Shown here: in pieces, positions 1 through 64,000 of the stretch | How positions within the stretch are numbered: position 1 is the stretch's first letter | Layout: the number at the start of each line of letters is the position of its first letter | Source: Alphaproteobacteria bacterium | GTDB taxonomy: Bacteria; Pseudomonadota; Alphaproteobacteria; Micavibrionales; Micavibrionaceae | Direction of reading: 5' to 3' | Length of the DNA stretch: 64,000 nucleotides | NCBI GenBank assembly: GCA_017999645.1 | Contig: JAGNLJ010000007.1 | Coordinates: 207 to 64,206 of the forward strand | Notes under the pieces: generated by a model | The model's database searches: none | Told to the model about the DNA's origin: nothing | Seen by the model: only the letters and a program-made list of their open reading frames with translations | Position numbers and translations under genes: made by a program

Positions 1-300
1 GTTTATGGCCGCCACGGCGCAGGCCGCGTGACGCTCCGCACGGCCCCCAAAGGTACGGGAATCATCGCCGGCGGCCCGATGCGCGCAGTGTTCGAAGCGC
101 TCGGAATTCAGGACGTCGTTGCGAAGGCACTCGGCTCCAGCAACCCTTACAGCATGGTGAACGCCACGTTCGCTGCGTTGGAGAATATGCAGAGCCCGCG
201 CCACGTCGCAAACCGCCGCAACAAAAAAGTCAGCGACATCGTTTCGAACCGCGACACGAAAATGGGCGATGACGCGGACGACAAAAAAGACACGGAATAA
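1..300 (+). CDS. rpsE: 30S ribosomal protein S5, C-terminal part (5' end outside window)
   Basis: Frame 1 is open from base 1. The translation [58 protein letters not shown] matches the S5 C-terminal domain. It is followed by rpmD-rplO, as in the spc operon. Confidence 0.9.
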
Positions 301-311
301 GGAACTGAGCA

Positions 312-566
312 ATGGCTGAGACGAAAGCAAAAAAAGCACCGGCAAAAGCTACCTCTAAGGGGGCGGAAGGTAAAAAATCTTCCGGCAAGACCGTGCGTGT
401 AACGCAGACCGGCTCGCCGATCGGTCGCCAGGAATATCAATACCGCACGCTGCTCGGCCTCGGCCTGAAAAAGCGCGGCGCGGTGAGTGAACTCGAAGAT
501 ACGCCGTCCGTTCGCGGCATGATCAACAGCGTCCGTCACCTGATTAAAGTTGAAGACGCGGCATAA
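312..566 (+). CDS. rpmD: 50S ribosomal protein L30 with Lys/Ala-rich N-terminal extension
   Basis: The core [53 protein letters not shown] is L30-like. It sits between rpsE and rplO. About 25 extra N-terminal residues read [22 protein letters not shown]. Confidence 0.85.
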
Positions 567-577
567 GGAAGACGACC

Positions 578-1087
578 ATGAAACTCAATCAACTCGCACC
601 GAAACCCGGCTCCAAAAAGAAACGCCTCCATGTCGGACGCGGTATCGGCTCCGGTAAAGGTAAAACCGCAGGTCGCGGAGTAAAAGGCCAGAAAGCCCGC
701 ACGGGCGTATCCGGCGTACGCGGCTTCGAAGGCGGCCAGACGCCTCTGTACCGTCGTCTGCCGAAACTCGGTTTCAGCAACGAAGCGTTCCGCACGAACC
801 TCGTCGAGATCAATCTCGGCCAGCTTCAGGACGCAATCGACGCGAAAAAAATCGATGCTAAAAAACTGATCGATGAAGACGCTCTCGTGGCATCCGGCAT
901 CCTCTCGCGCAAGCGCGACGGCGTAAAGCTGCTCGGTAACGGCGAGTTGAAAACGAAAGTCGACCTGAAAATCACAAAGGCCTCGAAATCCGCGCAGGCG
1001 GCTGTCGAAAAGGCCGGCGGCAAGATCGAGTTCATCGTGCGCGAAGTTGCGCCGGTAAAACGCCCGGTCCGTAAAAAAGCGGAATAA
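578..1087 (+). CDS. rplO: 50S ribosomal protein L15
   Basis: [43 protein letters not shown]...[15 protein letters not shown] is the canonical L15 N-terminus. The operon position also fits. Confidence 0.93.
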
Positions 1088-1111
1088 ACCGCTTTAAAAC
1101 AAGTATTTAGA

Positions 1112-1136
1112 AACCCCGCCCGCGCGGGGTTTTTTA
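1112..1136 (+). terminator. Rho-independent terminator after rplO
   Basis: Stem CCCCGC (1114-1119) pairs with GCGGGG (1124-1129), followed by a T-run at 1130-1135. Confidence 0.75.
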
Positions 1137-1164
1137 TTGACATAACGAACAGTTAAATTTTATT
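1137..1164 (+). promoter_or_regulatory. Candidate sigma70 promoter for the inserted lipoprotein genes
   Basis: TTGACA (1137-1142), 16-nt spacer, TTTATT (1159-1164). The 10-mer ATTGACATAA recurs at 2211-2220. Confidence 0.35.
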
Positions 1165-1196
1165 CTGCGCCTTGGGGAAAAGCCCGGAGTTTTAAA

Positions 1197-1703
1197 ATGA
1201 AACTGCTCACAAAATTAACAAACGTCTTTTTGCTGACCTCGGCCTTGAATATGACGGGCTGTGATGAGCAGCGCGTTCCGGTGCAGACTGAAATCGTCGA
1301 GCCAAAAATTCAGGCGCAAATTGAATCTCAGATCCGGCAGTGCAATGAACTTGACCAGCATGGGGTCAAGATGATGTGGGATATTTTTAACGGGTTCAGA
1401 AGTGCTACGCACAGCCAGTTTGATATCGTCTGGAGCGAGGAAGATGAAACCTACAAAGCGCTCATTCCTGTGAAGACGCCTAAGGGAACAGATTGGAATG
1501 CTGCCAGAACCTCCGAGCAATCTTTCCGTGATGCGGTGAAATGGCAGGATGCGAAGCGCGGCGAAACATCATGCGCATTGAAAAAATCGCTGTCGTTCAA
1601 AGAGCAGTTTGAAAAAACCCTTTATTATTACAAGGCACGCTCGATGCCTTCTTATTACGACAGAGCCGTCGCCTCGATTCCACCGAACGCGGAATTATCG
1701 TAA
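1197..1703 (+). CDS. Hypothetical lipoprotein
   Basis: The N-terminus MKLLTKLTNVFLLTSALNMTGC has a signal peptide plus a lipobox-like Cys. I recognised no family. Confidence 0.6.
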   Translation: MKLLTKLTNVFLLTSALNMTGCDEQRVPVQTEIVEPKIQAQIESQIRQCNELDQHGVKMMWDIFNGFRSATHSQFDIVWSEEDETYKALIPVKTPKGTDWNAARTSEQSFRDAVKWQDAKRGETSCALKKSLSFKEQFEKTLYYYKARSMPSYYDRAVASIPPNAELS

Positions 1704-1715
1704 GAGAGTTTTGCC

Positions 1716-2195
1716 ATGAATTCTGAAACCATCCAAAAATCGAGAATAGAAAAAATTATGTCCTCGAATTTAATTGCGTTTTGTCTGGCGTCGGGCGTGG
1801 CTCTTACGTCCTGCGCGCTTTTTGTCCATGGGGTCAAGATGTGCGATATGGAGGAAGAAAAAAATATCCAGCGCGCGAAAGATTATTTAGCCGAATTTAA
1901 CAGGGATACCGGCAAGGATTACCAAATCGTCGGCAGCAATGGACAATATATTGCCATTATCCCTTTTACCCCCATACCACTGCAGGGAGCTGCTTCTCCT
2001 TTCATGGACAAAGCAGAAATGATTGAAAAACATTCTCGCGCGCGAGCAAACTTCGAAGCTTCATACAGGGATTTGCAGGACGATGGTTGTGCGACGACCA
2101 AATCGGCTTCTATAGGAAAGGCTCTTATGGATATCCTTGACGATTACCAGAGTGGATCACAATTTTCCCGCAGACCTGTGCTGGATCAAATATAA
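1716..2195 (+). CDS. Hypothetical lipoprotein or membrane-anchored protein, possible distant paralog of 1197..1703
   Basis: The hydrophobic segment LIAFCLASGVALTSC is lipobox-like. It starts 12 nt after the previous gene. YIAIIPFTPIP resembles YKALIPVKTP, and a conserved late Cys is shared (DDGCATTKS versus GETSCALKKS). Confidence 0.55.
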   Translation: MNSETIQKSRIEKIMSSNLIAFCLASGVALTSCALFVHGVKMCDMEEEKNIQRAKDYLAEFNRDTGKDYQIVGSNGQYIAIIPFTPIPLQGAASPFMDKAEMIEKHSRARANFEASYRDLQDDGCATTKSASIGKALMDILDDYQSGSQFSRRPVLDQI

Positions 2196-2211
2196 CGTCC
2201 TTCCGTTTGTA

Positions 2212-2241
2212 TTGACATAAATAATAAGTTTCCCCTATGAT
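2212..2241 (+). promoter_or_regulatory. Candidate sigma70 promoter
   Basis: TTGACA (2212-2217), 18-nt spacer, TATGAT (2236-2241). The -10 element overlaps the ORF-track ATG at 2237, which favours the downstream start at 2261. Confidence 0.35.
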
Positions 2242-2260
2242 CTCTCTTAACAGGGAAATA

Positions 2261-2620
2261 ATGAAAAATATAACAAGCAGCATGTTTTGCGTTACGGCGC
2301 TTTCGGGCGCGCTCCTGGTTACGCCTTTCCAAGGGGCGCAGGCTGAACCCCCGTCTGCTGATTTCGACTTCTCTGAAGCCTGCAGGTTCAGTGTTAAAAA
2401 TGATGAAGAAAAGCCACTGATGATGGATGAAATTGTCATCAGGCCCGGAGATCAAGAGCCTCCTGCTGAGCTATGGATATGGGGGCAGATGGGAAATTGT
2501 CCGAAAAACCGGGGACAAGAAACAGAAAAAGCGGAAAAAAGAGAGCAAAGCTCACGTGAGCCACGACCAAAACTTGTAAAAAATGGCTGTGATCCGCAGA
2601 TGTCCGAGTGCCACATATAG
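2261..2620 (+). CDS. Small secreted hypothetical protein
   Basis: MKNITSSMFCVTALSGALLVTPFQGAQA is a signal peptide. AGGGA lies upstream of the ATG at 2261. The C-terminus is charged and Lys/Glu-rich. Confidence 0.5.
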   Translation: MKNITSSMFCVTALSGALLVTPFQGAQAEPPSADFDFSEACRFSVKNDEEKPLMMDEIVIRPGDQEPPAELWIWGQMGNCPKNRGQETEKAEKREQSSREPRPKLVKNGCDPQMSECHI

Positions 2621-2721
2621 TCTTATTGGGCCTCTTTTTATTTCCCTCAGTACCCTTGCCCCGGGGCCTTCTTTTCTTTATCTATCTGGGTCAGGAAACA
2701 GGGTAAAAAAGGACTATTCCA

Positions 2722-4058
<1,337 letters not shown>

Positions 4059-4059
<1 letters not shown>

Positions 4060-4631
4060 TGTCGCTGAACCTCGTTATTTTCGGACCGCCGGGCGCGGGC
4101 AAGGGCACGCAGGCCGCCCGCCTCCAACAGAATTACAAGATCAAGAAACTTTCGACCGGCGATATGCTGCGCGCGGAAGTGGCCAGCGACAGCGATCTGG
4201 GCCGCAAGATTCAATCGGTTCTCGATGCCGGCGAACTCGTATCCGACGAAATCATTATTGAGTTGATCGGTAACTGCATCGCAGGGCCGGACTGCGCGAA
4301 GGGTTTTATCCTGGATGGTTTCCCACGCACGGTGGCGCAAGCGGAGGCCCTCGATGAAATGCTCGGCAAGGTGAAGCGCAAGCTGGACCATGTTCTGGTT
4401 CTCGAGGTCGACGACAAGGCGCTGGTCGACCGTATCAAGGGCCGCGCGGCTGAAACCGGCGGTGCCCGCACCGACGATAACGAGGAAACGCTCAAGAAAC
4501 GCCTGAAGGTCTATCACGATCAGACCGCCCCGATTTTGCCCTATTACCAGGCAAAGAGCCTGCTGCGGGCTATTGACGGCATGAAGCCGGTCGATGAAGT
4601 CACAGCCCTTATCGGCAAAACGTTGAAATAG
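4059..4631 (+). CDS. adk: Adenylate kinase (short type, no zinc lid)
   Basis: P-loop GPPGAGKGTQ and the motif LSTGDMLR. 190 aa. The start overlaps the secY stop (ATAATG). Confidence 0.95.
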
Positions 4632-4712
4632 TCAGCGCCTCCCGTCGGCAGCGTCCATATAAGTCATTGTAAAACATTGAAAAAACTGGCTTGTGACAGG
4701 TCTAAATATATA

Positions 4713-4741
4713 TTGACGGGGCAAGCCCGAGTGCCTATATT
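4713..4741 (+). promoter_or_regulatory. Candidate sigma70 promoter of the rpsM-rpsK-rpoA-rplQ operon
   Basis: TTGACG (4713-4718), 17-nt spacer, TATATT (4736-4741). The roughly 120-nt leader has hairpins CTTCAA-GCCA-TTGAAG and GGGGCA-ATAG-TGCCCC. Confidence 0.5.
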
Positions 4742-4863
4742 CCGCGCATCTTCAAGCCATTGAAGACCATAAGTTTACAAGCCTACCGGGGGAAGCGTAA
4801 TGGGCAGACCCGGACCGGCTTGGCAGGGGCAATAGTGCCCCGGAAAATTGAAAGGAAAAGACC

Positions 4864-5247
4864 ATGGCACGTATCGCCGGCGTTAACGTACCGGATAAAA
4901 AGCGCATCGCTATCGCGCTCTCTTACATTCACGGCATTGGCCGTCCCACAGCCTTCAAGATTTGCGAAAAGCTCGGCATCGATTTATCGATGCGCATGGG
5001 CGAAGCGTCTGAAGATATTCTGAACCGCATCCGTTCGGAAATCGAAAAAGGTGGCTATGTTATCGAAGGCGACCTGCGCCGCGAAGTTTCGCTGAACATC
5101 AAGCGCCTGCAGGATATGCGTTGCTACCGTGGTCTGCGCCACCGCGCCGGTCTCCCGGTTCGTGGCCAGCGTACGCAGACGAACGCACGCACCCGCAAGG
5201 GCCCGGCAAAAACAGTCGCCGGCAAAAAACCAACGCCCGCGAAATAA
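4864..5247 (+). CDS. rpsM: 30S ribosomal protein S13
   Basis: [33 protein letters not shown] is canonical S13. Confidence 0.97.
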
Positions 5248-5259
5248 GGAGAAATAATC

Positions 5260-5658
5260 ATGTCATCAGAAAAGACAGCAGTCGCGCGCGTTAAACGCAA
5301 AGAGAAGAAAAATATCGTCTCGGGCGTTGCGCACGTCAATTCGACCTTCAACAACACGATGATCACGATCAGCGATGCACAGGGCAACGTTGTTGCCTGG
5401 TCGTCCGCCGGTCTGATGGGCTTCAAGGGTTCCAGAAAATCGACACCGTACGCCGCGCAGATGGCAGCAGAAGATGCTGGCCGCAAGGCGCAGGAACACG
5501 GCATGAAAGACCTCGAAGTCTGGGTCAAGGGTCCGGGATCGGGACGCGAATCCGCGCTGCGCGGTTTGCAATCCGCCGGATTCAACATCCGCTCGATCAA
5601 GGACATCACGCCGGTTCCGCACAACGGCTGCCGTCCGCCGAAGCGTCGCCGCGTTTAA
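5260..5658 (+). CDS. rpsK: 30S ribosomal protein S11
   Basis: [30 protein letters not shown]...[13 protein letters not shown] is canonical S11. Confidence 0.97.
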
Positions 5659-5670
5659 TCAATTCATCGC

Positions 5671-5693
5671 GCGGGGAACATGGTGTTCCCCGC
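5671..5693 (+). other. 10-bp intercistronic hairpin between rpsK and rpoA
   Basis: GCGGGGAACA (5671-5680), loop TGG, TGTTCCCCGC (5684-5693). No clean T-run follows. Confidence 0.5.
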
Positions 5694-5755
5694 ATGATTT
5701 ATCCAACGTAACCAGAGGCCGGCTAAGAACCGGATGAAGTGAAAGGAACCACCAA

Positions 5756-6769
5756 ATGATACAGAAGAACTGGCAAGAGCTGATCAAGCCGACCAAGCTC
5801 GACATCAACAAATCCGACGCGCCGAACACCGGCAAAGTCATCGCTGAACCTCTCGAGCGCGGTTTCGGCCTGACGCTCGGCAACGCGCTGCGCCGCATTC
5901 TGCTTTCTTCGCTGCAGGGCGCCGCTGTAACGGCTGTCCAGATCGACGGCGTTCTCCATGAATTCTCGTCCATCGAGGGCGTGCGCGAAGATGTCACCGA
6001 CATCATCCTGAACGTAAAAGCACTCGCCGTGCGTATGCATGCCGAAGGCCCCAAGAAAATGCGTCTTTCGGCTGTCGGCCCGTGCGAAGTCACCGCCGCG
6101 CAAATCGAAGCAGGCGCTGACATCGAGATCATGAACCCCGACCTCGTTATCTGCACGCTCGACAAGGGCGCGAAGCTGAACATGGAAATGACCGTGAACA
6201 ACGGCAAGGGCTACCGTCCTGCATCGCATAACCGCCCGGAAGAAGCGCCTGTCGGCCTTATCCCCGTGGACAGCGTGTTCTCACCTGTTCGTAAAGTCAC
6301 ATACGAAGTGGAAGACACCCGCGTTGGCCAGATCACTGACTACGACAAGCTGACACTGTTCGTTGAAACTAACGGCGTTATCACCCCGGAAGATTCCGTT
6401 GCCTACGCAGCGCGCATCCTCCAGGACCAGCTGCAGGTCTTCGTGAACTTCGAAGAGCCGGAAGAGGCACGCGGCAAGGAAGAGGGCGAAGAGCTCCCCT
6501 TCAACCGCAATCTCCTGCGCAAAGTGGACGAACTGGAACTTTCCGTTCGTTCTGCGAACTGCCTCAAGAACGACAACATCGTTTATATCGGCGACCTCGT
6601 TCAGAAATCCGAAAGCGACATGCTCCGCACGCCGAACTTCGGCCGCAAATCGCTCAACGAGATCAAGGAAGTGCTCTCCACCATGGGTCTGCATCTTGGC
6701 ATGCAGGTCGAGGGATGGCCGCCTGAGAACATCGACGAACTGATGAAGAAGGTCGACGAGCCATTCTAG
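5756..6769 (+). CDS. rpoA: DNA-directed RNA polymerase subunit alpha
   Basis: 337 aa with the motifs [22 protein letters not shown] and, in the C-terminal domain, [22 protein letters not shown]. Confidence 0.97.
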
Positions 6770-6894
6770 TAAAAGTTTAGGGCAGGTTGCCCGCCCCGCC
6801 TGTTTACGGCCGAAAGGCAAGTGGCAGGCGGTTATTTCAAGGTTCTCATACGTGAGGCCGCATCGCCAGCAGGCTGGCAGAAAGTAGTAAGATT

Positions 6895-7455
6895 ATGAAA
6901 CACCGCATTAAACATAGAAAACTCGGAAGAGTCTCCAGCCACCGTAAGGCGATGCTGGCGAACATGGCTGCCGCGCTGATCAAGCACGAGCAGATCGTGA
7001 CGACCCTGCCGAAGGCGAAAGAGCTTCGTCCCTACACGGAAAAGCTTATCACCCTCGGTAAAAAGGCGGCCGCAAATCCGAAAACCGCACTGGCGAAACG
7101 CCGTGAGGCAATCGCCACGCTGCGCGACCAGACGCAGGTGCGCAAATTGTTCGACGTCCTGGCCGAGCGTTATGCCGACCGTAATGGCGGTTATATCCGC
7201 ATCCTGAAAGCCGGTTTCCGTTACGGAGACGCCGCGCCGATGGCTGTGATCGAGCTCGTTGACCGCGATGAATCGGCCAAGGGCAAGGATAGCGGCACGA
7301 TCGAGATCGTCGCGTCCGAGCACGATGCGAAATCGCAGGAAAAAGCCGCGAAAGCACCGAAAGCCAAGGCCGAGAAAAAGCCTAAAGCCGACGTGCAGGG
7401 CTCCAGCAAATCCGCCGAGAAGAAAAAATCCAAAGTCCGCAAAGTGGGCGGTTAA
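6895..7455 (+). CDS. rplQ: 50S ribosomal protein L17 with a roughly 55-aa Lys/Ala/Glu-rich C-terminal tail
   Basis: [46 protein letters not shown] matches L17. The tail reads [40 protein letters not shown]. Confidence 0.93.
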
Positions 7456-7480
7456 TTTTTTCAGAAATGAATTTGAAAAA

Positions 7481-7504
7481 GCGGTCTTCGGACCGCTTTT
7501 TTTA
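7481..7504. terminator. Bidirectional terminator shared by rplQ (+) and panC (-)
   Basis: GCGGTC-TTCG-GACCGC, with an A-run at 7476-7480 and a T-run at 7497-7504. Confidence 0.8.
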
Positions 7505-8341
7505 TACAGCCACGTTATCAATCAGCCTTGTTTTGCCGATATGGGCGGCGGCGAGAAGGCGGGCGGGGCCAGTGAGTTTTGTCAGCGGCTTGAGCGTATC
7601 GGCCTCGCGAAGCTCGACGTAATCGACTTTATCAAATCCCGCCTCCTGCAGACGCGAAACACCGGATGAAACGAGATCGTAAGCCTCGGTCGGGAATTCT
7701 TTCAGCTTCTCTGCCAGTGCATAGAGTGTTTTATTCAGGCGTCGCGCGATTTTCAATTCGGTTTCGGAGAGATAGGCGTTGCGCGATGAGAGCGCTAGCC
7801 CTTCCGCATCCCGGATGATTGAACCGGACATGACTTCGATCGGGCTGTTCATCTCGCGCACCATTTCACGAATGACACAAAGCTGCTGGTAATCTTTCTC
7901 GCCGAACACGGCGACATCGGGCATCACCTGGTCGAACAGCCGCGCGACAACACTGACGACGCCGTTAAAAAAATGCGGGCGGAATTCGCTCTCGAGCCCC
8001 GTGGAAACAGGCCCGGCGCGCAGATCCGCCACAGGCCCCGCTGGATAAATTTCCTTCTCCTGCGGGAGGTAAACAAGGTGAACACCAGCCGCCTCAAGCT
8101 TCGCAAGGTCGGCTCCTTCCTCACGCGGATAAGAGGAAAAATCCTCAGTAGGAGCGAACTGTGCCGGGTTCACAAAAATGCTGGCGACGCATTTGTTGGC
8201 GTTGTCTAAACCGATTTTCATCAACGACATATGGCCCTCATGCAGCGCGCCCATCGTGGGCACGAACGCGATGCGGCGCTTTTCTTTTTTCCAGGCGCCG
8301 ATGGATTGCTCAAGCTCGGTATAGGAGCGTGCGACGATCAT
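7502..8341 (-). CDS. panC: Pantoate--beta-alanine ligase
   Basis: IAFVPTMGALHEGHMSLM is the HIGH-like PanC motif. 279 aa. It overlaps the panB stop. Confidence 0.93.
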   Translation of the reverse strand: MIVARSYTELEQSIGAWKKEKRRIAFVPTMGALHEGHMSLMKIGLDNANKCVASIFVNPAQFAPTEDFSSYPREEGADLAKLEAAGVHLVYLPQEKEIYPAGPVADLRAGPVSTGLESEFRPHFFNGVVSVVARLFDQVMPDVAVFGEKDYQQLCVIREMVREMNSPIEVMSGSIIRDAEGLALSSRNAYLSETELKIARRLNKTLYALAEKLKEFPTEAYDLVSSGVSRLQEAGFDKVDYVELREADTLKPLTKLTGPARLLAAAHIGKTRLIDNVAV

Positions 8342-9192
8342 GACGCCTTGTCTTTCATTGGGTCTTTCACGGAAACCGGGCGCGGGCGGGTATAGACATG
8401 CTCGGAGTCGGGGAATTTTTTCGCGCGGACATCGGCAGAAAATGCAGCAACGGCCTTCTCGATCTCGCCAGCGACGTCAGCGTATTTCTTCACGAATTTA
8501 GGCACGCTTGCTGTGAGGCCGATCATGTCGTCGATCACCAGAACCTGTCCGTCGCATGCGCTGGATGCGCCGATGCCGATGGTCGGGATTGAAATACTCT
8601 TGGTCAGTTTCGCGGCGACATCTTCGACCGTGCCTTCGATCACGACGGCGAATGCGCCGGATTTTTCGACGGCTTTTGCATCAAGCAATAGGCGCGTTTC
8701 ATCTTCATTCGTGCGGCCCTTGATTTTATAGCCGCCGTCTTTCAGAACCGATTGCGGCTGCAGCCCGATATGCGCCATGACAGGAATGTTGCGTGAGGTC
8801 AGATACTGGATTGTTGCGGCCATGTCCTGCCCGCCCTCTAGCTTTACGGCGTCGCACCCTGTTTCTTTCATAACGCGGAGCGCATTGCGGAAGGCCTGCT
8901 CGGCGTTTTCTTCATACGTGCCGAACGGCATGTCGATAACGACGCAGGCATTGCGTGAGGAGCGGGTTACAGCCTGGCCGTGACGGATCATCATCTCGAG
9001 ATCCACGGCGAGCGTGTTTTCAAGCCCATAGACAACATTACCGACGGAATCGCCGACGAGAAGAATATCGGCATAACGGTCGAGAATATGGGCGACGGGA
9101 GCGGTATAGGCCGTCAGACACACCAGCGGCTGCGCGGCGCCCTTGGCGGCACGGATTTCCGGGATGGTCTTGCGTCCCGACGGTGTATCCAT
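8338..9192 (-). CDS. panB: 3-methyl-2-oxobutanoate hydroxymethyltransferase
   Basis: PLVCLTAYTAPVAHILDRYADILLVGDSVGNVVYG is the PanB signature. Confidence 0.93.
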   Translation of the reverse strand: MDTPSGRKTIPEIRAAKGAAQPLVCLTAYTAPVAHILDRYADILLVGDSVGNVVYGLENTLAVDLEMMIRHGQAVTRSSRNACVVIDMPFGTYEENAEQAFRNALRVMKETGCDAVKLEGGQDMAATIQYLTSRNIPVMAHIGLQPQSVLKDGGYKIKGRTNEDETRLLLDAKAVEKSGAFAVVIEGTVEDVAAKLTKSISIPTIGIGASSACDGQVLVIDDMIGLTASVPKFVKKYADVAGEIEKAVAAFSADVRAKKFPDSEHVYTRPRPVSVKDPMKDKAS

Positions 9193-9234
9193 AATTAAAT
9201 CCCCGCAAAAAGGCCATTTTCAGGCCCTTGATAT

Positions 9235-10671
9235 TTGCCAATAGCAAGCCTAAATTTCCGTTCCATGTTTACCAGAATTCTCATTGCCTTGCTAGCGATA
9301 ACCCTGCCTTTGCAGGCGCTGGCGCAGGACACGGAGCGGGCTTTGCCCGAGAGCCGCACCGAGATGCAGCTGTCATTTTCGCCGCTGGTGAAGAAGATCG
9401 CACCCGCAGTGGTGAATATTTACACCAAGCGCGTCGTGACGCGCTCATACCATCCTTTCATGAACGACCCGATGTTCGCGCCGTTTTTCGAGAACCAGCA
9501 ATTCGGCGGCCGTATGAAAAAGCAGGTCGAGGGCGCGCTGGGCTCCGGTGTCATTATCGACAGCAGTGGCCTCATCGTTACCAACTCGCATGTCGTTCGT
9601 GAGGCACAGGAAATCACGGTCGTGCTGAATGATGGAAGAGAATTTGATGCAACGGTGGCACTGGTTGATGAGCCATCCGATCTTGCCTTGCTGCGCGTGG
9701 AGACGAAAGGCGAAACGCTGCCTGCCGCTGCATTGAAACCGAGTGAATCATTGGAAGTCGGCGATATGGTGCTGGCAATCGGCAACCCGTTCGGCGTCGG
9801 CCAGACGGTGACAAGCGGGATCGTTTCGGCGCTGGCACGCTCGTCTTTGAACATTTCCGATTTCAATTTCTTCATACAGACCGACGCCGCGATCAATCCG
9901 GGTAATTCCGGCGGTCCGTTGGTTTCGATGGATGGCGGCGTCATCGGCATCAACTCGGCGATTTATTCACGCGATGGCGGCTCGCTCGGTATCGGTTTTG
10001 CAATTCCTTCGGAAATGGTCGCAAGCGTCATTGCTGCGGAAAAGGGCGGCGGCGAGGGCGTTGTGCGCCCATGGCTCGGTGTTACAGCGCAGCCTGTAAC
10101 CAACGATATCGCGCAGTCGCTAAATCTGGTGCGGCCGGTCGGCGCATTGATCACTGTATTACATGAAGCGAGCCCGCTGGCGAAAGCGGGCCTTAAGGTT
10201 GGCGATGTCGTAACGTCGGTGAACGGCAAGGAAATCCATGATCCGTCCGAGATGAAATTCCGCATGGCGACGGTGCCGCTTGGCCAGAAAGCGACGATGG
10301 AAGCCATCCGCGCCGCTGTCAAAAAAACGTATGAGGTTGAGGCCATGGCGGCGCCTGATACACCGGCCCGCGATGAAACGAAATTGCAGGGCGCGCATTT
10401 GCTGAACGGCGCGGTTATTGCCAACATGAATCCGGCGGTTGCGGTGGAGCTTGGACTCTTTGGTAAAGAAGAAGAGGGTGTCGTCGTTCTAAAAGTAAGC
10501 GAGGGCACATCGGCTGCGCGCATCGTTGCGGCAGGCGATATTCTCGTCGAAATCAACGGCGCGAAAATAATGAAAACCGCCGATGCAGAAAAGGCGCTTA
10601 AGAATTCGGGGCAGGGATTGTCACTGATTGTCCGCAGCCAGGGCCGTACGCGAAGACTGCTTATCCGCTAA
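9235..10671 (+). CDS. DegP/HtrA-family periplasmic serine endoprotease (trypsin fold plus 2 PDZ)
   Basis: Catalytic context TNSHVV, DLALLRV and GNSGGPLV, followed by two PDZ-like regions. The signal peptide is MFTRILIALLAITLPLQALA, so the start could be 9265. Confidence 0.9.
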   Translation: MPIASLNFRSMFTRILIALLAITLPLQALAQDTERALPESRTEMQLSFSPLVKKIAPAVVNIYTKRVVTRSYHPFMNDPMFAPFFENQQFGGRMKKQVEGALGSGVIIDSSGLIVTNSHVVREAQEITVVLNDGREFDATVALVDEPSDLALLRVETKGETLPAAALKPSESLEVGDMVLAIGNPFGVGQTVTSGIVSALARSSLNISDFNFFIQTDAAINPGNSGGPLVSMDGGVIGINSAIYSRDGGSLGIGFAIPSEMVASVIAAEKGGGEGVVRPWLGVTAQPVTNDIAQSLNLVRPVGALITVLHEASPLAKAGLKVGDVVTSVNGKEIHDPSEMKFRMATVPLGQKATMEAIRAAVKKTYEVEAMAAPDTPARDETKLQGAHLLNGAVIANMNPAVAVELGLFGKEEEGVVVLKVSEGTSAARIVAAGDILVEINGAKIMKTADAEKALKNSGQGLSLIVRSQGRTRRLLIR

Positions 10672-10679
10672 AACATAAA

Positions 10680-10706
10680 GGCGCTGATATCATCAGCGCC
10701 TTTTTC
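10680..10706 (+). terminator. Rho-independent terminator after the protease gene
   Basis: GGCGCTGAT-AT-CATCAGCGCC followed by TTTTT. Confidence 0.8.
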
Positions 10707-10725
10707 AGATTTTATGCCTGGCAGT

Positions 10726-10956
10726 CTAGACCGGGACAGGCTCCGGCTGCTGGGCCAGATTGTTGAAGTAGTTCTCTCTGCTCATCTCGAACATCCAGCT
10801 CCAGAACTTTTCTTCGCCTTCTTCAAATTTCGAATCGATGAGCGTCAGGCGGCGCTGGAACCAGGCTTTTAAGTTATTTCGCATGGCTTCTTCTTTTTTA
10901 CTTAGAAAGCTTCCAAGGTCGGTGATTTCATTGACATAGTCATAAAGATTACTCAT
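10726..10956 (-). CDS. Small hypothetical protein (76 aa)
   Basis: The start was moved to MSNLYDY (10956) because AAAGGAAC lies 5 nt upstream. No family recognised. Confidence 0.45.
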   Translation of the reverse strand: MSNLYDYVNEITDLGSFLSKKEEAMRNNLKAWFQRRLTLIDSKFEEGEEKFWSWMFEMSRENYFNNLAQQPEPVPV

Positions 10957-11050
10957 ATCCGTTCCTTTCACCATCACATTACCAAAAACCCCGCAAAAGC
11001 GCAAAAATCGCGCCGGGATTTTCCGTTTAAGTTATTGTTTTTATTTAATT

Positions 11051-11200
11051 TTATAGGCCAAGCGAAGGCCCATTAAAAGCCATCATGACATTGTGACGTT
11101 GAGCGTCTCGCATATAGTTTGCGTTTTGGGATTTACGCTCTTCAGTCTCAACGCGGGCCGCGCCGGTATCAACACCATTCCATACTCCAACCTGGGACAT
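11051..11200 (-). CDS. Unlisted 49-aa ORF (MSQVGVWNGVDTGAARVETEERKSQNANYMRDAQRHNVMMAFNGPSLGL)
   Basis: Below the ORF-track size cutoff. A strong SD, AAGGAG, lies 7 nt upstream of the ATG at 11200. It is co-oriented with 10726..10956. Confidence 0.4.
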   Translation of the reverse strand: MSQVGVWNGVDTGAARVETEERKSQNANYMRDAQRHNVMMAFNGPSLGL

Positions 11201-11302
11201 GCTCGATCTCCTTCAGCTGATTTAAAAAACAGTTATTGAAGTAAAAAATAGATGAAAATAGAAAAAGAGTCAAATATAGGAAATAATTCCAGTATTATAT
11301 GT

Positions 11303-11324
11303 CTCTAATACTATAGTATTAGAG
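11303..11324. repeat. Perfect 22-bp palindrome in an AT-rich intergenic island
   Basis: CTCTAATACTA|TAGTATTAGAG read directly. It is flanked by repeated GTATTA and AATAATT/AATTATT words. The region 11215-11415 is far more AT-rich than the rest of the window. Confidence 0.9.
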
Positions 11325-11523
11325 TAGTATAAATTATTAATTATTTGGTATTATGGAATTTTTATTCAATAATTATTTTAACAAATGAGCTATAAAAAAT
11401 ATTTTACTATGCCGACTACAGTAGAAAAACGGGCCATGACTTTATTCGCTTTAAGGCCACGCCAGCCTTGTTTTCAGCAGGCCGGATCGCCATTATAACC
11501 GCCTGAAATAAGGAAAAGACGCC

Positions 11524-13080
11524 ATGAACCAGCCTGCCGCCACCGTACCCGCCATGAAGGACATCGTTGCCCTGTGCAAGCGCCGTGGCTTTATTTTCGC
11601 AGCGTCTGACATCTATGGCGGCATCAACGGCTTCTGGGATTACGGCCCCCTTGGCGTCGAACTGAAGAACAATCTGCGGGACCTCTGGTGGAAGTCGATG
11701 GTGACCTGCCCGCCGATCGGCCCGGACGGTGCGCCCGTTGAAATCGTCGGACTTGATTCCTCGATCATCCAGAACCCGAAAGCATGGGAGGCCTCCGGCC
11801 ATGTCGGCGGCTTCTCCGACCCGATGGTGGACGACAAGGAAACCAAGCTCCGTTACCGCGCAGACCATTTGTATGTGCTGGTACCGAAAGACGGCAAGGG
11901 CAAATGGCTGGCCTTGCATCAGGATGCCGAAGCCGAAGACGTGGCGAAACGTATCAAGAAAGAAGGCGGTGGGAAATCATCAAGCGATCAGTACGAAAAA
12001 AAACAATTCACCTCGATTGATAAAAACGATTACGCGAATATTTTGGGGCCTGATGCCAAAACACCCGGCACGCTGACGGAACCGAAACAATTCAATCTCA
12101 TGTTCCACACATTCGTCGGCGCGACGGCGGGGGATGAAAACAAGGCTTACCTGCGCCCCGAAACCGCGCAGGGCATTTTCCTGAATTTCAAAAATGTGCT
12201 GGATTCATCGCGCGTTCGCGTGCCATTCGGTATCGCGCAGATCGGTAAAGCCTTCAGAAACGAAGTCACGCCGCGTAATTTTATCTTCCGCTCCCGTGAA
12301 TTTGAACAGATGGAAATGGAATGGTTCTGTCATCCGAAAGAAGCCAAGATGTGGCGCGATTTCTGGTTCACGGAGCGTCAGAAATTCTGGCGCAGCATTG
12401 GCCTGTCGAGTGAAAACATCCAGATGCGCGACCACGACAAGGACGAACTCTCGCACTACGCGAAAGAAGGCTACGGTACGGCGGATATTGAATACCGATT
12501 CCCCTTCACCGCGCCGGGTTATGGCGAACTTGAGGGCATTGCGCACCGCTGCGATTTCGACCTGACGCAGCATCAGAAAGTCTCCGGCACAAAGCTGGAA
12601 TATATGGACCCGGTGACGAACGAGAAATTCATGCCGCATGTCATCGAGCCCGCAGCGGGCCTGTCGCGCGGCGTTCTCGCTCTGATCTGCGAGGCTTACA
12701 CGATCGATGCATCGCGCCCCTCGGGTGTATACTTAAATTTCCACCCGTCTGTTGCCCCGATCAAGGCCGCCATCCTGCCGCTCACGGCGAAAGAAGATCA
12801 CGTGCCGATTGCGACGAAATTGTATCTGGAGCTGCGCGAGGAATTTACTGTCGAGCTTGATGTGAAACAGAATATCGGCAAGCGTTACGCCCGCCAGGAT
12901 GAAATCGGCACACCGTACTGCTTCACCATCGACAACGACACGATTACCGACAAAACCGTGACCGTGCGCGACCGCAACAGCATGGCGCAGGAGCGCATTC
13001 ATATCGACAAGGTCGCCGAGTACCTGCGCGAGAAAATGAAGCCCTCGGCGCAAAAAGCAAAGCTTAAGGCCGTTGGCTAG
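11524..13080 (+). CDS. glyQS: Glycine--tRNA ligase, homodimeric (alpha2) type
   Basis: IVALCKRRGFIFAASDIYGGINGFWDYGPLGVELKNNL, class II motifs (FRNEVTPRNFIFRSREFEQMEMEWF) and a C-terminal anticodon-binding domain. Confidence 0.9.
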   Translation: MNQPAATVPAMKDIVALCKRRGFIFAASDIYGGINGFWDYGPLGVELKNNLRDLWWKSMVTCPPIGPDGAPVEIVGLDSSIIQNPKAWEASGHVGGFSDPMVDDKETKLRYRADHLYVLVPKDGKGKWLALHQDAEAEDVAKRIKKEGGGKSSSDQYEKKQFTSIDKNDYANILGPDAKTPGTLTEPKQFNLMFHTFVGATAGDENKAYLRPETAQGIFLNFKNVLDSSRVRVPFGIAQIGKAFRNEVTPRNFIFRSREFEQMEMEWFCHPKEAKMWRDFWFTERQKFWRSIGLSSENIQMRDHDKDELSHYAKEGYGTADIEYRFPFTAPGYGELEGIAHRCDFDLTQHQKVSGTKLEYMDPVTNEKFMPHVIEPAAGLSRGVLALICEAYTIDASRPSGVYLNFHPSVAPIKAAILPLTAKEDHVPIATKLYLELREEFTVELDVKQNIGKRYARQDEIGTPYCFTIDNDTITDKTVTVRDRNSMAQERIHIDKVAEYLREKMKPSAQKAKLKAVG

Positions 13081-14014
13081 GATCCTCATTTTTATCGTGT
13101 TTCTGACCGCGCTTGTAAGCCCTGCGCGGGCCGAGGAAGCCATTTCAGCCTATAAGCCCGGCACGGTCGGCTATCTCTATGATAATTGCCGCCTCGCGCT
13201 TGAAGGCGCCACAAAATATACCGAATTACAGGAAACCTATTGCGGCGCGTTTTCCGAAGGCTATTTCTGGGGCGCATCGGCATCGAACTGGATCCTTCCG
13301 ATGACTGTGGAAGAAGGCCCCTGCGCCGAGGATAAAAAGCGTGAGTGGGAGCGCGTCAATAACCGCTTCTGCGGTAATTTTCCCAAGCTCGATGACAAAA
13401 CAACAACCGGGGACGCACTGAAAAGTGCGACGGATATCGTCACGCGCTGGATTTCATTTGAAAAGCAAATGAGCGACAGCGACCCACTTAAGCGCGGCAC
13501 GCTGCGCGAAGTGAACGGGTTAGTGCAGCCGGGGCCTTTCTGTGACTCCCTTTCAAAAACTTACGTGGTGCAGGAATCACCTTTCGCGATCAACCCGCCG
13601 CTGATGAAAATGAATTTGCGTGATTTCATGAAGGCCAAATCGAACATGACGATGAAGGCGAAATACGAGCGTTGCCAGCGGGACGTGGAATATGCGGCGG
13701 GTGATCCCGCGAAATTCCTCTCGACCAAGTGCGGCGCAGAAATTTCCGGCTATATTTCTGGCGTGCATTCAACGCAGCATCTACAGAAAAACCGCGCGGA
13801 ACTGACTGAGGAGTGCCGTAAGCCTATCGACCGCCTCTACAAAAATCTCGACGTCACCCAAAGCATGTGCGTGAGTTACGACACGAACCCGCTCTGGGTC
13901 GCTGAACTGTTTATTAAAAAGTTCCCTGAATTCAAAAATATCGAGAAAGAGCAGGGCGGAATCGGCGGGTTGATTATCTGGAAAGGCTTTCTCTGCGCGG
14001 AAAAAGCCGACTAA
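13073..14014 (+). CDS. Secreted Cys-rich protein with an internal duplication (possible tandem Rap1a/Tai4-like domains)
   Basis: TTG start and signal peptide ARILIFIVFLTALVSPARA. The motif C-x17-20-CGA-xxx-GY-xx-G occurs twice (YCGAFSEGYFWG and KCGAEISGYISG). Confidence 0.6.
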   Translation: MARILIFIVFLTALVSPARAEEAISAYKPGTVGYLYDNCRLALEGATKYTELQETYCGAFSEGYFWGASASNWILPMTVEEGPCAEDKKREWERVNNRFCGNFPKLDDKTTTGDALKSATDIVTRWISFEKQMSDSDPLKRGTLREVNGLVQPGPFCDSLSKTYVVQESPFAINPPLMKMNLRDFMKAKSNMTMKAKYERCQRDVEYAAGDPAKFLSTKCGAEISGYISGVHSTQHLQKNRAELTEECRKPIDRLYKNLDVTQSMCVSYDTNPLWVAELFIKKFPEFKNIEKEQGGIGGLIIWKGFLCAEKAD

Positions 14015-14736
14015 TCTATAGCCTCGCCGCCGCGTAATATTTTATCTGCTGCTTCCGTATAGCTGCCGTCCATATTATGAAGAACTAACCCTGCATGAAT
14101 TTTTGCAGGCGTCTTGCGGTTTTTTAATGCGCGGATAATAACGCGCTTCGCCGTTTCGCCCGTGCGCGGCCACAGCGGAATAATCTCTATCGCGCCGAAT
14201 TTTTTTTCGAAGGATTGAATAATTTTATCCGTATGATCTGCGCGGTGAATAATTGTGAAGCTGCCGCCGTTTTTTAAGTTACGAAAACCGGCATCGACCC
14301 AGTCCTTCACGGATATATCTTCATCCGCATGGTAAAGCGCGGTTGCCTTCGGCGTGGAAGGCGAGGGCGTATGCGTTCCCGCGTCGAGATAAGGAGGGTT
14401 GCAAATTACATGATTAAATTCTTTTACAGTGAACGAGCGGATATCGCCGGCGAAGAACTTGGCGCGTTCTTTCATATTGTTGAGGGCAATGTTCTGGACG
14501 GCAAGATCAATATGATCCGCCTGGATGTCCACACCGGTGAGGCAAGTCCCCGGTACGCGCGCCAGCACGCAATACCCCGCGCCGCCCACACCGCAGCCAA
14601 GATCAAGCAGCGTCTCGCCTCTTTGCGCCGGGCAGGCGGCAGCCAGCATCACGGAATCGAGTGAAGTGCGGAATCCATCGGCGGGCTGCAATAGCCGCAC
14701 CCGGTGGTCCAGAACGTGAATTTCTTCAGAATTCAT
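14011..14736 (-). CDS. N6-adenine-type SAM methyltransferase (TrmN6/YfiC-like)
   Basis: SAM motif LLDLGCGVGGAG and catalytic NPPY (VICNPPYLD). Confidence 0.75.
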   Translation of the reverse strand: MNSEEIHVLDHRVRLLQPADGFRTSLDSVMLAAACPAQRGETLLDLGCGVGGAGYCVLARVPGTCLTGVDIQADHIDLAVQNIALNNMKERAKFFAGDIRSFTVKEFNHVICNPPYLDAGTHTPSPSTPKATALYHADEDISVKDWVDAGFRNLKNGGSFTIIHRADHTDKIIQSFEKKFGAIEIIPLWPRTGETAKRVIIRALKNRKTPAKIHAGLVLHNMDGSYTEAADKILRGGEAID

Positions 14737-14778
14737 ATCCCTTTAGAAAGGCCATAAACGGCCCGGGGTCAAGACAGT

Positions 14779-15702
14779 TTAGTCGTTCAGGCGGAAGGAA
14801 CTGGCCTTGCCAAAAGGCGAGTCCAGCTGGCTCAGCAGCATGATTTCGACGGGGTTAGTGGCGAGCTTCTGCGCGGCGAGGGACGCATAACCGCCATTCG
14901 GCGGTGTCGGCATATTCGCATAGAAGGCCTCGTCATAAAGGCTGCCCGTGCGGTTGACGCCGCCGATGAAAACATCGCTTGCGATGGCTTGTTGCGCCTC
15001 GGCAATCTGAACAGGTTTTTGCGGCGGCACTGGCGGCAGTTCAAAACCGGGAACGCCGGTTTCCTTCAGGTCGAACTTTTTATCGAAGAAGGCATAGACC
15101 TCGTCCATGCTTTTCGCGCGGCCCGTGGCGCGGTCGTAGAAAACATTGCGATTGGCTTTCGCGGCGGCGGGGAAAAGATAGGCCGCCTTCTGCAGGGGAT
15201 TTTCATCGCGCTCTTTGAGGAAAGCGGAAGCCTGCCCGGCGCCGAGAAAATGAGCGAAATAAAGCTCGGTCGAGCCGACGTCGCCGCCCCAGTGCGAATT
15301 CAGAAATTGTTCATTCTCGCGGGCAAATTCTGCCGCCATCGCCGAGGCTTTTTCAGGGTCGTTACGGAGGGCAAGGATTTCTTTCCTGGCGGCGCGGTTC
15401 GCGACCTTGCCGTTATCGCTGATTTTATCGGCCAGCGCGCCCATGCCGTGTTTGTCGCCGTGCTTTTTCACCATGTTCAGCCAGGTGCTTTCGATGAACT
15501 GGTAAAGGCCCGAGGCCGAGCTGGTCTTGGCCTTGATCTTGGGATTGAAGCTGCTTTCCGCGCCTGCCTGCTGCACCAGATAGGCAAAATTAACCCCTGT
15601 CCGGGCGCTGGCCTGTTTAATGGCGTTGACGACCTTGCCGGGCACCGGGGCCAGCATGGAGGCTAAAGCGTTGTTTTGTATTGAATTTGTGCCGTTATCC
15701 AT
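14779..15702 (-). CDS. Lytic transglycosylase (SLT) domain protein
   Basis: AESSFNP...ASGLYQF is the SLT catalytic signature. The start was set at MDNGTN (15702); the upstream 64 Arg/Pro/Trp-rich codons look non-coding. Confidence 0.75.
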   Translation of the reverse strand: MDNGTNSIQNNALASMLAPVPGKVVNAIKQASARTGVNFAYLVQQAGAESSFNPKIKAKTSSASGLYQFIESTWLNMVKKHGDKHGMGALADKISDNGKVANRAARKEILALRNDPEKASAMAAEFARENEQFLNSHWGGDVGSTELYFAHFLGAGQASAFLKERDENPLQKAAYLFPAAAKANRNVFYDRATGRAKSMDEVYAFFDKKFDLKETGVPGFELPPVPPQKPVQIAEAQQAIASDVFIGGVNRTGSLYDEAFYANMPTPPNGGYASLAAQKLATNPVEIMLLSQLDSPFGKASSFRLND

Positions 15703-15776
15703 GAATAATAACTCTGTGTTTAAGAAACGCCTGCAGGGATATTTGCAACCCCTGTGCCAGCCGAAAGGTCCGCCCC

Positions 15777-17423
15777 ATGAGTGATTACCAGCCCCCCGTT
15801 CAGGACATGAAATTCCTCCTGACCCGCGTGCTCGGCTTCCAGAGCGAGAGCGTCGACGAGGCCACCATGGAAGCCATTTTCGACGAGGCGGCAAAGCTGG
15901 CCTCGGACGTGCTGGCGCCTATCAATCAGGCAGGGGACAAAACCAGCGCGAAACTGAAGGACGGGGAGGTTACGACCTCGCCGGGCTTCAAGGTCGCGTA
16001 CAAGCAATATTGCGAGGGCGGCTGGAACGCCGTGCCGTTCGACCCGGAATTCGGCGGGCAGGGGCTGCCCTATGCTGTGGCCTTTCCGGTTCAGGAAATG
16101 TGGCAGGGCGCCAACATGGCGTTCGGTCTATGCCCGCTGCTGAACCAGGGCGCGGTCGAAGCGATCAATCACCACGGCTCGGAGGAGCAGAAGAAATTCT
16201 ATCTGCCGAAAATGATTTCCGGCGAATGGACCGGCACGATGAACCTGACCGAACCGCAGGCTGGATCCGATCTTGGGTTGATCAGGACGAAGGCAGAAAA
16301 ACAGGGCGACGGTACTTACAAAATTTCCGGGCAGAAGATTTTCATTACGTACGGCGAACACGATTACACCGACAATATTATTCACCTTGTTCTCGCGCGC
16401 GCGACGAATGCGCCGGAGGATGTTAAGGGCATATCCCTGTTTATCGTGCCGAAATTTCTGAAAGACGGCAGCCGTAACACCGTTCAATGCATAGGGCTTG
16501 AGCATAAGCTCGGCATTCATGGCTCGCCCACCGCGACCATGGATTTCGCAGGCGCGACGGGTTATCTCGTCGGCAAGGAAAATGAAGGCCTGAAATATAT
16601 GTTCACCATGATGAACAATGCGCGGCTTTCGGTCGGATTGCAGGGCGTTGCGATTGCCGAGCGGGCCTATCAGCGCGCACTGGCTTATGCGAACGACCGT
16701 GTGCAGGGCAAATCATTCACGACCGGCGAGCGCGTTGCCATTTCGGCGCATGCGGATATGAAGCGCATGTTACTCACCATGAAATCGCAGATCGAGGCGG
16801 GCAGGGCACTTGTGTATGAGGCTGCTATCGCGCTTGATAACAAGGATCAGGCAAAGGTCGAATTGCTGACACCTATTGTTAAATCATGGTGCACGGACAT
16901 GGCCTGCGAGGTCACGTCGCTCGGCGTGCAGGTGCATGGCGGTATGGGATTTATCGAGGAAACCGGCGCGGCCCAATATTACCGTGATGCGCGCATTCTG
17001 CCGATTTACGAAGGCACAAATGGTATTCAGGCAGCCGATCTCGCTTTCCGCAAGATCCTGCGTGATGGCGGCGCGGCGGCCAAAAATTATATCGGTAATA
17101 TGCAGAAGCAAATCCCGGTGAACCGTAAAGATGCTTTTGCGCCGCCCATACAGACCTTGCTGAAAGCCACGGATTTCATCGTCAAGGCCGGTAGCGAGAA
17201 GAAAATGGATCTGGTAGCTGCGGCATCCGCACCCTATCTGAAAGCATTCGGCATTATCGCCGGAGGTGCATTGCTCACGCGCGTTGCGGAACAGGCGGGC
17301 GGAGAATCTGACAAGAATTTCGCGGTGCAAAAAGAAAAGATATCATCATTCTACGCATCGAATATCCTGCCGCTGGCGGAGGGAAATCTCCGTGCCGCCA
17401 CCGAAGGCTCTTCCAATATTTGA
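15777..17423 (+). CDS. Long-type acyl-CoA dehydrogenase
   Basis: 548 aa with ACAD motifs (GTMNLTEPQAGSDLG, FITYGEHD, IYEGTNGIQ) and an extra C-terminal domain. Confidence 0.88.
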   Translation: MSDYQPPVQDMKFLLTRVLGFQSESVDEATMEAIFDEAAKLASDVLAPINQAGDKTSAKLKDGEVTTSPGFKVAYKQYCEGGWNAVPFDPEFGGQGLPYAVAFPVQEMWQGANMAFGLCPLLNQGAVEAINHHGSEEQKKFYLPKMISGEWTGTMNLTEPQAGSDLGLIRTKAEKQGDGTYKISGQKIFITYGEHDYTDNIIHLVLARATNAPEDVKGISLFIVPKFLKDGSRNTVQCIGLEHKLGIHGSPTATMDFAGATGYLVGKENEGLKYMFTMMNNARLSVGLQGVAIAERAYQRALAYANDRVQGKSFTTGERVAISAHADMKRMLLTMKSQIEAGRALVYEAAIALDNKDQAKVELLTPIVKSWCTDMACEVTSLGVQVHGGMGFIEETGAAQYYRDARILPIYEGTNGIQAADLAFRKILRDGGAAAKNYIGNMQKQIPVNRKDAFAPPIQTLLKATDFIVKAGSEKKMDLVAAASAPYLKAFGIIAGGALLTRVAEQAGGESDKNFAVQKEKISSFYASNILPLAEGNLRAATEGSSNI

Positions 17424-18023
17424 TTAGTTTTTCCTGGCACCGTTGGGAAAAAGTCTTGCCGCCATATCAGGGTTTTTGCAGGTGAGGTAAGCCTGCGCCT
17501 GGAAGTGCGTAAAGACGCGCGCGCCCGGCCCGTCGTAACTGTTCTTCTCATAGAGCTTGGCAAAAGTATTGGCGTAGCAGGCGCAATATTCTTCAAGCGG
17601 AATATTATATGGCATCATCGCGCCGTTATTCACGCATTGTTCGTACTCGTAACCTGCGGCACGCGAAGCGTCGGCGCACTCGCCCCTGATATCAAGGATG
17701 ATAGACGTTTGCTCTGCTTCGGGGCCTAGCTTAATTCTTTGGTCCAGAAATTTTGAGCCCAGACATTTGCAATTGTAATAGAGGTACAAGGACGCATCAC
17801 CTTCGCACAGCGCATAATATTTCTGCGCTTCCACGATATATTCCTCGGGAAGATCCGCGTAAGGATCAAGGGCCGGAGTGGGATTCTGCGCCGGGGCGTT
17901 CTTGAGAGTTTCCTGCAGGATTTGTTTGTCGGACGGCGCGCCGTCCTGCGCCCACGCTGACAAAGAAGCGGTAAGGCACAGAAAAAGGCAGAGAAATGCA
18001 CAGCGGAAAACCCTGAGGTTCAT
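17424..18023 (-). CDS. Secreted Cys-rich hypothetical protein
   Basis: Signal peptide MNLRVFRCAFLCLFLCLTASLSAWA and 10 Cys in the mature part. Confidence 0.6.
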   Translation of the reverse strand: MNLRVFRCAFLCLFLCLTASLSAWAQDGAPSDKQILQETLKNAPAQNPTPALDPYADLPEEYIVEAQKYYALCEGDASLYLYYNCKCLGSKFLDQRIKLGPEAEQTSIILDIRGECADASRAAGYEYEQCVNNGAMMPYNIPLEEYCACYANTFAKLYEKNSYDGPGARVFTHFQAQAYLTCKNPDMAARLFPNGARKN

Positions 18024-18059
18024 GCCCCTATTATAGCATTTCGCGGTACGAAGTGGGAA

Positions 18060-18638
18060 TTATGAACCGGTGCCTTTAACGCGTTTCCACAGGCCTTTGA
18101 AGTTGAAGTTTTCCTCTTCGGCCTGGGCCTGGGCGTTTTCATTGCCGGGCTTCATTTTCTTGACGGTCTTTTCAGACTGCTTTTCCATCTGTTCGCGGCG
18201 GGCACGGGCACGGGCCTCGCGCTCTTTCAGTTCGGCGCGGAGTTCTTCGGCCTGTTTCTGGCTGAACTGACTGGTGATCAGAACCTGGCTTGCCTGCTTT
18301 TGCCACAAGTCGCGCTGGTCTTTCAGGTCTGCGATCTGGTTGTTGGCCATATCAAGCTGGTCTTCCAGCATCTTGATGCGCATTTTGAGGCGCTCGGTCT
18401 CTAACATGGCGGAGGCTTTTTCCAGTTCCTGTTCGACGCCTGCACCGGCATCGAAACCGTTGCTGCTGCTGCCAGCCTGACGGAGGCCAAGGGCGCGGTC
18501 GAGTTCGGAAACGTCAATGACACGGCGGCCATTGGGATCGACTTCATAAGAAAGCTTGCCGTTATTCATGGCACGCTGGATGGTGGATTTTGACCTGCCG
18601 GTGAGCTCAGCCGCTCTTTGTGCGCCTACTTTAGCCAT
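18060..18638 (-). CDS. HTH DNA-binding protein with a long coiled-coil tail
   Basis: The N-terminal AAELTGRSKSTIQRAMNNGKLSY is HTH-like. The C-terminal 120 aa are heptad-like and Glu/Lys/Gln-rich. Confidence 0.6.
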   Translation of the reverse strand: MAKVGAQRAAELTGRSKSTIQRAMNNGKLSYEVDPNGRRVIDVSELDRALGLRQAGSSSNGFDAGAGVEQELEKASAMLETERLKMRIKMLEDQLDMANNQIADLKDQRDLWQKQASQVLITSQFSQKQAEELRAELKEREARARARREQMEKQSEKTVKKMKPGNENAQAQAEEENFNFKGLWKRVKGTGS

Positions 18639-18769
18639 TGTTTCGAATCCCTTTTCTGCTGCGGAAGCGATAGCGTTACCACGAGTAACCGTCCTGAATC
18701 AAGAATCTATTACATAAAACAAAAAACCCTTTTGAAATAAGGGCTTTTTGCCACGACGAAACGCCCGGT

Positions 18770-19579
18770 TTAGGCCGCTTCTTTCGTCAGACGCTGATTC
18801 AGCAAATATGTTAGGCGTTGCCACTGCGCGCCGGAGAACAGGTGTGCGTAAATAAACGGCAGCCAGCCCTTGGTGCGCCACTCGAGGAACGTCTTGTCAT
18901 CGAGATCGGCAAGTTTCTGTTCGTCAACGATCCGGAAACCTGAGAAATTGATGCGGCGGTTGCCGGTGACATTGATTTGTGCCTCGCGCTGAACCAGCAG
19001 GCCGCTCTTCGCGATTGCTTTACTGAATTCCTGCGTCTGCTGCGCGGCAGCGTGATACGACTTGCAGAATTCCAGCGCGTTCTGCGCGAGCTGGCTCGGC
19101 TTTCCATCAGGATTGAAAAACGGCTGGGCGTCGCTTTTTTCAACGACGTCGTCACTCATGTCGACACACAGCGAAAGCTGATCTTTCGTCGGCATTTCCG
19201 AGAAAATAAACGGATAGCGGCGGATGTAAGCGGGGATGTATGTGGCATCTTCCCAGCGACCGCTTTTCTTGTCGAAGAACAGGTTTTCATTGTCGCGGAG
19301 GCCAAGGATCGCAACAGGTGTTGCATTCTCATCAGGGCCGAAAGCGATTGGGTAAAAATGGCAGATTTGCGGCATTTCGATCAGGTTGACCGGCACGGCA
19401 TTAACGTTTTCGGTGAAATTGAAACCGAAATTCTTGCGTAGGGAAAGATTGGCATGGGCCTTGGCATCCAGGGGCGTCGGCTTCGTGTAAAAGAGAGGAA
19501 GCACGCCTTTGGCGGCTCCGGCATCCTTGCCGTTTTCTTTGCTCTTTTTGTTGTCCGGTGCCTTGTCTTTCTTGGCCAT
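18770..19579 (-). CDS. SapC-family protein (tentative)
   Basis: PLFYTKPTPLDAKAHANLSLRKNFGFNFTENVNAVPVNLIEMPQICHFYPIAF resembles the SapC N-terminal pattern, from memory. Confidence 0.55.
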   Translation of the reverse strand: MAKKDKAPDNKKSKENGKDAGAAKGVLPLFYTKPTPLDAKAHANLSLRKNFGFNFTENVNAVPVNLIEMPQICHFYPIAFGPDENATPVAILGLRDNENLFFDKKSGRWEDATYIPAYIRRYPFIFSEMPTKDQLSLCVDMSDDVVEKSDAQPFFNPDGKPSQLAQNALEFCKSYHAAAQQTQEFSKAIAKSGLLVQREAQINVTGNRRINFSGFRIVDEQKLADLDDKTFLEWRTKGWLPFIYAHLFSGAQWQRLTYLLNQRLTKEAA

Positions 19580-19790
19580 CTGGGAAAATCCTTGGTTGTG
19601 TTCGTTTCGATCAGGGATATTAAGCGAAAGCCCCCTGGAAAGGCAATGGAATTTGGACCCTTTATAAACCCCGGAAAGACGAAAAAACGTTGATTTCAGG
19701 CCTTTTTGGCAGGGAAAGGGTCAGAAAATCCTTCCGCGCGGGTTAAAAATCGTCTAGTTTTTGCCAGTTCTTAAAAAACGGGGCCTTGAG

Positions 19791-21137
19791 ATGCGCATAG
19801 GAATGGTCGGAACGGGATATGTGGGGCTTGTCTCCGGAACCTGCTTTGCCGAATTCGGCATCGACGTCACCTGCATCGACCGCGACAAGAACAAGATCGC
19901 CCGCCTGAAAAAAGGCGAAATCCCGATTTACGAACCAGGCCTCGACGACCTCGTCGCCAAGCAGGTGAAAGCGGGCAGGCTCTCCTTCACCACCGATCTC
20001 GCAAGCGCCGTCAAAGACGCAGACGCAGTATTCATCGCCGTGGGTACGCCTTCGCGTCGCGACGATGGACATGCCGACATGTCGTATGTGTACGAGGCCG
20101 CGAAAGAAATTGCGCTCGCGCTTGAGGGTTACACATTAATCGTTACCAAATCGACGGTGCCTGTCGGCACGGCGCGCGAAGTTGAAAAAATCATTCGTGC
20201 GAATAATCCGAAAGCGGAATTCGATGTCTGCTCGAACCCGGAATTTTTGCGCGAGGGCGCCGCGATCAATGACTTCATGCGCCCGGACCGCGTTGTAATC
20301 GGCACGGATTCAACGCGCGCCGCCGATATGATGCGCGAGCTGTATCGCCCGCTTTACATCAACGAAACGCCGATGGTGGTGACGACGCCTGAGACTGCGG
20401 AGATTATCAAATACGCAGCGAACGCGTTCTTAGCTACCAAGATCACTTTCATCAATGAAATCGCGAATTTGTGCGAAAAAACCGGCGCAAACGTTCAGGA
20501 AGTTGCAAAAGGCATCGGTCTTGATGGACGCATCGGTAAGAAATTTCTGCACGCAGGACCCGGTTACGGTGGCTCTTGCTTTCCCAAGGACACGCTGGCT
20601 CTGACGCAGATTGGCCAGAAATACGGCGCGCCACAGAATATTGTTGAGACTGTGGTCTGGGTAAACGCTGAGCGTCAGCGCAGCATGGCACAGCGTGTAA
20701 TTGAATCCTGCGGCGGCAATATTGAGGGACAGAAAATCGCGGTACTGGGTGTTGCGTTCAAGCCGAACACAGATGACGTGCGCGATGCGCCGAGCCTTGT
20801 CATCATCCCGCTGCTGCAGGAAGAGGGCGCGAAAATTTCAGCCTATGACCCGGCAGCCATGGAGCATGCTGAATCGCATCTTGAAAATGTCGAATGGTGC
20901 AAGGATGCGTATGAAGCAGTCGAAGACGCTGATGCGCTTGTAATCCTGACCGAGTGGAATGAGTTCCGTGCTTTGGATCTTGATCGCATAGCGGGTATTA
21001 TGAAGACTAAACGTATTATTGATCTTCGTAACATTTACAAAGTCCGCGATATGAGGGAGTCAGGCTTCCATTATATCTCTGTGGGTCGTCCCGATGTCCT
21101 GCCACTGCCGGTTGTTGCTGTTAAAAAAATCGGCTAA
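19791..21137 (+). CDS. ugd: UDP-glucose 6-dehydrogenase
   Basis: MRIGMVGTGYVGLVSG Rossmann fold and the catalytic region GGSCFPKD. The ATG at 19791 is preferred over the TTG at 19761. Confidence 0.92.
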   Translation: MRIGMVGTGYVGLVSGTCFAEFGIDVTCIDRDKNKIARLKKGEIPIYEPGLDDLVAKQVKAGRLSFTTDLASAVKDADAVFIAVGTPSRRDDGHADMSYVYEAAKEIALALEGYTLIVTKSTVPVGTAREVEKIIRANNPKAEFDVCSNPEFLREGAAINDFMRPDRVVIGTDSTRAADMMRELYRPLYINETPMVVTTPETAEIIKYAANAFLATKITFINEIANLCEKTGANVQEVAKGIGLDGRIGKKFLHAGPGYGGSCFPKDTLALTQIGQKYGAPQNIVETVVWVNAERQRSMAQRVIESCGGNIEGQKIAVLGVAFKPNTDDVRDAPSLVIIPLLQEEGAKISAYDPAAMEHAESHLENVEWCKDAYEAVEDADALVILTEWNEFRALDLDRIAGIMKTKRIIDLRNIYKVRDMRESGFHYISVGRPDVLPLPVVAVKKIG

Positions 21138-21181
21138 TCTTTAGCCTTCTGCGTCCAATCGGACACTATCAAAGGCCCTCT

Positions 21182-21979
21182 TTGTCAGACTCTCTCGCCG
21201 GGCTGGAAGCCCGTACTATTTACATTCTCCGCGAGGCATACAGGAGTGTGCGACCGCTGGGCATGCTCTGGTCGGTGGGGAAGGATTCCACCGCGCTTCT
21301 CTGGATGGTGCGCAAAAGCTTTTTCGGGCGTGTGCCCTTTCCCGTCATTCTTCTCGATACTGGCATGGAATTGCCGGAAGTTTATGAATTTCGCGACCGG
21401 CTGATCAAGGACTGGAAGCTGGAATGCATCAATCATCCGTGCCCACCGGAAGAAGAAATGGATCAAAGCCTGAAGCCGGCCACACGCAGTGCAGCGCGCA
21501 AGACAGAAGGCTTAAAGACGCTGCTGGAGCAGCATAAATTCAAAGGCCTTATCGTTGGCATCCGCCGCGACGAGCAGGGGTTGCGCGCCAAGGAGCGGGT
21601 GTTTTCGCCGCGCCGCGCCGACGGGTCGTGGGATTTCAAAAACCAGCCCGCCGAGTTGTGGGACCAGTATAATACTGCATTGCCGCCGGACACGCATATG
21701 CGCATTCACCCGATTCTGCACTGGGCCGAGATTGATATATGGCGATACACGCAGCAGGAAAATATCCCCTGCGTCCCGTTATATTTTTCACGGGAGGGAA
21801 AGCGTTACCGCTCGCTCGGCGAGAGCAATATCACCTTTCCGGTTGAGAGCCATGCCTCCAGCCTGGATGAAATTATCGCCGAACTGGAAACAACAAAAAT
21901 TTCCGAGCGCGCGGGCCGTGCCATGGACCGCGAAAGCGAAGACAGCTTCGAATTACTGCGCACGCGGGGGTACATGTGA
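21182..21979 (+). CDS. cysD: Sulfate adenylyltransferase subunit 2
   Basis: [15 protein letters not shown] is the PP-loop. CysD-like throughout. It overlaps the next gene by 4 nt. Confidence 0.9.
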
Positions 21980-23712
21980 GCACCGCGTTGCGTGTCGTCA
22001 TGACCGGCGATGTCGATCATGGAAAATCCACCATCGCCGGGCGATTGCTGCATGATACAGGCTCGCTCACAGAAGGCCGGGTCGAGGAACTGAAGGAAAT
22101 ATGCGAGCGCCGGGGCGGTTTACAGGAATGGTCGTTCCTGCTGGACGCATTTCAGGCCGAGCGCGATCAGGCGATTACAATCGATACGGCGCAGGTGCGG
22201 TTCAGGACGGCGAAGCGCGGCTATGTTCTGATCGATGCGCCGGGACATCTGGAGTTTTTACGCAATATGTTTTCCGGCGCAGCCGAGGCTGATGCGGCTG
22301 TGCTCGTGATCGATGCGGAACGCGGGTTGCAGGAACAGACCATACGCCATGCGCAGGTTCTGTCGCTGGTTGGAATTTCGCAGGTGATTGTCGCGATCAA
22401 TAAAATGGATGCAGTGGCTTATGACCCGTATACTTTCGAAAAAATCACGGCAGAAATTTCAAAAATTCTGACACCTTTTGCTGTTATCCCGTTGTCTGCC
22501 CGCAATGGCGAGATGATCGTGGAACGCGGCGAAAATATGCCGTGGTACTCAGGCCAGACTTTAACAGGAGCATTCGACACACTGGCTATTCCAGAGGCGT
22601 TGACTGATGGACCATTGCGTTTCTCCGTACAGGATATTTACCGCGAGCGTGGCCAGCATATTTTTGTCGGCCGTGTGGAAAGCGGTATGCTGAAACGCGG
22701 AGATGAATTGCTGTTCGCGCCTTATGCGGAGGCAGCAAAGGTGGAATCCATTGCAGTCTGGCCGCATGATCCGGAAAAAATCGAGGCACAAGCCGGGGAG
22801 GCGGTCGGCATAACGCTGGATCGGCAGATTTTGGCCCGGCGCGGCGCGCTCGCCAGCCATGCGGATAATGCGCCCGCCATGTCGCATAGGCTTAAGACAA
22901 AAATATTCAGTCTGCGTAACAAGTCCCTGCTGCCTGGTGAAAGTTATATAGCAAGAACGGGAACGTCTTCTTTCAAGGTGAAAATTGCTTCAGTAGAACA
23001 GAATGAAGGTATGCTCTCCGAACTGACGCTCCTTACAGAAACACTTCAGCCCGTCGATCCCGGCAAGAAAATTGTTCTCTTTACTGATGCGGGCGCAGTC
23101 GGGGCAGGAGTAGTGCTCGGTGCAGGGAATTATTCAAGCCTCTCCGTTCCTGAAGGCTGCGTTTTTTGGCTCACCGGTCTTTCCGGCGCTGGCAAAACAA
23201 CCATCGCAAAAGGCGCTGAAAAGGTATTACGCAGCCGGGGGTACAAAGTCGAGATACTGGACGGCGACGAAATCCGCCGCACCATCAGCGCCGATCTGGG
23301 ATTTTCAGCAGAGGACAGGGAAGAGAACATCCGCCGCGCGGGCGATATTGCCGCCCGGATGGCCAATAAAGGTGCGATTGTCATTGCGGCCCTTATCTCG
23401 CCAAGCCGCAAGGGCCGAAAACAGGCACGAAAGGTTGCCAAAGGCCGCTTTCATGAGATCTACATCAGGGCCGACCTGGCGACCTGTGAAAAACGCGATC
23501 CGAAAGGACTTTACAAAAAAGCCCGGGCCGGGAAGATTACAGACTTCACCGGCATCGATTCCCTTTATGAGTTGCCGGAAAATCCCGACCTTGTGGTCGA
23601 TACGCAGAACGGCAATGTGGAGGAATGCGTGCACGCTGTCCTGCGTTTTATTGAAGAGCACGCCGCAATAAGCGAAGCCTCCGGGAAAGACAGGATTCTT
23701 GCCTTCAAGTGA
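21976..23712 (+). CDS. cysNC: Bifunctional sulfate adenylyltransferase subunit 1 / adenylylsulfate kinase (NodQ-type fusion)
   Basis: GTPase motifs [14 protein letters not shown] and NKMD. The C-terminal APS kinase has the P-loop GLSGAGKTT. Confidence 0.92.
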
Positions 23713-24526
23713 ACAATTGCTGAAAAATCCGGGCGCGCTGTGCAACATGGTGCGGCGCATCGCTGTCGCCGCCGGGCAGATCACGCTCAATTATTTCGAC
23801 ATGCTGGAATTGCCCTCGATTGGTGAAAAGAGCGACGGATCGCCTGTCACAACCGCCGACCGGGAATCTGAAAAATTTATTACCAGCAGCCTGCGTGATC
23901 TGATGCCTGATGTTCCCGTTATCGCGGAGGAGGAAACCGCAGGCGGGCTGGCGCAGGATTTGTCGGCGCATGAATATTTCTGGCTGGTGGATCCGCTGGA
24001 CGCGACGAAGGAATTTATGGCGGGCGGTGAAAATTACACGGTGAATATCGGTCTTGTGAAAAAAGACACGCCGGTGATGGGCGTAGTCTATGCCCCGGCG
24101 CTCGGTGTTTTATATGCGGGATATGGTGAGACGGCTTTGCGCTGGAGCGAGGAGACAGGCAAAGATAAAAAGATCAATGTGCGCCGCGCGCCTGCTGGCG
24201 GCCTAACGGTGATGTCGAGCCTTTATCATGCCGACGACGCGGCGATGGATAAATTTCTTTCTGCCTTCAAGGTGGAGAAGATTTTAAAACGCGCCAGTGC
24301 GCTCAAGATATGCGCAATAGCTGAAGGAAAAGCCGATCTTTATCCGCGCCTCGGACCGACATCGGAATGGGACACGGCGGGAGCCGAAGCGATTTTGCGT
24401 GCGGCGGGCGGCACGCTGACGGATTTACAAGGCAAAAACCTGGTTTATGGCAGCGCGGACAGGAAATTCGCCAATCCGCATTTCGCTGCCGCGTCTTTTT
24501 CCTGGTTCGAAGAAGAAGTGACCTAG
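23699..24526 (+). CDS. cysQ: 3'(2'),5'-bisphosphate nucleotidase
   Basis: IMPase-family motifs [12 protein letters not shown] and [10 protein letters not shown]. An alternative ATG start is at 23747. Confidence 0.85.
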
Positions 24527-25113
24527 ATCATCTCCAATTTTGCAATAACGCGACCGATCACGAGGAAATCGCCCGGTTTGAGAGTTTGCGGCTGAAAACG
24601 GTTTTTCCGCGCTGAGATCCTGATTTCAGTTTCACCGGATTTCGGCGTGTATTCGCAATAGCGCAGCATGTTGCTAAAGCCGTCTGAAATGATAAAGGCA
24701 CCGGGCGGCGAAGGTTTGCGGTCCGAGATATCAACGAGGACATGTTCGCCGCGTTTGAATTCCGGCTCCATGAAGCTTTCACGAACCTGGAAAACACGGT
24801 TCGTCTTGTTTGGTCCCGCTTGGGAAGAAATGACTGACGGGATCGCCCATTCAGCTGGCGGCGGCGACCCGTCATCGAACCCGTCCCGCCCATCATGCGC
24901 CTTGACGGTGTAGGTTTTGCGCGTTGCACCGTAGCCGTCGACAGGCAGGCCGAAATATTCCCGCATCTGGAGATATTCCTGCGCTTTGATCTGACGTGTG
25001 CCGTTGAGAATTTTGCTGATCGCGGGCGGCTCCAGCCCGATCGCAGCAGCCAGTCCGGCTTTTGACTTATCGGGATTGCTCGCGAACTGGGTCTTAAGCC
25101 ATTGGGAATCCAT
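24523..25113 (-). CDS. CI/LexA-like repressor (HTH plus S24 peptidase-like domain, catalytic Ser apparently replaced)
   Basis: N-terminal HTH (AGLAAAIGLEPPAISKILNG). The C-terminal ESFMEPEFKRGEHVLVD aligns with the canonical GDSMEP...GD..LVD, placing Phe at the Ser position. The Lys in IGRVIAKL is retained. Confidence 0.7.
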   Translation of the reverse strand: MDSQWLKTQFASNPDKSKAGLAAAIGLEPPAISKILNGTRQIKAQEYLQMREYFGLPVDGYGATRKTYTVKAHDGRDGFDDGSPPPAEWAIPSVISSQAGPNKTNRVFQVRESFMEPEFKRGEHVLVDISDRKPSPPGAFIISDGFSNMLRYCEYTPKSGETEIRISARKNRFQPQTLKPGDFLVIGRVIAKLEMI

Positions 25114-25128
25114 GACGGAAATATGTCA

Positions 25129-25232
25129 TGACTTAAAGTCCTAAAAAATTTCTATTTTAGAAATTATGGGTTGAAAATTGCCAAAAAGGAAAGTAATATA
25201 CAACCCATGATGTTAAAAAGAGGCTTAAGTCA
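25129..25232. promoter_or_regulatory. Divergent promoter/operator region with three nested inverted repeats
   Basis: TGACTTAA (25129-36) pairs with TTAAGTCA (25225-32). AATTTCTA-TTT-TAGAAATT lies at 25147-65. ATGGGTTG (25166-73) pairs with CAACCCAT (25201-08). Confidence 0.45.
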
Positions 25233-25586
25233 TTGATTTCAATATCTTCAAAAAGAGTGCCGCCCGAGGCACGTTTGATTGGTCGGAATTTCCGTACATT
25301 AAGGGAGCAGGCCGGTCTGACCCAGAAGGAGATCGCTCACAGGCTGGGCGTGAGCTTCCAGCAAATCCAGAAATATGAGCGCGGGGAAAACCGCCTGCCG
25401 GTCGACCGGCTGCACGCCCTTAAAAATATTCTGGGCGTTTCCTATCATGCGTTTTTTAAGGGAATGGATAAGGAGGATAATCCGGATAAATCCTGGCCGG
25501 AAAAACTATATCAACTTCTGACCGATATTGAAAATCCAGTCCTGCAGAATAAAATCGAGCGGGTGATCGCGATTATGGCGGAGTGA
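25233..25586 (+). CDS. XRE-family HTH regulator (Cro-like position)
   Basis: LREQAGLTQKEIAHRLGVSFQQIQKYERGEN is the XRE HTH. It is divergent from the CI-like gene. Confidence 0.75.
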   Translation: MISISSKRVPPEARLIGRNFRTLREQAGLTQKEIAHRLGVSFQQIQKYERGENRLPVDRLHALKNILGVSYHAFFKGMDKEDNPDKSWPEKLYQLLTDIENPVLQNKIERVIAIMAE

Positions 25587-26445
25587 CGAGGTTCTTATAA
25601 AGATCGGTGCGGCGATCGCGGAAGAAGCCCCACATCGGACGCTCGGCGTTGATCGCATCAAGGTCGAACGTGTGAACGAGCACGGCGTCTTTATCGCGTG
25701 AGCCTTCCTGCACAAGATCGCCCGAGGGCGCGGCGATGAATGACTTACCGTAGTAGCCTTGGTCGTTCCCGGGGTTTGCCGGGTTCTTCTCGACGCCGAT
25801 GCGGTTCGCGGCGACGACGGGCACGAAGTTGGAAACAGCGTGGCCCTGCATGGCGCGTTGCCATGACAACGCCGTGTCGAGGCCGGGCGTTGAAGGCTCG
25901 AAGCCGATAGCGGTTGGATAGAACAGGATTTCCGCGCCCTGCAGCACCATGCTGCGCGCGACTTCCGGGTACCACTGGTCCCAGCAGATGCCGACGCCGA
26001 TGCGCCCGAACTTCGTGTCCCAGACCTTGAAGCCGAGGTCACCGGGGCGGAAATAGTATTTCTCGCTGTAACCCGGACCGTCGGGAATATGTGTCTTGCG
26101 GTAGATGCCCAGAATCGTGCCTGTGTCATCGACGACGGCGACGCTGTTGTAATAATGCGCACCGGCTTTCTCAAAAAACGAAACCGGAATGACGATTTTT
26201 AGTTCTTTCGCGAGCTTCTGCATAGCGAGTACGGCAGGGTGTTCCTCAGCCGGAAAGGCCTCTTTGAACCAGCGCGGGTCCTGCGACGTGCAGAAATAAA
26301 TATTCTGGAAGAGTTCGGACGGCAGGACGATCTGCGCGCCTTTTTTGGCGGCGTCGCGCACGTAAGCAACCGTCTTCTCGATATTCTGATTCATATCGAG
26401 TCCGTACGATGTCTGGATCGCGGCGACTGTGGCGTTGCGGGTCAT
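25573..26445 (-). CDS. aguB: N-carbamoylputrescine amidase
   Basis: Nitrilase-superfamily CN-hydrolase with an E-K-C triad context (VLPSELF, YRKTHIP, GVGICWDQW). The ATG at 26445 overlaps the aguA stop (ATGA). Confidence 0.88.
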   Translation of the reverse strand: MTRNATVAAIQTSYGLDMNQNIEKTVAYVRDAAKKGAQIVLPSELFQNIYFCTSQDPRWFKEAFPAEEHPAVLAMQKLAKELKIVIPVSFFEKAGAHYYNSVAVVDDTGTILGIYRKTHIPDGPGYSEKYYFRPGDLGFKVWDTKFGRIGVGICWDQWYPEVARSMVLQGAEILFYPTAIGFEPSTPGLDTALSWQRAMQGHAVSNFVPVVAANRIGVEKNPANPGNDQGYYGKSFIAAPSGDLVQEGSRDKDAVLVHTFDLDAINAERPMWGFFRDRRTDLYKNLVTPP

Positions 26446-27473
26446 TCTGCTGGCTCCTGCTGCGTCATACAATGGAAGGAGCCGCCGCCATTCGTCAAGA
26501 TCGACGTGGATTTAAGCCCTTTCACTTTATGGCCGGGGAACAGTTTCTGGATCGCGGCAACGGCAGAATCAGCAGATTCTGTGCCATAGGTCGGCACGGC
26601 GATAGCGTTATTGCCGATGATGAAATTCATGTGGCTGGCGGCCATCGGTTCGTCTTCGTATCCCGTGACAAGGCCGGGCGAGGGCGCAAGCGCGACTTCA
26701 ATTTTCTTGCCGTTGGCGGCAGTCATTTTCTCTAAGTCAGCAGCGATTTTTTTCAGGACTTTTTCGTTCGGATCGTTCTTCACGGGTGACTGGCACAGAA
26801 CTTTGTTCGGACCGATGAAACGCGCGATATTGTCGATGTGGCCGTCGGTGTGGTCGTTGAGGAGGCCATCGTCGAGCCACAGGATTTTACCCGCGCCGAA
26901 GGCTTCTCTCAGAATGTCTTCGATCTGTTCCTGCGATTTGCCCGGGTTGCGGTTCGGGTTCAGCAGGCATTCTTTTGTTGTCAGGATTGTGCCTTCGCCG
27001 TCATTTTCCAGCGAGCCGCCTTCAAGCACGAGGTCAAAGGCCTTGATCGGCGAGCCTGATTTTTTCGCGATGAAATCCCCGATGACGCGATCGGCGGGGT
27101 AATCGTATTTTCCACCCCAGCCATTCACTTTAAAACGCAGCGCCGTATGCGCGCCGTTCACTGTTCCCCATATCGGGCCGGTATCGCGCAGCCAGATATC
27201 GCCGAATTCCGCAGGAACGACCTCGGTGTTTTTGCCGAGCAGCTTTTTGGCAGAAGCCACGGCCTCATCGCCGCAGGCCAGCATGTAAACCTTCTCGCCT
27301 TCGGCGATCAGGTTTGTCATCGCGGCAGCTTCTTCCTGCGCAGGCGCAAGATCCTCGAGCCATAATTCAGGGTTGGAGGGAAACGCAATCCACATAGCCT
27401 TGTGCGGCGCCCATTCAGGTTGAACGGTCACGGCACTTTGCGTTTTTTTCTGCGGTTGTGCGGTCATTTTCAT
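26442..27473 (-). CDS. aguA: Agmatine deiminase
   Basis: PEWAPHKAMWIAFP, WLRDTGPIW, DGHIDN and the C-terminal GGGSFHCMTQQ are the agmatine deiminase signature. The start is uncertain (27467, 27473 or 27482). Confidence 0.88.
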   Translation of the reverse strand: MKMTAQPQKKTQSAVTVQPEWAPHKAMWIAFPSNPELWLEDLAPAQEEAAAMTNLIAEGEKVYMLACGDEAVASAKKLLGKNTEVVPAEFGDIWLRDTGPIWGTVNGAHTALRFKVNGWGGKYDYPADRVIGDFIAKKSGSPIKAFDLVLEGGSLENDGEGTILTTKECLLNPNRNPGKSQEQIEDILREAFGAGKILWLDDGLLNDHTDGHIDNIARFIGPNKVLCQSPVKNDPNEKVLKKIAADLEKMTAANGKKIEVALAPSPGLVTGYEDEPMAASHMNFIIGNNAIAVPTYGTESADSAVAAIQKLFPGHKVKGLKSTSILTNGGGSFHCMTQQEPAE

Positions 27474-27489
27474 GTCTTCCAAAAAGTCA

Positions 27490-27507
27490 CCCCCGCAAAA
27501 GCGGGGG
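27490..27507 (-). other. Intercistronic GC hairpin between the DHS-like gene and aguA
   Basis: CCCCCGC-AAAA-GCGGGGG. On the mRNA strand it is followed by TGACTTTTT, so it may be a partial terminator or stabiliser. Confidence 0.5.
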
Positions 27508-27537
27508 CTTTGTAATATTTATATGCGGTTTGAACGA

Positions 27538-28587
27538 TTAATCAAACTGCTTCGCCAGTTCCCATTTCCTGCGCTTTTTGTGTGCGCCGTCATGGTAGGC
27601 GGCAGAGGCCAGCAGGGGCAGAACGCTGCCCGCTTCGGCGAAGACCATCTGTTCGTAGGCGACATCAACCTTGCCCCACGAGCATGCTTCCTTCAGCGTC
27701 GAGGAGGAGCAGGCGCCGTCGCGCACGTCGGCTACCGTGATCTGCACGGCGTATTTGTGCATCTCTGCGTGTTTGCCCAAAATTTCGGCGCAGACGACAG
27801 TGTCCTGCACGAAGTTTTTCGGCACCCCGCCGCCGATCATGAGAAGACCAGAGGTGCCCGCGTGGATTTTGAGGTCCGTCAGTTCGCGGAAGTCGGCGAT
27901 GGAGTCTAAAACCATGTGCTTCTTCGGATTATCGACCTGGTGCTTCACGAGGCCGAAACCGGCGGACGAGTCGGTGAAAGCCGGGCAGAAGATCGGCACG
28001 TTTTTCTCGTAGGCGAGCTTCACGAGGCTGTTCTTTTTCTTGCCGTGTTTGACGAGGTACTTGCCCATCTCCTTGATGAACTCGCGAGATGAGTAGGCGC
28101 GCGGCTCGAGGGAGTTGGCGATCTCAAGAATCGTCGCGTCGCAGGCCTGCAGATCTTCCTCATCGATATAGGTATCGTAAATGCGGTCGATATAAAGGTC
28201 GCGCAGTTCGCGGTCATCGACGGTTCCTGCGGCCTGGTAGTGCTTGAAGCCAAGGCCTTCGAAAAAGTCCATGTCGACGATGGATGCGCCCGTGGCGACG
28301 ATGCCGTCGATCATGTTGTTTTCCAGCATGGCGGCGTAAGCGTCCATGCAGCCGCCAGCGGACGTCGAGCCCGCCAGCGTCAGGAAAATCGCGCAGTCTT
28401 TATCATTGAGCATCATGTTGTAGATTTCGGTTGCACGCGCGAGGTCGCGGGACGTGAACGACATCTTGCCCATGGACTCGATAATCGGACGCGCATCGAA
28501 CGATGTGATGTCGATGTGCTCAACGACGTTTTGCAGCAGCTCCGCCTTGCGGTTGCTGGTGGATTTCTTCGGGGTTGAATTAGACAT
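27538..28587 (-). CDS. Deoxyhypusine synthase-family protein (bacterial DHS-like, possible homospermidine-type synthase)
   Basis: FLTLAGSTSAGGCMDAYAAMLENNMIDGIVATGASIVD and GGGVPKNF are DHS-fold motifs. Confidence 0.8.
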   Translation of the reverse strand: MSNSTPKKSTSNRKAELLQNVVEHIDITSFDARPIIESMGKMSFTSRDLARATEIYNMMLNDKDCAIFLTLAGSTSAGGCMDAYAAMLENNMIDGIVATGASIVDMDFFEGLGFKHYQAAGTVDDRELRDLYIDRIYDTYIDEEDLQACDATILEIANSLEPRAYSSREFIKEMGKYLVKHGKKKNSLVKLAYEKNVPIFCPAFTDSSAGFGLVKHQVDNPKKHMVLDSIADFRELTDLKIHAGTSGLLMIGGGVPKNFVQDTVVCAEILGKHAEMHKYAVQITVADVRDGACSSSTLKEACSWGKVDVAYEQMVFAEAGSVLPLLASAAYHDGAHKKRRKWELAKQFD

Positions 28588-29797
28588 TCTTTACAGCTCT
28601 CTTTTTAGCAGCGGGCATCATGCCCGGGCTGTAAAGACATAGCGCGTCCGAGCCGCCAAATCCATTAAAATTCGTGCGGAGGGAACGGCTGTAGGAGCCC
28701 AGATTTCCGATCTCGATCCAGTCGCCCATGTCGATATCGGCGGGCAGCATGAACGGGCCTTCCATGACGTCCAGCGCATCGCAGGTGGGGCCTGCGAAAC
28801 GGAACGCCGATTCAGGCTGTTCGAAGGCACCGTCAACGCGGTAGGCGCGGGCCGGGAACTTCGTCTTCAGGAGCGGACCGGCGTCAAACATGCCGCCATA
28901 GGTGCCGTCATTGATGTACAGCGTGTTGTCCTTGCGGAGTTCGACGCGCACGATCAGGGAGCCGGATTCGGCCACCAGCACACGGCCGGGTTCGGCCAGC
29001 AGGGGCATATTTTCAAGGCGGTTTTTGACCAGCGCGCCTTTCAGGGCATGAACGCAGGCCTCAACGGACGGGACGCTTTCGTCATAGCGGACGGGGAAGC
29101 CGCCGCCGACATCGAGTACGTCAACCGTAATGCCGGATTTCTTAATGACGGCAGCCGCCTTGTCGACGCCGCGTGCGTAGGCGGCCGGGTCGGTGGTCTG
29201 GGTGCCGACATGGAAGCACAGGCCGAGGCGCTGGGCGACCGGGCGGGAGGATTTCAGGAGTTTCACCGCTTCATCGGGGTTCGCGCCGAATTTCGACGAG
29301 AAGTCGATCGAGGCTTTGCCGTTGCGCGGCAGGGCGAGGCGGACGAACAGGTTCAGGTCCGAGGCGAGGTCGGTCTCGCGGACGATCTTGAACAGCTCGT
29401 CTTCCGAATCGAGCACGAAGTCGCGCACGCCGTAAACCGTGTAGGCTTCGCGGATGGCTTCAGGCGATTTGACCGGGTGCATGAAGTAGATGCGGGCTTT
29501 CTTCGCGTTCTTGCGGACAAGGCGCACTTCCTCGATAGAGGCCGCGTCAAAGCTTCTGACGCCCGCCTGGTACAGCGTGCGCAGGACATTTTCATCCGGG
29601 TTGGTTTTGACCGCGTACATGGTCTCGCCGGGGAAAGTCTGGACGAACGCTTTCGCTGTCGCAGCAATCTTCTCGGGCCACAGGACATAGAGGGGACGCG
29701 CCGGGCGGCGGGCGGCAATCAGCTCCTCGACGGAAGTGTAGCCTTCCTCGATCTCTGTCCGCATGGCGGGATTGTTCATAGAATAAAGTTTAGTCAT
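28580..29797 (-). CDS. Alanine-racemase-fold PLP-dependent ornithine/lysine/arginine decarboxylase
   Basis: YAVKTNPD carries the PLP Lys. Also present are FHVGTQ, DVGGGFP and the C-terminal GPTCDALD. 405 aa. Confidence 0.85.
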   Translation of the reverse strand: MTKLYSMNNPAMRTEIEEGYTSVEELIAARRPARPLYVLWPEKIAATAKAFVQTFPGETMYAVKTNPDENVLRTLYQAGVRSFDAASIEEVRLVRKNAKKARIYFMHPVKSPEAIREAYTVYGVRDFVLDSEDELFKIVRETDLASDLNLFVRLALPRNGKASIDFSSKFGANPDEAVKLLKSSRPVAQRLGLCFHVGTQTTDPAAYARGVDKAAAVIKKSGITVDVLDVGGGFPVRYDESVPSVEACVHALKGALVKNRLENMPLLAEPGRVLVAESGSLIVRVELRKDNTLYINDGTYGGMFDAGPLLKTKFPARAYRVDGAFEQPESAFRFAGPTCDALDVMEGPFMLPADIDMGDWIEIGNLGSYSRSLRTNFNGFGGSDALCLYSPGMMPAAKKRAVKNV

Positions 29798-30103
29798 CTC
29801 GTTAGTCCTTCAAATCTCAAATTTTGGAAATAATGGTCGTGTACCGGGCTGTCGCTAGCCCAATAGGGGGTCACCCGCTCCTTTGCGAAGGGAGCAGGGA
29901 GCCAGGGTTACCGGATGATTTCCAGTACGAAGGTCTTCTGAGATGGAATGGGGGATACTAAGCGGCCCCGCTTCTCTGCAAATCTCATCGTAAACTCTTT
30001 CAAAGCTTTGGGGCTTTCTCTTCACCCCAGGTTCAAAAATGTCTACGCCGTTGCATAACCATGCCTAGTTCAAGACTAGAGGGGGCCATCGGCACGTGCG
30101 TCT
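29798..30103 (-). ncRNA. Long GC-rich structured 5' leader of the decarboxylase operon (candidate speF-type cis-regulatory RNA)
   Basis: About 300 nt lack any long ORF. Stems seen on the mRNA strand include CCTGCTCC-CTTCGCAAA-GGAGCGGG and GGGCT-AGCGAC-AGCCC. A possible extended -10, TGTTATATT, lies at 30110-30118. Family assignment is not verified. Confidence 0.4.
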
Positions 30104-30243
30104 GCTTTTAATATAACATTTTTTCACGAAAGCAATAAAAATATTTTAGGTTTTCCGCGAAAAATTTGCGGCGCCTCTTAAGGAACTTTTAAGGTCGCCG
30201 GGGCCGGGTTGAAATCTACCCGGGAGAGGCCTATAGAACAGGT

Positions 30244-31344
30244 ATGACGCTGCGCCTCGAGCTGCCCCGCTGGTACGATCTCCACGCCCATTTCCGGCAA
30301 GGGCCTCTCATGAAGGCGCTGGTTGCCGATCACCTGGCGATGGGCTGCGCGGGCATCCTCGCGATGCCGAACACGAAGCCTCCAGTCTCCAAAGTTAACA
30401 AGAAGGACCCCGGCGAAGGCTGGAGCATCGAGGAATACCTCCAGATGCTGCGCAAGGCGGGCGGCTCGAGATTTACCGACATTATAGTGCCTCTCTATCT
30501 GACGAAGGACACAACGCCTGCCATGATTGAGGCGGGGGCCAGATCAGGCCTTTTGCGCGCTGCAAAATATTACCCCCCGCACGGCACCACCGGGGCCGAG
30601 CAGGGCGCGCCCTTTCAGACCTATATAGACAATGGCGTTTTTAAAGCCATGGAGCAGGCCGGGGTGGTGCTGAATATCCATGGCGAGGAGCACGGGCTGG
30701 ACGCTGTAAAGTACTTCGGCAAGACCAATGCCGAGGAGATCTTTTACAAAGAACGTCTACCTCACGCGGTCGACAAATTCCCTAAGCTCAAAATCGTCGG
30801 TGAGCACATTACCACCCGGGTGGCTGCCGAATTTATCGAGGCCGGGCCCTCTACGTTGGCCGCCACGGTCACTCCGCAGCATCTTATCTATACGGTCGGG
30901 CATTTGCTGAAGGGTCTTAAATACCACCTCTACTGCTTGCCGCTTCTTAAATACGAAGAAGATAGGCTGGCGCTCTGGGCGGAAGTGACGGCTGCCGACA
31001 ACACCAAGTTCTTCGCCGGGACCGACAGCGCCCCGCATGTTAAGAAATTAACGGAATGTGGCTGTGCGGCGGGTTGCTATACCGGCGGCGTCGCGCCGCA
31101 GCTTTACATTCAGGCCTTCGAGAAGGCGGGCATCAATATGGGCAGCGCGGCAGGCGTCCAGATGTTCAAAAAATTCCTGTGCACCAACGGCCCGGCTTTT
31201 TACGGCCTTCCCGTATCGAAAGAGACTTTCGTTCTCGAGAAGGTCGAGACGGAAGTGAAAGTCGGAAAGTCGTGCGTTGTGCCCCTGCCGCTCGGTGCGG
31301 CGGCTGACGGTGAAAAAGCCACACTTCACTGGCGCGTGGCCTAG
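30244..31344 (+). CDS. pyrC: Dihydroorotase (E. coli-type class II)
   Basis: DLHAHFRQG, AMPNTKPPV and FFAGTDSAPH parallel E. coli PyrC motifs. Confidence 0.9.
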   Translation: MTLRLELPRWYDLHAHFRQGPLMKALVADHLAMGCAGILAMPNTKPPVSKVNKKDPGEGWSIEEYLQMLRKAGGSRFTDIIVPLYLTKDTTPAMIEAGARSGLLRAAKYYPPHGTTGAEQGAPFQTYIDNGVFKAMEQAGVVLNIHGEEHGLDAVKYFGKTNAEEIFYKERLPHAVDKFPKLKIVGEHITTRVAAEFIEAGPSTLAATVTPQHLIYTVGHLLKGLKYHLYCLPLLKYEEDRLALWAEVTAADNTKFFAGTDSAPHVKKLTECGCAAGCYTGGVAPQLYIQAFEKAGINMGSAAGVQMFKKFLCTNGPAFYGLPVSKETFVLEKVETEVKVGKSCVVPLPLGAAADGEKATLHWRVA

Positions 31345-34289
31345 CTCGCCATTTTCCGGCTTTCCTGCAGCAATGCCGCGCGTGTCGTTTCGAAAATGGC
31401 CGTCATATCACTGAGCTTTTCCTTGAGCATTTCAGGCGGGCAATTTTCATCGTTGGCGGCCTGTTCCATGTCTTTGGCGAGATCAGAGAGTGTGGCCGCA
31501 CCCATCCTGCGGCTTGCGGATTTAATTGTGTGGGCGGGACGAATAGCGCCCTTGATGATCCCGGTTTCGAGCGCGGTTTTGATTTCCTGCATATAGCTCG
31601 TCACATCCTCAATATAATAGGAGAGGATGGAGGTATATTTATCTTTGAGCACTTCATGCGATTCGATGACGGCGGCGATGTCCAGTACAGCGTTGGTGGA
31701 AACTGTAGACGGCACCGTTATTTCGACATACTCCTCGACGTAAGGAGGGGATGTGCGGCCATTGACCCAGGTAAAGACTTTCTCCCGAAGGTCATTCGTG
31801 CGCACCGGCTTGGAAATGTAATCGTCCATCCCGGCATCCAGACAGCGCTGGCGGTCGCCCTTCATGGCGTTGGCCGTCAGAGCGATGATCGGCAGATCGG
31901 CCCGGATCGACCCGGCTTTTTTGAGATCGCAGATTTTCCGGGTGGCTTCGAACCCGTCCATGAGCGGCATCTGGCAATCCATCAGGACGAGGTCGAAATC
32001 TCCGGTATCAACGGCTTTCAGGGCTTCCTGGCCGTTCGAGGCAATGGTGATGACGCAGCCAAGCTGCTCGAGCACGTCCTGCGCGAAGGCCTGGTTGATA
32101 CGGCTGTCTTCAGCCAGCAGGACTTTAACGCCGTCGAGGCGGACAGGCGATTCCTTGCTGTCCTGCCCGATGCCGTATGTGTCCACCCGGATCAGGCTGT
32201 CGGTTTCGCCGCCTCGATATTTGCTCCAGACAACGGCGAGCGTTTCGATCAGCGCCTGTGTTGTGATGGGTTTGGCGATGTAGGACGAAAAGCCTTTGCG
32301 TGCAAGATTGTCGGAAGTCATGGAAGGCGTTCCCGCCGACGTCAGCATAATAAGGCATGTATTGGCGAAGGCAGGCTCATCATTGATGGCGCGGGCCAGC
32401 ATCTCGCCGTTCATGCCGGGCAGCAGGTAATCGATGATCACCATTTTATACGGGTCACTCATGGCCGCCGCTTCGTGCATCGTCTCAAGCGCTTCTTCAC
32501 CGCTGAAACAGGTAGCGCAACGCATGCCGGCGAATGTGAGCTGCTCGGTCATGAGCGTATGAATAACCAGGAGGTCGTCGACAATCAAAACTTTTACGTC
32601 TTTCAGTACCGGCGGCCGAATGGGTGCCTGGGTTTCCTTGGCGTTGCGCGTGAGCGGCAGGGTGAAGGTGAAGGTCGAGCCTTTGCCCGGCTCGCTCTGT
32701 AGTGTGATTTTACCGCCCATCATTTCAACGAGACGTTTGCAGATCGAAAGCCCGAGTCCCGTGCCCCCGAAATCGCGGGTAGTGGAAGAGTCCGCCTGCA
32801 CGAATTTTTCAAATATCTTCTCATGCGCTTCCGCCGCTATGCCGATGCCGCTGTCTTCTACGCTGAAGACAAGATTGACTTTGTCGGGTTGCGGATTGCT
32901 TTTGTCCTCGCGCACGGAAACGACAACGTAGCCTTTTTCGGTGAATTTGATTGCATTGTTGATAAGATTGCTCAAAGTCTGGCGTACTCGCACAGGGTCG
33001 GCGTAAACAAATTGCTCGCTGCCCGGAACATAACGCACGGCAAGTTCCAGCGCCTTTTCCCGCGCCTTCGGCGCATAAAGTGCGCATGTGTCATCTACAA
33101 CCTGCAGCATGTTGGTCGGGACAGGGTCTAGCACCATTTTGTCCGCCTCGATTCTGGAGAAATCGAGAATGTCTTCGATGATATTCAGCAGCGTTTCGCC
33201 CGAGCTTATGATGGTTTTTGTATAGCCGCGTTGTTCAGGCCCCAGCGGCGTTTGCATCAGAAGTTCCGCCATGCCGAGCACGCCGCTCATGGGGGAACGG
33301 ATTTCGTGGCTCATGGTCGCGAGAAATTCATTCTTCAGCCTGTTGGCTTCTTCGGCGCGGAATTGAGCCTCGCGCAGTTGCTGCATGTTAAAGCTCATCT
33401 GGCGAAGATAATAGGAAGCCAAAAGCGTAAGAACAGAAAGTGCCGAAAATAAAATGTAAGGGTAATAATTATGGTGTGATTCCAGAAAAGGAGTGGTCGG
33501 TAAAAAATTAAGACGAAGTGCCCTGTTTCCATCCAGTTTTATAAAATTGGAAGCATTATAAAAATTGCTGGATACGCCGGGCTCTCTTGTTTCATAAATG
33601 CGCATGGCTTGTTCGTCTGCGTGAACGAGGTCGATGGTAACGTGGTTATAAGGCACCAAGCCGCCTGCGCCGACCGCCATTTCCGCTATTTTGCCAATAT
33701 TAATGATGCCCACGGAGAAACCGAATAATTCGGCATCTTCATTTTTATAAACCGGATGAATTAGAAGAATGTGATTGCTGCCTAGAAAATTATTGTGTTC
33801 ATCATTCCTGAAGACGGAAAGATTATTGAAGAAAGAAACGCGGCTTTTAGAATTCGCCGCCTGCTGGAGCATTGAATTGAATTCTTGGTCTTTGGAAATT
33901 TCAAGTTTATGGTCGCTGTGCGATTTCCATGGGCTGGTGGAAGAGATGGCATAAAGCGGAATATTTTGATCGTTTTCTGACGGCATAACCCAGGCCAGAA
34001 TTTCATAATTCTCGTTACGCTTCAGGAATGGCGATGTAAAAGTATGGAATTCGTCGGGATCAACATATTTTGAAGCTAAAAAATAATTTCCGATATCTTC
34101 AAGCATCTGGATATGCGTAACAACGGCATTTTCTATCAAGGATAAGTTTTTAGCCGAAATTCTTTCGAAGGCTTCCCTGCTATCGGTGCTGGTAGATTTG
34201 TATATCTCAACCGAAAACATCGCCGAGATAATCATCCCTACGAAAAAAACTATAAAATGAAGGTATTTGCCGTGAGAAAGTCGGTGCAT
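31341..34289 (-). CDS. Hybrid sensor histidine kinase (periplasmic sensor-TM-HisKA-HATPase-REC-REC-Hpt)
   Basis: H-box FLATMSHEIRSPMSG and G-box GGTGLGLSICKRLVEMMGG. Two receiver domains (IIDYLLPGMNG and LMDCQMPLMDG). The C-terminal Hpt has PAHTIKSASRRMGA. Confidence 0.9.
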   Translation of the reverse strand: MHRLSHGKYLHFIVFFVGMIISAMFSVEIYKSTSTDSREAFERISAKNLSLIENAVVTHIQMLEDIGNYFLASKYVDPDEFHTFTSPFLKRNENYEILAWVMPSENDQNIPLYAISSTSPWKSHSDHKLEISKDQEFNSMLQQAANSKSRVSFFNNLSVFRNDEHNNFLGSNHILLIHPVYKNEDAELFGFSVGIINIGKIAEMAVGAGGLVPYNHVTIDLVHADEQAMRIYETREPGVSSNFYNASNFIKLDGNRALRLNFLPTTPFLESHHNYYPYILFSALSVLTLLASYYLRQMSFNMQQLREAQFRAEEANRLKNEFLATMSHEIRSPMSGVLGMAELLMQTPLGPEQRGYTKTIISSGETLLNIIEDILDFSRIEADKMVLDPVPTNMLQVVDDTCALYAPKAREKALELAVRYVPGSEQFVYADPVRVRQTLSNLINNAIKFTEKGYVVVSVREDKSNPQPDKVNLVFSVEDSGIGIAAEAHEKIFEKFVQADSSTTRDFGGTGLGLSICKRLVEMMGGKITLQSEPGKGSTFTFTLPLTRNAKETQAPIRPPVLKDVKVLIVDDLLVIHTLMTEQLTFAGMRCATCFSGEEALETMHEAAAMSDPYKMVIIDYLLPGMNGEMLARAINDEPAFANTCLIMLTSAGTPSMTSDNLARKGFSSYIAKPITTQALIETLAVVWSKYRGGETDSLIRVDTYGIGQDSKESPVRLDGVKVLLAEDSRINQAFAQDVLEQLGCVITIASNGQEALKAVDTGDFDLVLMDCQMPLMDGFEATRKICDLKKAGSIRADLPIIALTANAMKGDRQRCLDAGMDDYISKPVRTNDLREKVFTWVNGRTSPPYVEEYVEITVPSTVSTNAVLDIAAVIESHEVLKDKYTSILSYYIEDVTSYMQEIKTALETGIIKGAIRPAHTIKSASRRMGAATLSDLAKDMEQAANDENCPPEMLKEKLSDMTAIFETTRAALLQESRKMAS

Positions 34290-34290
34290 T

Positions 34291-35244
34291 TTACCATTCC
34301 AGTTGCGGGCTGCCGCCGACGAAGGCGATGGCCTGGTTGCCCTGTTGATTGTAGGTCAGCTTGTCGAAGCTGACGGCATTGGCCTGTGCGATGCCGCGCC
34401 CATGGTTGTCCCCCGCGCGCGCCGGCTCAATCGTCATATAACGTTTCCAGTTAAAGCCATTGCCCTGGTCAGTGATGATTGCGTAGAAGCCATCTTCCTT
34501 ACGTGTGATGATGAGTTCAGCCGTGCGGCTTCCGTAGGAATCAAGTTGTTGCCTGCGCTCAATTTCGGCTAGCCACGTACCATTATCCAGCAACTGACTT
34601 TTACGCTCATAGCCAATTTCGAGATTGCCGTGTTCGACGGCATTGGTCAGGAGTTCAGCAAGTCCCAAGAGAACGCGCTCGGGATCGGGAAAGCAATGTG
34701 CTGTGAACGCGGCGAGGCATTCCGCCTCGTTAAGTGTGCGGAAATTGAATTTGCAGGTTCGGATCAGATTGAAGCTGGTGTGATGGCGTTTCAGTTCATC
34801 ACTCAAAGTTCTGTTCTGTTGCGCTTCGCGTGTCGCGGCCAGAAGAACCGAGCGCAACACATCTTCATTCACCGGCTTTGCAAGATAGTAGAACACGCCG
34901 GCCTCAAGCCCTTCCTGCATCTGTTTAACGGTCGAGGCGCCGGTTACCATGATGACAGGGATTTTGCGCAAAGCCGGGTCATCTTTAATCAAACGAACGG
35001 CGCTGAGGCCATCCATGACCGGCATCAGGCGGTCCATCAGAACGACGTCGATGCCGCCCTTCGCGCGGCGCAGGATTTCCAGCGCCTGCTGTCCGTCGGC
35101 GGCCTCTTCCATCATGTGGCCCATCTGCCTGATCTGCTCGCCAAGGAAGGCGCGCTCCAGCCTGTCATCCTCAACGGCGAGAATAGTTAGCGGGCGATCC
35201 TTGGCGCTTAGGAAAGGGATAACGTTTTCGGCAAGTTGTTTCAT
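34291..35244 (-). CDS. Response-regulator receiver fused to an RsbW/SpoIIAB-like ATPase (Ser kinase/anti-sigma-type HATPase)
   Basis: REC domain (ILAVEDD...VLMDRLMPVMDG...K). C-terminal N-box ELLTNAVEHGN, G1 DQGNGF and G2 GRGI. Confidence 0.75.
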   Translation of the reverse strand: MKQLAENVIPFLSAKDRPLTILAVEDDRLERAFLGEQIRQMGHMMEEAADGQQALEILRRAKGGIDVVLMDRLMPVMDGLSAVRLIKDDPALRKIPVIMVTGASTVKQMQEGLEAGVFYYLAKPVNEDVLRSVLLAATREAQQNRTLSDELKRHHTSFNLIRTCKFNFRTLNEAECLAAFTAHCFPDPERVLLGLAELLTNAVEHGNLEIGYERKSQLLDNGTWLAEIERRQQLDSYGSRTAELIITRKEDGFYAIITDQGNGFNWKRYMTIEPARAGDNHGRGIAQANAVSFDKLTYNQQGNQAIAFVGGSPQLEW

Positions 35245-35253
35245 AAATTCTCC

Positions 35254-36576
35254 TTATCGTTCCGTGAAGGCGGTTTTCATCGCCGTGTGAACCGGCTTGA
35301 GCAGGTATTGCAGGATGGTTTTTTCGCCGGTGATGATTTCTGCCATGGCGGTCATGCCGGGCACGACAAGGTTGCGCTGGTCATGGCCGACGTGGTTTTG
35401 TGAAAGATCGACCCGGCCACGATAATAGCGCTCGCCATTTTCACTGGTAAAAGTCGTAGCCGAGATCTGGTCCAGTTGGCCGGTGATGAAACCGTAGCGT
35501 GAGAAATCGAAGCTGCTGAATTTCACCTGTACCTTCTGGCCGGTTTTCAGGTGGCCGATATGTTGCGGCGGGATTTTTACCTCGACGATCATTTTTTCAT
35601 CCATTGGCACGATTTCCATCAAGGTTTGACCCGGCTGCGCGACGGCACCGACCGTATTGATCGCAAGACCTTTGACGAGGCCGCGAGCGGGAGAGCGGAC
35701 TTCAAGCCTGCCCACGCGGTTCTTCAGTTTTTCGATCAGTTCGGTATTCTGCGCTTTTTCGGCGATGACCTGGTCGATGCGCTCATAGGCATCGTCCTGC
35801 TGGCTGGCACCCAGAGAGCTCAGGCGGTTTTCGAATTCACTGATTTCCGCTCTTGCGCCGCCGATGCGGTTTTTAAGCTGTTTAACTTCGCCGTCGATTT
35901 CATTGAGGCGCTGTTTTGTCTCAAGAAACTGCACGTCTGAGGTATAGCCCTTGCGGTTAAGTTCCGCGCGGCGGTCATACAGGTCTTTCGTAATAGTATA
36001 ATTGCTGCGCGCCGTATCAAGCTCGGCCTGCAAGGCTGAAATCATATTTTTCTTCTGCTTGATCTGTTCCTGGATGATTTTCTGTTCTTCGCTGCGGGCC
36101 TGCACCATGGAATCGAAGAATGATTTCTGATCCTTGATCAGGGCAGCGTCTTTTATCTCCGCATCCGAAAATTTAGGCTCGCGGCTTTCCGCGAAAGCGC
36201 GGAGACGTTCTTCCTGCATGGCAAGGCTGGTTTGCTTGCTGAGGGCGCGGTTCAGGTCATCCTGCGATCCGGCGCCATCGAGAACCATCAGTACCTGACC
36301 TTTCTCGACCTGCTGGCCTTCATGGATCTTGATCTCGCGGACGATGCCACCTTCAAGGTGCTGGACGACCTGCTGGAATCCTTGCGGTACTACTTCGCCC
36401 GGCGTGCGTGCGACTTCGTTGATGTTCGTCACGCCCGCCCACGCGATGAAGGCAAAAATTGCAAGGCTGGTTGTCACCATCGTCAGTTTGATGATGGTGG
36501 GGTTTGCCGCTTCCTCAAGCTGGACAGCCTGGGAAAGATAGCGGGTTTGTTTGTCGTGCGTTTGTGATCTGGTCAT
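35254..36576 (-). CDS. HlyD-family type I secretion membrane-fusion protein
   Basis: N-terminal TM segment, lipoyl-like hairpin (GGIVREIKIHEGQQVEKGQVLMVLD), long coiled coil and beta-barrel C-terminus. AGGAGG lies 7 nt upstream of the ATG at 36576. Confidence 0.9.
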   Translation of the reverse strand: MTRSQTHDKQTRYLSQAVQLEEAANPTIIKLTMVTTSLAIFAFIAWAGVTNINEVARTPGEVVPQGFQQVVQHLEGGIVREIKIHEGQQVEKGQVLMVLDGAGSQDDLNRALSKQTSLAMQEERLRAFAESREPKFSDAEIKDAALIKDQKSFFDSMVQARSEEQKIIQEQIKQKKNMISALQAELDTARSNYTITKDLYDRRAELNRKGYTSDVQFLETKQRLNEIDGEVKQLKNRIGGARAEISEFENRLSSLGASQQDDAYERIDQVIAEKAQNTELIEKLKNRVGRLEVRSPARGLVKGLAINTVGAVAQPGQTLMEIVPMDEKMIVEVKIPPQHIGHLKTGQKVQVKFSSFDFSRYGFITGQLDQISATTFTSENGERYYRGRVDLSQNHVGHDQRNLVVPGMTAMAEIITGEKTILQYLLKPVHTAMKTAFTER

Positions 36577-38756
36577 CACGCGGCCTCCTGTTTGTTTATG
36601 GTTTCTGTAACTGCTTCACGCGCACCGGCCATCGGTGTTTCGCCGCGGCGCAAGACAACAAGCGTGTCTGCAAGATTGATGAAGTCTTCGCGGTAACTGA
36701 TCATAATGCAGGTGCGCTTGCCTTTCGTGTGGGCGAGATAATCCTTGAGATTTTTCCCCGCGCGGCTGCTGAGCAGAGCGTTGGGAAGCTCATCGATAAG
36801 CATAATAGGTGCGCTGTGGAGATAGGCGCGCGCCAGCGAAAGCCGCGTAGCAAGGCTGGAAGGCAGCGCATCGGCACCGTAACGACCGATAATGGTGCCC
36901 AGCCCGGCGGGCATGGCGGCGATCTCGTTCCAGACATCGGCCATCTGTAATGCTTTCTCGATGTCTTCCTGGCTCGCCATCGGATTGCCGAGACGGAGAT
37001 TTTCAAAAATCGTGCCCTGGAAGAAATCGGCCTGCTGCGGGATATAGGCGATCTGGCGCCGAAGGTCCGGCGCATCCAGTTGGCGGATATCGAAGCCGTC
37101 AATCTGCACGGCACCGGAAGTGGTTTTGTACAATCCTTTGATCAGTTTCAGCAAAGTTGTTTTGCCGGAACCGTTCTCACCCGTGACGATGACGAAATCG
37201 CCGGGGCGTGCGTCGAAGGTCAGGTTGTTGAAGACAGGATCGGTGTCTTCACCGTAATTAATTCCGGCGTTTTTAAAACTGACCTGGCCGCGCATTTTCG
37301 GCACGCGCGCAGCGGTGACAGCCTCCATCGCCTCAGTGTCTATATCCATGAGCTTGTTGACCTGCATGATGCTGTTGCGCAGCTGTTCAAGGCGCGGGAT
37401 CATTGTGCACAGGCTGTAGAACGGCATCAGTACGCGCCAGACGAGGATCATTGTTGCGACCAGTGCACCCGTACTCATCATGCCTGCCCAGATCATGTGA
37501 ACTCCGAAGCCGACCGTGGCAACGGCGGCAATCAGTGTAATCGCATGGGCCATCGTCTCCGCCATCATGCCAAGCCAGTTCAGGCGGAAATGTGCAAGCA
37601 TTTCGCGGCCTGAAAGCTCGCGGAACTTGGCCTGCCATGTTTTCGAAAGGCCGTTGCCACGCACGCCCTGGATTTTTTCAAAAGTCTCAATCGCGAATTG
37701 CTGGCGTGCCGAACTGGCTTTTGCAGCGAGACGGATGGTAATTTTCACTTTTTTGTGAATGCCCCACAATAGCAACCCATAACAGGCAACCATCGCCAGC
37801 GGCACAAGAACGAGCGGCCCGGCAACGGCATAAATGGCAAGCGCGGCAATGGCAACAAAGGGAAGTTCCAGCATCGACAGGAACACCGATCCGCTGAAGA
37901 AATCGCGTACGGATTCGAATGTTTTAATACGGGCGATCTGCGCGGCGACGGACGCTCGCTCAATCAGGGAGGGAGGAAGGCCGATCAGGTGGGCAAATAT
38001 TTTATTACTGACAATATTGTCCATGCGCGCGGCAAGCCATGACAGCCCCTGCGAACGGATGCGGCGGAGAACCCATTCGAATCCAATTGCAATGCACGCG
38101 CCGACAGCGAGCATCGGCAGGATTTCAGGCGCACCTGCTGCGATAACGCGGTCGTAAATAAGCATAATGAAAAGCGGCGTCGAAAGCGCAATAACATTCA
38201 GCATGAAGCAGCCCAGCAGAATCTGGCCGAATGTACCGCGGAAGCGGCTCAGCAGGGCAGAGAACCAGCTTTTGCCTGAACCTGCGCGCATAAATTTGGA
38301 AGTGACGACGCGGTTTTCATCGTAGCGCTCGAATATCCACGCTTCGCCGGTTTCAGCCGCCATATGGTCCTTTGATATTTTTTTGATATGGCCGTTGGCG
38401 TAAACTTTAAAATGCCCGCCTTTTTGTTCAAGAATGATAACAGGATGACCGCTGTCGCCGATGAACAGGCAGGGCAGCAGGCGCGGGTCTATATCTCTTA
38501 ATTGTGTTGTCACAGGGCGTGCAAAATAACCGAGATGCGCGAAGGTATTCAACGTCGATTGCTGCGTCATCTTGCCAGGGTCATAAGGCAACGCTTCAAG
38601 AAGACGGTAAGTCCTGCAGCGCGGCTCAAGTGCGAGCAGGAGCACGCAGAGGCCGCTCTCCCATTGATTTTTTTCGATGAAATTGTCACGGCCTGATTGC
38701 TGCAGGACGCCCATCATCTGTGAAACGGGATTTACTTCGGCGGTAGTATCGGTCAT
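36576..38756 (-). CDS. T1SS-type ABC exporter subunit A (N-terminal C39-like domain plus TMD plus NBD)
   Basis: 726 aa. Q-x5-C (NQWESGLC) and a downstream GHPVIIL resemble the C39 Gln/Cys/His arrangement. Walker A GENGSGKTT, Walker B IMLIDE, degenerate signature LPSSLATR, and Tyr in place of the H-loop His (ISYRE). Confidence 0.9.
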   Translation of the reverse strand: MTDTTAEVNPVSQMMGVLQQSGRDNFIEKNQWESGLCVLLLALEPRCRTYRLLEALPYDPGKMTQQSTLNTFAHLGYFARPVTTQLRDIDPRLLPCLFIGDSGHPVIILEQKGGHFKVYANGHIKKISKDHMAAETGEAWIFERYDENRVVTSKFMRAGSGKSWFSALLSRFRGTFGQILLGCFMLNVIALSTPLFIMLIYDRVIAAGAPEILPMLAVGACIAIGFEWVLRRIRSQGLSWLAARMDNIVSNKIFAHLIGLPPSLIERASVAAQIARIKTFESVRDFFSGSVFLSMLELPFVAIAALAIYAVAGPLVLVPLAMVACYGLLLWGIHKKVKITIRLAAKASSARQQFAIETFEKIQGVRGNGLSKTWQAKFRELSGREMLAHFRLNWLGMMAETMAHAITLIAAVATVGFGVHMIWAGMMSTGALVATMILVWRVLMPFYSLCTMIPRLEQLRNSIMQVNKLMDIDTEAMEAVTAARVPKMRGQVSFKNAGINYGEDTDPVFNNLTFDARPGDFVIVTGENGSGKTTLLKLIKGLYKTTSGAVQIDGFDIRQLDAPDLRRQIAYIPQQADFFQGTIFENLRLGNPMASQEDIEKALQMADVWNEIAAMPAGLGTIIGRYGADALPSSLATRLSLARAYLHSAPIMLIDELPNALLSSRAGKNLKDYLAHTKGKRTCIMISYREDFINLADTLVVLRRGETPMAGAREAVTETINKQEAA

Positions 38757-40459
38757 ATGCGGAGCTCCGTGTACGGCTTTACTTGATTGGTGCTGTAGGA
38801 TTCGTCGGTTTCAATCAGCTTGCCGTTTTCAAGGCGGCAGAAGCGCGTTGCCAGTCCACGAATATTGCAATCGTCAGAAACCAGGACCATGCTCGCACGT
38901 CCTTTCAGCCGGGCGAGAAGGCTGTAAACGAGATTGTATCCTTCGCGATCAAGTGCGCGGTCGGCATTGTCGAAAAGGATGATGCGCGGCTTGGGTGCCA
39001 GCACGCGCGTCATGGCGATGCGCTGCTTGAGACCCGGCGGAATACTGTCGGTGTTGGTGCCTGTGAGCAACGTGTCAAAACCAGAAGGCAGGCGGGCGAT
39101 ATCGCGGTCGAGTTTCAGCAGCGCGGCAATTTCCTGTACTTCTTTTTCAGGAATCTGACCGAAGCAGGTCATGTTGTCGCGAATTGTGCCGCGGAAAATC
39201 ACACCTTCGGAACGGATCAAGCCGACATGACGGATCAAATCTTCCGAAGCGTAGCGCAGGATGTTGCGGCCATCGATATTGATAGTGCCTTTTCCGGGCG
39301 GGTAAATACCGGCAAGAAGCTGGAGAAGAAGCGTTTTGCCCGAACCATGCGCGCCGGAAAGCAGGATGCTTTCCCCGCGTTTGAGGTCGAGATCGAGATT
39401 GTCGAGCAACCAGGGCTTGTCGTCGGAATGACGGAAAGAAAGTTTTTCAATTTTGATGGTGCCTTCGCGCACAGAATTTGCATCGTTAGCGGGCGTGCCG
39501 GGATATTGCGGTGTTTCAAAAATCGCCTCGACCTTCTGGCGTGCCAGCGCGTAATCCTGGTACCTAGCCCAGAGGCCCAGCGCGCGTTGAATTGGTTGCA
39601 TCATCCGTCCGGAAAGCAAGATAGTGGCGATCAGCGCGCCTGTCGTGATATGGCCGTGCAAGGCAAACAGCGCCCCGGATACAATGACGGCGGCAACCAT
39701 GATGTGCGAGAAAACAGCGCCAGAATCAAAGGTGCCGGATGTCGCTTTTGTAACGTTGTAATTGGAAAGTGTAGAAGTTTCCTCGAGCTTCTCATAGCGG
39801 CGCGCAAAATTATTCTCCAGCGCGAAGGATTTGATCGTATGAACGCCATCCAGTCCCTCAATCAGGAAGTTATAACGTTCATCGTCCGTTTCATCGCGCT
39901 CTTTCAGTGCACTGCGCAATCTCTGGCCCTGCGCCAGCGAAACAATCGTAAAAACCATCAGCACGGCGCAGGGTACGGCGGCGAGAGGACCCGCGATATA
40001 AATGATAAGGCCGAGAAAAACTGGCACGAAAATCATTTCGAACAAAACCGTCAGCGCATAGCCGTTATAAAAATCCTTCAGCTTGGTCACTGCGCTCATG
40101 CGGTGAAGATGTTCGCCGATGCCGTAAGGGCCGAGGCGCGAAAGATCGGCCTCAAGAACATGATTCATCGCCGAGCAGGAAAGACGGTGTTCGTAAGCCG
40201 CCCCCGCCCAGCCCATGATATAGGCACGGGCCAGGCGCAGGGTCGCTTCCAGGGCAACGGCCAGTCCCACGCCTGTAATCAGGACAGGTAGCGTGCCGGA
40301 GCCGGGGTTGGGAAGGATCCGGTCATAGACCTGAAGGGTCATAACCGGCAGGGCAAGAGAGAGAATGTTGATGGCGAGGGTTGAAAGCAGGAGACTGCCC
40401 GTGCTCACGCTGTAGCCGTCAGGGCGAAGCAAATCTTTGTTGTGTTTGTGCTGGCTCAT
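38753..40459 (-). CDS. T1SS-type ABC exporter subunit B (TMD plus NBD, no peptidase domain, catalytic Glu missing)
   Basis: 568 aa. Walker A GAHGSGKT (39332-39355), signature-like PPGLKQRIAMTRV (39020-39040), Walker B IILFDNAD (38960-38983, Asn where the catalytic Glu is expected) and D-loop ALD. Confidence 0.88.
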   Translation of the reverse strand: MSQHKHNKDLLRPDGYSVSTGSLLLSTLAINILSLALPVMTLQVYDRILPNPGSGTLPVLITGVGLAVALEATLRLARAYIMGWAGAAYEHRLSCSAMNHVLEADLSRLGPYGIGEHLHRMSAVTKLKDFYNGYALTVLFEMIFVPVFLGLIIYIAGPLAAVPCAVLMVFTIVSLAQGQRLRSALKERDETDDERYNFLIEGLDGVHTIKSFALENNFARRYEKLEETSTLSNYNVTKATSGTFDSGAVFSHIMVAAVIVSGALFALHGHITTGALIATILLSGRMMQPIQRALGLWARYQDYALARQKVEAIFETPQYPGTPANDANSVREGTIKIEKLSFRHSDDKPWLLDNLDLDLKRGESILLSGAHGSGKTLLLQLLAGIYPPGKGTINIDGRNILRYASEDLIRHVGLIRSEGVIFRGTIRDNMTCFGQIPEKEVQEIAALLKLDRDIARLPSGFDTLLTGTNTDSIPPGLKQRIAMTRVLAPKPRIILFDNADRALDREGYNLVYSLLARLKGRASMVLVSDDCNIRGLATRFCRLENGKLIETDESYSTNQVKPYTELRI

Positions 40460-42405
40460 CCGAACAGCCCTCCGCCGCCGAATAATCCGCCGCCGCCGTG
40501 GTGATCGTTACCCAGCAGGCTTCCAAGGCCTTCCGCAACATCGCCCACAGGTTCAGGCAGGACGCCGCCAAGCGCATCGCCAAGCCCGCCGCCGATGATG
40601 TCACCGGCATCGGGCAGGATATTTTCCGGCCACGAAAGCGGGCCTTCACCGCCGCCAACGCCACCGGCGATATCGCCAAGGCCGCTGCCGGGCAGGCTGC
40701 CGATCAAATCAAGCGCAGCATCTATATCGAGATCGATATCACCGACAATATCCTCGACGGGATCGAGTTCGATATCAGCCAGATCAATATCAGGCGTATC
40801 AATGCCAAGCGGATCGAGATCTATGTCGAGGGCGATATCGGTATCGCCTGCGCCATTATCGGTTTCATAGTTGCCGAGAAGATCGAGATCAAAATCCGTC
40901 GCAACGCCGCCGTCGTTATCTAGTCCGGGCAGTAAGCCGTCGATAACATCGCCCCCTATATCTTCGAGAAATTCACCCGCTTCAGCGAGAAGACTGTCCT
41001 CGCCTGTGCCGCCAGCAAAATTGTCAACCAAACCGTCGGCTGTATTGCCGAGCAGGTCAGTCGCCACGCCTAGATCGATGTCGATATCGCCGACAATATC
41101 CTCAACCGGGTCGAGACCGATATTGAGTGTCGAATCAAGAAGTCCGTTATCCACGATATCAAGATCGAGGCCGAGATTGAGATCTGTGTCACCAGCACTG
41201 TGGTCCGGAGCGAACAGGCCGAGGCCGATGTCACCGAGTATGTCGACATCGCCGACAATATCCTCAACCGGGTTGAAGACGACATCCACAATGCCGTCGA
41301 TAAAATGCGCGTCACCGAGCAACGGCAATTCAATACCCAGGCCCAGATCCGTATCGCCAGGACGATGATCGTTATTACCATCCAGAATACTCAGAATGGA
41401 ATGCAGATCGACCAGCACAAGATTTTCTGTGCCCAGGATGGGGTCAAGGAGATTTGTAACAGGCGAAAGATCAATCACCTCATTGACAACATTAAAAACG
41501 GAATCGCCCGAGAGAATGTCGAGATCCAGATTCGTGACTTCGCCAAGGATCGTGTCGAGATGAACCGTAAGCCCGTCGCCGCCGAATATATTATTGAAGA
41601 AGTTATTGACGATATTGGTGACGTTATTCGTGATTTCGGTCAGGTTCAGGATATCAACGATATTTGTAATTTCCGTGATGGTCGTCGTGATAAGATTCGT
41701 GACGTCGCCCAGATCGATAATCGTCAGATCGCCAAGATCAATATCTCCAAGCTTGATAATGATGTCTCCAATGTCGATGTCGAGGAAATTGTCGATATCG
41801 ATATTGATGATATTGTGGCCGCCTTCGCCATTTGTTCCGTTAAGGCCGTCCGCGCCGTCGACACCGTTAAAGCCTTCGCCGTCGATTCCGTTAGTCGGTA
41901 TGAAGGGGGTGCCGCCGCCACCATTAAATACAAAACCGGAAGCTGCGAGCGGCAGAACTGTCGAAGCTGTGTAGCCGCCATTGTTACCTGCGCCAATGTC
42001 ACTAAAAGAAGTCGCATCTTCGGCAACATTGCGATCGGTGCTGATATCGTTGTTATTGGAATCGAGCGCGAACGGGCTGCTGGCGTTTGTGAATCCTGCC
42101 GCGAATGAAATCGCCGAGGCAATACCGCCTGAAGCTCCGGGCGCTTCGCCTGTGATAATGAATGGATCGGTGAGGGCCATAGCCTCGTTGGTCTGGCCAG
42201 CCTGCATCATAAGAAAATTCAGGTTACCGGAACCGAACAGGCTCTCGGTGACGCCGTCGAGATCTTCGGCGCTGTACTGATCAGCATCAAGCTTCGTGAC
42301 TGGCACGCTCATCTCAAAATAATCCGTGGCCGCAGATGAATTTTGCGGTTCAAGGCTGAGAGCGAGACCGCCCGAAGAGGGCGAATTGATCGGTGACTTT
42401 TCCAT
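40456..42405 (-). CDS. Hyper-acidic Asp/Gly/Ile/Leu/Asn/Thr repeat protein, presumed cargo of the adjacent exporter
   Basis: 649 aa. AGGAGG lies 8 nt upstream of the ATG, and the stop overlaps the next start (ATGA). About a fifth of residues are Asp/Glu, with only about 6 Lys/Arg and no Cys. It contains 3x GDTD(L/I)xL and 3x PVEDIVGD(I/V)D, and ends GGGGLFGGGGLFG. Confidence 0.8.
   Translation of the reverse strand: MEKSPINSPSSGGLALSLEPQNSSAATDYFEMSVPVTKLDADQYSAEDLDGVTESLFGSGNLNFLMMQAGQTNEAMALTDPFIITGEAPGASGGIASAISFAAGFTNASSPFALDSNNNDISTDRNVAEDATSFSDIGAGNNGGYTASTVLPLAASGFVFNGGGGTPFIPTNGIDGEGFNGVDGADGLNGTNGEGGHNIINIDIDNFLDIDIGDIIIKLGDIDLGDLTIIDLGDVTNLITTTITEITNIVDILNLTEITNNVTNIVNNFFNNIFGGDGLTVHLDTILGEVTNLDLDILSGDSVFNVVNEVIDLSPVTNLLDPILGTENLVLVDLHSILSILDGNNDHRPGDTDLGLGIELPLLGDAHFIDGIVDVVFNPVEDIVGDVDILGDIGLGLFAPDHSAGDTDLNLGLDLDIVDNGLLDSTLNIGLDPVEDIVGDIDIDLGVATDLLGNTADGLVDNFAGGTGEDSLLAEAGEFLEDIGGDVIDGLLPGLDNDGGVATDFDLDLLGNYETDNGAGDTDIALDIDLDPLGIDTPDIDLADIELDPVEDIVGDIDLDIDAALDLIGSLPGSGLGDIAGGVGGGEGPLSWPENILPDAGDIIGGGLGDALGGVLPEPVGDVAEGLGSLLGNDHHGGGGLFGGGGLFG
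40731..41278 (-). repeat. Three roughly 35-bp near-identical coding repeats (PVEDIVGDIDI units)
   Basis: GTCGA(T/C)ATCGCCGACAATATCCTCAACCGGGT occurs at 41080-41115 and 41242-41278. The variant GATATCACCGACAATATCCTCGACGGGAT lies at 40731-40770. Confidence 0.85.
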
Positions 42406-42593
42406 TGGGTTTTCCTCCTGGTACTCAGTAACGCATCATAAAAATTTACAACCATTAGTTTAATAACGTGTAAAAATTAGATGGCATTATTGTCATTGAA
42501 TACAGGCGTATTTGGCTAAAATTGAGAAAAGCAGGCGCGCTTGTATTTTCTTGAATATAAACTTATAGTTGTATATCTTCCGCAACGGAAGAC

Positions 42594-44006
42594 ATGGGTA
42601 TTCAGAACCGCCAATCCGGGGGAAATAACGTGCGCCGCTTCATATTTTTTTGCCTGCCATTTCTTATTTACGGGATCCCGCCAGCCATAGCGGAGGATTC
42701 GTCTCAGTCCGGGAACGCTACGCTCGAGCAGGTGCTCAGGCATGTCTATGTGAACAGCCCGGAACTTGAGGCGTCTCGTGCTGAATTACGGGCTTTGCAT
42801 GAACTTCATCCGCAGGCGCTGGCAGGTTGGAAACCGACAGCTGAAGTGGAAACCAGTGTCTATGCTACCGATATCGATAGTAGCAATTTTGCGAATGCCG
42901 ACGGCGCAACCACCAAGGACATTAATGTCAGCATCAACCAGCCTTTATATCGCGGCGGTAAGACGACGGCGGAAACGGAACGGTCTTACAGTCTTATCAA
43001 AGCAGGCTATGCGCGGTTTTTACAAAAAGAGCAGGAGGTTTTCCTGCGCGCGACGACAGCGTATATGGATGTTCTGCGCGACCGCACATTATTGAATCTG
43101 CGCATTAACAATGAAAAAATCCTGGGCGAAGAACTGGCGGCTGTGCGCGAACGTCATAACGCCGGCGATGTCACGCAAACCGATGTGCGGCAGGCCGAAG
43201 CTCGTCTTGCGCGTGCACGGGCCGAGCATGTCGCGGCCTCCGGGCAGCTGGAAAGCAGCCGCGCAGCGTTTGAGGCAATCACAGGCTTTGCGCCGAATGA
43301 AACATTATATGTACCCGGCACGTCGTTCCAGTTCCCGTCGGTCATCGAAGAAATGGTCAGCCGCGCCGAAACGGAAAACCCGGCGCTTGCCATATCTGTG
43401 AACCAGCATGAAGCCGCCCAGAATGATATCGACGCGCGTTTCAGCGAATTGCTGCCGCAGGTCTCGGCATTTGCTTCCTACAACAAGCAATTCGATCCCC
43501 AGCCGGGCGTGATTGATGAATCCGAAACGAAAACGATCGGTGTGCGTGCCAAGATTCCACTCTATGAGGCCGGCTTTGTCCGTTCGCGGGTGCGCGAAGC
43601 CAAAAGCATCGCCAGCCAGCGCAACCAGGAAGTGAATGAACAACGCCGCCTGATCCGGAGAGACATAACCGATAACTGGAAAACACTGGAATCGGCGCGT
43701 GCAGAGATCGCGGCGCGGAACGCGGAGACCGATGCTGCGCGCGCGGCGCTGGAAGGCGTGCGCGAGGAAGCGAAAATGGGTGAGCGCACGGTCCTCGATG
43801 TTCTGGACGCCGATCAGGATGTCCTGAGCGCCGAGGCGGCGCTGGCCCGCGCGCATCATGACGAGGTCATCGCATCCTATGCTCTGGCGGCGGCGATTGG
43901 CTGGTTGCTACCTGAAAAAATGGGCATGGCAGACATTGCGTACCAGCCCGGGCCGCATTACCGCGCGATGAGCAGGAAAATATTCAGCATGAACGCGGAA
44001 AAGTAA
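42594..44006 (+). CDS. tolC: TolC-family outer-membrane channel
   Basis: 470 aa with a signal peptide. Tandem TolC repeats are present, with LEQVLRHVYVNSPELEASRAEL and a second ...AEIAARNAETDAARAALEGVREE. Confidence 0.9.
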   Translation: MGIQNRQSGGNNVRRFIFFCLPFLIYGIPPAIAEDSSQSGNATLEQVLRHVYVNSPELEASRAELRALHELHPQALAGWKPTAEVETSVYATDIDSSNFANADGATTKDINVSINQPLYRGGKTTAETERSYSLIKAGYARFLQKEQEVFLRATTAYMDVLRDRTLLNLRINNEKILGEELAAVRERHNAGDVTQTDVRQAEARLARARAEHVAASGQLESSRAAFEAITGFAPNETLYVPGTSFQFPSVIEEMVSRAETENPALAISVNQHEAAQNDIDARFSELLPQVSAFASYNKQFDPQPGVIDESETKTIGVRAKIPLYEAGFVRSRVREAKSIASQRNQEVNEQRRLIRRDITDNWKTLESARAEIAARNAETDAARAALEGVREEAKMGERTVLDVLDADQDVLSAEAALARAHHDEVIASYALAAAIGWLLPEKMGMADIAYQPGPHYRAMSRKIFSMNAEK

Positions 44007-44082
44007 GGTTTCCGGCCTTTTCAAGGGCTTTTGTCGGCAGGAAAACTCGTTTAGAATCGTCTAATTCATGGAGGCGATTTAT

Positions 44083-45150
44083 ATGACAAGGTTATTGGCA
44101 GTTCTTGCGCTTTTTGCATTGTTGAGTGGGGCGCAGGCTCAGGCAGAAGCCCCGACGCTCGAACAGATCCGTGCCGACCTCAACCTCCAGCTTCGGACCG
44201 ATAACCCGCCCGCACCCATTGAGATTCTGAACGTTTCTTATGATCCTACGCGCGAGCTTTATACCGATTATAATGCAGCCTTCAAAAAATTCTGGAAAGA
44301 AAAATCCGGGCAGGACGTCGAGATCAAGCAATCGCATGGCGGCTCCGGCAAGCAGGCGAGGGCTGTTATATCCGGATTGAAAGCGGATGTCGTCACGCTC
44401 GCGCTGGCTTATGACATCGACAGGATTGCGGTCGAGAAGAAAGACAGCATGCCCGCAAACTGGCAGGCAAGACTGCCGAACAACAGCGCGCCTTATACTT
44501 CGACGATTGTGTTCCTGGTGCGTAAGGGTAATCCGAAGAACATTAAAGACTGGGGCGATCTCGTGAAAGATGATGTCCAGATTGTTACTCCTAACCCGAA
44601 AACCTCGGGCGGTGCGCGGTGGAATTACCTCGCGGCATGGGCCTATGCCGAAAAAGCTTTCGGCGGCGATGAGGCGAAAGTGAAGGAATTTGTCGGCAAG
44701 CTGTTTAAAAACGTGCCGGTTCTCGACTCCGGCGCTCGTGGTTCCACCATGACCTTTGTACAGCGCAATATCGGCGATGTTCTGCTGGCATGGGAAAATG
44801 AAGCGTTTCTGGCAATCAATGAACTCGGTCCCGATAAATTTGAGATCGTCATGCCCTCTATCAGCATCCTGGCCGAGCCTCCTGTCGCAATGGTCGATGG
44901 CAACGCCATTAACAAAAACGCAATAGAGGTTGCCCGCTTTTATCTCAGCTATCTTTATTCAAAAGAAGGGCAGGAGCTGGTGGCGAAGCATTATTTCCGT
45001 CCCGTAGATCCCGTAGTCATGGCAACTAAACGTGAAATGTTCCCGGAAATTGAAATGGTGACAATCGACAAGGATTTCGGCGGCTGGGCGGAAACGCAGA
45101 AAATCCATTTCGATGACGGCGCTATATTCGACCAGATCTACAAACCGTAA
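44083..45150 (+). CDS. cysP: Sulfate/thiosulfate ABC transporter substrate-binding protein
   Basis: [23 protein letters not shown]...[24 protein letters not shown] matches the Sbp/CysP family. GGAGG lies 8 nt upstream of the ATG at 44083. Confidence 0.9.
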
Positions 45151-45163
45151 ACGGATTTAAATA

Positions 45164-46018
45164 GTGGCCACCCTCGCATTATCACTGAAAAAACCAGGCG
45201 TAATTCCGGGATTTGGAATTACGCTGGGATTTACGCTGCTTTATCTTGCGCTGATCGTCATGATTCCGCTGGCGGGTCTTGTGATCAAGACACTCGAGCT
45301 AAGCTGGCAGGAATTCGTGGCGACCATTACCGACCCGCGGGTCGTTGCCGCCTTTGAAATCAGCTTCGGCATTTCATTTATAGCCGCGCTGATCAATGCC
45401 GTGTTCGGTCTGCTCGTGGCATGGGTGCTGGTGCGTTACGATTTTCCGTGGAGAAAAGCGATCGATGCCATGGTCGACCTGCCTTTCGCCTTGCCGACTG
45501 CCGTGGCCGGTATCGCATTAACCGCTCTTTACGCTCAAAATGGCTGGATTGGTCAGGTTTTTGCAAAATTTGGTATTGAAATAGCCTTTACGCCCGCAGG
45601 TATCGCTATAGCCCTTGTCTTTGTGGGCCTGCCGTTCGTTGTGCGCACTGTCGAGCCGGTCTTGCGCGATCTCGATCCCGAAATGGAAGAGGCCGCAGCC
45701 TGCCTCGGCGCTACACGCCTGCAGGTTTTCACACGCATTATCCTGCCGCAGGTTCTGCCTGCCTTGATGGCGGGGTTTGCAATGGCATTTGCCCGCGCTC
45801 TCGGCGAATATGGCTCGGTCATCTTTATTGCAGGCAACATGCCGTACAAATCTGAGATTGTTCCGCTCATCATCGTTATCAAACTCGAGCAATATGATTA
45901 TGCAGGCGCGACGGCGATTGCTCTCGTAATGTTGATCGCTTCGTTCATTATGCTCCTGATTATCAATCTCCTTATGAAATGGAGCCACGTGAGACGTGGC
46001 GGGGGGATGCGCGCATGA
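45164..46018 (+). CDS. cysT: Sulfate ABC transporter permease CysT
   Basis: GTG start, 6 TM segments and an EAA-loop region ([21 protein letters not shown]). Confidence 0.9.
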
Positions 46019-46860
46019 CCGATTATGCTCTTAATATACGCACCAATCACCCACTTGCGGAAACGCGCTCGGTCCGCCTTACATTAATTGGTACGGCATT
46101 GTTTTATATTGGCGTGATGATTTTTTTACCGCTAGTCGTCGTATTCATCGAGGCGTTGAGGCAGGGCATGGGCGCGTATATTGACGCAATCACCGAGCCT
46201 GACGCGCAGGCAGCAATCAAGCTTACTTTGCTAACCGCTTCTATTGCCGTTCCTCTCAATCTCGTTTTCGGTCTTGCCGCGAGTTGGGCCATCGCCAAGC
46301 ATGATTTCCGCGGCAAGCATTTGCTCATTACTTTTATCGATCTTCCTTTTTCGGTTTCCCCGGTGATTTCTGGTCTTATCTACGTGCTATTATTCGGCTC
46401 GCAGGCCGCGTTGGGCCAGTGGCTGGATTCCCAAAATATCCAGATACTGTTCGCTGTGCCGGGTATCGTGATTGCCACCATTTTCGTCACGTTCCCGTTC
46501 GTTGCACGTGAAATGATTCCGCTGATGCAGGAGCAGGGCATCGAGGAAGAGGAGGCGGCGATCCTGCTTGGCGCCACAGGCTGGCAGACATTCTGGCGCG
46601 TGACACTACCGAACGTCAAATGGGGGCTGCTCTACGGCGTTCTGCTTTGTAATGCCCGCGCCATGGGCGAATTCGGCGCGGTTTCGGTGGTCTCGGGCCA
46701 CATCAGGGGCGTTACGAATACCATCCCCTTGCATGTCGAAATTCTTTATAATGAGTATAATTTTGTCGCGGCCTTCGCAGTGGCATCGCTGCTTACCGTT
46801 CTCGCGCTTGTCACATTACTCATTAAAGAATGGCTGGAACCGAGGCTGGAGAAAGAATAA
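46015..46860 (+). CDS. cysW: Sulfate ABC transporter permease CysW
   Basis: The ATG at 46015 overlaps the cysT stop (ATGA). The EAA loop reads [22 protein letters not shown]. Confidence 0.9.
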
Positions 46861-47903
46861 TGGGAATACGCGCCGATAATATTTACAAAATCTTCCGCGA
46901 CTTCATGGCGCTCGACGGCGTCAGCCTGAATGTAGGCACCGGCGAGTTGGTGGCGCTGCTCGGGCCGTCGGGCTCAGGTAAAACCACGTTGCTGCGGATT
47001 ATCGCTGGGCTGGAATTCGCCGATCTCGGCGAAATCTATATCGACCGCGAGGAGGCCAGCCATACGCCGGTCAAGGAGCGCCGCGTCGGCTTCGTGTTTC
47101 AGCACTATGCGCTGTTTCGCCACATGACCGTTTTCGAAAATATCGCGTTCGGTCTGCGGGTCAGGCCGAAGGAGAGCCGCCCGAGCGAAGGTGAGATCCG
47201 CAAAAAAGTTATGAAACTTATAGACCTGATTCATTTATCGGGTCTGCATAACCGCTATCCCGCGCAGCTTTCCGGCGGCCAGCGCCAGCGGGTTGCGCTT
47301 GCGCGTACGCTCGCTGTGGATCCGAAAGTTCTACTACTGGATGAACCATTTGGCGCCCTGGACGCAAAAGTGCGTAAAGAATTGCGCCGTTGGTTGCGAA
47401 AAATCCATGACGAGTTGAATATCACGACTATTTTCGTCACGCACGATCAGGAAGAAGCGCTCGAATTGGCCGACCGCGTCGTCGTCATGAACAGCGGAAA
47501 AATCGAACAGGTTGGCAGCCCTGAAGATGTCTATCACAACCCGGCCAACGCGTTCGTTTACGACTTCTTGGGTAATTACAACGCGTTTGATGGTTTTGTG
47601 GGAGAGGACGGCGAGTGCCGCTTGCTGAAGAACGGCGAGAAACTACCCGCAGGCACCGAGCGCGTCCGGCTTTTCGCGCGTCCGCATGACATGGAGATTA
47701 CGCCGCAGCCGCAGGATAAAAACGCAATCCCTGCGCGCATCATTCACATCAATCCGGCCGGGCCGATGGTTTCAATAGAGTTGGAGAACGAGCAGGGTAA
47801 ATTGCTGCAGGCAGCCGTAACGAAAGAACGTTTCATGGAGCTTGGGCTGGAAAAACGCCAGAACGTTTACCTGAAGGCGCGTGACATGCGCCTGTTCAAC
47901 TAG
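46860..47903 (+). CDS. cysA: Sulfate ABC transporter ATP-binding protein
   Basis: The ATG overlaps the cysW stop (TAATG). Motifs [22 protein letters not shown] and [11 protein letters not shown], plus a C-terminal regulatory domain. Confidence 0.93.
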
Positions 47904-47904
47904 A

Positions 47905-48627
47905 TTATCTCTTTTTGTTTTTTTCTATTTTTTCCAGCTTGATAACGACGCGGCGGTTTTGCGATTGGTTTGCCGCAATGGGGTTGCCGTTTGAATCCCG
48001 GTTGGGAACTTTTGGAAAAACATCGGCGTAACCGGCGGCGCGCAGGCGCTCGGGGTCTATCCCGTGCTCAAGGAAAAACCTTACAACAGAGGCTGCCCGT
48101 GACGTGGAAAGTTCCCAGTTCGAAGGAAACTGCGTGGTATGGATAGGATTATCGTCGGTGTGTCCTTCAACCGTAATTGAATAATTGATGTAATCCTTGC
48201 CGGTCAGTTTCGCCTGGAGCTCGCCGAGGATCTTCTGACCCTCGTCGCTCAGCACCGATGATCCGCTGGCGAAGAACGCGCTGCTATCCATTTCAATCGT
48301 GGTGATGCGGTCGCCTTCCTGCTCGATATGAACGCCTTCACCTTTATTGTACATGTCGACAATCGAGGGCAGGCGATCGTAAATCTCTTTCTCGCTGCTA
48401 TTCGCTCCAACCGGTGAAATGGGATCAAGCACAAATTGATCGATTACGTTCTGCGCGGCGAAGCGTTCACGCACTTTTTCGCGGGCTTGTTCCATTTGCT
48501 CGTCTTTGGGAACGGATACTGAAAGGAAAATGGCGAAGAAGCAGAGCAGCAGCGTGATCATGTCCGCATAGGTCATGAGCCAGTCGTCTGTACGGGGTCC
48601 GCGCCGTCTGCCTTGTCTCTTATACAT
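47905..48627 (-). CDS. motB: MotB/OmpA-family stator protein
   Basis: The N-terminal WLMTYADMITLLLCFF carries the plug/TM Asp. The C-terminal OmpA-like region reads VEGHTDD...SNWELSTSRAASV. Confidence 0.8.
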   Translation of the reverse strand: MYKRQGRRRGPRTDDWLMTYADMITLLLCFFAIFLSVSVPKDEQMEQAREKVRERFAAQNVIDQFVLDPISPVGANSSEKEIYDRLPSIVDMYNKGEGVHIEQEGDRITTIEMDSSAFFASGSSVLSDEGQKILGELQAKLTGKDYINYSITVEGHTDDNPIHTTQFPSNWELSTSRAASVVRFFLEHGIDPERLRAAGYADVFPKVPNRDSNGNPIAANQSQNRRVVIKLEKIEKNKKR

Positions 48628-49543
48628 TCTTTGTTGCGCTCAGACCTGAAGCTGCTGTTGCTGTCGCGCCCGGCGTTGTTCCAGGCGGTGGTGTCGGGGT
48701 CGGATCGGGCAGCGTCACGCGGCTGTGCAGGCCAGGTTTCAGGAAGCTATTCAGCTTGTCCTGAATGTAACGCGGTGATTTGTTGGCCACCAGCATCGCC
48801 ATACCTTCGGTGATGAGGTGGTTGCGGAAGCGCAAATTATCCTGTTTTTGCATGATTTTCGTGGCGGCGGGCAGGTAAAGCATCCGCGCCGTTACGACAC
48901 CATATAATGTCGCAAGCAGGGCGACCGCGAGACCGTGGCCGATGCCGGACATGTCGCCCGAGAAATTACCAAGCATGATAACCATCCCGATCAGCGTTCC
49001 GACCATGCCGAAAGCGGGCGCGTGGCTGGCCATCGCAAGCAGGATGTTTGCGGGGATCGTATCGCGCTCGTAGAATGCTTCAGCGGCTGTTTCCATCATG
49101 CCGCGCACTTCTTCACCAGTGTAATTGCTGACAACCATATCAAGTCCGTAGCGTACGAAGGGGTCGTTGATGCCTTCGTCGTCGACCTGGTTTTCAAGGC
49201 CGCGTAACCCTTTTTCCTTCATGATGCGCGCCCATGCGATGATGTTGATCAGGTCGCGGTACAAATTTTCGTGCGTGACGTTCGCTTTTTTGAACATGAG
49301 GCCGACGCCGCGTAGTGCTTCCATGACGTCGCTGGCCTGGTAACTCATGAACGCGACAGCCAGCGTGCCGCCGATGACGATCATGAAACCCTCGATACTG
49401 AGGAAGGCCATAAAATTCGATGTGCCGACCAGAATGGCGACAATAATAAGCGCGAATCCGAACGCGGCCCCGGCTATGGAGGCTAGCGAGAACGGATGGG
49501 ATGTACGCAAGGTAAACAGGGATTTGCTGTCGCTTTTAGCCAT
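48620..49543 (-). CDS. motA: MotA/PomA-family proton-channel stator protein with a Pro/Thr-rich tail
   Basis: 4 TM segments with the conserved PAFGMVGTLIGMV and LATLYGV segments. The tail reads PDPTPTPPPGTTPGATATAAS. It overlaps motB by 8 nt. Confidence 0.8.
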   Translation of the reverse strand: MAKSDSKSLFTLRTSHPFSLASIAGAAFGFALIIVAILVGTSNFMAFLSIEGFMIVIGGTLAVAFMSYQASDVMEALRGVGLMFKKANVTHENLYRDLINIIAWARIMKEKGLRGLENQVDDEGINDPFVRYGLDMVVSNYTGEEVRGMMETAAEAFYERDTIPANILLAMASHAPAFGMVGTLIGMVIMLGNFSGDMSGIGHGLAVALLATLYGVVTARMLYLPAATKIMQKQDNLRFRNHLITEGMAMLVANKSPRYIQDKLNSFLKPGLHSRVTLPDPTPTPPPGTTPGATATAASGLSATKNV

Positions 49544-49628
49544 AATTAATTATGCCACCGTGTTTTTTGTCTGGCTACCTTACTATGAAGTTTTGCCGGG
49601 CGAAAGACCCGTGACCCCCTGATTTCAT

Positions 49629-49654
49629 GAAACTTTTAAGGCTTTGGCACCGTT
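49629..49654 (+). promoter_or_regulatory. Weak ECF-type promoter variant upstream of exoD
   Basis: GAAAC-N17-CGTT lies 20 nt upstream of the exoD ATG. Confidence 0.3.
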
Positions 49655-49674
49655 GGTGAGTAAAGAGGTATATT

Positions 49675-50262
49675 ATGCGAAGTACCAAGCTGACGAAATT
49701 GCTGGATAATCTGGATGAGAGCATAGAAGGCCAGAAGGAGGTATCTCTGGCCGATATTGTTGAAGCCCTTGAAAAAAGGGGCTTTGGCGCGCTTTTGCTG
49801 GCACCCGCCTTGATTACCGTATTACCGACGGGTGCCATTCCTGGAGTACCGGCTGTGTGTGCGGTCGTAATCTGCCTGATAGCAGGGCAACTGGTGATCG
49901 GCCTTAAAAAGCCATGGGTGCCGTCCTTGCTGGGTAAGGTTTCCATCAGCCGTAAGAAGCTTTCTCATGCCATCGAGAAATCCAAACCTTACGCCGAGGT
50001 CGTGGATGGATTTGCCGCTCCGCGCTATGAATTCCTGACGAAAGATGTTTCGCAGCGCGTGATCGCTGTTTTGTGCATGGCATTGGCTGTAATGATGGCG
50101 ATGATCGGCTTCGTGCCGTTCGTACCCGCGCTTTTCTCTCTGCCTGTGTTGCTATTCGCTGCAGGCATATGCCTGCGGGATGGTTTGCTGACGCTTTCCG
50201 GTTTTGCGTTCTGCTTTATTGCAGCGGTGGCGTTGCCCTTCCTGATCACTCTTCTGAAATAA
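49675..50262 (+). CDS. exoD: ExoD-family membrane protein
   Basis: LADIVEALEKRGFGALLLAPALITVLPTGAIPGVP is ExoD-like. Multiple TM segments. Confidence 0.8.
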   Translation: MRSTKLTKLLDNLDESIEGQKEVSLADIVEALEKRGFGALLLAPALITVLPTGAIPGVPAVCAVVICLIAGQLVIGLKKPWVPSLLGKVSISRKKLSHAIEKSKPYAEVVDGFAAPRYEFLTKDVSQRVIAVLCMALAVMMAMIGFVPFVPALFSLPVLLFAAGICLRDGLLTLSGFAFCFIAAVALPFLITLLK

Positions 50263-50268
50263 AAAAAA

Positions 50269-50308
50269 TCACGGAAGGAGCGATTGGCTCACCTTCCGTG
50301 ATTTTTCT
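50269..50308. terminator. Bidirectional terminator
   Basis: 11-bp stem ATCACGGAAGG / CCTTCCGTGAT, flanked by an A-run and a T-run. Confidence 0.8.
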
Positions 50309-50318
50309 ATTCATAAAT

Positions 50319-50555
50319 TTAGTCGAGGTTAATGTCGTCCTCGTCAGTCAGTGCGCCAGTTGCTGCACCGGCTGCGCCGCCGATAGCCGCACCAGCCCAT
50401 GGGCTGCCGCCTGTCAAAGCGCCGCCTACTGCGCCTGCACCAGCACCAATGGCACCGCCGCTGAGGGCGCGTTCAGTTTTGGACGTACCGCAACCCGTAA
50501 CGCCGAGTGATACGGCGAGGAATGCAGCGATTAAAATTGGGTGTCTGATAGACAT
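50319..50555 (-). CDS. Glycine-zipper lipoprotein (Pcp/SlyB-like)
   Basis: Lipobox LGVTGC, then repeated GxxxG zippers (GGAIGAGAGAVGGALTGG...GAAIGGAAGAATGAL). Confidence 0.75.
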   Translation of the reverse strand: MSIRHPILIAAFLAVSLGVTGCGTSKTERALSGGAIGAGAGAVGGALTGGSPWAGAAIGGAAGAATGALTDEDDINLD

Positions 50556-50578
50556 GATGGTTCTCCTTTATTTCAGTC

Positions 50579-50776
50579 TTATTGAGTCATTTCAGTTTGG
50601 TGGTAAAACTCGGCTTCGATTTCATGGATCGGTTTACCGGTCATCTCCTGCATCAGGTCGATGACAACACCGTCATCATCGCTTATCTGAGGAAGATCGG
50701 CCCCGTCAGGACTTGCAAAACACACAAAAACAACGTTTTCAAAATCCTCTACTTCGCGCATAAGGCTGCTTTTCAT
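50579..50776 (-). CDS. Small acidic hypothetical protein (65 aa)
   Basis: AAGGAG lies 7 nt upstream of the ATG at 50776. An ECF-type promoter sits 32 nt upstream. Confidence 0.5.
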   Translation of the reverse strand: MKSSLMREVEDFENVVFVCFASPDGADLPQISDDDGVVIDLMQEMTGKPIHEIEAEFYHQTEMTQ

Positions 50777-50808
50777 GATAGGTCTCCTTTGCATTCGTAT
50801 GATTTACA

Positions 50809-50833
50809 AACGTGTAGATGGCACTGAAGTTCC
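50809..50833 (-). promoter_or_regulatory. ECF (EcfG-type) promoter GGAAC-N16-CGTT
   Basis: The plus strand reads AACG-tgtagatggcactgaa-GTTCC. The -10 element ends 32 nt before the start at 50776. Confidence 0.6.
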
Positions 50834-50858
50834 CGTCTGGAAAATTTACTCATAGCCA

Positions 50859-50893
50859 TAAAAAAGAGCGCGGACATACGAATCCGCGCTCTT
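50859..50893 (-). terminator. Terminator after csbD
   Basis: 10-bp stem AGAGCGCGGA / TCCGCGCTCT, with a T-run on the minus strand. Confidence 0.7.
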
Positions 50894-50912
50894 CTAAAAA
50901 TATGCAGAGTGA

Positions 50913-51116
50913 TTAGGCAGCTCTGGATTTATTCCACTCATTCAGTTGCTTTTCAGCTTCTTCACGGGCAACACCATAGCTTTCTTGAATCTTGCCGAGC
51001 AGCTTCTCGCTGTCGCCGTTGATCTCATCAAGAGTGTCATTGGTCAGAAGGCCCCATTTTTTCTGAACGTCGCCTTTTACCTGTTTCCATTTACCTTCAA
51101 AAATATCCTTGTTCAT
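50913..51116 (-). CDS. csbD: CsbD-family general stress protein
   Basis: FEGKWKQVKGDVQKKWGLLTNDTLDEINGDSEKLLGKIQESYG is the CsbD signature. Confidence 0.9.
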   Translation of the reverse strand: MNKDIFEGKWKQVKGDVQKKWGLLTNDTLDEINGDSEKLLGKIQESYGVAREEAEKQLNEWNKSRAA

Positions 51117-51194
51117 AGTCTTCTCCTTTTTTTCATGTTGTTTAAGAATGGCGGCCCAGCCCGGAAAGGGGGGCGGGCCGCCTTGGGGGTAAAC

Positions 51195-52049
51195 TTAGTT
51201 TGTGGCCGTCTTCTTGAAGTTTTCGAAGTTGGCTGTCTGGCTCGCCGTCAGCTGAACGTCGAGGTCGTTCTTCTCACGAACAATTCTCGAACCTTCAAAG
51301 CTCATGGCTGCTTTCTCGCCACCAAGACCCAGCGTCTTGTCGAAGCCGATAATGATCTGGCTGGCTTCGCCATTGCTGAAGGAGATGTTGTCGATTTCAG
51401 CGACATTTTCCTTCTTCTGGTTCAGGACCTGGCCTTCGAGAAGGCGGGCAACGCTGATTCCGTTAGCAGGAACGATGCGGACTTTTGCATCCTTCTCGGC
51501 ATCTTTCGGCTCATACGAGAACGGCGCGACTTTATTCAGCGTGTCCTGTGTAATCGGCATGATCACATCGCCATCCTTCTGGCGCTGGGATACAAGGTTA
51601 TAGTCAAAGGCAGCCAGTTTGGTGCCGATGCCCATGAAACCGCCATCTGCAAGGACGACCATCTGTGCATTGCCATCAGCGTCAAGGATGATGTCCTGAA
51701 CGCTGGCGATCTTTTTGCCGCTGGTGTCGAGAACCGGCTGGCCGATCATACCGGACGCGGTGTTGCGCGAATCGATGGTCACGCTTGATGAGGTCGAAGT
51801 TTCTTCCTCGCCGATTACAGTGGCCTTGATATCTTCATAAGCCTCTTCGACGGCCTTGGATGTTTTATCCGCGGCTTCGGAAGCGCCTTCTTTTACATTT
51901 TCCCATTCACGCTTTGCATCCTGCGAGAGGGAAGGAGCATCGGCTTTAACTTCAGCATTTGCATTGGCCGAGGTTTCCGCCCATGCGGGCACGCTTGCTG
52001 CCATCGCAACAGCGGACGCGGCAATCAAAAACTTGTTCTTCGTAATCAT
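51195..52049 (-). CDS. Secreted protein with two PRC-barrel domains
   Basis: Signal peptide MITKNKFLIAASAVAMAASVPAWA. MIGQPVLDTSGKKIASVQDIILDADGNAQMVVLADGGFMGIG is PRC-barrel-like, and a second copy lies near the C-terminus. Confidence 0.8.
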   Translation of the reverse strand: MITKNKFLIAASAVAMAASVPAWAETSANANAEVKADAPSLSQDAKREWENVKEGASEAADKTSKAVEEAYEDIKATVIGEEETSTSSSVTIDSRNTASGMIGQPVLDTSGKKIASVQDIILDADGNAQMVVLADGGFMGIGTKLAAFDYNLVSQRQKDGDVIMPITQDTLNKVAPFSYEPKDAEKDAKVRIVPANGISVARLLEGQVLNQKKENVAEIDNISFSNGEASQIIIGFDKTLGLGGEKAAMSFEGSRIVREKNDLDVQLTASQTANFENFKKTATN

Positions 52050-52088
52050 GACTTTTTCCTTCATTTGGATAGGGTTGTTCGGGTTACA

Positions 52089-52113
52089 AACGCTTTTTTC
52101 AATAAAATGTTCC
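52089..52113 (-). promoter_or_regulatory. ECF (EcfG-type) promoter GGAAC-N16-CGTT
   Basis: The plus strand reads AACG-cttttttcaataaaat-GTTCC, 39 nt from the start at 52049. Confidence 0.65.
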
Positions 52114-52185
52114 CAAAAAATAAGCCGGACAGCCCCGAAGGACTGTAACCGGCCTGAGGTGGTTGGGTGGGGGAGGGAAAACTTT

Positions 52186-52437
52186 TTAGCAGGTCCTGAT
52201 GTCGACGCGGTCGAAATGGCCTATTTTTTCTTCAGCCTGAATCTGCAAATCTTTGAGATCGTACAGCAGCTCAGATAAACGAGAATCAAAATCCTCTTCC
52301 GCGTCACTGTTCGAAAAATTCGTTTCAATCACCAGCACATCCTCGGGATCGTGCATACCGCTATAATTCTTTTTGAGGTATATGGATGATACCAGCGGAT
52401 GTGTAACGCTATTCAGTATTTCCGGGACGTTCATCAT
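52186..52437 (-). CDS. Small acidic hypothetical protein
   Basis: An 83-aa ORF with GAGGAG upstream. No family recognised. Confidence 0.45.
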   Translation of the reverse strand: MMNVPEILNSVTHPLVSSIYLKKNYSGMHDPEDVLVIETNFSNSDAEEDFDSRLSELLYDLKDLQIQAEEKIGHFDRVDIRTC

Positions 52438-52550
52438 AATTTGGTGCTCCTCTTTGTTCTCTTTAAAGCTTACGAAGCCCCGGTAACCTTAATATGTCCC
52501 TTGTGTAAGCCTTTTGAAATATTTTGTTTCAGTTGTGTAACAAAGGAATT

Positions 52551-52575
52551 GGAACCTAAAAACGTATATAACGTT
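52551..52575 (+). promoter_or_regulatory. ECF (EcfG-type) promoter GGAAC-N16-CGTT
   Basis: GGAAC-ctaaaaacgtatataa-CGTT, 37 nt before the ATG at 52613. Confidence 0.65.
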
Positions 52576-52612
52576 AGCTCGGCACAACAACCATCTCGAA
52601 GGGAGAATGATT

Positions 52613-53158
52613 ATGAAGACTATGTATCTGATGACGGCGGCTGCCGTAGCGTTGATCGGTTTCAGCGCCGTAGCCCAGGCAGAGACAGTGACCACCAAGG
52701 TCAATGTCCAGCAAAAAGACATTCCTGATGTTAATAAAGTGAACCTGATCGTATTCGACACCGATAAAAACGGCATTCTGTCGATGAAGGAAGTAGGCCA
52801 ATACCTGTTCGATGTTTTTGATAACGACAAGAACGGCTCGATCGACAATATCGAATTCAAGCAGAAACGTTTCATGACCATCATTCCGATGGAAAAGGAA
52901 ACCACGCTGCAGGTTGACTTCAATGATGACGGCATTCCTGAGAAAGTCGATCACACTGAGGAAACTTTCATCAAGCAATCGCAATTGATGCGTTTTGACG
53001 GCAATATGGATGGCCTGTCAGCTAACGAATTCATCAACACGGGCTATGAAAAGCTCGATGACGATGAAGACAAGCTGATCAATGCCGAGGAATGGGATGA
53101 AGCTTATATGGAGCTTACCCGCGCCCCGGTAAACGAGCCGGAACGCTACCAGAATTAA
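52613..53158 (+). CDS. Periplasmic EF-hand calcium-binding protein
   Basis: Signal peptide MKTMYLMTAAAVALIGFSAVAQA. EF loops DTDKNGILSMKE, DNDKNGSIDNIE and DGNMDGLSANE. GGGAG lies 7 nt upstream of the ATG at 52613. Confidence 0.8.
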   Translation: MKTMYLMTAAAVALIGFSAVAQAETVTTKVNVQQKDIPDVNKVNLIVFDTDKNGILSMKEVGQYLFDVFDNDKNGSIDNIEFKQKRFMTIIPMEKETTLQVDFNDDGIPEKVDHTEETFIKQSQLMRFDGNMDGLSANEFINTGYEKLDDDEDKLINAEEWDEAYMELTRAPVNEPERYQN

Positions 53159-53181
53159 GCCCACTGTGGCTTATGAACAAA

Positions 53182-53209
53182 GCCGCCCTTGAAAAAGGGC
53201 GGTTTTTTT
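53182..53209 (+). terminator. Rho-independent terminator
   Basis: GCCGCCCTT-GAAA-AAGGGCGG followed by T7. Confidence 0.8.
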
Positions 53210-53211
53210 AT

Positions 53212-53237
53212 GGAACGGTTCTATTAGGGGAACCGTT
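53212..53237 (+). promoter_or_regulatory. ECF (EcfG-type) promoter GGAAC-N17-CGTT
   Basis: GGAAC-ggttctattaggggaac-CGTT, 26 nt before the ATG at 53264. Confidence 0.6.
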
Positions 53238-53263
53238 GGGAAGAGTAGAAAGGAAGAAAAAAT

Positions 53264-53485
53264 ATGAAAATAATACGCTCGACTTTCTACGGGCCCGTGC
53301 AAGGCCTGCAAAACTGGGCCGTATCCTTGCAACGATATTTCTTTCAGAGCAAAGACCACGATTCTGCCATGTATGAGTTTAGGGATCCTTACCATGATCT
53401 GCAGTATATGCACGATACGGAAATGGAGCGCCTCGTAAAAGTTATAGAGGACATGAAAGGCGATAGTCGCCATCATTATCAGTAA
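53264..53485 (+). CDS. Small hypothetical protein (73 aa, His/Tyr/Asp-rich)
   Basis: AGGAAG lies upstream. The ORF sits between an ECF-type promoter and a terminator. Confidence 0.5.
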   Translation: MKIIRSTFYGPVQGLQNWAVSLQRYFFQSKDHDSAMYEFRDPYHDLQYMHDTEMERLVKVIEDMKGDSRHHYQ

Positions 53486-53511
53486 CTGCTCCTCATCAGG
53501 AATAAAAAAAC

Positions 53512-53539
53512 CCGCCAGGTTATAACCGGCGGGTTTTTG
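53512..53539. terminator. Bidirectional terminator
   Basis: CCCGCC...GGCGGG, with a flanking A-run and T-run. Confidence 0.75.
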
Positions 53540-53540
53540 T

Positions 53541-53747
53541 TTAACCTTTAGGAACGTTGGCTATAGCCAGCTCCTGGGCCTGTTTCAGGTCATTGACGCT
53601 ACCTGTCGATACGATGGCACCTCCGAATGAAACAATCCATTTCCATGATTCTTTTTTTTGGGAGCATTGAGCGATACTCTTCTGTCTCTCAACGACCAGT
53701 TCGTATTTGTTTACGTCAGTGCATAATTTTTGTGTTTCCCAGTTCAT
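53541..53747 (-). CDS. Small hypothetical protein (68 aa)
   Basis: GGAGAA lies upstream. An ECF-like promoter variant sits 32 nt upstream. Confidence 0.5.
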   Translation of the reverse strand: MNWETQKLCTDVNKYELVVERQKSIAQCSQKKESWKWIVSFGGAIVSTGSVNDLKQAQELAIANVPKG

Positions 53748-53779
53748 TTCAATTCTCCGTATTAAGGTTGCAGCTATCC

Positions 53780-53804
53780 AACGCCTGAAACGAAGGATTG
53801 TTCT
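53780..53804 (-). promoter_or_regulatory. ECF-type promoter variant AGAAC-N16-CGTT
   Basis: The plus strand reads AACG-cctgaaacgaaggatt-GTTCT. Confidence 0.4.
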
Positions 53805-53808
53805 AAAA

Positions 53809-53832
53809 AAAGCCCGGAAAAACCGGGCTTTT
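53809..53832. terminator. Bidirectional terminator
   Basis: AGCCCGG-AAAAA-CCGGGCT, flanked by A7 and T5. Confidence 0.7.
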
Positions 53833-53834
53833 TG

Positions 53835-53906
53835 TATTAGAAGAAAATGTTGTAAAGAATGATGATGGGGATGGGGACCCCGACCAAAAACATAAGAAAG
53901 CTTTTC
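53835..53906 (-). CDS. Unlisted 23-aa hydrophobic peptide (MKSFLMFLVGVPIPIIILYNIFF)
   Basis: TAGGAGAA lies 6 nt upstream of the ATG at 53906. It is a single TM-length peptide immediately downstream of another small membrane-protein gene. Confidence 0.35.
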
Positions 53907-53917
53907 ATCTCGTTCTC

Positions 53918-54085
53918 CTATCTCGCTGTTGTATTGTCATCTATCTCGTCGCCGATTTCCTCGACAACTTCACCGACGCTGCCCGCAATGCCGTCATCCT
54001 TCGGCTCGTTGTATTGCACGAACAATACTGCGAGAATGGCGACAAGCAACACTGCAATCAGTGTCAGTAAGCCTTTGTCAGTCAT
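53918..54085 (-). CDS. Small single-pass membrane protein with an acidic tail (55 aa)
   Basis: The start was set at MTDKGLLTLIAVLLVAILAVLFV (54085), with GAGAGGA upstream. Confidence 0.5.
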   Translation of the reverse strand: MTDKGLLTLIAVLLVAILAVLFVQYNEPKDDGIAGSVGEVVEEIGDEIDDNTTAR

Positions 54086-54118
54086 TGTAGTGTTCCTCTC
54101 TGTGGTTCTGTAACATCC

Positions 54119-54144
54119 AACATCCACCGATAGGAGTAAGTTCC
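54119..54144 (-). promoter_or_regulatory. ECF-type promoter variant GGAAC-N17-TGTT
   Basis: The plus strand reads AACA-tccaccgataggagtaa-GTTCC, 33 nt from the start at 54085. Confidence 0.45.
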
Positions 54145-54164
54145 CTTCGGCTAAAAACCCGGAA

Positions 54165-54587
54165 TTAATGCAGCAGCTTTTCCGCGGCGATATAACCAGC
54201 CAGGCTGGCGATCATTACGGCCGTTTTCGGGTTTTCCCTGATGGGTTCTTCCAGTTCCTCACCCACGACTTCGAGGGCTGAGTGGAGGTTGTTTTTTAGT
54301 ACGCTGTAATAACCCTGCAATTGCTTACGCTTTTCGGCGTATATGCTGTAAATAACGATCGCAATGATTATTCCCAGAGACATCGTGCCCGCGCCTACGA
54401 CGAGGCGGGCAGTCTGTAGATCGTAATGCGTAACCAGCCAGTCATAACCGGCGGCCACAAGGAAACCGCCGCCCGCCACCGCGAGGAAACCTGCGAAAAG
54501 TAACGCAGGTCCCATCTGGGTGCGGACGGGCCGTGATTCCTGCATCAGCAGCGAAATAATCGCATGCTCAAGCGAGGGCGCGGCCAT
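54165..54587 (-). CDS. Hypothetical membrane protein (occupies the YqjE position after a DUF883 gene)
   Basis: 2-3 TM segments. It starts 3 nt after the DUF883 gene. Family not verified. Confidence 0.55.
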   Translation of the reverse strand: MAAPSLEHAIISLLMQESRPVRTQMGPALLFAGFLAVAGGGFLVAAGYDWLVTHYDLQTARLVVGAGTMSLGIIIAIVIYSIYAEKRKQLQGYYSVLKNNLHSALEVVGEELEEPIRENPKTAVMIASLAGYIAAEKLLH

Positions 54588-54590
54588 TGG

Positions 54591-54950
54591 TTACCGGCGC
54601 TTTCCAAGCAGGAAGCTGGCGGCTAAGCCTGCAAAGAATGCAATCGCCAGAGCCTGTCCTGGTTTTTCGGTGACGCGGTGCTCAAGTTTGTGCAGCGTGT
54701 CTTCGCCTGCTTTACGCGCTTTCTCAAGCTGTTTGCCTGCAAAGCGCTTCGCATCGTCGACGTGCTTGCCGCCGTTTGATTTTACATGCTGCGTCAGGGA
54801 CACAACATCATCTTTCAGGCTGGCGAGATCGTCTTTGATGTTATCGATTTCAGGATATTCATCTTTCAGTGCGTTCGGGCTGAGCGCGCGGAGCGATGAG
54901 TAATCGCTGTCCTGATTCGAATTATTGTAGTCGGGTTTGCTTTTTGCCAT
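54591..54950 (-). CDS. DUF883 (ElaB/YqjD/YgaM) membrane-anchored stress protein
   Basis: The C-terminus EKPGQALAIAFFAGLAASFLLGKRR parallels E. coli ElaB EKPWQGIGVGAAVGLVLGLLLARR. Confidence 0.85.
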   Translation of the reverse strand: MAKSKPDYNNSNQDSDYSSLRALSPNALKDEYPEIDNIKDDLASLKDDVVSLTQHVKSNGGKHVDDAKRFAGKQLEKARKAGEDTLHKLEHRVTEKPGQALAIAFFAGLAASFLLGKRR

Positions 54951-54983
54951 GGGGATTCTCCTATTGTTGATAGCGCAATGACC

Positions 54984-55008
54984 AACAGTCTTAGAGGAGA
55001 AAAGTTCC
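54984..55008 (-). promoter_or_regulatory. ECF-type promoter variant GGAAC-N16-TGTT
   Basis: The plus strand reads AACA-gtcttagaggagaaaa-GTTCC, 33 nt from the start at 54950. Confidence 0.45.
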
Positions 55009-55030
55009 GGCCCGGCAGGCTTTTAAAGGC

Positions 55031-55771
55031 CTAGTTCTCAATCTGGCCGGTGAACATATAGCCAATGCCGCGCACGGTTTTAACGAATTTGGGGTCCTGC
55101 GGGTCGTCCTTGAGTTTCTTGCGGATTCGGCCGATCTGGATGTCGATGGCGCGGTCGTACGAATCGAAATTGCCAGTGCGGGTTAATTCGAAAAGAAATT
55201 CCCGGCTGAGTGCCCGGTTCGGAGAAAGCAGCAGCGCTTCAAGAAGCTTGAACTCTCCGGTTGTCAAATCAGCCGAGCGATTCTTTTCATCAAACAATTG
55301 ATACTGCGTGCGGTCGAGGCACCATCCTGCGAAGCGAATTTTATCCGGGCCATTCTGCTGCGGATTATTCTCGTTAGTAACTTCGACGTTAGCACGGCGA
55401 AGAACTGCTTTGATTCGTGCAGACAGTTCGCGCATTTCGAAAGGCTTTGTAATGTAATCGTCCGCGCCCATCTCTAAACCGACGATCTTTTCTGTTGTAT
55501 CGCTCTTGCCGCTGACGATGATAATCGAAGCTTTGCTTCTTTCACGAATATGACTGATAAGACTAAAGCCTTCAGCGTCCGGCAAAACGAGATCAAGCAG
55601 CACAACATCAGCCGCGCAGTTTGGCAGCTTCTCCTGCAGGTCTTTTCCGCTGACCGCTTTAAGGACTCGGTACCCGTCATCCTCCAGGTATTGTCCTACG
55701 ACCAGTTGCAGATTTTCATCGTCATCGACGCTGAGTATTGTCGCTTTCGGCAATGTCTCTGCCCTTTTCAT
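55031..55771 (-). CDS. OmpR/PhoB-family response regulator
   Basis: REC domain (ILSVDDD...LLDLVLPDAEG...K) plus a winged-helix C-terminus (VRGIGYMF). Confidence 0.9.
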   Translation of the reverse strand: MKRAETLPKATILSVDDDENLQLVVGQYLEDDGYRVLKAVSGKDLQEKLPNCAADVVLLDLVLPDAEGFSLISHIRERSKASIIIVSGKSDTTEKIVGLEMGADDYITKPFEMRELSARIKAVLRRANVEVTNENNPQQNGPDKIRFAGWCLDRTQYQLFDEKNRSADLTTGEFKLLEALLLSPNRALSREFLFELTRTGNFDSYDRAIDIQIGRIRKKLKDDPQDPKFVKTVRGIGYMFTGQIEN

Positions 55772-55921
55772 ATCTTAAGAAGTTGAAATGACTATATATT
55801 CTTATTTACAAAAAAGAAACAAACTTTTTCCACTTTAATACAAGAGCGACAAACAGACGTTACAGCCGGGGGCTAATCTTTAATCAGGATTAACCAACAC
55901 TGAGAAAAAAGGAAACCTGTC

Positions 55922-56473
55922 ATGTTTGAACAAACCGCTCTCGTTACCGAGATGAAAAATCTCCGGAAGTTTGCTTTCCGGCTGACCGGCAACCCCAGCG
56001 ATGCCGAAGACCTTCTGCAATCTACGGTTCTTCGCGCCCTGGAGAAAAAGCATCTGTTCCAGAAGGATACGGATCTCTTCAAATGGACATCAAAGATCAT
56101 GTTCAACTTGTTCGTGTCGGAATACCGCCGCCGGACCAAGTTTGAGACGCAATATGACCCCGAAACCTACCTGGAGCGTCAGAGCGTCGAAGGCTCGCAG
56201 GAAGTGAAACTGGAATTGTCCAAGGTTAAAGATGCCATGAAGCAGCTTTCCGCCGACCACCAGGAGATTCTTGTCCTGGTCTGCGTCAAGGGCATGCGTT
56301 ACGAGGAAGTCTCGGAAGCGCTTGAAATTCCGGTTGGAACGGTTCGCTCGCGCCTTGCTCGCGCGCGTGAAAACCTCCAGATCATTCTCGACACACCAGT
56401 CAAGAAAGATGCCGGTCGCTTTACACCCCCTTACCGACTGGGCAATGAAAAGAATATGCGCGCTGCCGCTTAA
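55922..56473 (+). CDS. ECF-type RNA polymerase sigma factor
   Basis: Region 2 reads DAEDLLQSTVLRALEKKHLFQKDTDLFKWTSKIMFNLFVSEYRRR. Region 4 reads MRYEEVSEALEIPVGTVRSRLARAR. Confidence 0.9.
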   Translation: MFEQTALVTEMKNLRKFAFRLTGNPSDAEDLLQSTVLRALEKKHLFQKDTDLFKWTSKIMFNLFVSEYRRRTKFETQYDPETYLERQSVEGSQEVKLELSKVKDAMKQLSADHQEILVLVCVKGMRYEEVSEALEIPVGTVRSRLARARENLQIILDTPVKKDAGRFTPPYRLGNEKNMRAAA

Positions 56474-56497
56474 TGAGCAGGCAACCGCATACAAAAA

Positions 56498-56525
56498 ACC
56501 CGGCTTCCCCCGCCGGGTTTTTTTA
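56498..56525. terminator. Bidirectional terminator between the sigma gene and the kinase gene
   Basis: ACCCGGC-TTCCCCC-GCCGGGT, flanked by A6 and T8. Confidence 0.8.
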
Positions 56526-56533
56526 TGGGCTGA

Positions 56534-58822
56534 TTAAGCCGCCTTACGATTACGGTCGAGATATTTCAGGATCTGGGTTTTGAGGTCGACTTCGACGATC
56601 GGCTTCGGCAGATAGGCATCCATGCCGGCTGCGATGCATTTGTCCTTATCGCCGATAAGCGCATGAGCCGTCATGCCGATAATCGGTGTGCGGGGCATGT
56701 CTTTCTCGCCTTCCATGATCCGGATCTGCGTGGTGGCAGTAAAACCGTCCATCTCCGGCATCTGGATATCCATCAGGATCAGGTCGTAATGTTTATCTTT
56801 CCAGAGATTGAGCGCCTCAAGGCCCGTGCGTGCGACGTCATAGCTGCAGCCGATCTCGTCGAGGATATAGCCGATGACGACGATATTGCCTTCGTAATCT
56901 TCGACCATCAGGATGCGGTTCTCGCCGCTGAGGGTTGTTTTGATTTTATCCGAAAGCTTCTGGCTCAGGATCTTGGCGTCACTGTCCTTGGCGCCTGCGG
57001 GCGCATTGACGTCCTGCATGGGTAGTAGAAGTGTAAAGACCGAGCCTTTGCCTTGTTCGCTGTCGAGTAGGATGCTGCCGCCCATAATCTGCGCGAGATT
57101 CCGCGAAATCGGTAGGCCAAGGCCTGTGCCGCCGTAACGGCGCGAAACGGATGAATCGGCCTGTTTGAAACGTTCGAAAATAATGCTGTGGTTTTCAGGC
57201 GCAATGCCTATACCCGTGTCCTGAACGCCGACCTCAAGGAATTTGATCCCCTCGCGTTCTTGTATATCGGCAGTAACATTAACACTGCCTTTTTCGGTGA
57301 ACTTGACTGCGTTGCCGATAAGATTAATCAGGATTTGGCGAAACCTGGTTTTATCGCCGAAGAAATTCGTGTCTTTCGTGTTGCCGTAGTCAAAGGTAAA
57401 GCCGAGACCTTTTTCCTTCGCATTGACAGACATGATGCTGATGACCTGCTGGAACACGGCATCGAGTCCAAAATTCTCTTTGGTCAGCTCGAGTTCGCCG
57501 CTCTCGATTTTCGAGAAATCCAGGATGTCGCTGACGAGATCTTTCAGTGTAGAGGTGCTGGACGACAATGTTTTCGCGAGCTGTTTTTGCTTTTCGTTAA
57601 GGCTGTCGCGGTCCTTCTGGAAGATCTCGGCAATGCCGCTGATGGCGGTCAAAGGCGTGCGGATTTCATGGCTCATATGCGCAAGGAAATCACTTTTCGC
57701 CCTGTTGGCTCGTTCAGCCATTTGCTTCTCGGATTTAAGTTTTTCCTGATATTCCTTCATGTATGTGATGTCGATATTGGCGCCCACCATGCGGATCGGC
57801 TCGCCGTCGCGGTTGAAAATCGCCTTGGCACGGGAATTGACCCATACCCAGCGGCCATTTTCATGACGCAAGCGGAAGCTGTTGGAATACTCGGACAGTT
57901 CGTGCCGCAGGTAACGCTCGATATATTGCCAGACTTTATTTAAATCTTCAGGGTGGATCAGGTTTCGGAAGTCATCAATTGTTCCTATGAAAGCTTCGCG
58001 GTCCTGTCCCAGCATGCCGAAAAACTGCCGCGAATAGAAAACCTTGCCGTTCTTTATATCCCAGTCGAAAATACCATCATTTGTGCCTTGTATGGCAAGA
58101 GCAAAGCGCTGTTCGGTATCCTTCAACGATTGCTCGGCATCATGACGTCGATTCTGCGTGTGGAACAGCATGATGTTGAAGACGATGACAGCCATGGCCG
58201 TCAGGATTCCGCCGATGCACAGCGTGTAAAAATAATCGCTCTTTTTTTCGTCAAGCAGCGCGATCTGATTATTAAGAATCTGGTGCTCCTCCTTCAAAAC
58301 AGCACTGTTGATTTTTAGCATATCATTTTTGGTGTTTGTAATGACGTCGACTTCATTGACGAAGCCTTCCGGCACGCCGACCGGTTTGTACATCTTGGCG
58401 CGTTCTTCAAGGCGTATTGTCAGGCCGCGGAACAGCTGGCGCAACTCGTCGATACGGCTGCTCTGGGAGCGGTTGTCTTTTACAAGCTCGCTAACAGTTG
58501 CGAGAAACTCCGAAATGGCCATTTTACGGTTGTTATATTCATCGAAGAATTTTTCTTGGCCGGTCATGACATAAGCGCGCTGGCTTGAAATCATGCCTTC
58601 GACATGGGCTGAAAATTCTTCCGCCTGCAGGATTGTTTTATAGGTATGGCTGATCCAGTAATCGGTCCGCTGGATCTGGCGGTCGCCTGAAACAAGGATG
58701 TAGCCGAGCCAGAGCGTGCAGGTGAAAACCAGTGCCATAATAACCAGAATCCGCCTGACGAGCTGGCGATCCTGTGTCATGGCGATGACCACGCGGCGCA
58801 TATTGGCGATTTTTGTTCTCAC
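56534..58822 (-). CDS. Hybrid sensor kinase (CHASE3-TM-PAS-HisKA-HATPase-REC)
   Basis: CHASE3-like ISHTYKTILQAEEFSAHVEGMISSQRAYVMTGQEKFFDEY. H-box FLAHMSHEIRTPL, G-box GGTGLGLPISRNLAQIMGG and REC LILMDIQMPEMDG. Confidence 0.9.
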   Translation of the reverse strand: MRTKIANMRRVVIAMTQDRQLVRRILVIMALVFTCTLWLGYILVSGDRQIQRTDYWISHTYKTILQAEEFSAHVEGMISSQRAYVMTGQEKFFDEYNNRKMAISEFLATVSELVKDNRSQSSRIDELRQLFRGLTIRLEERAKMYKPVGVPEGFVNEVDVITNTKNDMLKINSAVLKEEHQILNNQIALLDEKKSDYFYTLCIGGILTAMAVIVFNIMLFHTQNRRHDAEQSLKDTEQRFALAIQGTNDGIFDWDIKNGKVFYSRQFFGMLGQDREAFIGTIDDFRNLIHPEDLNKVWQYIERYLRHELSEYSNSFRLRHENGRWVWVNSRAKAIFNRDGEPIRMVGANIDITYMKEYQEKLKSEKQMAERANRAKSDFLAHMSHEIRTPLTAISGIAEIFQKDRDSLNEKQKQLAKTLSSSTSTLKDLVSDILDFSKIESGELELTKENFGLDAVFQQVISIMSVNAKEKGLGFTFDYGNTKDTNFFGDKTRFRQILINLIGNAVKFTEKGSVNVTADIQEREGIKFLEVGVQDTGIGIAPENHSIIFERFKQADSSVSRRYGGTGLGLPISRNLAQIMGGSILLDSEQGKGSVFTLLLPMQDVNAPAGAKDSDAKILSQKLSDKIKTTLSGENRILMVEDYEGNIVVIGYILDEIGCSYDVARTGLEALNLWKDKHYDLILMDIQMPEMDGFTATTQIRIMEGEKDMPRTPIIGMTAHALIGDKDKCIAAGMDAYLPKPIVEVDLKTQILKYLDRNRKAA

Positions 58823-58890
58823 GATTGCCTTTCTTTGAAGGATTCTTATAAAAGCCGATCAAGACCGTCGATGCAAATAAAAAACACGCA

Positions 58891-58916
58891 AAAAAGGCGC
58901 TGAAACAGCGCCTTTT
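58891..58916 (-). terminator. Terminator after the DUF1328 gene
   Basis: GGCGCTG-AAA-CAGCGCC, with T6 on the minus strand. Confidence 0.7.
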
Positions 58917-58932
58917 AAGGATATCGACCCCT

Positions 58933-59109
58933 CTAGGCCGGTGGCATTCTGCCGCGCACGACATGCGCGACCATAGCTATCAGGAAGAGGACGATGAAGA
59001 TAAAGAACAAGATTTTAGCCATCTCTACGGATACGGCGGCAACACCGCCAAATCCCAATAGGCCAGCAATCAAGGCAATAACCAGAAATGTAACAGCCCA
59101 TTGCAGCAT
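58933..59109 (-). CDS. DUF1328 (YtjA/UPF0391) small membrane protein
   Basis: [24 protein letters not shown] is the family signature. AAGGAGAA lies upstream of the ATG at 59109. Confidence 0.85.
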
Positions 59110-59143
59110 GGTGTTCTCCTTTGTTAGAACATTATGGACATCC

Positions 59144-59168
59144 AACGCGGAAAACATGAAAAAGTTCC
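59144..59168 (-). promoter_or_regulatory. ECF (EcfG-type) promoter GGAAC-N16-CGTT
   Basis: The plus strand reads AACG-cggaaaacatgaaaaa-GTTCC, 34 nt from the start at 59109. Confidence 0.65.
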
Positions 59169-59175
59169 TAAAACT

Positions 59176-59201
59176 GGAACCCCTCAGGGTGTAGAGTTGT
59201 T
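59176..59201 (+). promoter_or_regulatory. ECF-type promoter variant GGAAC-N17-TGTT
   Basis: GGAAC-ccctcagggtgtagagt-TGTT, 43 nt before the ATG at 59245. It lies back-to-back with the promoter at 59144-59168. Confidence 0.4.
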
Positions 59202-59244
59202 ATAGTTATATGGCCTTATCGTATTTATATTTCAGGGATAAATA

Positions 59245-59442
59245 ATGAAAACGACGACCCGGCAGACGATAACGGATTTCGATATCCAGGCCCTGGTGGA
59301 TAACGAACTGGGCTGGGAAGAGAGAAAATCAGTACTAGCCTTTGTTGAATCCGATTCTGACGCTCGTCGCCGTTATGAAGAGCTTGTCCGTCAAAAACGT
59401 CTGCTTCTGGAATGGTGGGCGAGCGGCGGCTTCGCGCATTGA
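59245..59442 (+). CDS. 65-aa protein resembling only the N-terminal sigma-binding helix region of an anti-sigma factor
   Basis: ITDFDIQALVDNELGWEERKSVLAFVESDSDARRRYEELVRQKRLL follows the LxAYVDGELxxxE...DPxAR..YE.L pattern. There is no TM or extracytoplasmic part. Confidence 0.5.
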   Translation: MKTTTRQTITDFDIQALVDNELGWEERKSVLAFVESDSDARRRYEELVRQKRLLLEWWASGGFAH

Positions 59443-59449
59443 ATAAATT

Positions 59450-60172
59450 TTACGCTGCCTTGTGCGGCAGGGCGTAGGTTTCGCCTTCAAGCAATATTGC
59501 AGGAATGGGTGAAGGGCTCGCGACCGCGATGATTTTATGCATCGCTGCGGGGTGATTGATCCGCGGATAGAAAATACCATTCTTGTAACAGATGACCGCG
59601 ACATGATCGAAATGTTTCCGAAGACGCTGCTCCAGTGATTTGGCCGTGTAGAATGTCACGTGCGTCGGATCGTCCAGAATACGTTTCCATTTACGATTAA
59701 CAACAACTTCAAAAAAATCATTAAAACGCTTTACCGGGTAATTCGGCGTACTAACAAAAAGAATGCCGTCGTTTTTCATGATGCGGCGCATGTCCTTGAG
59801 GTAAAAATCCGTCTTGGCCGCAGGAATATGCTCGATCACTTCCATCAGGTTGACGACGTCGAACAGGTTATCAGCGAAGGGCACATGGTTGTTCAGAGGA
59901 ACATGCACGACATTCTTCCAGCCGCTGTCATGACATCGCTGCACACGTTTGGCTGAAACCTCGTTTCCAAAAATATTGTCGCGGGGCAGTCCGTGATGCT
60001 CAAAGCGCGGCAGGTGCTTGCCGTCGCCGCACCCGTAATCGAGCGCCTTGATCTGGCCGGGTTGCTGTTGTCTGTTTTGTAGAAACCTAGTGAACACACG
60101 GTCCCAGACAGGATTGATATCACTGTTGAACTGTTTCACATCCGCGTATTTCTCAAAATCCTGCTTGTCCAT
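59450..60172 (-). CDS. Class I SAM-dependent methyltransferase
   Basis: Motif I ALDYGCGDGKH. The start was set at MDKQDF (60172); the upstream ORF extension is Arg/Leu/Asn-rich junk. Confidence 0.75.
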   Translation of the reverse strand: MDKQDFEKYADVKQFNSDINPVWDRVFTRFLQNRQQQPGQIKALDYGCGDGKHLPRFEHHGLPRDNIFGNEVSAKRVQRCHDSGWKNVVHVPLNNHVPFADNLFDVVNLMEVIEHIPAAKTDFYLKDMRRIMKNDGILFVSTPNYPVKRFNDFFEVVVNRKWKRILDDPTHVTFYTAKSLEQRLRKHFDHVAVICYKNGIFYPRINHPAAMHKIIAVASPSPIPAILLEGETYALPHKAA

Positions 60173-60332
60173 AGGCTTCCGCTCTTCATTCGGGGGTCTG
60201 CGCAGACTATACAGATTAAGATTAGGCGGATTCAACCGTAACCGCCCGGTATTAAAGGATTTGTTTTTGAGGGAACGGCGCTGTATAAAAAGCCACACGG
60301 ACTTTTTTGGACAAAATAAATCAATAAAAACA

Positions 60333-61610
60333 ATGGCTTACGATTTAAAAACATCCCATATTGGCGTCGTAGGGCTCGGCTATGTGGGCATGCCGCTGGC
60401 TTTAATGCTGGCCCGGCACATGAAGGTTACGGGCTTTGACGTATTTGAGCGCCGTGTCAAAGAACTCAAGAGCGGGCAGGATTCCAATCGCGAGATCAAA
60501 GACGCGGATCTCAAGGCGACAAGCTGCAAATTCACCAGCTATCCGGGCGACCTCGAAGCCTGCAATGTTTACATCGTTACCGTGCCGACGCCATTGGATG
60601 ATTCAAACAATCCTGATCTGAATGCTGTCGAGTCCGCTTCGCGCACGGTCGCAAGCCATCTGAAAAAAGGTGACATCGTCGTTTATGAAAGCACCGTTTA
60701 TCCCGGCGTGACAGAAGATGTATGCGGTCCCATACTGGAAGAGGGCAGCAATCTTAAGTGCGGCGTTGATTTCTTTCTTGGCTATTCGCCTGAGCGCATC
60801 AATCCAGGCGACGCAGAACACACTGTGCAGAAAATTACAAAGGTTGTCGCAGGCCAGACGCCGGAAGTTGCCGATTTTCTCGCGGATCTTTACGGCACGA
60901 TTAACAATAATAACACTTTCAAGGCGCGCGATATCCGCACAGCCGAAGCCGCCAAGGCCATTGAAAATGCGCAGCGAGATATCAATGTTGCCTTTATCAA
61001 TGAAATTACAATGGTGCTGAGCAAGCTCGGCCTTTCGACTTATGACGTGCTGCAGGCTGCAGGGACGAAGTGGAATTTTCTTCCTTTTACGCCCGGTCTT
61101 GTCGGCGGCCACTGCATCGGCGTCGATCCTTATTACCTCGCGCACTGTGCCACGAATATCGGTCATCACCCGGAAATCATTCTCGCGGGCCGCAAGATCA
61201 ATGACCGCATGGGCCTGTTTGTCGCAGACCAGATCGCGGCAAAAATAGAGGGCAAGGGTCGCGTGCTTTTGCTCGGTTTTACTTTCAAAGAGAATATCAA
61301 CGACATTAGAAATACGAAGGTCGTCGATATCATCAAGCGCCTGCAGGAATTGGGCCATAGCATTGATATTCATGACCCGCATGCGCGTCCTGAGGATGTC
61401 GAGCATGAATACGGCATGAAGCTCGTCGGCGATTTGCCTGTCAAAGGCGATTATGACGGTATTGCCCTGGCTGTTGCGCACAACGAATATAAGATTTTAA
61501 AGCCTGGGGCTTTGGAGGCTTTGTTGAAGCAGTGCGGATTTATTTATGACTTAAAAGGTGCATGGCGCGACCATAAATTTTCCGCCGGCACCGATTATCA
61601 GACTTTGTAG
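60333..61610 (+). CDS. TviB/WbpO-family UDP-N-acetylhexosamine 6-dehydrogenase
   Basis: 425 aa. IVVYESTVYPGVTED, YSPERINPGD, AEAAKAIENAQRDINVAF, WNFLPFTPGLVGGHCIGVDPYYL and LGFTFKEN closely parallel S. Typhi TviB as I recall it. Confidence 0.88.
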   Translation: MAYDLKTSHIGVVGLGYVGMPLALMLARHMKVTGFDVFERRVKELKSGQDSNREIKDADLKATSCKFTSYPGDLEACNVYIVTVPTPLDDSNNPDLNAVESASRTVASHLKKGDIVVYESTVYPGVTEDVCGPILEEGSNLKCGVDFFLGYSPERINPGDAEHTVQKITKVVAGQTPEVADFLADLYGTINNNNTFKARDIRTAEAAKAIENAQRDINVAFINEITMVLSKLGLSTYDVLQAAGTKWNFLPFTPGLVGGHCIGVDPYYLAHCATNIGHHPEIILAGRKINDRMGLFVADQIAAKIEGKGRVLLLGFTFKENINDIRNTKVVDIIKRLQELGHSIDIHDPHARPEDVEHEYGMKLVGDLPVKGDYDGIALAVAHNEYKILKPGALEALLKQCGFIYDLKGAWRDHKFSAGTDYQTL

Positions 61611-61616
61611 GGGCAC

Positions 61617-62597
61617 ATGAGCGATCCAGTTCTCGTTACAGGCGCCGCGGGATTTATCGGATTTCACACAACGCTGCGCCTTCTGCAGCGCGGCGAGAAA
61701 GTCATCGGCATCGATAACCTGAATGATTATTACGACGTCTCGTTGAAAGAGGCCCGTCTCGAACAGCTCGCGAATTTCACCGGTTTCAAATTTATCAAGC
61801 AGGACATCGCCGATAAAACCGGCATGGAAGATCTGTGGAGCAAGCACGGACCATTCAAGCGTGTTGTGCATCTGGCAGCCCAGGCGGGTGTGCGCTATTC
61901 GCTGCAAAATCCTTACGCCTATATCACCAGCAACTGCATGGGCCACCTGACGGTTCTTGAGATGTGCCGTCACACCGAAGGATTCAAGCATCTTGTTTAT
62001 GCAAGCTCTTCCTCGGTTTACGGCGGCAACACGAAGCTTCCCTTCTCGGTAAAAGACCCGGTTGATAACCCGGTTTCATTATATGCCGCAACCAAGCGCA
62101 GCGACGAGCTGATGAGCCAGGCTTATTCAAATCTGTATGGCATTCAGCAAACGGGCTTGAGATTTTTCACGGTTTACGGTCCATGGGGTCGTCCGGATAT
62201 GGCGCTTTTCATTTTCACGCGGGCCATTTCGGAAGGCAAAAAAGTTCCTGTCTTCAATAACGGCAATATGAAGCGCGATTTCACTTATGTCGATGATATC
62301 GTCGACGGCGTTCTCGCAACGCTCGATAGTCCGCCCCCCAAAGAGTCTGTGCCGCACCGTGTTCTGAATATCGGCAACACGCGCAGCGAAAATCTCATGG
62401 ATTTCATTCGCATCATCGAAAAAGAAATCGGCAAAAAAGCCGAGATGGATATGCAGGATATGCAGGCGGGCGACGTTAAGGAAACCTATGCCGACGTCTC
62501 CGAAACCACTGCCGTCAGTGGCTTCAAGCCCAGAACCCCCATCACCGAGGGCGTGCCGCGCTTCATCGCGTGGTACAAGGATTATTATAAAGTTTAA
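61617..62597 (+). CDS. NAD-dependent UDP-uronate 4-epimerase (SDR family)
   Basis: VLVTGAAGFIGFH Rossmann fold, SSSSVYG and YAATK catalytic motifs, and RFFTVYGPWGRPDMA. Confidence 0.88.
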   Translation: MSDPVLVTGAAGFIGFHTTLRLLQRGEKVIGIDNLNDYYDVSLKEARLEQLANFTGFKFIKQDIADKTGMEDLWSKHGPFKRVVHLAAQAGVRYSLQNPYAYITSNCMGHLTVLEMCRHTEGFKHLVYASSSSVYGGNTKLPFSVKDPVDNPVSLYAATKRSDELMSQAYSNLYGIQQTGLRFFTVYGPWGRPDMALFIFTRAISEGKKVPVFNNGNMKRDFTYVDDIVDGVLATLDSPPPKESVPHRVLNIGNTRSENLMDFIRIIEKEIGKKAEMDMQDMQAGDVKETYADVSETTAVSGFKPRTPITEGVPRFIAWYKDYYKV

Positions 62598-63670
62598 GCC
62601 AGAATTTCCTGCAGAAGTTTTTCGAAATTCTCTATCACCGCTTTTTTCTCATAGCGCGCCGGTAGAAGGGATTTTTTCTCCTGTGCGGGCGTGATCTTCT
62701 CCATCGCCTTCAGAAAATCCTGCATCGTATGAGCAAGCGTAACCGCATCGCCCGGCGCCTCGGCGGCAATTTCAACAATGCCGCCTGCATCCCGCATGGC
62801 AATAATTTTCGTGCCGCAGGCGAGTGATTCAAGGGCTGCGTTTGGCAATCCTTCCCAGCGTGAAGGCAACAAAAAACAATCTGCCGCAGAAAATTCCTGC
62901 CAGGGCTCGCGTCGGAAACCGGGAAGACTGACCTTGTCTTCGAATTTTAGCGCCCTGATCATATGTTCAAGCTGTTCGCGCTGCTCACCTTCGCCCAGAA
63001 TAGTCAGGTGCCATGGGGGGCCGCGATAATCCTTAAGCGCCTTGATCAGGCGGTCGAAGCCTTTTTCCGGGTGCAGGCGCCCGGCGGCAATAAAACGGAT
63101 TGCTCCATCATTCGTAGTCGGCGGTGCTGATATGGTAATCATGCTTGTATCGACAGGGTTTGGCAGAACGGCCATGGTCTTTGACGGGACTTTGAGCTGC
63201 GAATGCATTTTATCGAGAATAATCCGGGCGGGTGCGATGATTTTGTCTGCGAATCTATAAAGTACAGGATAAAGAGCGCGAATAACGGGTCCCAGCGCGC
63301 CTCGCGCCTCTAATGTGCAGTCGGGGACTGTCGACTCCCGCACGATGAATTTTGTTTTCTTGAAAAACGGGCGAAGCAACAGAACAGAGAAATTCATATG
63401 CGCCATGGTTGAAACGACGACATCCGGATTTAATTCACTTAGCTTTTTGTAAAGCTTGGGCAGTGCTGCAATAACATTGATCGCTCCAAGAGTATGAAGG
63501 GGAATGCCCGGAGCGATAAAATCTTTCAGAACACCGTCATTTCGGACTGCCATTAAAACGGGACTATATTTTTCACGCGGCAATGCATTCATCAGCCGGA
63601 TAAGCACCATCTCCGCGCCGCCGGCGGTCAGATCGGGAAGAGCAAAAACAATGACAGGTTTAGAAGTCAT
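62594..63670 (-). CDS. GT4-family glycosyltransferase
   Basis: The start is at MTSKPVIVFALPDLTAGGAE. The C-terminal EGLPNAALESLACG is the GT4 EX7E region. Confidence 0.8.
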   Translation of the reverse strand: MTSKPVIVFALPDLTAGGAEMVLIRLMNALPREKYSPVLMAVRNDGVLKDFIAPGIPLHTLGAINVIAALPKLYKKLSELNPDVVVSTMAHMNFSVLLLRPFFKKTKFIVRESTVPDCTLEARGALGPVIRALYPVLYRFADKIIAPARIILDKMHSQLKVPSKTMAVLPNPVDTSMITISAPPTTNDGAIRFIAAGRLHPEKGFDRLIKALKDYRGPPWHLTILGEGEQREQLEHMIRALKFEDKVSLPGFRREPWQEFSAADCFLLPSRWEGLPNAALESLACGTKIIAMRDAGGIVEIAAEAPGDAVTLAHTMQDFLKAMEKITPAQEKKSLLPARYEKKAVIENFEKLLQEILA

Positions 63671-63680
63671 AACGATGACT

Positions 63681-63980
63681 TTACTCTTTCCCGGAGCCGG
63701 ACTCAAACCCGTCAATATAGGCGTTTACAGACGCTGTTAGTTGGCGGATGTTCGTTTCAACGCTTGAGGCGCGCAGCCTGCCTTTACCGGCGGCCATGGA
63801 ATCGATGATTTTGTTGCTTATTTCCTGGCTGTAATGGCCATCCTGGTCTTTGTAATTATCCAGATTGGCCGTTACCGCCCAGCCATCGAAAGAGAAGAGG
63901 CGCGCATGGGGGTATTTTTCGACTTCACGCGCCAGTTTTATGCGCATGGCCATGAGCTGGCTAAATTCTTCTTGCGTCAT
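63681..63980 (-). CDS. Hypothetical protein, possibly the C-terminal part of a longer gene
   Basis: A 99-aa ORF close to the window end. DGHYSQEISNKIID weakly resembles the end of an SGNH/AlgJ-like domain. Not verified. Confidence 0.4.
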   Translation of the reverse strand: MTQEEFSQLMAMRIKLAREVEKYPHARLFSFDGWAVTANLDNYKDQDGHYSQEISNKIIDSMAAGKGRLRASSVETNIRQLTASVNAYIDGFESGSGKE

Positions 63981-64000
63981 GACGGCGTAAAAATGCCGGG

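Follow-up and report, generated by a model that had tools for sequence, protein, structure and literature searches.

What is encoded where an apparent type I secretion system (T1SS) with two different ABC subunits is packed against an unusual cargo and a phosphorelay, and what would the signalling genes be doing there? The question is raised by six minus-strand genes and a divergent TolC gene in the window (the whole stretch of 64,000 nucleotides analysed, from an uncultured Micavibrio-like alphaproteobacterium), which the initial annotation took for an atypical type I secretion operon encoding cargo, two ABC proteins, an HlyD adaptor and a signalling pair. The ORF list and a reading of the sequence place all six frames, their junctions and the TolC gene at the positions then given, as follows.

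42594–44006, plus strand: gene for an outer-membrane channel of the TolC family, 470 aa, oriented away from the operon (TIGR01844; Pfam OEP twice)
42406–42593, no strand: AT-rich divergent intergenic region, 188 nt, between the cargo gene and TolC
40456–42405, minus strand: cargo gene, 649 aa, an unannotated family matching no Pfam or NCBIfam family
38753–40459, minus strand: short ABC half-transporter, 568 aa, without N-domain (ABC_membrane and ABC_tran; TIGR03375 match)
36576–38756, minus strand: long ABC half-transporter, 726 aa, with N-terminal domain (TIGR03375, 457 bits, residues 31–723)
35254–36579, minus strand: HlyD-family periplasmic adaptor (TIGR01843; Pfam HlyD_3)
34291–35244, minus strand: REC-GHKL protein (RECW), 317 aa (Response_reg and HATPase_c_2)
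31341–34289, minus strand: membrane hybrid histidine kinase, 982 aa (Pfam HisKA, HATPase_c, two REC and Hpt)

Read from the sequence, ATGA overlaps join the cargo to the short ABC and the short to the long ABC gene (40456–59 and 38753–56), the long ABC gene meets HlyD within GTGATG/TGATG (36574–79), a 9-nt gap containing GGAG separates HlyD from RECW (TAA-GGAGAATTT-ATG, 35245–53), and a single nucleotide at 34290 lies between RECW and the kinase (TAA-A-ATG). The adaptor counts 441 aa from its GTG or 440 aa from the ATG at 36576, the latter being its start in the gene calls of identical metagenome loci. The overlaps suggest that the six genes are co-transcribed, and promoter and terminator scans of the block returned chance-level signals only. 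The stoichiometric co-expression, feedback sensing and phosphorylation-gated export that the initial annotation drew from this coupling are conjectures.

The same order recurs in relatives. In a comparison set of 23 species-representative genomes and two metagenome loci (L036 and L037), every locus has the genes for cargo, short ABC, long ABC and HlyD side by side, with the cargo gene first, and the median junctions along the block measure −4, −4, −2.5, +6 and +12.5 nt. The signalling genes, too, are syntenic with the exporter: a gene for an RsbW-type GHKL protein (W) comes next after HlyD in 20 of the 22 loci that reach beyond HlyD (19 of 20 genome-derived loci, and L036), at a distance of 30 nt or less in 18 of 19 measured cases (median 6 nt). 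An Hpt-containing hybrid kinase comes after W in most loci, an orthologous kinase directly after RECW in at least 11, and at least 12 related loci place a divergent TolC gene upstream of the cargo, while REC/Hpt/kinase signalling of some form adjoins the exporter in most loci examined. The idea of a phosphorelay pair belonging to the exporter thus stands as a conserved linkage but not as a strict one, since W is missing from two of the 22 informative loci (L015 and L037), the REC domain is lost from four loci that have W (L023, L026, L028 and L031), and in Azospirillum a kinase and REC-W pair occurs without any T1SS. Synteny spans a genome titled Aquimixticola (Rhodobacteraceae), a MAG titled Rickettsiales and Micavibrio-like MAGs. 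Chance would not account for an arrangement whose gene order and close spacing are shared by 23 species-level genomes, and at least that many related species keep the block as a conserved unit. Public database names for the genes of the block are generic only, and the literature searched contained neither a functional account of it nor any description of the exporter–cargo–phosphorelay combination. Taken as a whole, the best explanation, to which we give slightly better than even chances, is that the block is a dedicated T1SS cassette, passed on as a single unit together with a phosphorelay of its own.

The product of the first gene, which we infer to be secreted by the cassette, is hyper-acidic as initially described (91 Asp and 29 Glu, 3 Lys and 2 Arg; 18.5% D+E, 0.8% K+R; pI about 4), contains no Cys and no hydrophobic segment, and has a polar N-terminus. 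All of its 193 homologues are labelled 'hypothetical', and the family conserves the following features.

42181–42303, minus strand: N-terminal signature motif, residues 35–75, PVTKLDADQYSAEDLDGVTESLFGSGNLNFLMMQAGQTN, with 13 invariant columns in a 26-sequence alignment
41818–41889, minus strand: collagen-like Gly-X-Y run, residues about 173–196, GIDGEGFNGVDGADGLNGTNGEGG, from the alignment
40606–41385, minus strand: Asp-rich repeats, three 'AGDTDL...LDPVEDIVGDIDLDL' modules, with columns conserved family-wide
40459–40638, minus strand: C-terminus, W-x-EN-x-LPD ... LP-x-P-x-G-x-V-AEGLG ... GGLFG-stop, from the alignment

Searched against 1.84 billion representatives, the N-terminal motif picks out 195 clusters, nearly always inside the first ~110 residues (typically ~20–80). 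It is still kept in loci without the W gene, and this persistence ties the cargo motifs to the transporter rather than to W. Glycine columns 184, 187, 190 and 193 of the collagen-like run are nearly invariant in the 26-sequence alignment, in which 7 of 26 family members reach Pfam Collagen and 11 of 26 match an SclB-like model. The repeats contain three copies of PVEDIVGDxD (from nt 41271, 41109 and 40761), and the C-terminus conserves W592, E594, L616/P617/P619, E625/G626 and the terminal GGLFG. Absence of Cys, a pI of about 4 and a conserved extreme C-terminus are together typical of T1SS substrates, and the C-terminus is presumed to be the type I secretion signal. Apparently lacking a Sec signal, the cargo would be exported unfolded and C-terminus first, with its ...AEGLG...GGLFG end as the signal; outside the cell its Asp-rich repeats could bind Ca2+ and fold, and the collagen-like run may help it to form trimers, giving a surface protein of fibrous or adhesive nature. 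RTX repeats are absent from the cargo, with at most a few GGxGxD matches at chance level, so that Ca2+-driven folding is to be taken as an analogy only.

Pfam and NCBIfam bear out the domains previously assigned to the ABC proteins, HlyD, the REC-RsbW-like protein, the hybrid kinase and TolC. Among the reference models for classical T1SS (TIGR01846, TIGR03375, TIGR01843 and TIGR01844), the adaptor, which has one N-terminal transmembrane segment (residues 27–53), reaches 382 bits with TIGR01843 (cutoff 209) and TolC 266 bits with TIGR01844 (cutoff 225). The best NCBIfam model for both ABC proteins is TIGR03375 (LssB-type T1SS), matched at 336 bits by the short and 457 bits by the long subunit, below its 693-bit cutoff, and the match of the short ABC begins at model position 154. 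Two distinct ABC genes are indeed present, as the proposal of a two-ABC T1SS required, and to this can be added that the short one is degenerate and that an LSGGQ signature occurs in neither. Specifically, the short ABC of the window keeps Walker A (GAHGSGKT), with Ser for the Q-loop Gln, an IPPGL signature, D-N in Walker B and Asp for the H-loop His. Across 24 sequences (the window and 23 orthologues) no orthologue has the Q-loop Gln, Walker B reads D-N in about 20 of 24, the H-loop position is Asp or Glu in most and never His, and the signature [IV]PPGLKQR is well conserved. The long ABC of the window has Walker A GENGSGKT, the Q-loop Gln, Walker B IDE, signature LPSSL and an H-loop Tyr; its family keeps D-E and has a variable, non-canonical (LTSSL-like) signature. 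These residues show the short ABC to be degenerate and probably non-hydrolysing and fit an asymmetric heterodimer with the long one, in the complementary arrangement of ATP sites that the one-degenerate-site heterodimeric exporters TM287/288 and TmrAB also have. Within such a heterodimer the long ABC would give the Walker B Glu, and the short ABC would bind ATP without hydrolysis and give its better conserved signature to the single working site. Since this putative working site is also atypical (H-loop Tyr, IPPGL, and a Walker A reading GKA in many orthologues), the transporter may not cycle like a normal exporter.

The 'C39-like' label given to the N-terminal domain of the long ABC fared less well.

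38262–38756, minus strand: long ABC N-terminal domain, residues 1–165 (TIGR03375 positions 2–140)

Its residues 31–165 are collinear with TIGR03375 positions 2–140 (E = 8.5e-5) and the residue pattern, judged by eye, is C39-like; Pfam C39 gave no match even at E ≤ 10, a profile search of the PDB with the domain returned nothing significant, and neither of two AF2 models was informative, the one of this domain having a pLDDT of 39. A catalytically degenerate C39-like domain is the probable, if weakly supported, assignment, and such a domain could handle the cargo, perhaps via its invariant N-terminal motif. Were the exporter instead of a peptidase type (PCAT/bacteriocin-like), an active C39 protease would cut an N-terminal cargo leader at a Gly-Gly site during export. 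The Cys at the C39 catalytic position (Cys37, in WE-x-CLC) is mostly conserved, the strongly conserved cargo motif includes G58-x-G60, invariant in the 26-sequence alignment, and NHLP-type systems also couple a peptidase ABC with a second ABC, with weak matches to the models TIGR03796/03797. Against this, the catalytic His position varies (E, D, K or H), SSGG at cargo residues 10–13 is not conserved in that alignment, the two models score 184–221 bits vs cutoffs of 709–853, the spacing of the N-terminal motif does not match the double-glycine leader consensus, and the lack of a Pfam C39 match and the conserved extreme C-terminus of the cargo weigh the same way. Two independent ABC homodimers with different substrates would leave the short one with two dead sites, and even taken jointly these two readings deserve hardly any credence.

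The exporter is followed by a switch protein and its likely source of phosphate.

34846–35184, minus strand: REC domain of RECW with phospho-acceptor Asp71 (Pfam Response_reg, 85 bits)
34294–34797, minus strand: RsbW/SpoIIAB-type GHKL (Bergerat-fold) W domain of RECW (HATPase_c_2, 27.4 bits, exactly the cutoff)

Most W-domain homologues carry PF13581. RECW orthologues conserve D26/D27, D71, T101 and K123, and the N-box ELLTNAVEHG, G1 box DQGNGF and G2 box HGRGI are invariant among them. RECW matches LvrC (PDB 9QIH) over its full length (E = 5e-14; GHKL part alone E = 1.4e-6). The hybrid kinase comprises a transmembrane segment (residues 7–31), a periplasmic CHASE-like region (about 32–275), a probable second transmembrane segment (275–295) and HisKA-HATPase (319–547), and its phospho-sites His328, REC1 Asp620, REC2 Asp771 and, in Hpt 888–956, His920 are intact. 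CHASE, with a cutoff of 25 bits, is matched at 17.5 bits by the window kinase and at 26.5 bits by its L025 orthologue, and the sensor domain differs among loci (CHASE-like, PAS or short form). The kinase would thus sense a periplasmic cue through its CHASE-like domain and pass phosphate from His328 via Asp and His920 to Asp71 of RECW; an adjacent OmpR-type regulator is probably a second recipient in many relatives. RECW itself may be the protein–protein output of the relay, sequestering or Ser-phosphorylating a partner encoded elsewhere, on the model of LvrC, RsbW and SpoIIAB; candidates are a sigma factor or a STAS-like antagonist, and the output would govern the timing of cassette expression and possibly that of a wider regulon. 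Action by such a partner-switch or transcriptional route is a tentative preference, held at somewhat less than even confidence. Distant W-domain relatives do reside in classical STAS and PP2C partner-switch modules. However, canonical RsbW/SpoIIAB genes adjoin their partners, whereas phmmer found no sigma, STAS or PP2C gene in the window or the 23 genome-derived loci, none is present in the gene tables of the window locus and L036, and that of L037 has only a 91-aa sigma-70 region-4 fragment about 4.5 kb downstream, so that this is a partner-switch model without its partners. As to transcriptional input, the divergent intergenic region holds two mutually inverted 16-mers (42447–42462 and 42558–42573, 14 of 16 identical), which are possible operator or promoter sites. 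A palindrome-like AAC-N-GTT element lies upstream of the cargo gene in 11 of 22 loci vs 17–18% in controls, which lends weak support to a regulatory element, and many related loci have an OmpR-type regulator together with GAAACA repeats spaced by 11/21 nt upstream of the cargo gene. Where that regulator already controls transcription, a second transcriptional output seems redundant.

It is here that a direct action of RECW on the secretion machine or cargo, rather than on transcription, has to be considered: depending on the phosphorylation state of REC, the ATP-dependent GHKL domain would bind or Ser/Thr-phosphorylate a cytoplasmic target in the T1SS (for example an NBD, the C39-like domain, cargo awaiting export or the N-terminus of HlyD), opening or blocking export. 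As precedents, Bordetella BtrU/V/W acts on type III secretion, and PpkA/PppA/Fha threonine phosphorylation on type VI. The OmpR-type regulator with its matching repeats would leave W free for such a task, no sigma, STAS or PP2C partner is found nearby, W directly follows HlyD in nearly all informative loci and is retained even where REC is lost, its ATP-binding boxes are invariant, and with both ABC nucleotide sites atypical an extra ATP-using regulator is conceivable. Yet L015 and L037 have this transporter and cargo but no W, the conserved cargo motifs are independent of its presence, characterised relatives all target STAS-like proteins or sigma factors, and a STAS-like fold is evident in no T1SS part. 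Moreover, the Azospirillum pair marks kinase plus REC-W as a portable signalling module and so speaks more for a generic signalling output than for a gate particular to the T1SS; we hold direct gating to be somewhat less likely than the transcriptional route. That stand-alone kinase and REC-W pairs occur elsewhere, that the kinase sensor varies from locus to locus and that two loci lack W could also mean that the signalling genes are mere neighbours, an independent two-component module regulating something unrelated. We consider this quite improbable, given synteny across distant species with W at a median of 6 nt after HlyD and signalling beside the exporter in most loci, a linkage unexpected for unrelated genes.

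Among known systems, the Vibrio MARTX exporter consists of RtxB-RtxD-RtxE with TolC, and both of its ABC proteins are needed to export one large dedicated cargo (Boardman & Satchell 2004, summarised in PMC3034196). MARTX likewise has a single operon for two distinct ABC proteins and an HlyD-type adaptor, with the order B-D-E and divergent from the toxin gene, whereas in the block the cargo gene comes first and HlyD follows the short and the long ABC genes. An RTX-repeat toxin is exported by MARTX, while the present cargo has no such repeats; signalling genes are not reported for rtx loci and lie within the block here, and, RtxB/RtxE being compared by description only, the short ABC differs in lacking the N-domain and catalytic residues. 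With HlyB-HlyD-TolC and LssB/LssD-type systems the block shares the ABC exporter fold, above-cutoff HlyD and TolC, a non-proteolytic C39-like N-terminal ABC domain (here weakly supported) and an acidic cargo encoded beside the transporter with a C-terminal signal (here presumed). Classical T1SS have one ABC homodimer, in contrast to two unequal ABC genes, both far below the TIGR03375 cutoff and without LSGGQ, and embedded signalling genes. TM287/288, TmrAB and BmrCD are ABC heterodimers in which one of the ATP sites is degenerate (PMC8277102). In these, as here, adjacent genes encode the two half-transporters, the catalytic Glu and the H-loop His are missing from one of them, and a non-canonical signature of the other faces the degenerate site; they are, however, stand-alone drug/peptide exporters, whereas the genes here point to HlyD/TolC-coupled protein secretion, and the remaining site is also unusual.

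On the signalling side, Leptospira LvrC is phosphorylated by the LvrA-LvrB relay and is a proposed REC-gated anti-sigma factor, thought to control hundreds of virulence genes via an unidentified sigma factor (PMC13269768). RECW likewise fuses REC to an RsbW/SpoIIAB-like Bergerat-fold domain, aligns over its full length and would be fed by a multi-step phosphorelay from a hybrid kinase; LvrC lacks any link to a secretion operon, and sequence similarity is modest. Pseudomonas HptB-HsbR-HsbA performs partner-switching with a REC-controlled RsbW-like kinase. So does Vibrio fischeri SypE/SypA (PMC10120452, PMC4517449). Both have what is proposed for the block, a hybrid kinase/Hpt relay leading to REC and an RsbW-type Ser kinase in a cell-surface process, but a STAS antagonist and a PP2C phosphatase (as domain or gene) complete them, and neither of these occurs in the window or the 23 loci. 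In Pseudomonas, LapA with LapD/LapG ties display of a T1SS adhesin to an inner-membrane signalling protein, with an N-terminal substrate element that matters for retention, and uses c-di-GMP sensing, a periplasmic protease and a single ABC (LapB). The likeness lies in a putative T1SS substrate linked to inner-membrane signalling; the listings of genes adjoining the block contain no LapD- or LapG-like gene, and the N-terminal motif here is only about 40 residues long. The bacterial collagen-like surface proteins Scl1/Scl2 and Lcl (NF038329, NF038330, NF046116) resemble the cargo in its short Gly-X-Y run and match it only via this Gly-rich stretch, while it has no LPXTG anchor and the export route and remaining protein differ. 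Set beside all these, the block combines an exporter of two unequal ABC subunits, its very acidic and collagen-like cargo, and a sensor-kinase relay with an RsbW/LvrC-like switch protein at its end.

An ORF check placed the six minus-strand genes of the secretion block between 42405 and 31341, with a divergent TolC gene on the plus strand, in exact agreement with the initial annotation, which had read the block as co-transcribed genes for a cargo, two ABC subunits, an adaptor and a phosphorelay. The block is flanked by housekeeping genes unrelated to it, and the features of this part of the window are as follows.

25573-29797, minus strand: polyamine cluster of four genes, neighbours overlapping or separated by no more than 55 nt, encoding an Orn/Arg decarboxylase, a deoxyhypusine-synthase-like protein that is probably a homospermidine-type synthase, a PAD_porph agmatine deiminase and a CN_hydrolase amidase
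30244-31344, plus strand: pyrC-like dihydroorotase gene, convergent with the kinase gene, the two stops overlapping by 4 nt (31341-31344)
42405 down to 31341, minus strand: cargo (649 aa), short ABC (568 aa), long ABC (726 aa), HlyD-type adaptor (MFP), REC-GHKL protein (317 aa), hybrid kinase (982 aa)
42594-44006, plus strand: TolC-type outer-membrane channel (OMF)
44068-47903, plus strand: full gene set for a sulfate/thiosulfate ABC importer, comprising a binding protein, two permeases and a TOBE-domain ATPase and starting 61 nt past TolC on the same strand
47905-49543, minus strand: convergent MotA/MotB-like pair following the importer
55031-55771, minus strand: OmpR-type regulator adjoining the next ORF
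56534-58822, minus strand: 762-aa REC-containing kinase-like ORF

Read on the coding strand, the junctions are as tight as had been claimed, with ATGA overlaps at 40456-59 between cargo and short ABC and at 38753-56 between the two ABC genes, TAA-GGAGAATTT-ATG where HlyD meets the 317-aa gene, and TAA-A-ATG between the latter and the kinase. The long ABC/HlyD junction reads GTGATG, an overlap of 4 nt if HlyD starts at GTG and of 1 nt if it starts at the ATG at 36576, as it does in gene calls on identical metagenome loci. Since the two stops overlap, there is no space for a terminator between the kinase and the pyrC-like gene. Consensus scans of 30000-44200 gave 14 promoter matches (10.1±2.5 in shuffled sequence) and 17 terminator matches (16.6±3.8), both at shuffle level, and these counts are evidence neither for nor against internal transcripts; Rfam had no match in the entire window. 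Profile searches assigned the components as proposed: both ABC proteins carry the Pfam domains ABC_membrane and ABC_tran, the adaptor scores 382 bits against TIGR01843 (cutoff 208.65) and the channel 266 bits against TIGR01844 (cutoff 225.15), the 317-aa protein combines Response_reg (85 bits) with HATPase_c_2 at 27.4 bits, exactly the Pfam cutoff, and the 982-aa protein is a HisKA-HATPase_c-REC-REC-Hpt kinase. The cargo alone belongs to no Pfam or NCBIfam family.

Relatives of this block were collected by a degenerate-pattern scan derived from the cargo alignment, applied to one genome per GTDB species, and the resulting 23 loci were annotated by phmmer with the seven window proteins as queries. 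Wherever a locus extends far enough, cargo, short ABC, long ABC and HlyD succeed one another directly in this order, with median gaps of -4, -4 and -2.5 nt. In 19 of the 20 genome-derived loci reaching that far, the gene directly after HlyD encodes a homologue of the 317-aa protein (median gap +6 nt), so the signalling genes are indeed syntenic with the exporter in relatives, the opposite of what the initial annotation had named as refuting it; the same is found in a MAG labelled Micavibrio aeruginosavorus (L036, 65% identity), and an orthologous long hybrid kinase lies immediately downstream in at least 11 loci. Variants of the signalling part also occur. The post-HlyD gene encodes the GHKL domain without REC in four loci, and the REC-GHKL gene is absent from L015 and the metagenome locus L037. 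In these two, the gene after HlyD encodes 275-305 aa, with REC in the C-terminal and no assigned domain in the N-terminal half, and a shorter HisKA-HATPase-REC-Hpt kinase comes next (L015:17257-20280, L037:15296-18127). Three loci (L017, L019, L022) have this second pair besides the REC-GHKL gene, and one genome may hold both cassette variants, because the short-ABC paralogues P0244 and P0341 are listed on the same 2,184,493-bp JGI contig.

Most carriers are alphaproteobacterial MAGs that are Micavibrio-like or unclassified, some of them with a Bdellovibrionales or Rickettsiales label; the cultured, non-predatory isolate Aquimixticola soesokkakensis CECT 8620 (L029, contig NZ_FWFS01000015.1) is a carrier as well. 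In Candidatus Endolissoclinum sp. (L030:4001-12889) the cargo homologue, at 2,962 aa, exceeds the usual length three- to fivefold, and the short and long ABC genes come after it as elsewhere. The window proteins were found identical in several metagenome assemblies and one NCBI MAG that has a contig of 2.2 Mb, under generic public names ('ATP-binding cassette domain-containing protein', 'LapB', 'response regulator'), and a short-ABC homologue search returned close orthologues only, with generic names and no new context. The architecture thus delineated is well supported and fairly widespread.

An unusual mechanical feature of it is the ABC pair. For both subunits the best model is TIGR03375, the LssB-type T1SS family, at 336 bits (E 1e-100) for the short and 457 bits (E 1e-137) for the long ABC against a cutoff of 693, and by these scores they constitute a divergent subfamily, clearly related to HlyB/PrtD/LssB-type ABCs. 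Comparison with solved ABCB-type nucleotide-binding domains and with 23 short-ABC and 21 long-ABC orthologues (24 and 22 including the window) gave the motif pattern below.

Table. Domain and motif status of the two ABC subunits
N-domain: short ABC, none; long ABC, present
Walker A: short ABC, kept in 22/24; long ABC, kept, often GKA in orthologues
Q-loop: short ABC, Gln absent in all; long ABC, Gln or Lys
Walker B: short ABC, D-N in ~20/24; long ABC, I-D-E
H-loop: short ABC, mostly Asp/Glu, never His; long ABC, Tyr in 17/21, His in 4
Signature: short ABC, conserved [IV]PPGLKQR; long ABC, LTSSL-like, poorly conserved
D-loop: short ABC, kept; long ABC, lost

This is the sequence pattern of a heterodimer with one degenerate site: two unequal genes are adjacent, one subunit no longer has a Walker-B Glu or an H-loop His, and its partner carries a non-canonical signature. 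In a head-to-tail heterodimer the short-ABC Walker motifs would face the decayed long-ABC signature in a dead site, while the long-ABC Walker motifs and the conserved short-ABC signature would form the candidate working site. Exporters with this site layout are known (PMC8277102), but here even the candidate working site is without LSGGQ and the H-loop His. A heteromer is nevertheless the most economical reading we can infer, since a short-ABC homodimer would be dead at both sites and the two genes are strictly adjacent with 4-nt overlaps. How ATP powers export becomes a question for an asymmetric pair whose two signatures are both non-canonical.

The long ABC had further been credited with a C39-like N-domain. 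The domain matches TIGR03375 collinearly over positions 2-140 (E=8.5e-5; orthologues 9e-4 to 0.2), yet Pfam C39 does not recognise it at E<=10. The Cys of a WE-x-CLC helix is mostly conserved among orthologues, and the C39 His position holds E, D, K or H. Because the LssB-model match is collinear while the His varies and Pfam C39 is silent, the N-domain is probably a catalytically degenerate C39-like domain (CLD) and not a peptidase. A family profile of the domain retrieved nothing significant from PDB sequences (best relevant entry 3B79, E=0.94), and a single-sequence AF2 model, at a pLDDT of 39, was of no use. An active C39 peptidase cleaving after a double-glycine leader was considered and rejected, the catalytic His not being conserved and neither the GG at cargo residues 12-13 nor the surrounding SSGG (residues 10-13) being conserved in the family; the motif at cargo residues 35-75, moreover, does not match the double-glycine leader consensus.

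That motif (the N-motif) is the hallmark of the cargo family. Following some 30 variable residues it reads, almost invariantly, P-V-x-KLDADQY-x-AEDLDGVTESLFGSGNLNFL-x-MQAGQTN, and is succeeded by a low-complexity Ser/Gly/Ala stretch and a Gly-X-Y run of varying length, which reaches the Pfam Collagen model in 7 of 26 members and matches an SclB-like model in 11. Segments rich in Ile, Asp, Thr and Asn and three Asp-rich 'AGDTDL...LDPVEDIVGDIDLDL' modules complete the protein, whose conserved C-terminus ends in GGLFG. The window cargo has no Cys, 18.5% Asp+Glu and 0.8% Lys+Arg, a pI of about 4, no hydrophobic segment and, by inspection, a polar N-terminus, features consistent with Sec-independent export by way of an uncleaved C-terminal signal. 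RTX nonapeptide repeats are absent, with no Pfam match and only isolated GGxGxD occurrences (0-3 per family member), and the gene has only trivial short arrays of DNA tandem repeats. Taken together these properties fit a T1SS substrate that is unfolded in the cell and folds outside, probably with Ca2+ and as an oligomer; an AF2 model from the 26-sequence alignment (mean pLDDT 38) is compatible with an unfolded state and is not evidence for it. An exhaustive HMMER search of 1.84 billion representatives with the 50-residue N-motif yielded 195 clusters at 50% identity, the motif lying within the first ~110 residues (typically ~20-80) save for one spurious outlier, in full-length proteins mostly of about 450-1,160 aa and in shorter fragments. 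This outlier, the 2,604-aa protein P0437 with ten partial motif matches, was discarded as an unrelated Big_2/fn3 repeat protein matching via 'GGSGN'. None of 193 cargo homologues bears a functional name, and most genomes with the family carry the label Micavibrio or are close to that genus.

Loci without the GHKL gene, or without its REC, show no change in either the N-motif or the C-terminus, which therefore track the invariant transporter and not the signalling part. The idea that the N-motif is a STAS-like phospho-loop for the GHKL kinase was dismissed for want of support, as the motif is only ~40 residues long and persists in loci lacking the gene; its spacing also differs from that of the SpoIIAA loop.

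The signalling pair itself retains its catalytic and phospho-acceptor residues. The kinase has an N-terminal transmembrane segment, a periplasmic region of ~245 residues and a probable second transmembrane segment, with a CHASE signal in the periplasmic part (17.5 bits in the window, 26.5 bits and above cutoff in the orthologue of locus L025), and its phospho-sites are intact (H-box His328, receivers Asp620 and Asp771, Hpt His920). In the 317-aa protein all REC residues are kept (Asp26/27, Asp71, Thr101, Lys123), the N, G1 and G2 boxes of the GHKL domain are invariant among orthologues, and the C-domain belongs to PF13581, whose distant members reside in classical partner-switch modules with STAS and REC-PP2C proteins, beside chemotaxis/flagellar genes. 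The sole solved structure matching it over its full length is PDB 9QIH (E=5e-14), that of Leptospira LvrC. LvrC, of the REC-Bergerat type, is phosphorylated by LvrB; it was crystallised in complex with ADP-Mg2+, and a role as REC-gated anti-sigma factor has been proposed for it (PMC13269768). The 317-aa protein shares this architecture, an intact REC pocket fused to an RsbW/SpoIIAB-type GHKL domain. A further full-length homologue (36% identity, 92% coverage) occurs in Azospirillum lipoferum 4B, on chromid AZO_p4 (L038, 458036-462493). The gene immediately before it codes for 1,140 aa, carries the annotation 'response regulator' and presumably encodes a hybrid kinase; the pair is faced by a convergent diguanylate cyclase gene. 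No T1SS was found near it, and thus kinase and REC-GHKL protein form a portable module that was joined to a secretion operon in the present lineage. A. lipoferum is a cultured organism in which the signalling pair could be studied alone.

What the relay controls can be approached through the regulatory genes of the relatives. In about ten of them a divergent OmpR-type regulator (REC + Trans_reg_C) lies between TolC and cargo, and pairs or triplets of GAAAC[AT], spaced ~11 or 21 nt, occur 20-125 nt upstream of the cargo start. These repeats, found in 14 of 22 loci against 15-24% in controls and specific to loci with the divergent regulator (both are present in L009, L011, L013, L016, L019, L021, L022, L024 and L025), look like a putative response-regulator binding site. 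In many relatives, then, the relay probably feeds two outputs, the REC-GHKL protein and a regulator that binds DNA. The window lacks the repeats as well as an OmpR-type regulator between TolC and cargo. Its TolC/cargo intergenic region contains instead two inverted 16-mers on the plus strand, TACAACCATTAGTTTA (42447-42462, 42-57 nt before the cargo start) and TAAACTTATAGTTGTA (42558-42573, 21-36 nt before the TolC start), identical at 14 of 16 positions as reverse complements, which may serve both genes as an operator or promoter element; 11 of 22 loci, against a background of about 18%, have an AAC-N-GTT palindrome related to them. The regulator at 55031-55771 is 41% identical to the cassette regulator of L025, two locus-linked regulators being 44% identical to each other, and could be a displaced transcriptional partner of the cassette or part of an unrelated two-component system.

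For the REC-GHKL protein itself, the likeliest route, which we favour only tentatively, is that of its relatives, via a sigma- or STAS-like partner whose gene lies elsewhere. Partner-switch kinases are known to control surface processes. Phmmer searches with STAS and REC-PP2C queries found neither STAS nor PP2C in the window or the 23 genome-derived loci, the REC parts alone being matched, and neither these genes nor a full-length sigma gene turned up there or in the gene tables examined, the sole exception being a 91-aa sigma-70 region-4 fragment ~4.5 kb downstream in L037. This scarcity of nearby partners speaks for a second and less likely explanation, in itself rather doubtful, by which the protein is a dedicated gatekeeper of the T1SS that, under control of the periplasm-sensing kinase, binds or Ser/Thr-phosphorylates cargo awaiting secretion or a cytoplasmic part of the unusual, catalytically impaired ABC heterodimer. 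Export would then be licensed post-translationally, for instance on prey or surface contact. The near-obligate linkage of the GHKL gene to HlyD is in keeping with such direct action, and a transcriptional output would be redundant with the OmpR-type regulator; against it stand the loci without the GHKL gene, the independence of the cargo motifs from it, and the Azospirillum pair free of any T1SS. Were the gatekeeper to prove real, it would be, to our knowledge, the first phosphorelay-gated T1SS. A co-inherited sensor kinase and RsbW/LvrC-like switch offer a tractable genetic context for finding the targets of REC-Bergerat regulators, a class described in 2026. Micavibrio is a genus of epibiotic predators, and, speculatively, prey attachment there could involve a regulated surface fibre. 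The cultured carrier A. soesokkakensis makes the questions raised by the cassette testable.

The T1SS is usually pictured as the simplest Gram-negative export route, comprising a homodimeric ABC, an adaptor and TolC, and regulated at the promoter level only. An existing description of the block would have refuted the initial annotation, and none was met in full-text literature searches, in text searches within single papers or among public protein names; the Micavibrio ARL-13 genome paper deals with a different T1SS locus, of RTX type. The literature searched, incomplete in coverage, held no link between a T1SS and RsbW-type, partner-switch or REC-GHKL proteins, and we found no description of a T1SS combining a putative degenerate ABC heterodimer, a non-RTX collagen-like cargo and an embedded kinase/REC-GHKL relay. 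Several known systems share single traits with it. Unlike the RsbW/RsbV/RsbU partner switch, the window and the 23 loci do not encode a STAS antagonist and PP2C phosphatase with the kinase, and unlike bacteriocin exporters of the peptidase-containing ABC transporter (PCAT) type, there is no conserved Cys/His dyad and no conserved double-glycine leader in the cargo. The NHLP ABC1/ABC2 cassettes are also distinct, the ABC proteins scoring 184-221 bits against TIGR03796/TIGR03797 (cutoffs 709-853) and HlyD 55 bits against TIGR03794 (cutoff 156). A precedent for a T1SS with two ABCs is the MARTX system, RtxB/D/E with TolC (PMC3034196), which like the present block devotes two ABC genes and one MFP to one cargo. 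Nothing resembling rtxC or rtxH was noted between cargo and TolC, the gene order is cargo-ABC-ABC-MFP and not rtxBDE, and RTX repeats are absent.

Follow-up and report, generated by a model that had tools for sequence, protein, structure and literature searches.

Asymmetric ATP sites are well known in drug pumps; does the same lopsidedness occur in a type I protein-secretion pump? The question is raised by a locus in an Alphaproteobacteria bacterium (GCA_017999645.1 JAGNLJ010000007.1:207-64206; the window, that is, the whole stretch of 64,000 nucleotides analysed), in which two overlapping genes encode unlike ABC exporter subunits, here called A and B. A preliminary description of the sequence had predicted that the two form an obligate asymmetric heterodimer with different, complementary motif defects. 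Gene overlap and synteny, natural fusions, reciprocal motif conservation and the canonical motifs of the paired transporters RtxB/RtxE and NHLP all support this prediction. We therefore consider it quite probable that A and B are unlike halves of one T1SS ABC exporter, an obligate heterodimer with one conserved and one degenerate ATP site.

Two divergent ABC subunits in a conserved secretion operon

ORF calling and translation returned both genes on the minus strand as previously described, and the earlier motif positions were right to within 2 nt (Table 1). Each subunit combines Pfam ABC_membrane and ABC_tran, that is, a type I exporter TMD with a C-terminal nucleotide-binding domain (NBD), and matches the HlyB sequence (7SGR/8DCK) with E values of 2e-62 (A) and 2e-54 (B). 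The best structural matches of the AF2 model of A were HlyB 8DCK and PCAT1. TIGR03375 (LssB) was the best NCBIfam model for both subunits, with 457 bits over the full length for A and 336 bits for B against a cutoff of 693. Because neither reached the cutoff of a curated NCBIfam T1SS ABC model (TIGR03375, TIGR01846, TIGR01842), A and B appear to represent a divergent branch outside the curated T1SS subfamilies. With an identity of only 24% to each other, they are likely ancient paralogues and not the product of a recent duplication.

Table 1 Features of the locus (coordinates from the first nucleotide of the window)
Feature	Coordinates	Strand	Basis or remark
Hybrid sensor histidine kinase (HisKA, HATPase_c, two REC domains, Hpt)	31341..34289	-	Pfam + NCBIfam
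Response-regulator receiver + RsbW-like HATPase_c_2 fusion	34291..35244	-	Pfam
HlyD-family membrane fusion protein (MFP, periplasmic adaptor)	35254..36579	-	TIGR01843
Subunit A, 726-aa ABC exporter: N-terminal C39-like domain + TMD + NBD	36576..38756	-	
A H-loop position MISYRE, Tyr688 where His expected	36687..36704	-	
A Walker B IMLIDE + D-loop position LPNALL	36771..36806	-	Walker B itself 36789-36806
A signature position LPSSLATR	36843..36866	-	LPSSL aligned to LSGGQ
A Q-loop IPQQAD, Gln574	37026..37043	-	alignment
A Walker A GENGSGKTT	37155..37181	-	alignment; canonical
A C39-like domain, residues ~10-150	38307..38729	-	AF2 model, Foldseek
Subunit B, 568-aa half-size ABC exporter: TMD + NBD, without N-terminal domain	38753..40459	-	
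B H-loop position VLVSDD, without His	38870..38887	-	alignment
B Walker B + D-loop IILFDNADRALD	38948..38983	-	IILFDNAD at 38960-38983
B signature region IPPGLKQRIAMTRV	39002..39043	-	IPPGL aligned to LSGGQ
B Q-loop position IRSEG, Ser417 for Gln	39203..39217	-	alignment; variable among homologues
B Walker A GAHGSGKTL	39329..39355	-	intact in window, variable among homologues
Presumed substrate, 649-aa very acidic repeat protein	40456..42405	-	translation, adjacency, co-conservation
TolC-like outer membrane factor	42594..44006	+	Pfam OEP PF02321, E 7e-55

The partners of a T1SS ABC component, a HlyD adaptor and a TolC-like factor, are both present and both kept in related loci. The MFP, encoded directly after A, scored 382 bits with TIGR01843 (cutoff 209 bits), and the TolC-like gene, which is divergent from the operon, has a similarly placed, divergent homologue in 18 related loci. 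The gene for the REC/HATPase_c_2 protein (Response_reg, E 4e-24; HATPase_c_2, 27.4 bits, exactly at the cutoff) is a conserved operon member that follows the MFP in most loci, including those from Desulfobulbaceae, and a homologue of the hybrid sensor histidine kinase also lies downstream in many related loci.

Overlaps of 4 nt occur at all three junctions (substrate candidate/B, B/A and A/MFP): the last 4 nt of the substrate gene overlap the B start, the B/A overlap reads ATGA, which would be consistent with translational coupling of the two subunits, and the MFP starts with a GTG overlapping the stop codon of A. Wherever enough sequence was available, the 41 related loci keep the order B-A-MFP; they span at least four classes, with loci from Micavibrio-like Alphaproteobacteria, Desulfobulbaceae, Rickettsiaceae, Paracaedibacteraceae and one gammaproteobacterium. 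The adjacent genes for the unlike half-transporters, as expected of a heterodimer, co-occur in all informative loci. An uninterrupted B reading frame was recovered from about 40 loci in different classes as well as from hundreds of metagenomic clusters (43-95% identity). In Azospirillum sp. B510 and A. oryzae, a B-like half, a C39-like domain (CLD) and an A-like half are encoded by a single CDS, followed by HlyD. At least 15 named species or strains of Azospirillum, and Magnetococcales as well, have this B-CLD-A fusion, and two-NBD proteins of about 1300 aa account for about 30 of the best 150 representatives of 50%-identity clusters.

The acidic protein encoded upstream of B combines a conserved N-module (KLDADQYxAEDLDGVTESLFGSGN...) with a conserved C-terminal end (...AEGLG...GGLFG), and it matched no Pfam or NCBIfam family. 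In about 28 loci, the gene directly preceding B encodes a homologue with both motifs, and the order substrate-B-A-HlyD holds among the related loci wherever contigs extend far enough. By adjacency and co-conservation, this GGLFG-terminated repeat protein is the presumed exported substrate.

Motif deviations in the two nucleotide-binding domains

Motifs were assigned using HMMER alignments to solved ABC exporters (ABCB1-type, ABCB4 and HlyB 8DCK) and checked in a MAFFT alignment with V. vulnificus RtxB/RtxE. Residues were counted in 121 sequences per subunit (the query and 120 database homologues), complemented by about 40 genome loci. Both alignments upheld the earlier motif assignments, apart from the near-canonical reading of the B signature.

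In A, this applies to Walker A, the Walker B Glu, LPSSL in place of LSGGQ, the missing D-loop Asp and the H-loop Tyr. Four Walker A residues are invariant (G526, G529, G531 and K532, each 121/121), and Tyr501 of the A-loop is shared by 119 sequences. The canonical Walker B pair Asp655-Glu656 is similarly well kept, with D655 in all 121 and the catalytic Glu656 in 111. The D-loop position reads PNALL, without Asp, while the H-loop Tyr is found in 117/121 sequences and is replaced by Asp, His, Glu, Thr or Gln in distant loci. The signature of A varies among homologues, with an entropy (1.52 bits) above the NBD mean. LPSSL by itself is weak evidence of a defect, because the wider clade as a whole has a non-LSGGQ signature, LPxG[VIL], even where Glu and His are canonical.

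In ABC ATPases generally, the Walker A Ser/Thr and the Q-loop Gln coordinate Mg, and the A subunit in the window has canonical ligands at both positions (Thr533 and Gln574). Across homologues, the Q-loop residue (Q in 67/121, K in 50/121) co-varies with the Walker A Ser/Thr: in about 42 of the 121 sequences, Ser/Thr is replaced by Ala and Gln by Lys/Arg, both together, and in exactly these lineages the P-loop of B stays canonical. From this joint loss, a departure from standard Mg-ATP chemistry seems possible in one subclade or more.

The signature of B had been described as near-canonical, which does not hold: IPPGL aligns to LSGGQ, lacks the Ser and the first Gly and keeps only the second Gly, and the only canonical-looking part of the region is the helix that follows (KQRIAMTR). 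IPPGL is itself nearly invariant (P474 99/121, P475 116/121, G476 and L477 121/121; entropy 0.37 bits). The alignments agreed with the preliminary description on the remaining B motifs. Walker B carries Asp497-Asn498, with Asn for the catalytic Glu in 104/121 sequences; among the B sequences of the loci together with the query (41 in all), 40 read FDNAD and one (L038) IDNAD, so that all of them have Asn. The D-loop RALD is canonical (L503 and D504, each 121/121), and the residue in place of the H-loop His is Ser528 or Asp529, according to the alignment used (S528 111/121, D529 99/121, D530 121/121). At the Walker A Lys position, 75 of the 121 sequences have K, 35 have L and 11 have something else, so that Lys is lost in 46; loci L002, L012, L014, L020, L036 and L037 carry a destroyed motif. 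Three features are absent from the preliminary description: Ser417 in place of the Q-loop Gln of B, His344 at its aromatic A-loop position (R, Y, H or F among homologues) and an asymmetry of the X-loop side, which is invariant in B and variable in A.

Reciprocal conservation of A and B

Conservation of the two NBDs is reciprocal. Walker A has an entropy of 0.77 bits in A versus 1.93 bits in B, and the signature one of 0.37 bits in B versus 1.52 bits in A, with NBD means of 1.23 bits (A) and 1.27 bits (B). The motif deviations recur as conserved traits among the 120 homologues retrieved for either subunit and across about 40 loci, and chance is not at issue. Nor does B appear to be decaying, because FDNAD is nearly constant in the loci and its TMD (0.99 bits) is as conserved as that of A.

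A C39-like domain on A only

Subunit A alone carries a C39-like domain; B has none. The AF2 model of the domain (pLDDT 86) shows the C39 fold, with Foldseek matches to the C39-like domain 3B79 (E 3.6e-6), PCAT1 PEP, LahT150, ComA PEP and the HlyB CLD 3ZUA (E 4e-6 to 9e-4, TM ~0.5-0.6). For this domain, a PDB sequence search gave no match and Pfam Peptidase_C39 was not detected. Cys37 is present in 120/121 sequences and Cys47 is also conserved, while Gln31 is found in 10/121 and His104, which was equated with the catalytic His by secondary structure alone, in 3/121; the strand start offers no further conserved His in the 121 sequences. The Q-x5-C motif and downstream His noted earlier are thus present in the query, but their combination is restricted to three family members, the query and two relatives at least 93% identical to it. 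The Gln-Cys-His catalytic set of Peptidase C39 and PCAT is not maintained in the domain of A, which is not a conserved peptidase because only the Cys of this set is conserved.

A predicted heterodimer with unequal ATP sites

From natural fusions and reciprocal conservation, we infer a physical 1:1 B-A heterodimer. It would carry a single C39-like domain, supplied by A and presumably used for docking, and would work with the adjoining HlyD adaptor and the divergently encoded TolC-like channel to export the acidic GGLFG-terminated protein encoded immediately upstream. As read from the sequence, site 1 is composed of Tyr501, Walker A, Gln574, the Walker B Asp-Glu and Tyr688 of A together with the signature IPPGL, the X-loop side and the D-loop ALD of B. 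Site 2 comprises Walker A, Ser417, Asp-Asn and the Ser/Asp H-loop of B together with LPSSL and the Asp-less D-loop of A. Site 1, which selection appears to hold nearly constant, would hydrolyse ATP and drive the cycle; we put this as a prediction because its H-loop residue is Tyr and the opposing signature IPPGL. HlyB H662 is termed the linchpin of hydrolysis in the title of a reference cited in PMC7756269, and H-loop Gln or Asn substitutions in MRP1 NBD2 preserve transport (reviewed in PMC7756269). Site 2 would be unable to hydrolyse ATP by the standard mechanism and may, in this organism, still bind it as structural 'glue'. Some sister lineages lack the B P-loop, which suggests that nucleotide binding at site 2 is dispensable there.

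Three other readings have to be weighed. The heterodimer might form with neither site acting as a conventional ATPase, serving instead as an ATP-binding or very slow switch or being otherwise driven or regulated, for example by the REC/RsbW-like kinase protein of the operon. Such a switch would fit the Tyr and IPPGL of site 1, the exchange of both Mg ligands in about a third of A homologues (~42/121) with a canonical B P-loop in exactly those lineages, and the conserved REC+HATPase_c_2 gene. We nevertheless regard it as unlikely: without catalysis, there would be little reason for A to retain its catalytic Glu in 111/121 sequences and an essentially invariant P-loop Lys and A-loop Tyr, and the A in the window has canonical Mg ligands. 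Moreover, related fused transporters pair an LPxG signature with canonical Glu and His, suggesting that this signature is compatible with activity, and MRP1 NBD2 tolerates Gln or Asn in its H-loop (PMC7756269).

Separate homodimers, with A2 as the real exporter and B2 as an inert or regulatory paralogue, possibly at other positions of a HlyB/D-like (ABC dimer)3-(HlyD)6 assembly, seem very unlikely. A does have its own complete Walker A and Walker B, and mixed populations are conceivable since HlyB/D assemblies hold three ABC dimers (PDB 7SGR, 8DCK). An A2 dimer, however, would place the signature of A opposite its own conserved P-loop, yet this signature is more variable than the NBD mean (1.52 vs 1.23 bits), and B2 would set the invariant B signature against a repeatedly destroyed P-loop. 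In the natural B-CLD-A fusions, the two halves are bound to pair 1:1 within one molecule, and A and B co-occur strictly, with overlapping genes. A view of B as a functionless relic, a duplicate whose motif losses reflect neutral decay and no adapted asymmetric site, would account for its variable Walker A, Q-loop and A-loop positions; we consider this highly improbable given its intact ORF across classes and metagenomes and a TMD, signature, X-loop side, FDNAD and D-loop conserved as much as or more than their A counterparts.

Comparison with known systems

A literature search of incomplete coverage found no paper on a lopsided two-subunit T1SS ABC pair, in agreement with the earlier statement that such a heterodimer is not known to have been described for HlyB-type systems. 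Heterodimeric exporters with one degenerate site (type I / type IV fold) include TM287/288, TmrAB, BmrCD, LmrCD, PatAB, TAP1/2 and MsRv1273c/72c. A and B match them in fold (models) and sequence, in having unlike half-transporters side by side, in one NBD that lacks both the catalytic Glu and the H-loop His, and in a non-consensus signature of the partner NBD (here LPSSL) facing the degenerate site. The likeness to TM287/288 proposed in the preliminary description is thus borne out for one conserved plus one degenerate site, but not for a fully consensus site: these exporters have a fully canonical one (LSGGQ, His), whereas site 1 here has the Glu together with Tyr688 and IPPGL, both conserved. 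They are also small-molecule or peptide exporters that, unlike A/B, have no HlyD or TolC partners and no C39-like domain. The degenerate site keeps ATP bound in examples such as ABCC1 (review PMC7756269), whereas the degenerate P-loop of the A/B family has been lost outright in several lineages.

Two different ABC proteins are also needed in the MARTX T1SS of Vibrio (RtxB, RtxD, RtxE, TolC), for which a heterodimer has been proposed (PMC3034196, PMC4316617). Both pairs belong to the LssB-like branch. All motifs of V. vulnificus RtxB and RtxE are canonical, unlike those of A/B; their lengths (701 and 722 aa) suggest an N-terminal extension on both, in contrast to A only here; the gene order is rtxB-rtxD-rtxE instead of B-A-MFP; and the exported protein is an RTX toxin, accompanied by rtxC and rtxH. 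Orthology to RtxB/RtxE was rejected, as the identities of A and of B to RtxB and to RtxE all fall at 25.6-26.6% and the gene order differs. NHLP/Nif11 bacteriocin export (TIGR03796 peptidase-ABC, TIGR03797 ABC, TIGR03794 HlyD) likewise pairs a C39-bearing with a C39-less ABC paralogue, and fused two-NBD versions exist there too. Identity with this system was also rejected (A, 221 vs 853 bits for TIGR03796; B, 192 vs 709 bits for TIGR03797). Two fused C39-bearing transporters, one of them annotated NHLP, have LSGGQ/FSGGQ, Asp-Glu and SALD in both halves. An H-loop His was seen twice in one of these proteins; the other was covered at this position in a single half, which has it too. NHLP substrates are leader-peptide bacteriocins, whereas the presumed one here is a large acidic protein. 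Because RtxB/RtxE and NHLP ABC1/ABC2 are canonical, the asymmetry of A/B is distinctive among paired T1SS ABC proteins.

HlyB/LssB-type systems share with A/B the TMD+NBD architecture and the HlyD and TolC partners, and, with A, a C39-fold domain at the N-terminus, not a conserved peptidase in either case. The HlyB homodimer has two CLDs and two canonical sites, compared with one CLD in the B-A pair, and HlyB has lost the catalytic Cys, replaced by Tyr, whereas A conserves the Cys but not the His. The B-CLD-A fusions of Azospirillum (e.g. WP_148219661, 1363 aa) and Magnetococcales combine the two paralogue types in the order seen here, with HlyD after them; their signatures are of the LPxG type as well, and their identity to B and A is 31-33%. 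Unlike A/B, the Azospirillum fusion has a Walker B Glu in both halves and a His H-loop and SRLD D-loop in its A-like half. Its divergent neighbour, which we assume to be its substrate, is a giant Ig-like protein and not a GGLFG acidic protein.

An operon with two dissimilar ABC exporters

The ABC proteins B and A are encoded in a compact operon of six minus-strand genes in the window, of which genes 1–4 are joined at each junction by a 4-nt overlap (ATGA or GTGA). The type I secretion system (T1SS) model LssB (TIGR03375) was the best match for both A (457 bits) and B (336 bits), each well under the cutoff of 693. The nearest genome belongs to an uncultured alphaproteobacterium (95% identity in B), and the relatives are mainly Micavibrio-like metagenome-assembled genomes.

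Features of the secretion operon, its surroundings in the window, and coordinate-bearing related loci
Sequence	Feature	Position	Strand	Details
Window	Very acidic repeat protein, presumed substrate	40456-42405	-	649 aa
Window	ABC protein B	38753-40459	-	568 aa
Window	ABC protein A	36576-38756	-	726 aa
Window	C39-like domain of A	38307-38729	-	
Window	HlyD-family adaptor	35254-36579	-	TIGR01843, 382 bits (cutoff 209)
Window	Receiver domain fused to RsbW-like HATPase_c_2 domain	34291-35244	-	
Window	Hybrid histidine kinase	31341-34289	-	
Window	TolC-like gene	42594-44006	+	Divergent from operon
Window	Polyamine-type flank	26442-29797	-	Agmatine deiminase-like PAD_porph; deoxyhypusine/homospermidine synthase-like; Orn/DAP/Arg decarboxylase
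Window	Binding-protein-dependent ABC importer	44068-47903	+	SBP_bac_11, two permeases, TOBE-domain ATPase
L045 (Azospirillum sp. B510 pAB510c)	Fusion CDS	7048-11139		~1360 aa
L047 (A. oryzae)	Fusion CDS	6105-10169		~1360 aa
L038 (Paracaedibacteraceae)	A homologue in two pieces	2140-5309		Pieces ~1.2 kb apart

Homologues of the receiver/RsbW-like gene and the hybrid histidine kinase gene stand directly 3' of the T1SS genes in most related loci, even in the distant Desulfobulbaceae. The surroundings of the two genes showed no partner of the STAS or anti-sigma-antagonist type. The polyamine-type and importer flanks look ordinary.

Motif content of A and B

Motifs were assigned from HMMER alignments to solved exporters and an alignment with RtxB and RtxE of V. 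vulnificus. The preliminary description had proposed complementary defects in the ATPase motifs of the two proteins; almost all of its assignments were borne out, with coordinates correct to within 2 nt. A retains Walker A (GENGSGKT), the Walker B Asp-Glu pair and the Q-loop Gln (Gln574), and has LPSSL at the LSGGQ position, PNALL at the SALD position of the D-loop and Tyr688 in place of the H-loop His. In B, a GAHGSGKT Walker A and a normal ALD D-loop accompany Asp-Asn in Walker B and Ser or Asp where the H-loop His is expected. The B signature had been taken as near-canonical, which it is not, since IPPGL matches LSGGQ at the second Gly only. B also deviates in its Q-loop (Gln replaced by Ser417) and its A-loop (Tyr replaced by His344). 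The original observation was confirmed in part.

Reciprocal conservation of the two ATP sites

We compared 120 database homologues per protein and 41 related genome loci with the query. The asymmetric motif pattern proved to be a family trait, with conservation that is reciprocal between A and B. Site 1, which would be formed by the Walker motifs, A-loop, Q-loop and H-loop of A with the signature, X-loop side and D-loop of B, is near-invariant: in A, the A-loop Tyr occurs in 119/121 sequences, the P-loop Gly, Gly, Gly and Lys in 121/121 each, the Walker B Asp in 121/121 and its Glu in 111/121, and the H-loop Tyr in 117/121, while the xPPGL signature of B has an entropy of 0.37 bits and its X-loop side and D-loop Leu-Asp are kept in 121/121. 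Site 2, which would comprise the Walker side of B and the signature of A, is drifting instead. Walker A of B reaches 1.93 bits, lacks its Lys in 46/121 sequences and is scrambled over the entire P-loop in several loci; the Q-loop and A-loop positions of B vary, as do the A signature (1.52 bits) and its surroundings. For comparison, mean nucleotide-binding domain (NBD) entropies are 1.23 and 1.27 bits, and the transmembrane domain of B has 0.99 bits. In B, Walker B has the FDNAD form in 40 of 41 sequences (loci plus query); the one exception is the Paracaedibacteraceae locus L038, with IDNAD. These two features place B as a whole under strong selection despite its drifting site 2 elements.

A near-invariant site 1 and a drifting site 2 are the pattern that a B-A heterodimer predicts. 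Were the proteins to work as A2 or B2 homodimers, the opposite of this reciprocal conservation would be expected, and we consider both improbable.

Gene order and natural fusions

The order substrate, B, A, adaptor is kept in each locus with enough sequence, the order-bearing loci coming from Micavibrio-like Alphaproteobacteria, Desulfobulbaceae, Rickettsiaceae, Paracaedibacteraceae and one gammaproteobacterium. In Azospirillum, a plasmid search revealed one protein of 1363 aa, with HlyD encoded after it; its N-terminal half resembles B (31% identity) and its C-terminal half, including a C39-like domain, resembles A (33%). The same fusion recurs across Azospirillum, in at least 15 species or strains, and also in Magnetococcales, and two-NBD proteins of ~1300 aa account for about 30 of the best 150 50%-identity cluster representatives of B. 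As gene fusion is classic evidence for two parts working as one unit, these B-like and A-like fusions indicate that B and A act as one unit. The core of the earlier heterodimer interpretation thus stands on reciprocal conservation, kept gene order and fusions, with its details corrected: B and A probably form an obligate heterodimer in which site 2 is catalytically dead. That site 1 is a normal ATPase is moderately favoured, and with less certainty than the heterodimer, given its Tyr H-loop and IPPGL signature.

The two tabulated Azospirillum fusions run from a B-like half through the C39-like domain to an A-like half, with HlyD next, and adjoin a divergent giant Ig-like protein of >5000 aa. 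They carry the Walker B Glu in both halves and the signatures LPRGA and LSPSL. A metagenomic A homologue (P0197, 1220 aa) is apparently fused to the HlyD adaptor; this and the split A homologue of L038 may each be a genuine variant or an artefact of assembly or of a frameshift.

A single C39-like domain and a presumed acidic substrate family

The first ~150 residues of A gave nothing meaningful in a PDB search for similarity to solved C39 domains, and Pfam Peptidase_C39 was not detected in them. The fold was therefore established by modelling the domain with AF2 (pLDDT 86); Foldseek matches to the model at E 4e-6 to 9e-4 included V. parahaemolyticus 3B79, the peptidase domains of PCAT1 and ComA, LahT150 and the C39-like domain (CLD) of HlyB. 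The Q-x5-C motif and downstream His noted before are present in the query (Gln31-x5-Cys37, His104), but only Cys37 is conserved (120/121); Gln31 occurs in 10/121 and His104 in 3/121 sequences, and a relative with 94% identity has Arg at 104. The domain, of which there is one per transporter, is most plausibly a docking domain without peptidase function, a role that we infer from adjacency and co-conservation. Residues 32–47 of A also hold a Cys-rich motif, W-E-x-C-L-C-A-L-V-L-x-L-E-P-x-C, with Cys35 in 87/121, Cys37 as counted above and Cys47 in 118/121 sequences; the query has Gly at 35, and the catalytic His is absent.

Adjacency and co-conservation likewise point to the acidic repeat protein as the substrate. 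Members of its family have 488–1123 aa, 10–20% Asp and ~1% Lys+Arg. They share a ~45-aa module (KLDADQYxAEDLDGVTESLFGSGNhxYxxLQAxQT) ~30 residues from the N-terminus and a conserved C-terminal end (PDPxGTVAEGLGxL...GGLFG-stop), and no Pfam or NCBIfam family matched even at permissive thresholds. PVEDIVGD[IV]D is repeated three times in the window copy, which also has a short Gly-X-Y stretch. Homologues lie 5' of B in loci L001–L025, L033, L037 and L041.

Comparison with known systems

There is continuing debate on how T1SS ABC proteins thread an unfolded protein with their paired ATP sites and paired C39-like domains. Since the well-studied cases (HlyB, PrtD, PCAT1) are to our knowledge all symmetric homodimers, genetics cannot tell apart what each half contributes. 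The B-A family is a natural asymmetric version: of its ATP sites one is conserved and the other degenerate, and it has a single docking domain. Split and fused forms are both known, and the second P-loop is gone altogether from some lineages. For specialists in ABC transporters and T1SS, the family is therefore a natural secretion ABC with one site and one CLD, in which one can ask directly whether protein export needs more than one ATP site and one C39-like domain. It occurs widely among Micavibrio-like predatory Alphaproteobacteria and Desulfobulbaceae, accompanied by its uncharacterised, highly acidic family of presumed substrates.

NHLP ABC1/ABC2 is a known two-ABC secretion system. We rejected membership of A and B there, as they are not orthologous to the NHLP pair and as signatures, Walker B Glu and D-loops are canonical in each half of two fused transporters that contain C39 domains, one of them annotated as NHLP family. 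In the MARTX system, a heterodimer of RtxB and RtxE has been proposed for two-ABC secretion (PMC3034196, PMC4316617); this assignment was likewise rejected, since A and B are not orthologous to RtxB/RtxE and neither NBD of the V. vulnificus pair departs from the canonical motifs. Exporters that are heterodimers with one degenerate site, such as TM287/288, TmrAB and TAP, are well known (review PMC7756269), and ATP stays bound at that site in the examples which the review covers, such as ABCC1. None of these is a HlyD/TolC protein-secretion system, and TM287/288-type heterodimers have a canonical consensus site, unlike site 1 here with its Tyr H-loop and IPPGL. In agreement with the preliminary description, no degenerate-site heterodimeric T1SS ABC was found in the literature searched, which yielded only the MARTX work, papers on heterodimers in general and a review that mentions TmrAB briefly; a candidate paper on a Bacteroides secretion toolkit proved irrelevant. 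As coverage was incomplete, this is absence of evidence.

Mg-ligand positions and signature ancestry

The Walker A Ser/Thr and the Q-loop Gln generally coordinate Mg in ABC ATPases. The corresponding positions 533 and 574 of A co-vary almost perfectly: 66 of the 121 sequences carry Ser/Thr with Gln and ~42 carry Ala with Lys/Arg, in counts that ignore kinship (observed at L003, L004, L007–L010, L013, L015, L016 and L021). In a Micavibrio subclade, site 1 carries Ala and Lys at both Mg-coordinating positions. In Ala+Lys lineages B always has a canonical GxHGxGK[ST] P-loop, whereas destroyed B P-loops occur only where A has Ser/Thr and Gln.

This co-change is the basis for a bolder reading, which we consider improbable: an unrecognised class of T1SS machine, marked by a heterodimeric or fused LPxG ABC with just one C39-like domain, by a new family of acidic substrates ending in GGLFG, by a dedicated REC/RsbW-like regulator and by energy coupling off the standard two-site Mg-ATP cycle, one site being dispensable even for nucleotide binding. 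If true, it would mean that nucleotides are handled without dependence on Mg, or that the power stroke which translocates the protein comes from a single site or from binding.

The best 150 cluster representatives of B (P0241–P0390) reveal a large T1SS-like ABC clade with LPxG[VIL] as the B-type and LPxx[FL] as the A-type signature. Both types hold even in members with the catalytic Glu, H-loop His and Q-loop Gln in both halves; many members of the LPxG[VIL] clade are otherwise canonical at these three residues, and B-like singletons with canonical motifs are present as well. The non-LSGGQ signature would thus be ancestral in the clade; it is probably compatible with activity and, on this comparison, is by itself no sign of a dead site. 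As alignment states that imply neither order nor direction, the window subclade differs in B by E to N, H to S/D, a lost Q and a relaxed P-loop, and in A by H to Y and loss of the D-loop Asp. The A H-loop position is occupied by Asp, His or Glu in distant members such as Desulfobulbaceae. Several of the cluster representatives carry extra N- or C-terminal extensions, with lengths of 700–1050 aa.

Follow-up and report, generated by a model that had tools for sequence, protein, structure and literature searches.

A hyper-acidic 53-residue-repeat protein as the probable dedicated passenger of a two-ATPase type I secretion system in Micavibrio-like Alphaproteobacteria

Among the closest described counterparts of the locus analysed here are type I secretion systems (T1SSs) for surface proteins or toxins. 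S-layer and fibril proteins exported by this route, such as RsaA and the 646-residue rod-shaped fibril protein oscillin, are acidic and Cys-free, have a part for anchoring at the N terminus, repeats that bind Ca2+ at the C terminus and a signal that is not cleaved, and are encoded directly upstream of the genes for an ABC transporter and an MFP (PMC3034196). The four-component MARTX system of Vibrio, consisting of RtxB, RtxE, RtxD and TolC, employs two ABC genes and one MFP per passenger (PMC3034196). In Legionella, LssB exports the adhesin RtxA, which is reported to be retained at the cell surface and also set free from it (PMC11264772).

The locus lies in a window of 64,000 nucleotides and consists of a divergently transcribed tolC gene, the gene for a hyper-acidic protein (hereafter the cargo), the genes for two ABC half-transporters (ABC568 and ABC726) and hlyD, an order that is kept wherever the contig permits (Table 1). 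The ORF list and the translation confirm the predicted 649-codon reading frame and add its strand, absent from the original prediction: it reads 42405→40456 from an ATG start to a stop codon at 40456-40458. An AGGAGG ribosome binding site is found 8 nt 5' of the ATG, while a promoter scan of the region shared with tolC returned weak consensus matches only. ATGA overlaps link the cargo gene, ABC568, ABC726 and hlyD, and the cargo would be co-translated with the pump genes from a single operon.

Table 1. Features of the cargo locus and of the cargo protein (positions in the window; residues of the cargo).
Feature	Position	Strand	Basis
Membrane hybrid histidine kinase (HisKA-HATPase-REC-REC-Hpt)	31341..34289	-	Pfam and NCBIfam
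REC + HATPase_c_2 (RsbW-like) protein	34291..35244	-	PF00072, PF13581
HlyD-family type I secretion periplasmic adaptor, 441 aa	35254..36579	-	TIGR01843, 381.9 bits (cutoff 208.65)
ABC726, half-transporter with ~165-aa N-terminal LssB-type C39-like non-catalytic domain, 726 aa	36576..38756	-	TIGR03375
ABC568, half-transporter without N-terminal appendix, degenerate ATPase motifs, 568 aa	38753..40459	-	PF00664, PF00005
Cargo gene, 649 aa, hyper-acidic, Cys-free	40456..42405	-	ORF list and translation
Gly-rich C-terminal region, residues 568-649, with C-box (W592-P-E...LPEPVGDVAEGLG) and GGLFG-COOH	40459..40704	-	Conservation
Repeat unit 3, residues 514-567	40705..40866	-	Repeat HMM, E 3.3e-17
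Linker, residues 452-513, with RTX-like nonamer and predicted helix 472-491	40867..41052	-	Regex; AF2 crop
Repeat unit 2, residues 399-451 (GDTDL...DPVEDIVGDIDID)	41053..41211	-	Repeat HMM, E 1.8e-19
Repeat unit 1, residues 344-397 (GDTDL...NPVEDIVGDVDI)	41215..41376	-	Repeat HMM, E 2.6e-16
Zone 3, residues 197-343	41377..41817	-	Periodicity analysis and AF2
Collagen-like Gly-X-Y stretch, residues 172-196	41818..41892	-	Translation and Pfam
Ser/Ala/Gly-rich variable spacer, residues 74-171	41893..42186	-	Conservation 0.30; pLDDT 32-43
N-box, residues 35-73 (PVTKLDADQYSAEDLDGVTESLFGSGNLNFLMMQAGQTN), family signature	42187..42303	-	Conservation and profile
Divergent intergenic region cargo/tolC, 188 bp, presumed promoter region, carries the cargo ribosome binding site AGGAGG	42406..42593	.	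Sequence
TolC-family outer-membrane channel, 470 aa, divergently transcribed	42594..44006	+	TIGR01844, 266 bits (cutoff 225)

Among 50 species-level genomes, the order and strand from cargo to pump are conserved in 39, and ABC568 directly follows the cargo in 43, the remaining seven loci stopping at a contig edge before it. The divergent tolC lies upstream of the cargo in 30 of the 50 loci, and most shortfalls are contig ends. This constant placement in front of a two-ATPase pump makes the cargo very probably the dedicated export of that pump, and the original presumption of cargo status is thereby upheld. The gene for the REC/HATPase_c_2 protein follows hlyD in 29 of the loci and may, judging from synteny, be tied to secretion. 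Next to it, in many loci, comes the hybrid kinase, with a TM segment at residues 12-30 and an extracytoplasmic N-terminal region of ~245 aa.

For both ABC proteins the best-scoring model is that of the LssB T1SS (TIGR03375), with 457 bits for ABC726 over model positions 2-695 and 336 bits for ABC568, although both stay under its cutoff of 693; the HlyB model gives 309 bits for ABC726. The non-catalytic C39-like appendix, borne by only one of the two proteins, is a further likeness to the LssB/LapB-type systems of Legionella RtxA and Pseudomonas LapA. Contrary to HlyB-type systems, the exporter here is a two-gene heterodimer with complementary motif decay: Walker A and B of ABC726 match the consensus, whereas ABC568 has a D-N Walker B and an Asp in its H-loop, yet an invariant PPGLKQR signature, so that one of the pair's two ATP sites keeps to the consensus and the other is degenerate. 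Two ABC genes and one MFP (the HlyD-family adaptor, with one N-terminal TM segment) for a single passenger recall the MARTX system, which differs in that ABC568 lacks the N-terminal appendix, in the asymmetric ATP sites, in the absence of rtxC and rtxH from this locus, and in its toxins, to which the cargo is unrelated.

The cargo itself shares with RTX proteins of HlyB/HlyD/TolC-type export (HlyA, CyaA, AprA) a gene adjoining those for ABC and MFP (and OMP), an acidic, Cys-free, Gly/Asp-rich composition, a conserved C-terminal end and the lack of a Sec signal; no Sec-type hydrophobic segment or TM segment was found in its sequence. It contains 15.9% G, 14.0% D, 13.1% L and 9.4% I, with 120 D+E, no Cys and one Trp, and the approximately six Lys/Arg counted originally are in fact five. 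Its mass is ~65-66 kDa, its net charge ~ -115 and its pI ~4. The net charge per residue, -0.177 against -0.003 +/- 0.030 for the 47 other ORFs of the window, makes it a 5.8-SD outlier, and its K+R share is 0.8% against a mean of 12%, an extremity far beyond chance. The resemblance to RTX proteins does not extend to their repeats. The original reading of the cargo as unlike canonical RTX substrates is borne out, since no RTX model of Pfam or NCBIfam and no PDB sequence matches it. The claim that it has no GGxGxDxUx motif stands for an array, although a regex search finds exactly one match, GGTGEDSLL at residues 465-473, whose G465 and G466 are invariant in the family.

This family is small and uncharacterised. 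All 193 homologues found are unnamed or 'hypothetical', the named members all belong to Micavibrio-like or alphaproteobacterial MAGs, and a search with the N-box profile among 1.84 billion representatives yields 215 clusters at 50% identity. Its signature comprises an N-terminal box of 39 residues, 2-7 copies of a 53-aa unit and a C-terminal box ending in GGLFG, with conserved termini and a variable middle. Besides collagen-like Gly-X-Y, no match was obtained in the Pfam, NCBIfam, PDB-sequence and Foldseek searches; Foldseek with the AF2 models gave no structural analogue, and a literature search found no paper describing the family. AF2 confidence is moderate at best, the full-length monomer being modelled with low confidence apart from residues 58-78, its only segment with pLDDT >70.

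All four zones originally described are present in the translation. The first of them includes a segment that had been overlooked, the N-box, which is the most conserved part of the protein (mean top-residue frequency 0.81 versus 0.25-0.60 elsewhere), with K38, L39, A41, D42, D48, G51, G58, G60 and Q68 invariant. Its profile is confined to the cargo family and always N-terminal. In RtxA and LapA the retention module is found at the N terminus, but known retention modules are much larger than this box of ~40 residues. Unlike those adhesins, the cargo is only ~65 kDa and has neither Ig-like/VCBS repeats nor an RTX block; the LapG-type di-alanine site is counted as absent from the family (8/77 members), and the operon lacks LapD and LapG genes.

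The collagen-like nature of zone 2 is confirmed by six unbroken Gly-X-Y triplets at residues 178-196, with G184, G187, G190 and G193 (nearly) invariant, and by the match of 23 of 63 homologues to PF01391 (best E 2.5e-8); homologues also match Scl1/Scl2 models. Low-proline runs of this kind are known from the bacterial collagen-like proteins Scl1/Scl2 of Streptococcus and Lcl of Legionella, and those of the cargo family are likely trimerising stalks. Six triplets are nevertheless too short for a stable triple helix by themselves, the LPXTG anchor and the Lcl C-terminal domain are missing, export would be of type I, and some relatives have swapped the run for poly-D/G/N or Pro-rich spacers. Zone 3 begins with short (I/L)GD repeats at residues 198-236 (hydrophobic periodicity ~2-2.5), continues with a Thr/Asn/Ile/Val segment at 236-275 and ends in a Leu/Asp-rich region. 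The beta-solenoid suggested for it is not sustained, given the periodicity of 3-4 in residues 236-275 and the helices that AF2 places at 232-291 with pLDDT ~57-63.

The three repeats of zone 4, now delimited by an HMM, follow the pattern GDTDL…(D/N)PVExxxGDxD, and the same HMM, built from these three units, finds 2-7 units in every relative. In the AF2 C-terminal crop, the repeats are modelled as strand-strand-helix-strand (pLDDT 71-81), the helix of unit 1 being short, and unit 2 reaches pLDDT 75-81 with a period-2 hydrophobicity of z = 8.5. Where RTX proteins have nonapeptides, the cargo has a 53-aa D-x-D...E...G-D-x-D unit. The invariant positions of this unit are acidic (D, D, E, G-D-x-D), which makes the massive divalent-cation binding proposed originally plausible, and by analogy with RTX proteins cation-driven extracellular folding would be the most economical mechanism. 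Beyond the repeats, W592 is invariant, E594, P617 and G645-G649 are conserved at >=90%, and the Gly-rich tail noted before is indeed there, as GGGGLFGGGGLFG, with a GGLFG-COOH nearly invariant across the family. From its position and conservation, this C-terminal region is proposed to be an uncleaved type I secretion signal.

Two alternative readings of the gene appear highly improbable. The cargo could be no passenger at all, but an accessory or regulatory partner of the transporter in the cytoplasm or periplasm, or else a low-complexity ORF that is not expressed, as its low complexity and the low AF2 confidence over most of the protein might suggest. Contrary to this, the frame is conserved in at least 215 clusters at 50% identity, which share conserved termini and residues that are invariant at given positions, the ribosome binding site is strong, ATGA overlaps couple the frame to the pump genes, the gene has no DNA-level tandem repeats able to make a spurious ORF, and an accessory role leaves the 2-7 variable acidic repeats and the collagen-like segments unexplained. 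Even less credible is a PCAT-type substrate with a long N-terminal leader, which the C39-like domain of ABC726 would remove during export by cutting at a double-glycine-like site, SSGG (residues 10-13) or GSG (58-60). PCAT/double-glycine exporters (CvaB, ComA, PCAT1) do have a C39-related ABC appendix, NHLP systems have two ABC genes, C37 of ABC726 is present in ~35 of 40 orthologues and has, in the window sequence, a Gln six positions before it, and the conserved N-terminal region of the cargo has a (nearly) invariant G58-S59-G60 with Leu at -4 for a cut after Ser59. The domain, described originally as Cys/His-retaining, has however no conserved His across the 40 orthologues (His104 of the window is Arg in a 93%-identical one), Pfam Peptidase_C39 is matched faintly by 2 of 18 members (E 0.006), and NHLP ABC models score 184-221 bits, far under LssB. 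Leader cleavage of the C39 type is therefore unsupported. The SSGG exists as noted but is not conserved, 'GG' occurring within the first 25 residues of only 6 of 77 relatives; positions -7 and -12 before GSG are Thr and Asp rather than hydrophobic; conservation is equal before and after GSG, unlike in a discarded leader; and, as a repeat protein of 649 aa, the cargo differs from the passengers of such exporters.

Other readings accept type I export and differ in the fate of the product. It is unlikely, though worth weighing, that the cargo is a prey effector released freely rather than retained on the producer. It might act on membranes as a toxin or, as a polyanion, strip Ca2+/Mg2+ from prey lipopolysaccharide and loosen the outer membrane. 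The host organisms are Micavibrio-like, and epibiotic predation is obligate in Micavibrio. Expression of the type I secretion system of M. aeruginosavorus rises while the cells attach (PMC3189940). A membrane sensor kinase and a REC protein, both co-conserved, suggest use in response to a signal; the cargo has 120 acidic residues and is hydrophobic as well (GRAVY +0.19). Against an effector stand the lack of a hydrophobic or amphipathic helical pore-forming region or TM-like segment, the absence of an acyltransferase or immunity gene from the operon (Pfam and NCBIfam) and the speculative nature of cation stripping, which has no citable precedent. The conserved termini and variable middle, together with the collagen-like segments, are more easily reconciled with a structural or assembling protein. 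Such a protein could be an S-layer subunit of the RsaA type, whose conserved N-terminal part would fix a two-dimensional lattice to LPS, an idea less probable still. Like RsaA of Caulobacter (rsaD/rsaE) and oscillin of Phormidium, the cargo is acidic, Cys-free, of ~66 kDa and encoded directly upstream of ABC and MFP genes, with conserved ends, putatively cation-binding C-terminal repeats and a proposed signal, as in the published description (PMC3034196); UDP-sugar dehydrogenase, epimerase and glycosyltransferase genes are found elsewhere in the window. Unlike them, it lacks RTX repeats, and it resembles neither RsaA nor SapA nor any other S-layer family. Its codon bias is average (Nc 49.4 versus 46.3 +/- 5.2) and does not hint at the very strong expression that S-layer proteins usually show; its collagen-like stretch and the heptad-like segment are more in keeping with an elongated trimer than with the unit of a lattice; and a non-exhaustive literature search found no S-layer report for Micavibrio.

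The original observation is confirmed, and its interpretation partly supported. The explanation favoured here, with some confidence, is that the adjacent four-component T1SS (the heterodimer ABC568/ABC726, HlyD and TolC) has the cargo as its dedicated passenger, which folds with Ca2+ and probably builds a surface fibre or coat. That it is a T1SS substrate is the firmest part and highly probable. In the low-Ca2+ cytosol, its negative charge would hold the chain unfolded, the C-box ending in GGLFG would serve as the signal, and the C39-like domain of ABC726 would be a docking or chaperone site, not a protease. The chain would then be threaded through ABC-HlyD-TolC with its C terminus leading. 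Outside the cell, divalent cations would be bound at the invariant acidic residues of the 53-aa units, which would fold as beta-rich modules in analogy to the RTX Ca2+ ratchet, with a different repeat; this cation dependence is rather likely. The Gly-X-Y stretch and the heptad-like segment after it may favour trimerisation into a fibre, and the N-box, last to emerge, may retain the cargo at the surface of the producer. Retention as a fibre or coat is the more tentative part of this model, under which these epibiotic predators would carry the product on their surface, perhaps as an adhesin.

The open reading frame predicted for the cargo stands as a single ATG-started frame of 649 codons, with the correction that it lies on the minus strand; on the plus strand the frame is filled with stops. 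It is preceded by a strong ribosome-binding site (AGGAGG, 8 nt 5' of the start), and its translation contains all four compositional zones of the original prediction together with the GGGGLFGGGGLFG tail. The protein is as hyper-acidic and Cys-free as had been claimed, with 120 Asp and Glu residues and no Cys; Lys and Arg are indeed scarce, although they number five rather than about six. Gly accounts for 15.9% of the residues, Asp for 14.0%, Leu for 13.1%, Ile for 9.4%, and Asn for 7.4%, and there is one Trp; the calculated charge is about -115 at pH 7, the pI about 4, and the GRAVY +0.19. Net charge per residue is -0.177, against -0.003 +/- 0.030 in the 47 other ORFs of the window, and Lys plus Arg make up 0.8% of the protein, whereas the same ORFs average 12% and none falls below 6.5%. 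Because the GC content of the gene (53.2%) is close to that of the window (53.1%), the cargo is a genuine charge outlier that local base composition does not explain. A DNA tandem-repeat search found no recent duplications and nothing able to generate the repeat pattern. Codon bias, used as an expression proxy, is average (Nc 49.4 vs 46.3 +/- 5.2).

The cargo gene is followed on the same strand by genes for two ABC half-transporters (ABC568 and ABC726), a HlyD-family adaptor, a protein with REC and HATPase_c_2 domains, and a hybrid histidine kinase, and a TolC-family gene lies divergently upstream (see table). The three 4-nt ATGA stop/start overlaps that join the first four genes suggest translational coupling. 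The kinase is membrane-bound, with an extracytoplasmic region of about 245 aa, two REC domains, and an Hpt domain; no STAS-type partner for the RsbW-like REC/HATPase_c_2 protein is visible in the operon. The rest of the window is ordinary chromosomal housekeeping, including sulfate assimilation and transport, polyamine synthesis, glycyl-tRNA synthetase, MotA/B-like stators, and sugar-nucleotide enzymes, with no signs of a mobile island. Scans of the window for tRNAs and Rfam families were empty, and a promoter and terminator scan found nothing beyond shuffle expectation.

Features of the secretion locus and its surroundings (window positions unless stated otherwise)
Feature	Position	Strand	Remarks
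Cargo gene	40456-42405	-	ATGA overlap with ABC568 at 40456-40459
ABC568	38753-40459	-	568 aa; ABC half-transporter; ATGA overlap with ABC726 at 38753-38756
ABC726	36576-38756	-	726 aa; ABC half-transporter with extra N-terminal domain; ATGA overlap with hlyD at 36576-36579
HlyD-family adaptor	35254-36579	-	TIGR01843, 382 bits (cutoff 209)
REC + HATPase_c_2 (RsbW-like) protein, then membrane hybrid histidine kinase	31341-35244	-	After hlyD
TolC-family gene	42594-44006	+	Divergent, upstream of cargo; TIGR01844, 266 bits (cutoff 225)
CysN/CysC fusion and CysQ	21976-24526	+	Sulfate genes flanking the secretion locus
Sbp, CysT, CysW, CysA	44068-47903	+	Sulfate genes flanking the secretion locus; Sbp-TolC adjacency kept in L001, detected in none of the remaining loci
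Polyamine cluster	25573-29797	-	N-carbamoylputrescine amidase, agmatine deiminase, deoxyhypusine-synthase-like gene (568 bits, cutoff 500, vs 1,9-bis(guanidino)-5-aza-nonane synthase model), PLP decarboxylase
183-aa ORF	52607-53158	+	Second most acidic in window (net -0.098 per residue), no Cys, unannotated
Second hybrid histidine kinase	56534-58822	-	762 aa, BarA/TorS-like; ~14 kb from secretion operon
Cargo ORF starts, divergent clade	locus position ~9770-9950; ~4290 in L047

Synteny was scanned in one genome per species (GTDB r232), giving 50 loci, all in MAGs labeled as Micavibrio, Alphaproteobacteria, Rhodospirillaceae, or Pseudobdellovibrionaceae/Bdellovibrionales. Since NCBI taxonomy still files the genus Micavibrio under Pseudobdellovibrionaceae/Bdellovibrionales, the labels of this last kind (loci L003, L008, L010, L016, L021, and L029) do not mean that the family occurs in true relatives of Bdellovibrio. 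In 43 of the 50 loci the next gene after the cargo is an ABC568 orthologue; in the other seven the contig ends before that point. ABC726 occurs in 41 loci and HlyD in 39, always in unchanged order and strand. The divergent tolC is found upstream in 30 loci, the REC/HATPase_c_2 gene follows in 29, and the hybrid kinase recurs in at least 17. Absences of genes other than ABC568 mostly coincide with contig or flank ends, but several divergent-clade loci with ample flank have no tolC or REC/HATPase_c_2 match. The near-identical locus L001 shares 80% identity in the cargo and 77-95% in its neighbors, and the two complete chromosomes (L022 and L037) carry one cargo locus each. Even the most divergent loci keep the conserved N-terminal element (N-box), the DPVE...GDIDI repeat units, and the GGLFG end of the cargo, before the same ABC-ABC-HlyD set; the middle of the protein alone is exchanged, for poly-D/G/N, Pro-rich, or other spacers.

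A search of 5.8 billion proteins returned 193 relatives of the cargo, the nearest 89% identical, and all are unnamed or annotated as "hypothetical"; the few with a named organism come from Micavibrio spp. or alphaproteobacterial MAGs. The cargo has no match in Pfam, NCBIfam, or PDB sequences, the repeat profile likewise has none in PDB sequences, and 63 relatives compared with Pfam and NCBIfam gave collagen-like matches only. Alignments of 22 and 63 members reveal an architecture that starts with a variable, polar stretch of about 30 residues (the first 34 residues of the window cargo are polar and unconserved), followed by the N-box at residues 35-73, with the consensus PVxKLDADQYxAEDLDGVTESLFGSGNLNFLxMQAGQTN. 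This is by far the most conserved part, with a mean top-residue frequency of 0.81, against 0.25-0.60 elsewhere. Its profile, run against all 1.84 billion cluster representatives, finds 215 proteins at E <= 0.001 (186 at <= 1e-10), in all of which the box lies close to the N-terminus, beginning some 15-40 residues in; they are typically 560-1160 aa long, the shorter matches being fragment-like. Because the profile finds it in this family alone and at the N-terminus, the N-box is the signature of one family. For the same reason, a modular N-terminal leader common to several cargo types was rejected.

The 53-aa unit, with consensus ETDNSAGDTDLTLGLDLDLLDLPLLDDVLDIPLDPVEDLVGDIDLDLGLALDL, occurs in 2-7 copies per member (mode 3). 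In an alignment of 30 units, D10, E38, G42, D43, and D45 are invariant and D8 and L34 reach at least 90%, and the linker between repeats holds an invariant GG at 465-466. A search of the 5.8-billion-protein index with the repeat profile gave zero matches, family members included, and is hence uninformative. FrpC-type Asp-Pro self-cleavage at DPVE was considered and rejected, since the Pro varies among relatives (DLVE, DIVE, DAIE, DSIE). The C-terminal element (C-box), from W592, has the consensus W-(T/P)-E...LPDPVGxxAEGLG followed by a terminal GGLFG, and together they are read as a putative uncleaved secretion signal.

Between N-box and repeats the family is far less constant. A variable Ser/Ala/Gly spacer leads to Gly-X-Y triplets, for which 23 of 63 members match Pfam Collagen PF01391 (best E 2.5e-8) and Scl1/Scl2 models; six triplets are uninterrupted in the window cargo, and up to about 17 are visible in the relative P0080. 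In seven divergent cargos (L033, L037, L039, L041, L042, L046, and L047), which retain the N-box, the DPVE...GDIDI units, and the GGLFG end, this run is replaced by poly-Asp/Gly/Asn tracts or by Pro-rich sequence (PEPPEPP, DPEDPDDP), and the collagen-like segment therefore seems to be an exchangeable spacer. A variable Ile/Asp/Thr/Asn region then precedes the repeats. Hydrophobicity has a period of about 2-2.5 over residues 198-236, of 3-4 over 236-275, and, strongly, of 2.0 in repeat 2 (z = 8.5), so that the cargo combines strands of alternating Asp and aliphatic residues with a heptad-like segment immediately after the collagen-like run. The beta-solenoid originally proposed for zone 3, the Ile/Asp/Asn/Thr block, is not obvious, given the periodicity of 236-275 and the helical model of 232-291 (pLDDT about 60).

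That helix comes from a full-length AlphaFold2 model (63 sequences) with a mean pLDDT of 45.8, unusable for fold searches, in which only the helix at 58-78, covering the second half of the N-box, exceeds 70. A model of residues 336-649 (96 sequences) is better, with a pLDDT of 63.3 overall and 71-81 over 346-495 (repeats 1-2). In each unit a strand is predicted after GDTD, followed by one or two more; (N/D)PVEDIV is modeled as a short helix and GD(I/V)D(I/L) as a long strand. The Foldseek comparison proposed with the original prediction gave no credible match in the PDB (best E 0.88, TM <= 0.14) or BFVD. No described protein element matches the repeat, the N-box, or the C-box; the family as a whole, a putative type I secretion passenger encoded beside its pump, is of a well-known kind. 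The genome paper of M. aeruginosavorus lists RTX "hemolysin-related" proteins and a type I secretion system (T1SS); the cargo family does not appear in it, and its supplements have no identifiers for the neighboring genes. Other literature searches for the family found nothing.

Both half-transporters score best with the LssB model (TIGR03375), ABC726 at 457.2 bits and ABC568 at 336.3, yet below its curated cutoff of 693.1; the HlyB model scores lower (309 and 285, respectively) and PrtD also falls behind LssB. ABC726 retains Walker A in 39/39 orthologues and the Asp-Glu of Walker B in 38/39, but its signature is degenerate and its H-loop residue is mostly Tyr. In ABC568, Walker A is degenerate, Walker B reads Asp-Asn (31/42), and the H-loop has Asp, yet a signature-like PPGLKQR is invariant. 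A head-to-tail dimer with this complementary decay would have one consensus and one degenerate ATP site. It implies a pump with one putatively catalytic and one degenerate site, unusual for T1SS ABC proteins, argues that both subunits would be needed, and makes the pair appear to be an asymmetric heterodimer. One consensus and one degenerate site is the pattern of asymmetric heterodimeric exporters such as TmrAB (PMC8277102), and the sole two-ABC T1SS found described is MARTX RtxB/RtxE (PMC3034196). In literature searched on other questions, no description of a T1SS ABC pair with such asymmetry turned up.

The extra N-terminal domain of ABC726 had been described as a C39-like domain retaining its Cys and His. 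Cys37 is kept in about 35 of 40 orthologues, but among these 40 the domain has no His position with conservation of 90% or above, and His104 is Arg in the L001 orthologue (93% identical). Only 2 of 18 members match Pfam Peptidase_C39 (E 0.006), and the domain profile has no match among PDB sequences; the domain is thus a divergent, non-catalytic C39-like appendix.

Compared with known classes, the cargo agrees with generic T1SS substrates, being encoded beside an ABC exporter, a HlyD-type adaptor, and a TolC-type channel, and having no N-terminal Sec/Tat signal or membrane segment by simple hydropathy rather than a dedicated predictor (maximum 19-residue Kyte-Doolittle mean 1.49, in a charged segment). 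The gene set also matches the four-component MARTX system, with two ABC proteins, an MFP, and TolC, but lacks rtxC and rtxH. The cargo was rightly called unlike canonical RTX proteins: the defining Ca2+-binding nonapeptide array is absent, and neither the cargo nor 63 relatives have a HemolysinCabind match or an RTX match in NCBIfam. The remark that no canonical nonapeptide was seen has to be amended for one GGxGxDxUx match found by regular expression (GGTGEDSLL, 465-473). What is shared with RTX proteins is the general logic of an acidic, Cys-free protein with an adjoining pump, the repeat being unrelated.

The cargo is thus very probably a dedicated passenger of the adjacent four-component T1SS, as its sequence and gene neighborhood indicate. 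In the proposed mechanism, it would be kept unfolded in the cytosol by charge repulsion, recognized via the conserved C-terminal box, and threaded outward C-terminus first. Outside, folding would set in as divalent cations neutralize the acidic residues that are invariant in the 53-aa units, a functional analogue of the RTX ratchet; cation-dependent folding is somewhat favored. The Gly-X-Y run and heptad-like segment may support trimerization, and the N-box, the last part to emerge, may hold the cargo on the producer cell, a role suggested by the conserved termini, the fast-evolving middle, and the LssB-like pump. In this the N-box would resemble the anchoring regions at the N-terminus of RsaA-type proteins (PMC3034196), and the cargo would resemble surface-held adhesins such as Legionella RtxA (PMC11264772). 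A surface-retained fiber or coat is a tentative proposal, short of an even chance, as the collagen-like run is short in the window cargo and dispensable in some relatives, codon bias is average, and the N-box is small.

Processing at the N-terminus fails as an explanation in both forms considered. PCAT exporters carry a catalytic C39 peptidase (Gln, Cys, His, Asp/Asn) and cut leaders with a GG/GA/GS end and hydrophobic residues at -4, -7, and -12; here the ABC726 domain lacks a conserved His, and the conserved G-S-G of the cargo is preceded by Leu (-4), Thr (-7), and Asp (-12). The SSGG noted at residues 10-13 is present but is not conserved, a GG falling within the first 25 residues in only 6 of 77 members. 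Retention of the LapA type with LapG release would call for the di-alanine site [TAP]AA[GV] after an N-terminal retention module; this motif is absent from the window cargo and occurs in 8 of 77 members at no fixed position, and neither the operon nor the annotated window genes include lapD or lapG, the REC/HATPase_c_2 and hybrid kinase genes being found there instead.

Among other readings, a freely released effector directed at prey, either a toxin or a cation-stripping polyanion, would suit a predatory lifestyle and the up-regulation of type I secretion in the attachment phase of M. aeruginosavorus (PMC3189940), against which stands the lack of a pore-forming segment, acyltransferase, or immunity gene. 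An RsaA-like S-layer fits the generic description of such proteins, but sequence support is absent and codon bias average, the ribosome-binding site being strong. A non-secreted accessory protein is hard to reconcile with the variable copy number of acidic repeats and the collagen-like segments. A structural surface protein is the most likely outcome and would be only moderately surprising. The most ambitious reading is unlikely as a whole: a new passenger class, with a non-RTX cation-binding module of about 53 Asp/Leu-rich residues and a collagen-like trimerizing stalk, exported by an obligately asymmetric heterodimeric ABC pair (one catalytic and one degenerate site) under a co-encoded phosphorelay, and forming a lineage-specific surface fiber by which Micavibrio-like predators attach to or feed on prey.

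To our knowledge, nearly all that is understood of type I secretion comes from RTX passengers and from ABC exporters that are homodimers. The cargo would add a lineage-wide, single-copy T1SS passenger whose repeat has no relative in sequence or fold, and, with the complementary decay of its subunits, the pump would be an asymmetric heterodimer in which one site alone is catalytic. Since RTX-like logic is here combined with an unrelated repeat, the family offers a natural test of whether cation-driven extracellular folding is general or an RTX peculiarity. If the cargo is an ordinary structural coat, the value would lie mainly in annotation, as about 200 "hypothetical proteins" could be assigned to a new domain family and given a secretion signal. 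Micavibrio-like bacteria are obligate epibiotic predators with a poorly understood attachment and feeding machinery, for which the cargo is a conserved surface or secreted predation candidate, and its locus a clean, lineage-wide, and testable system.
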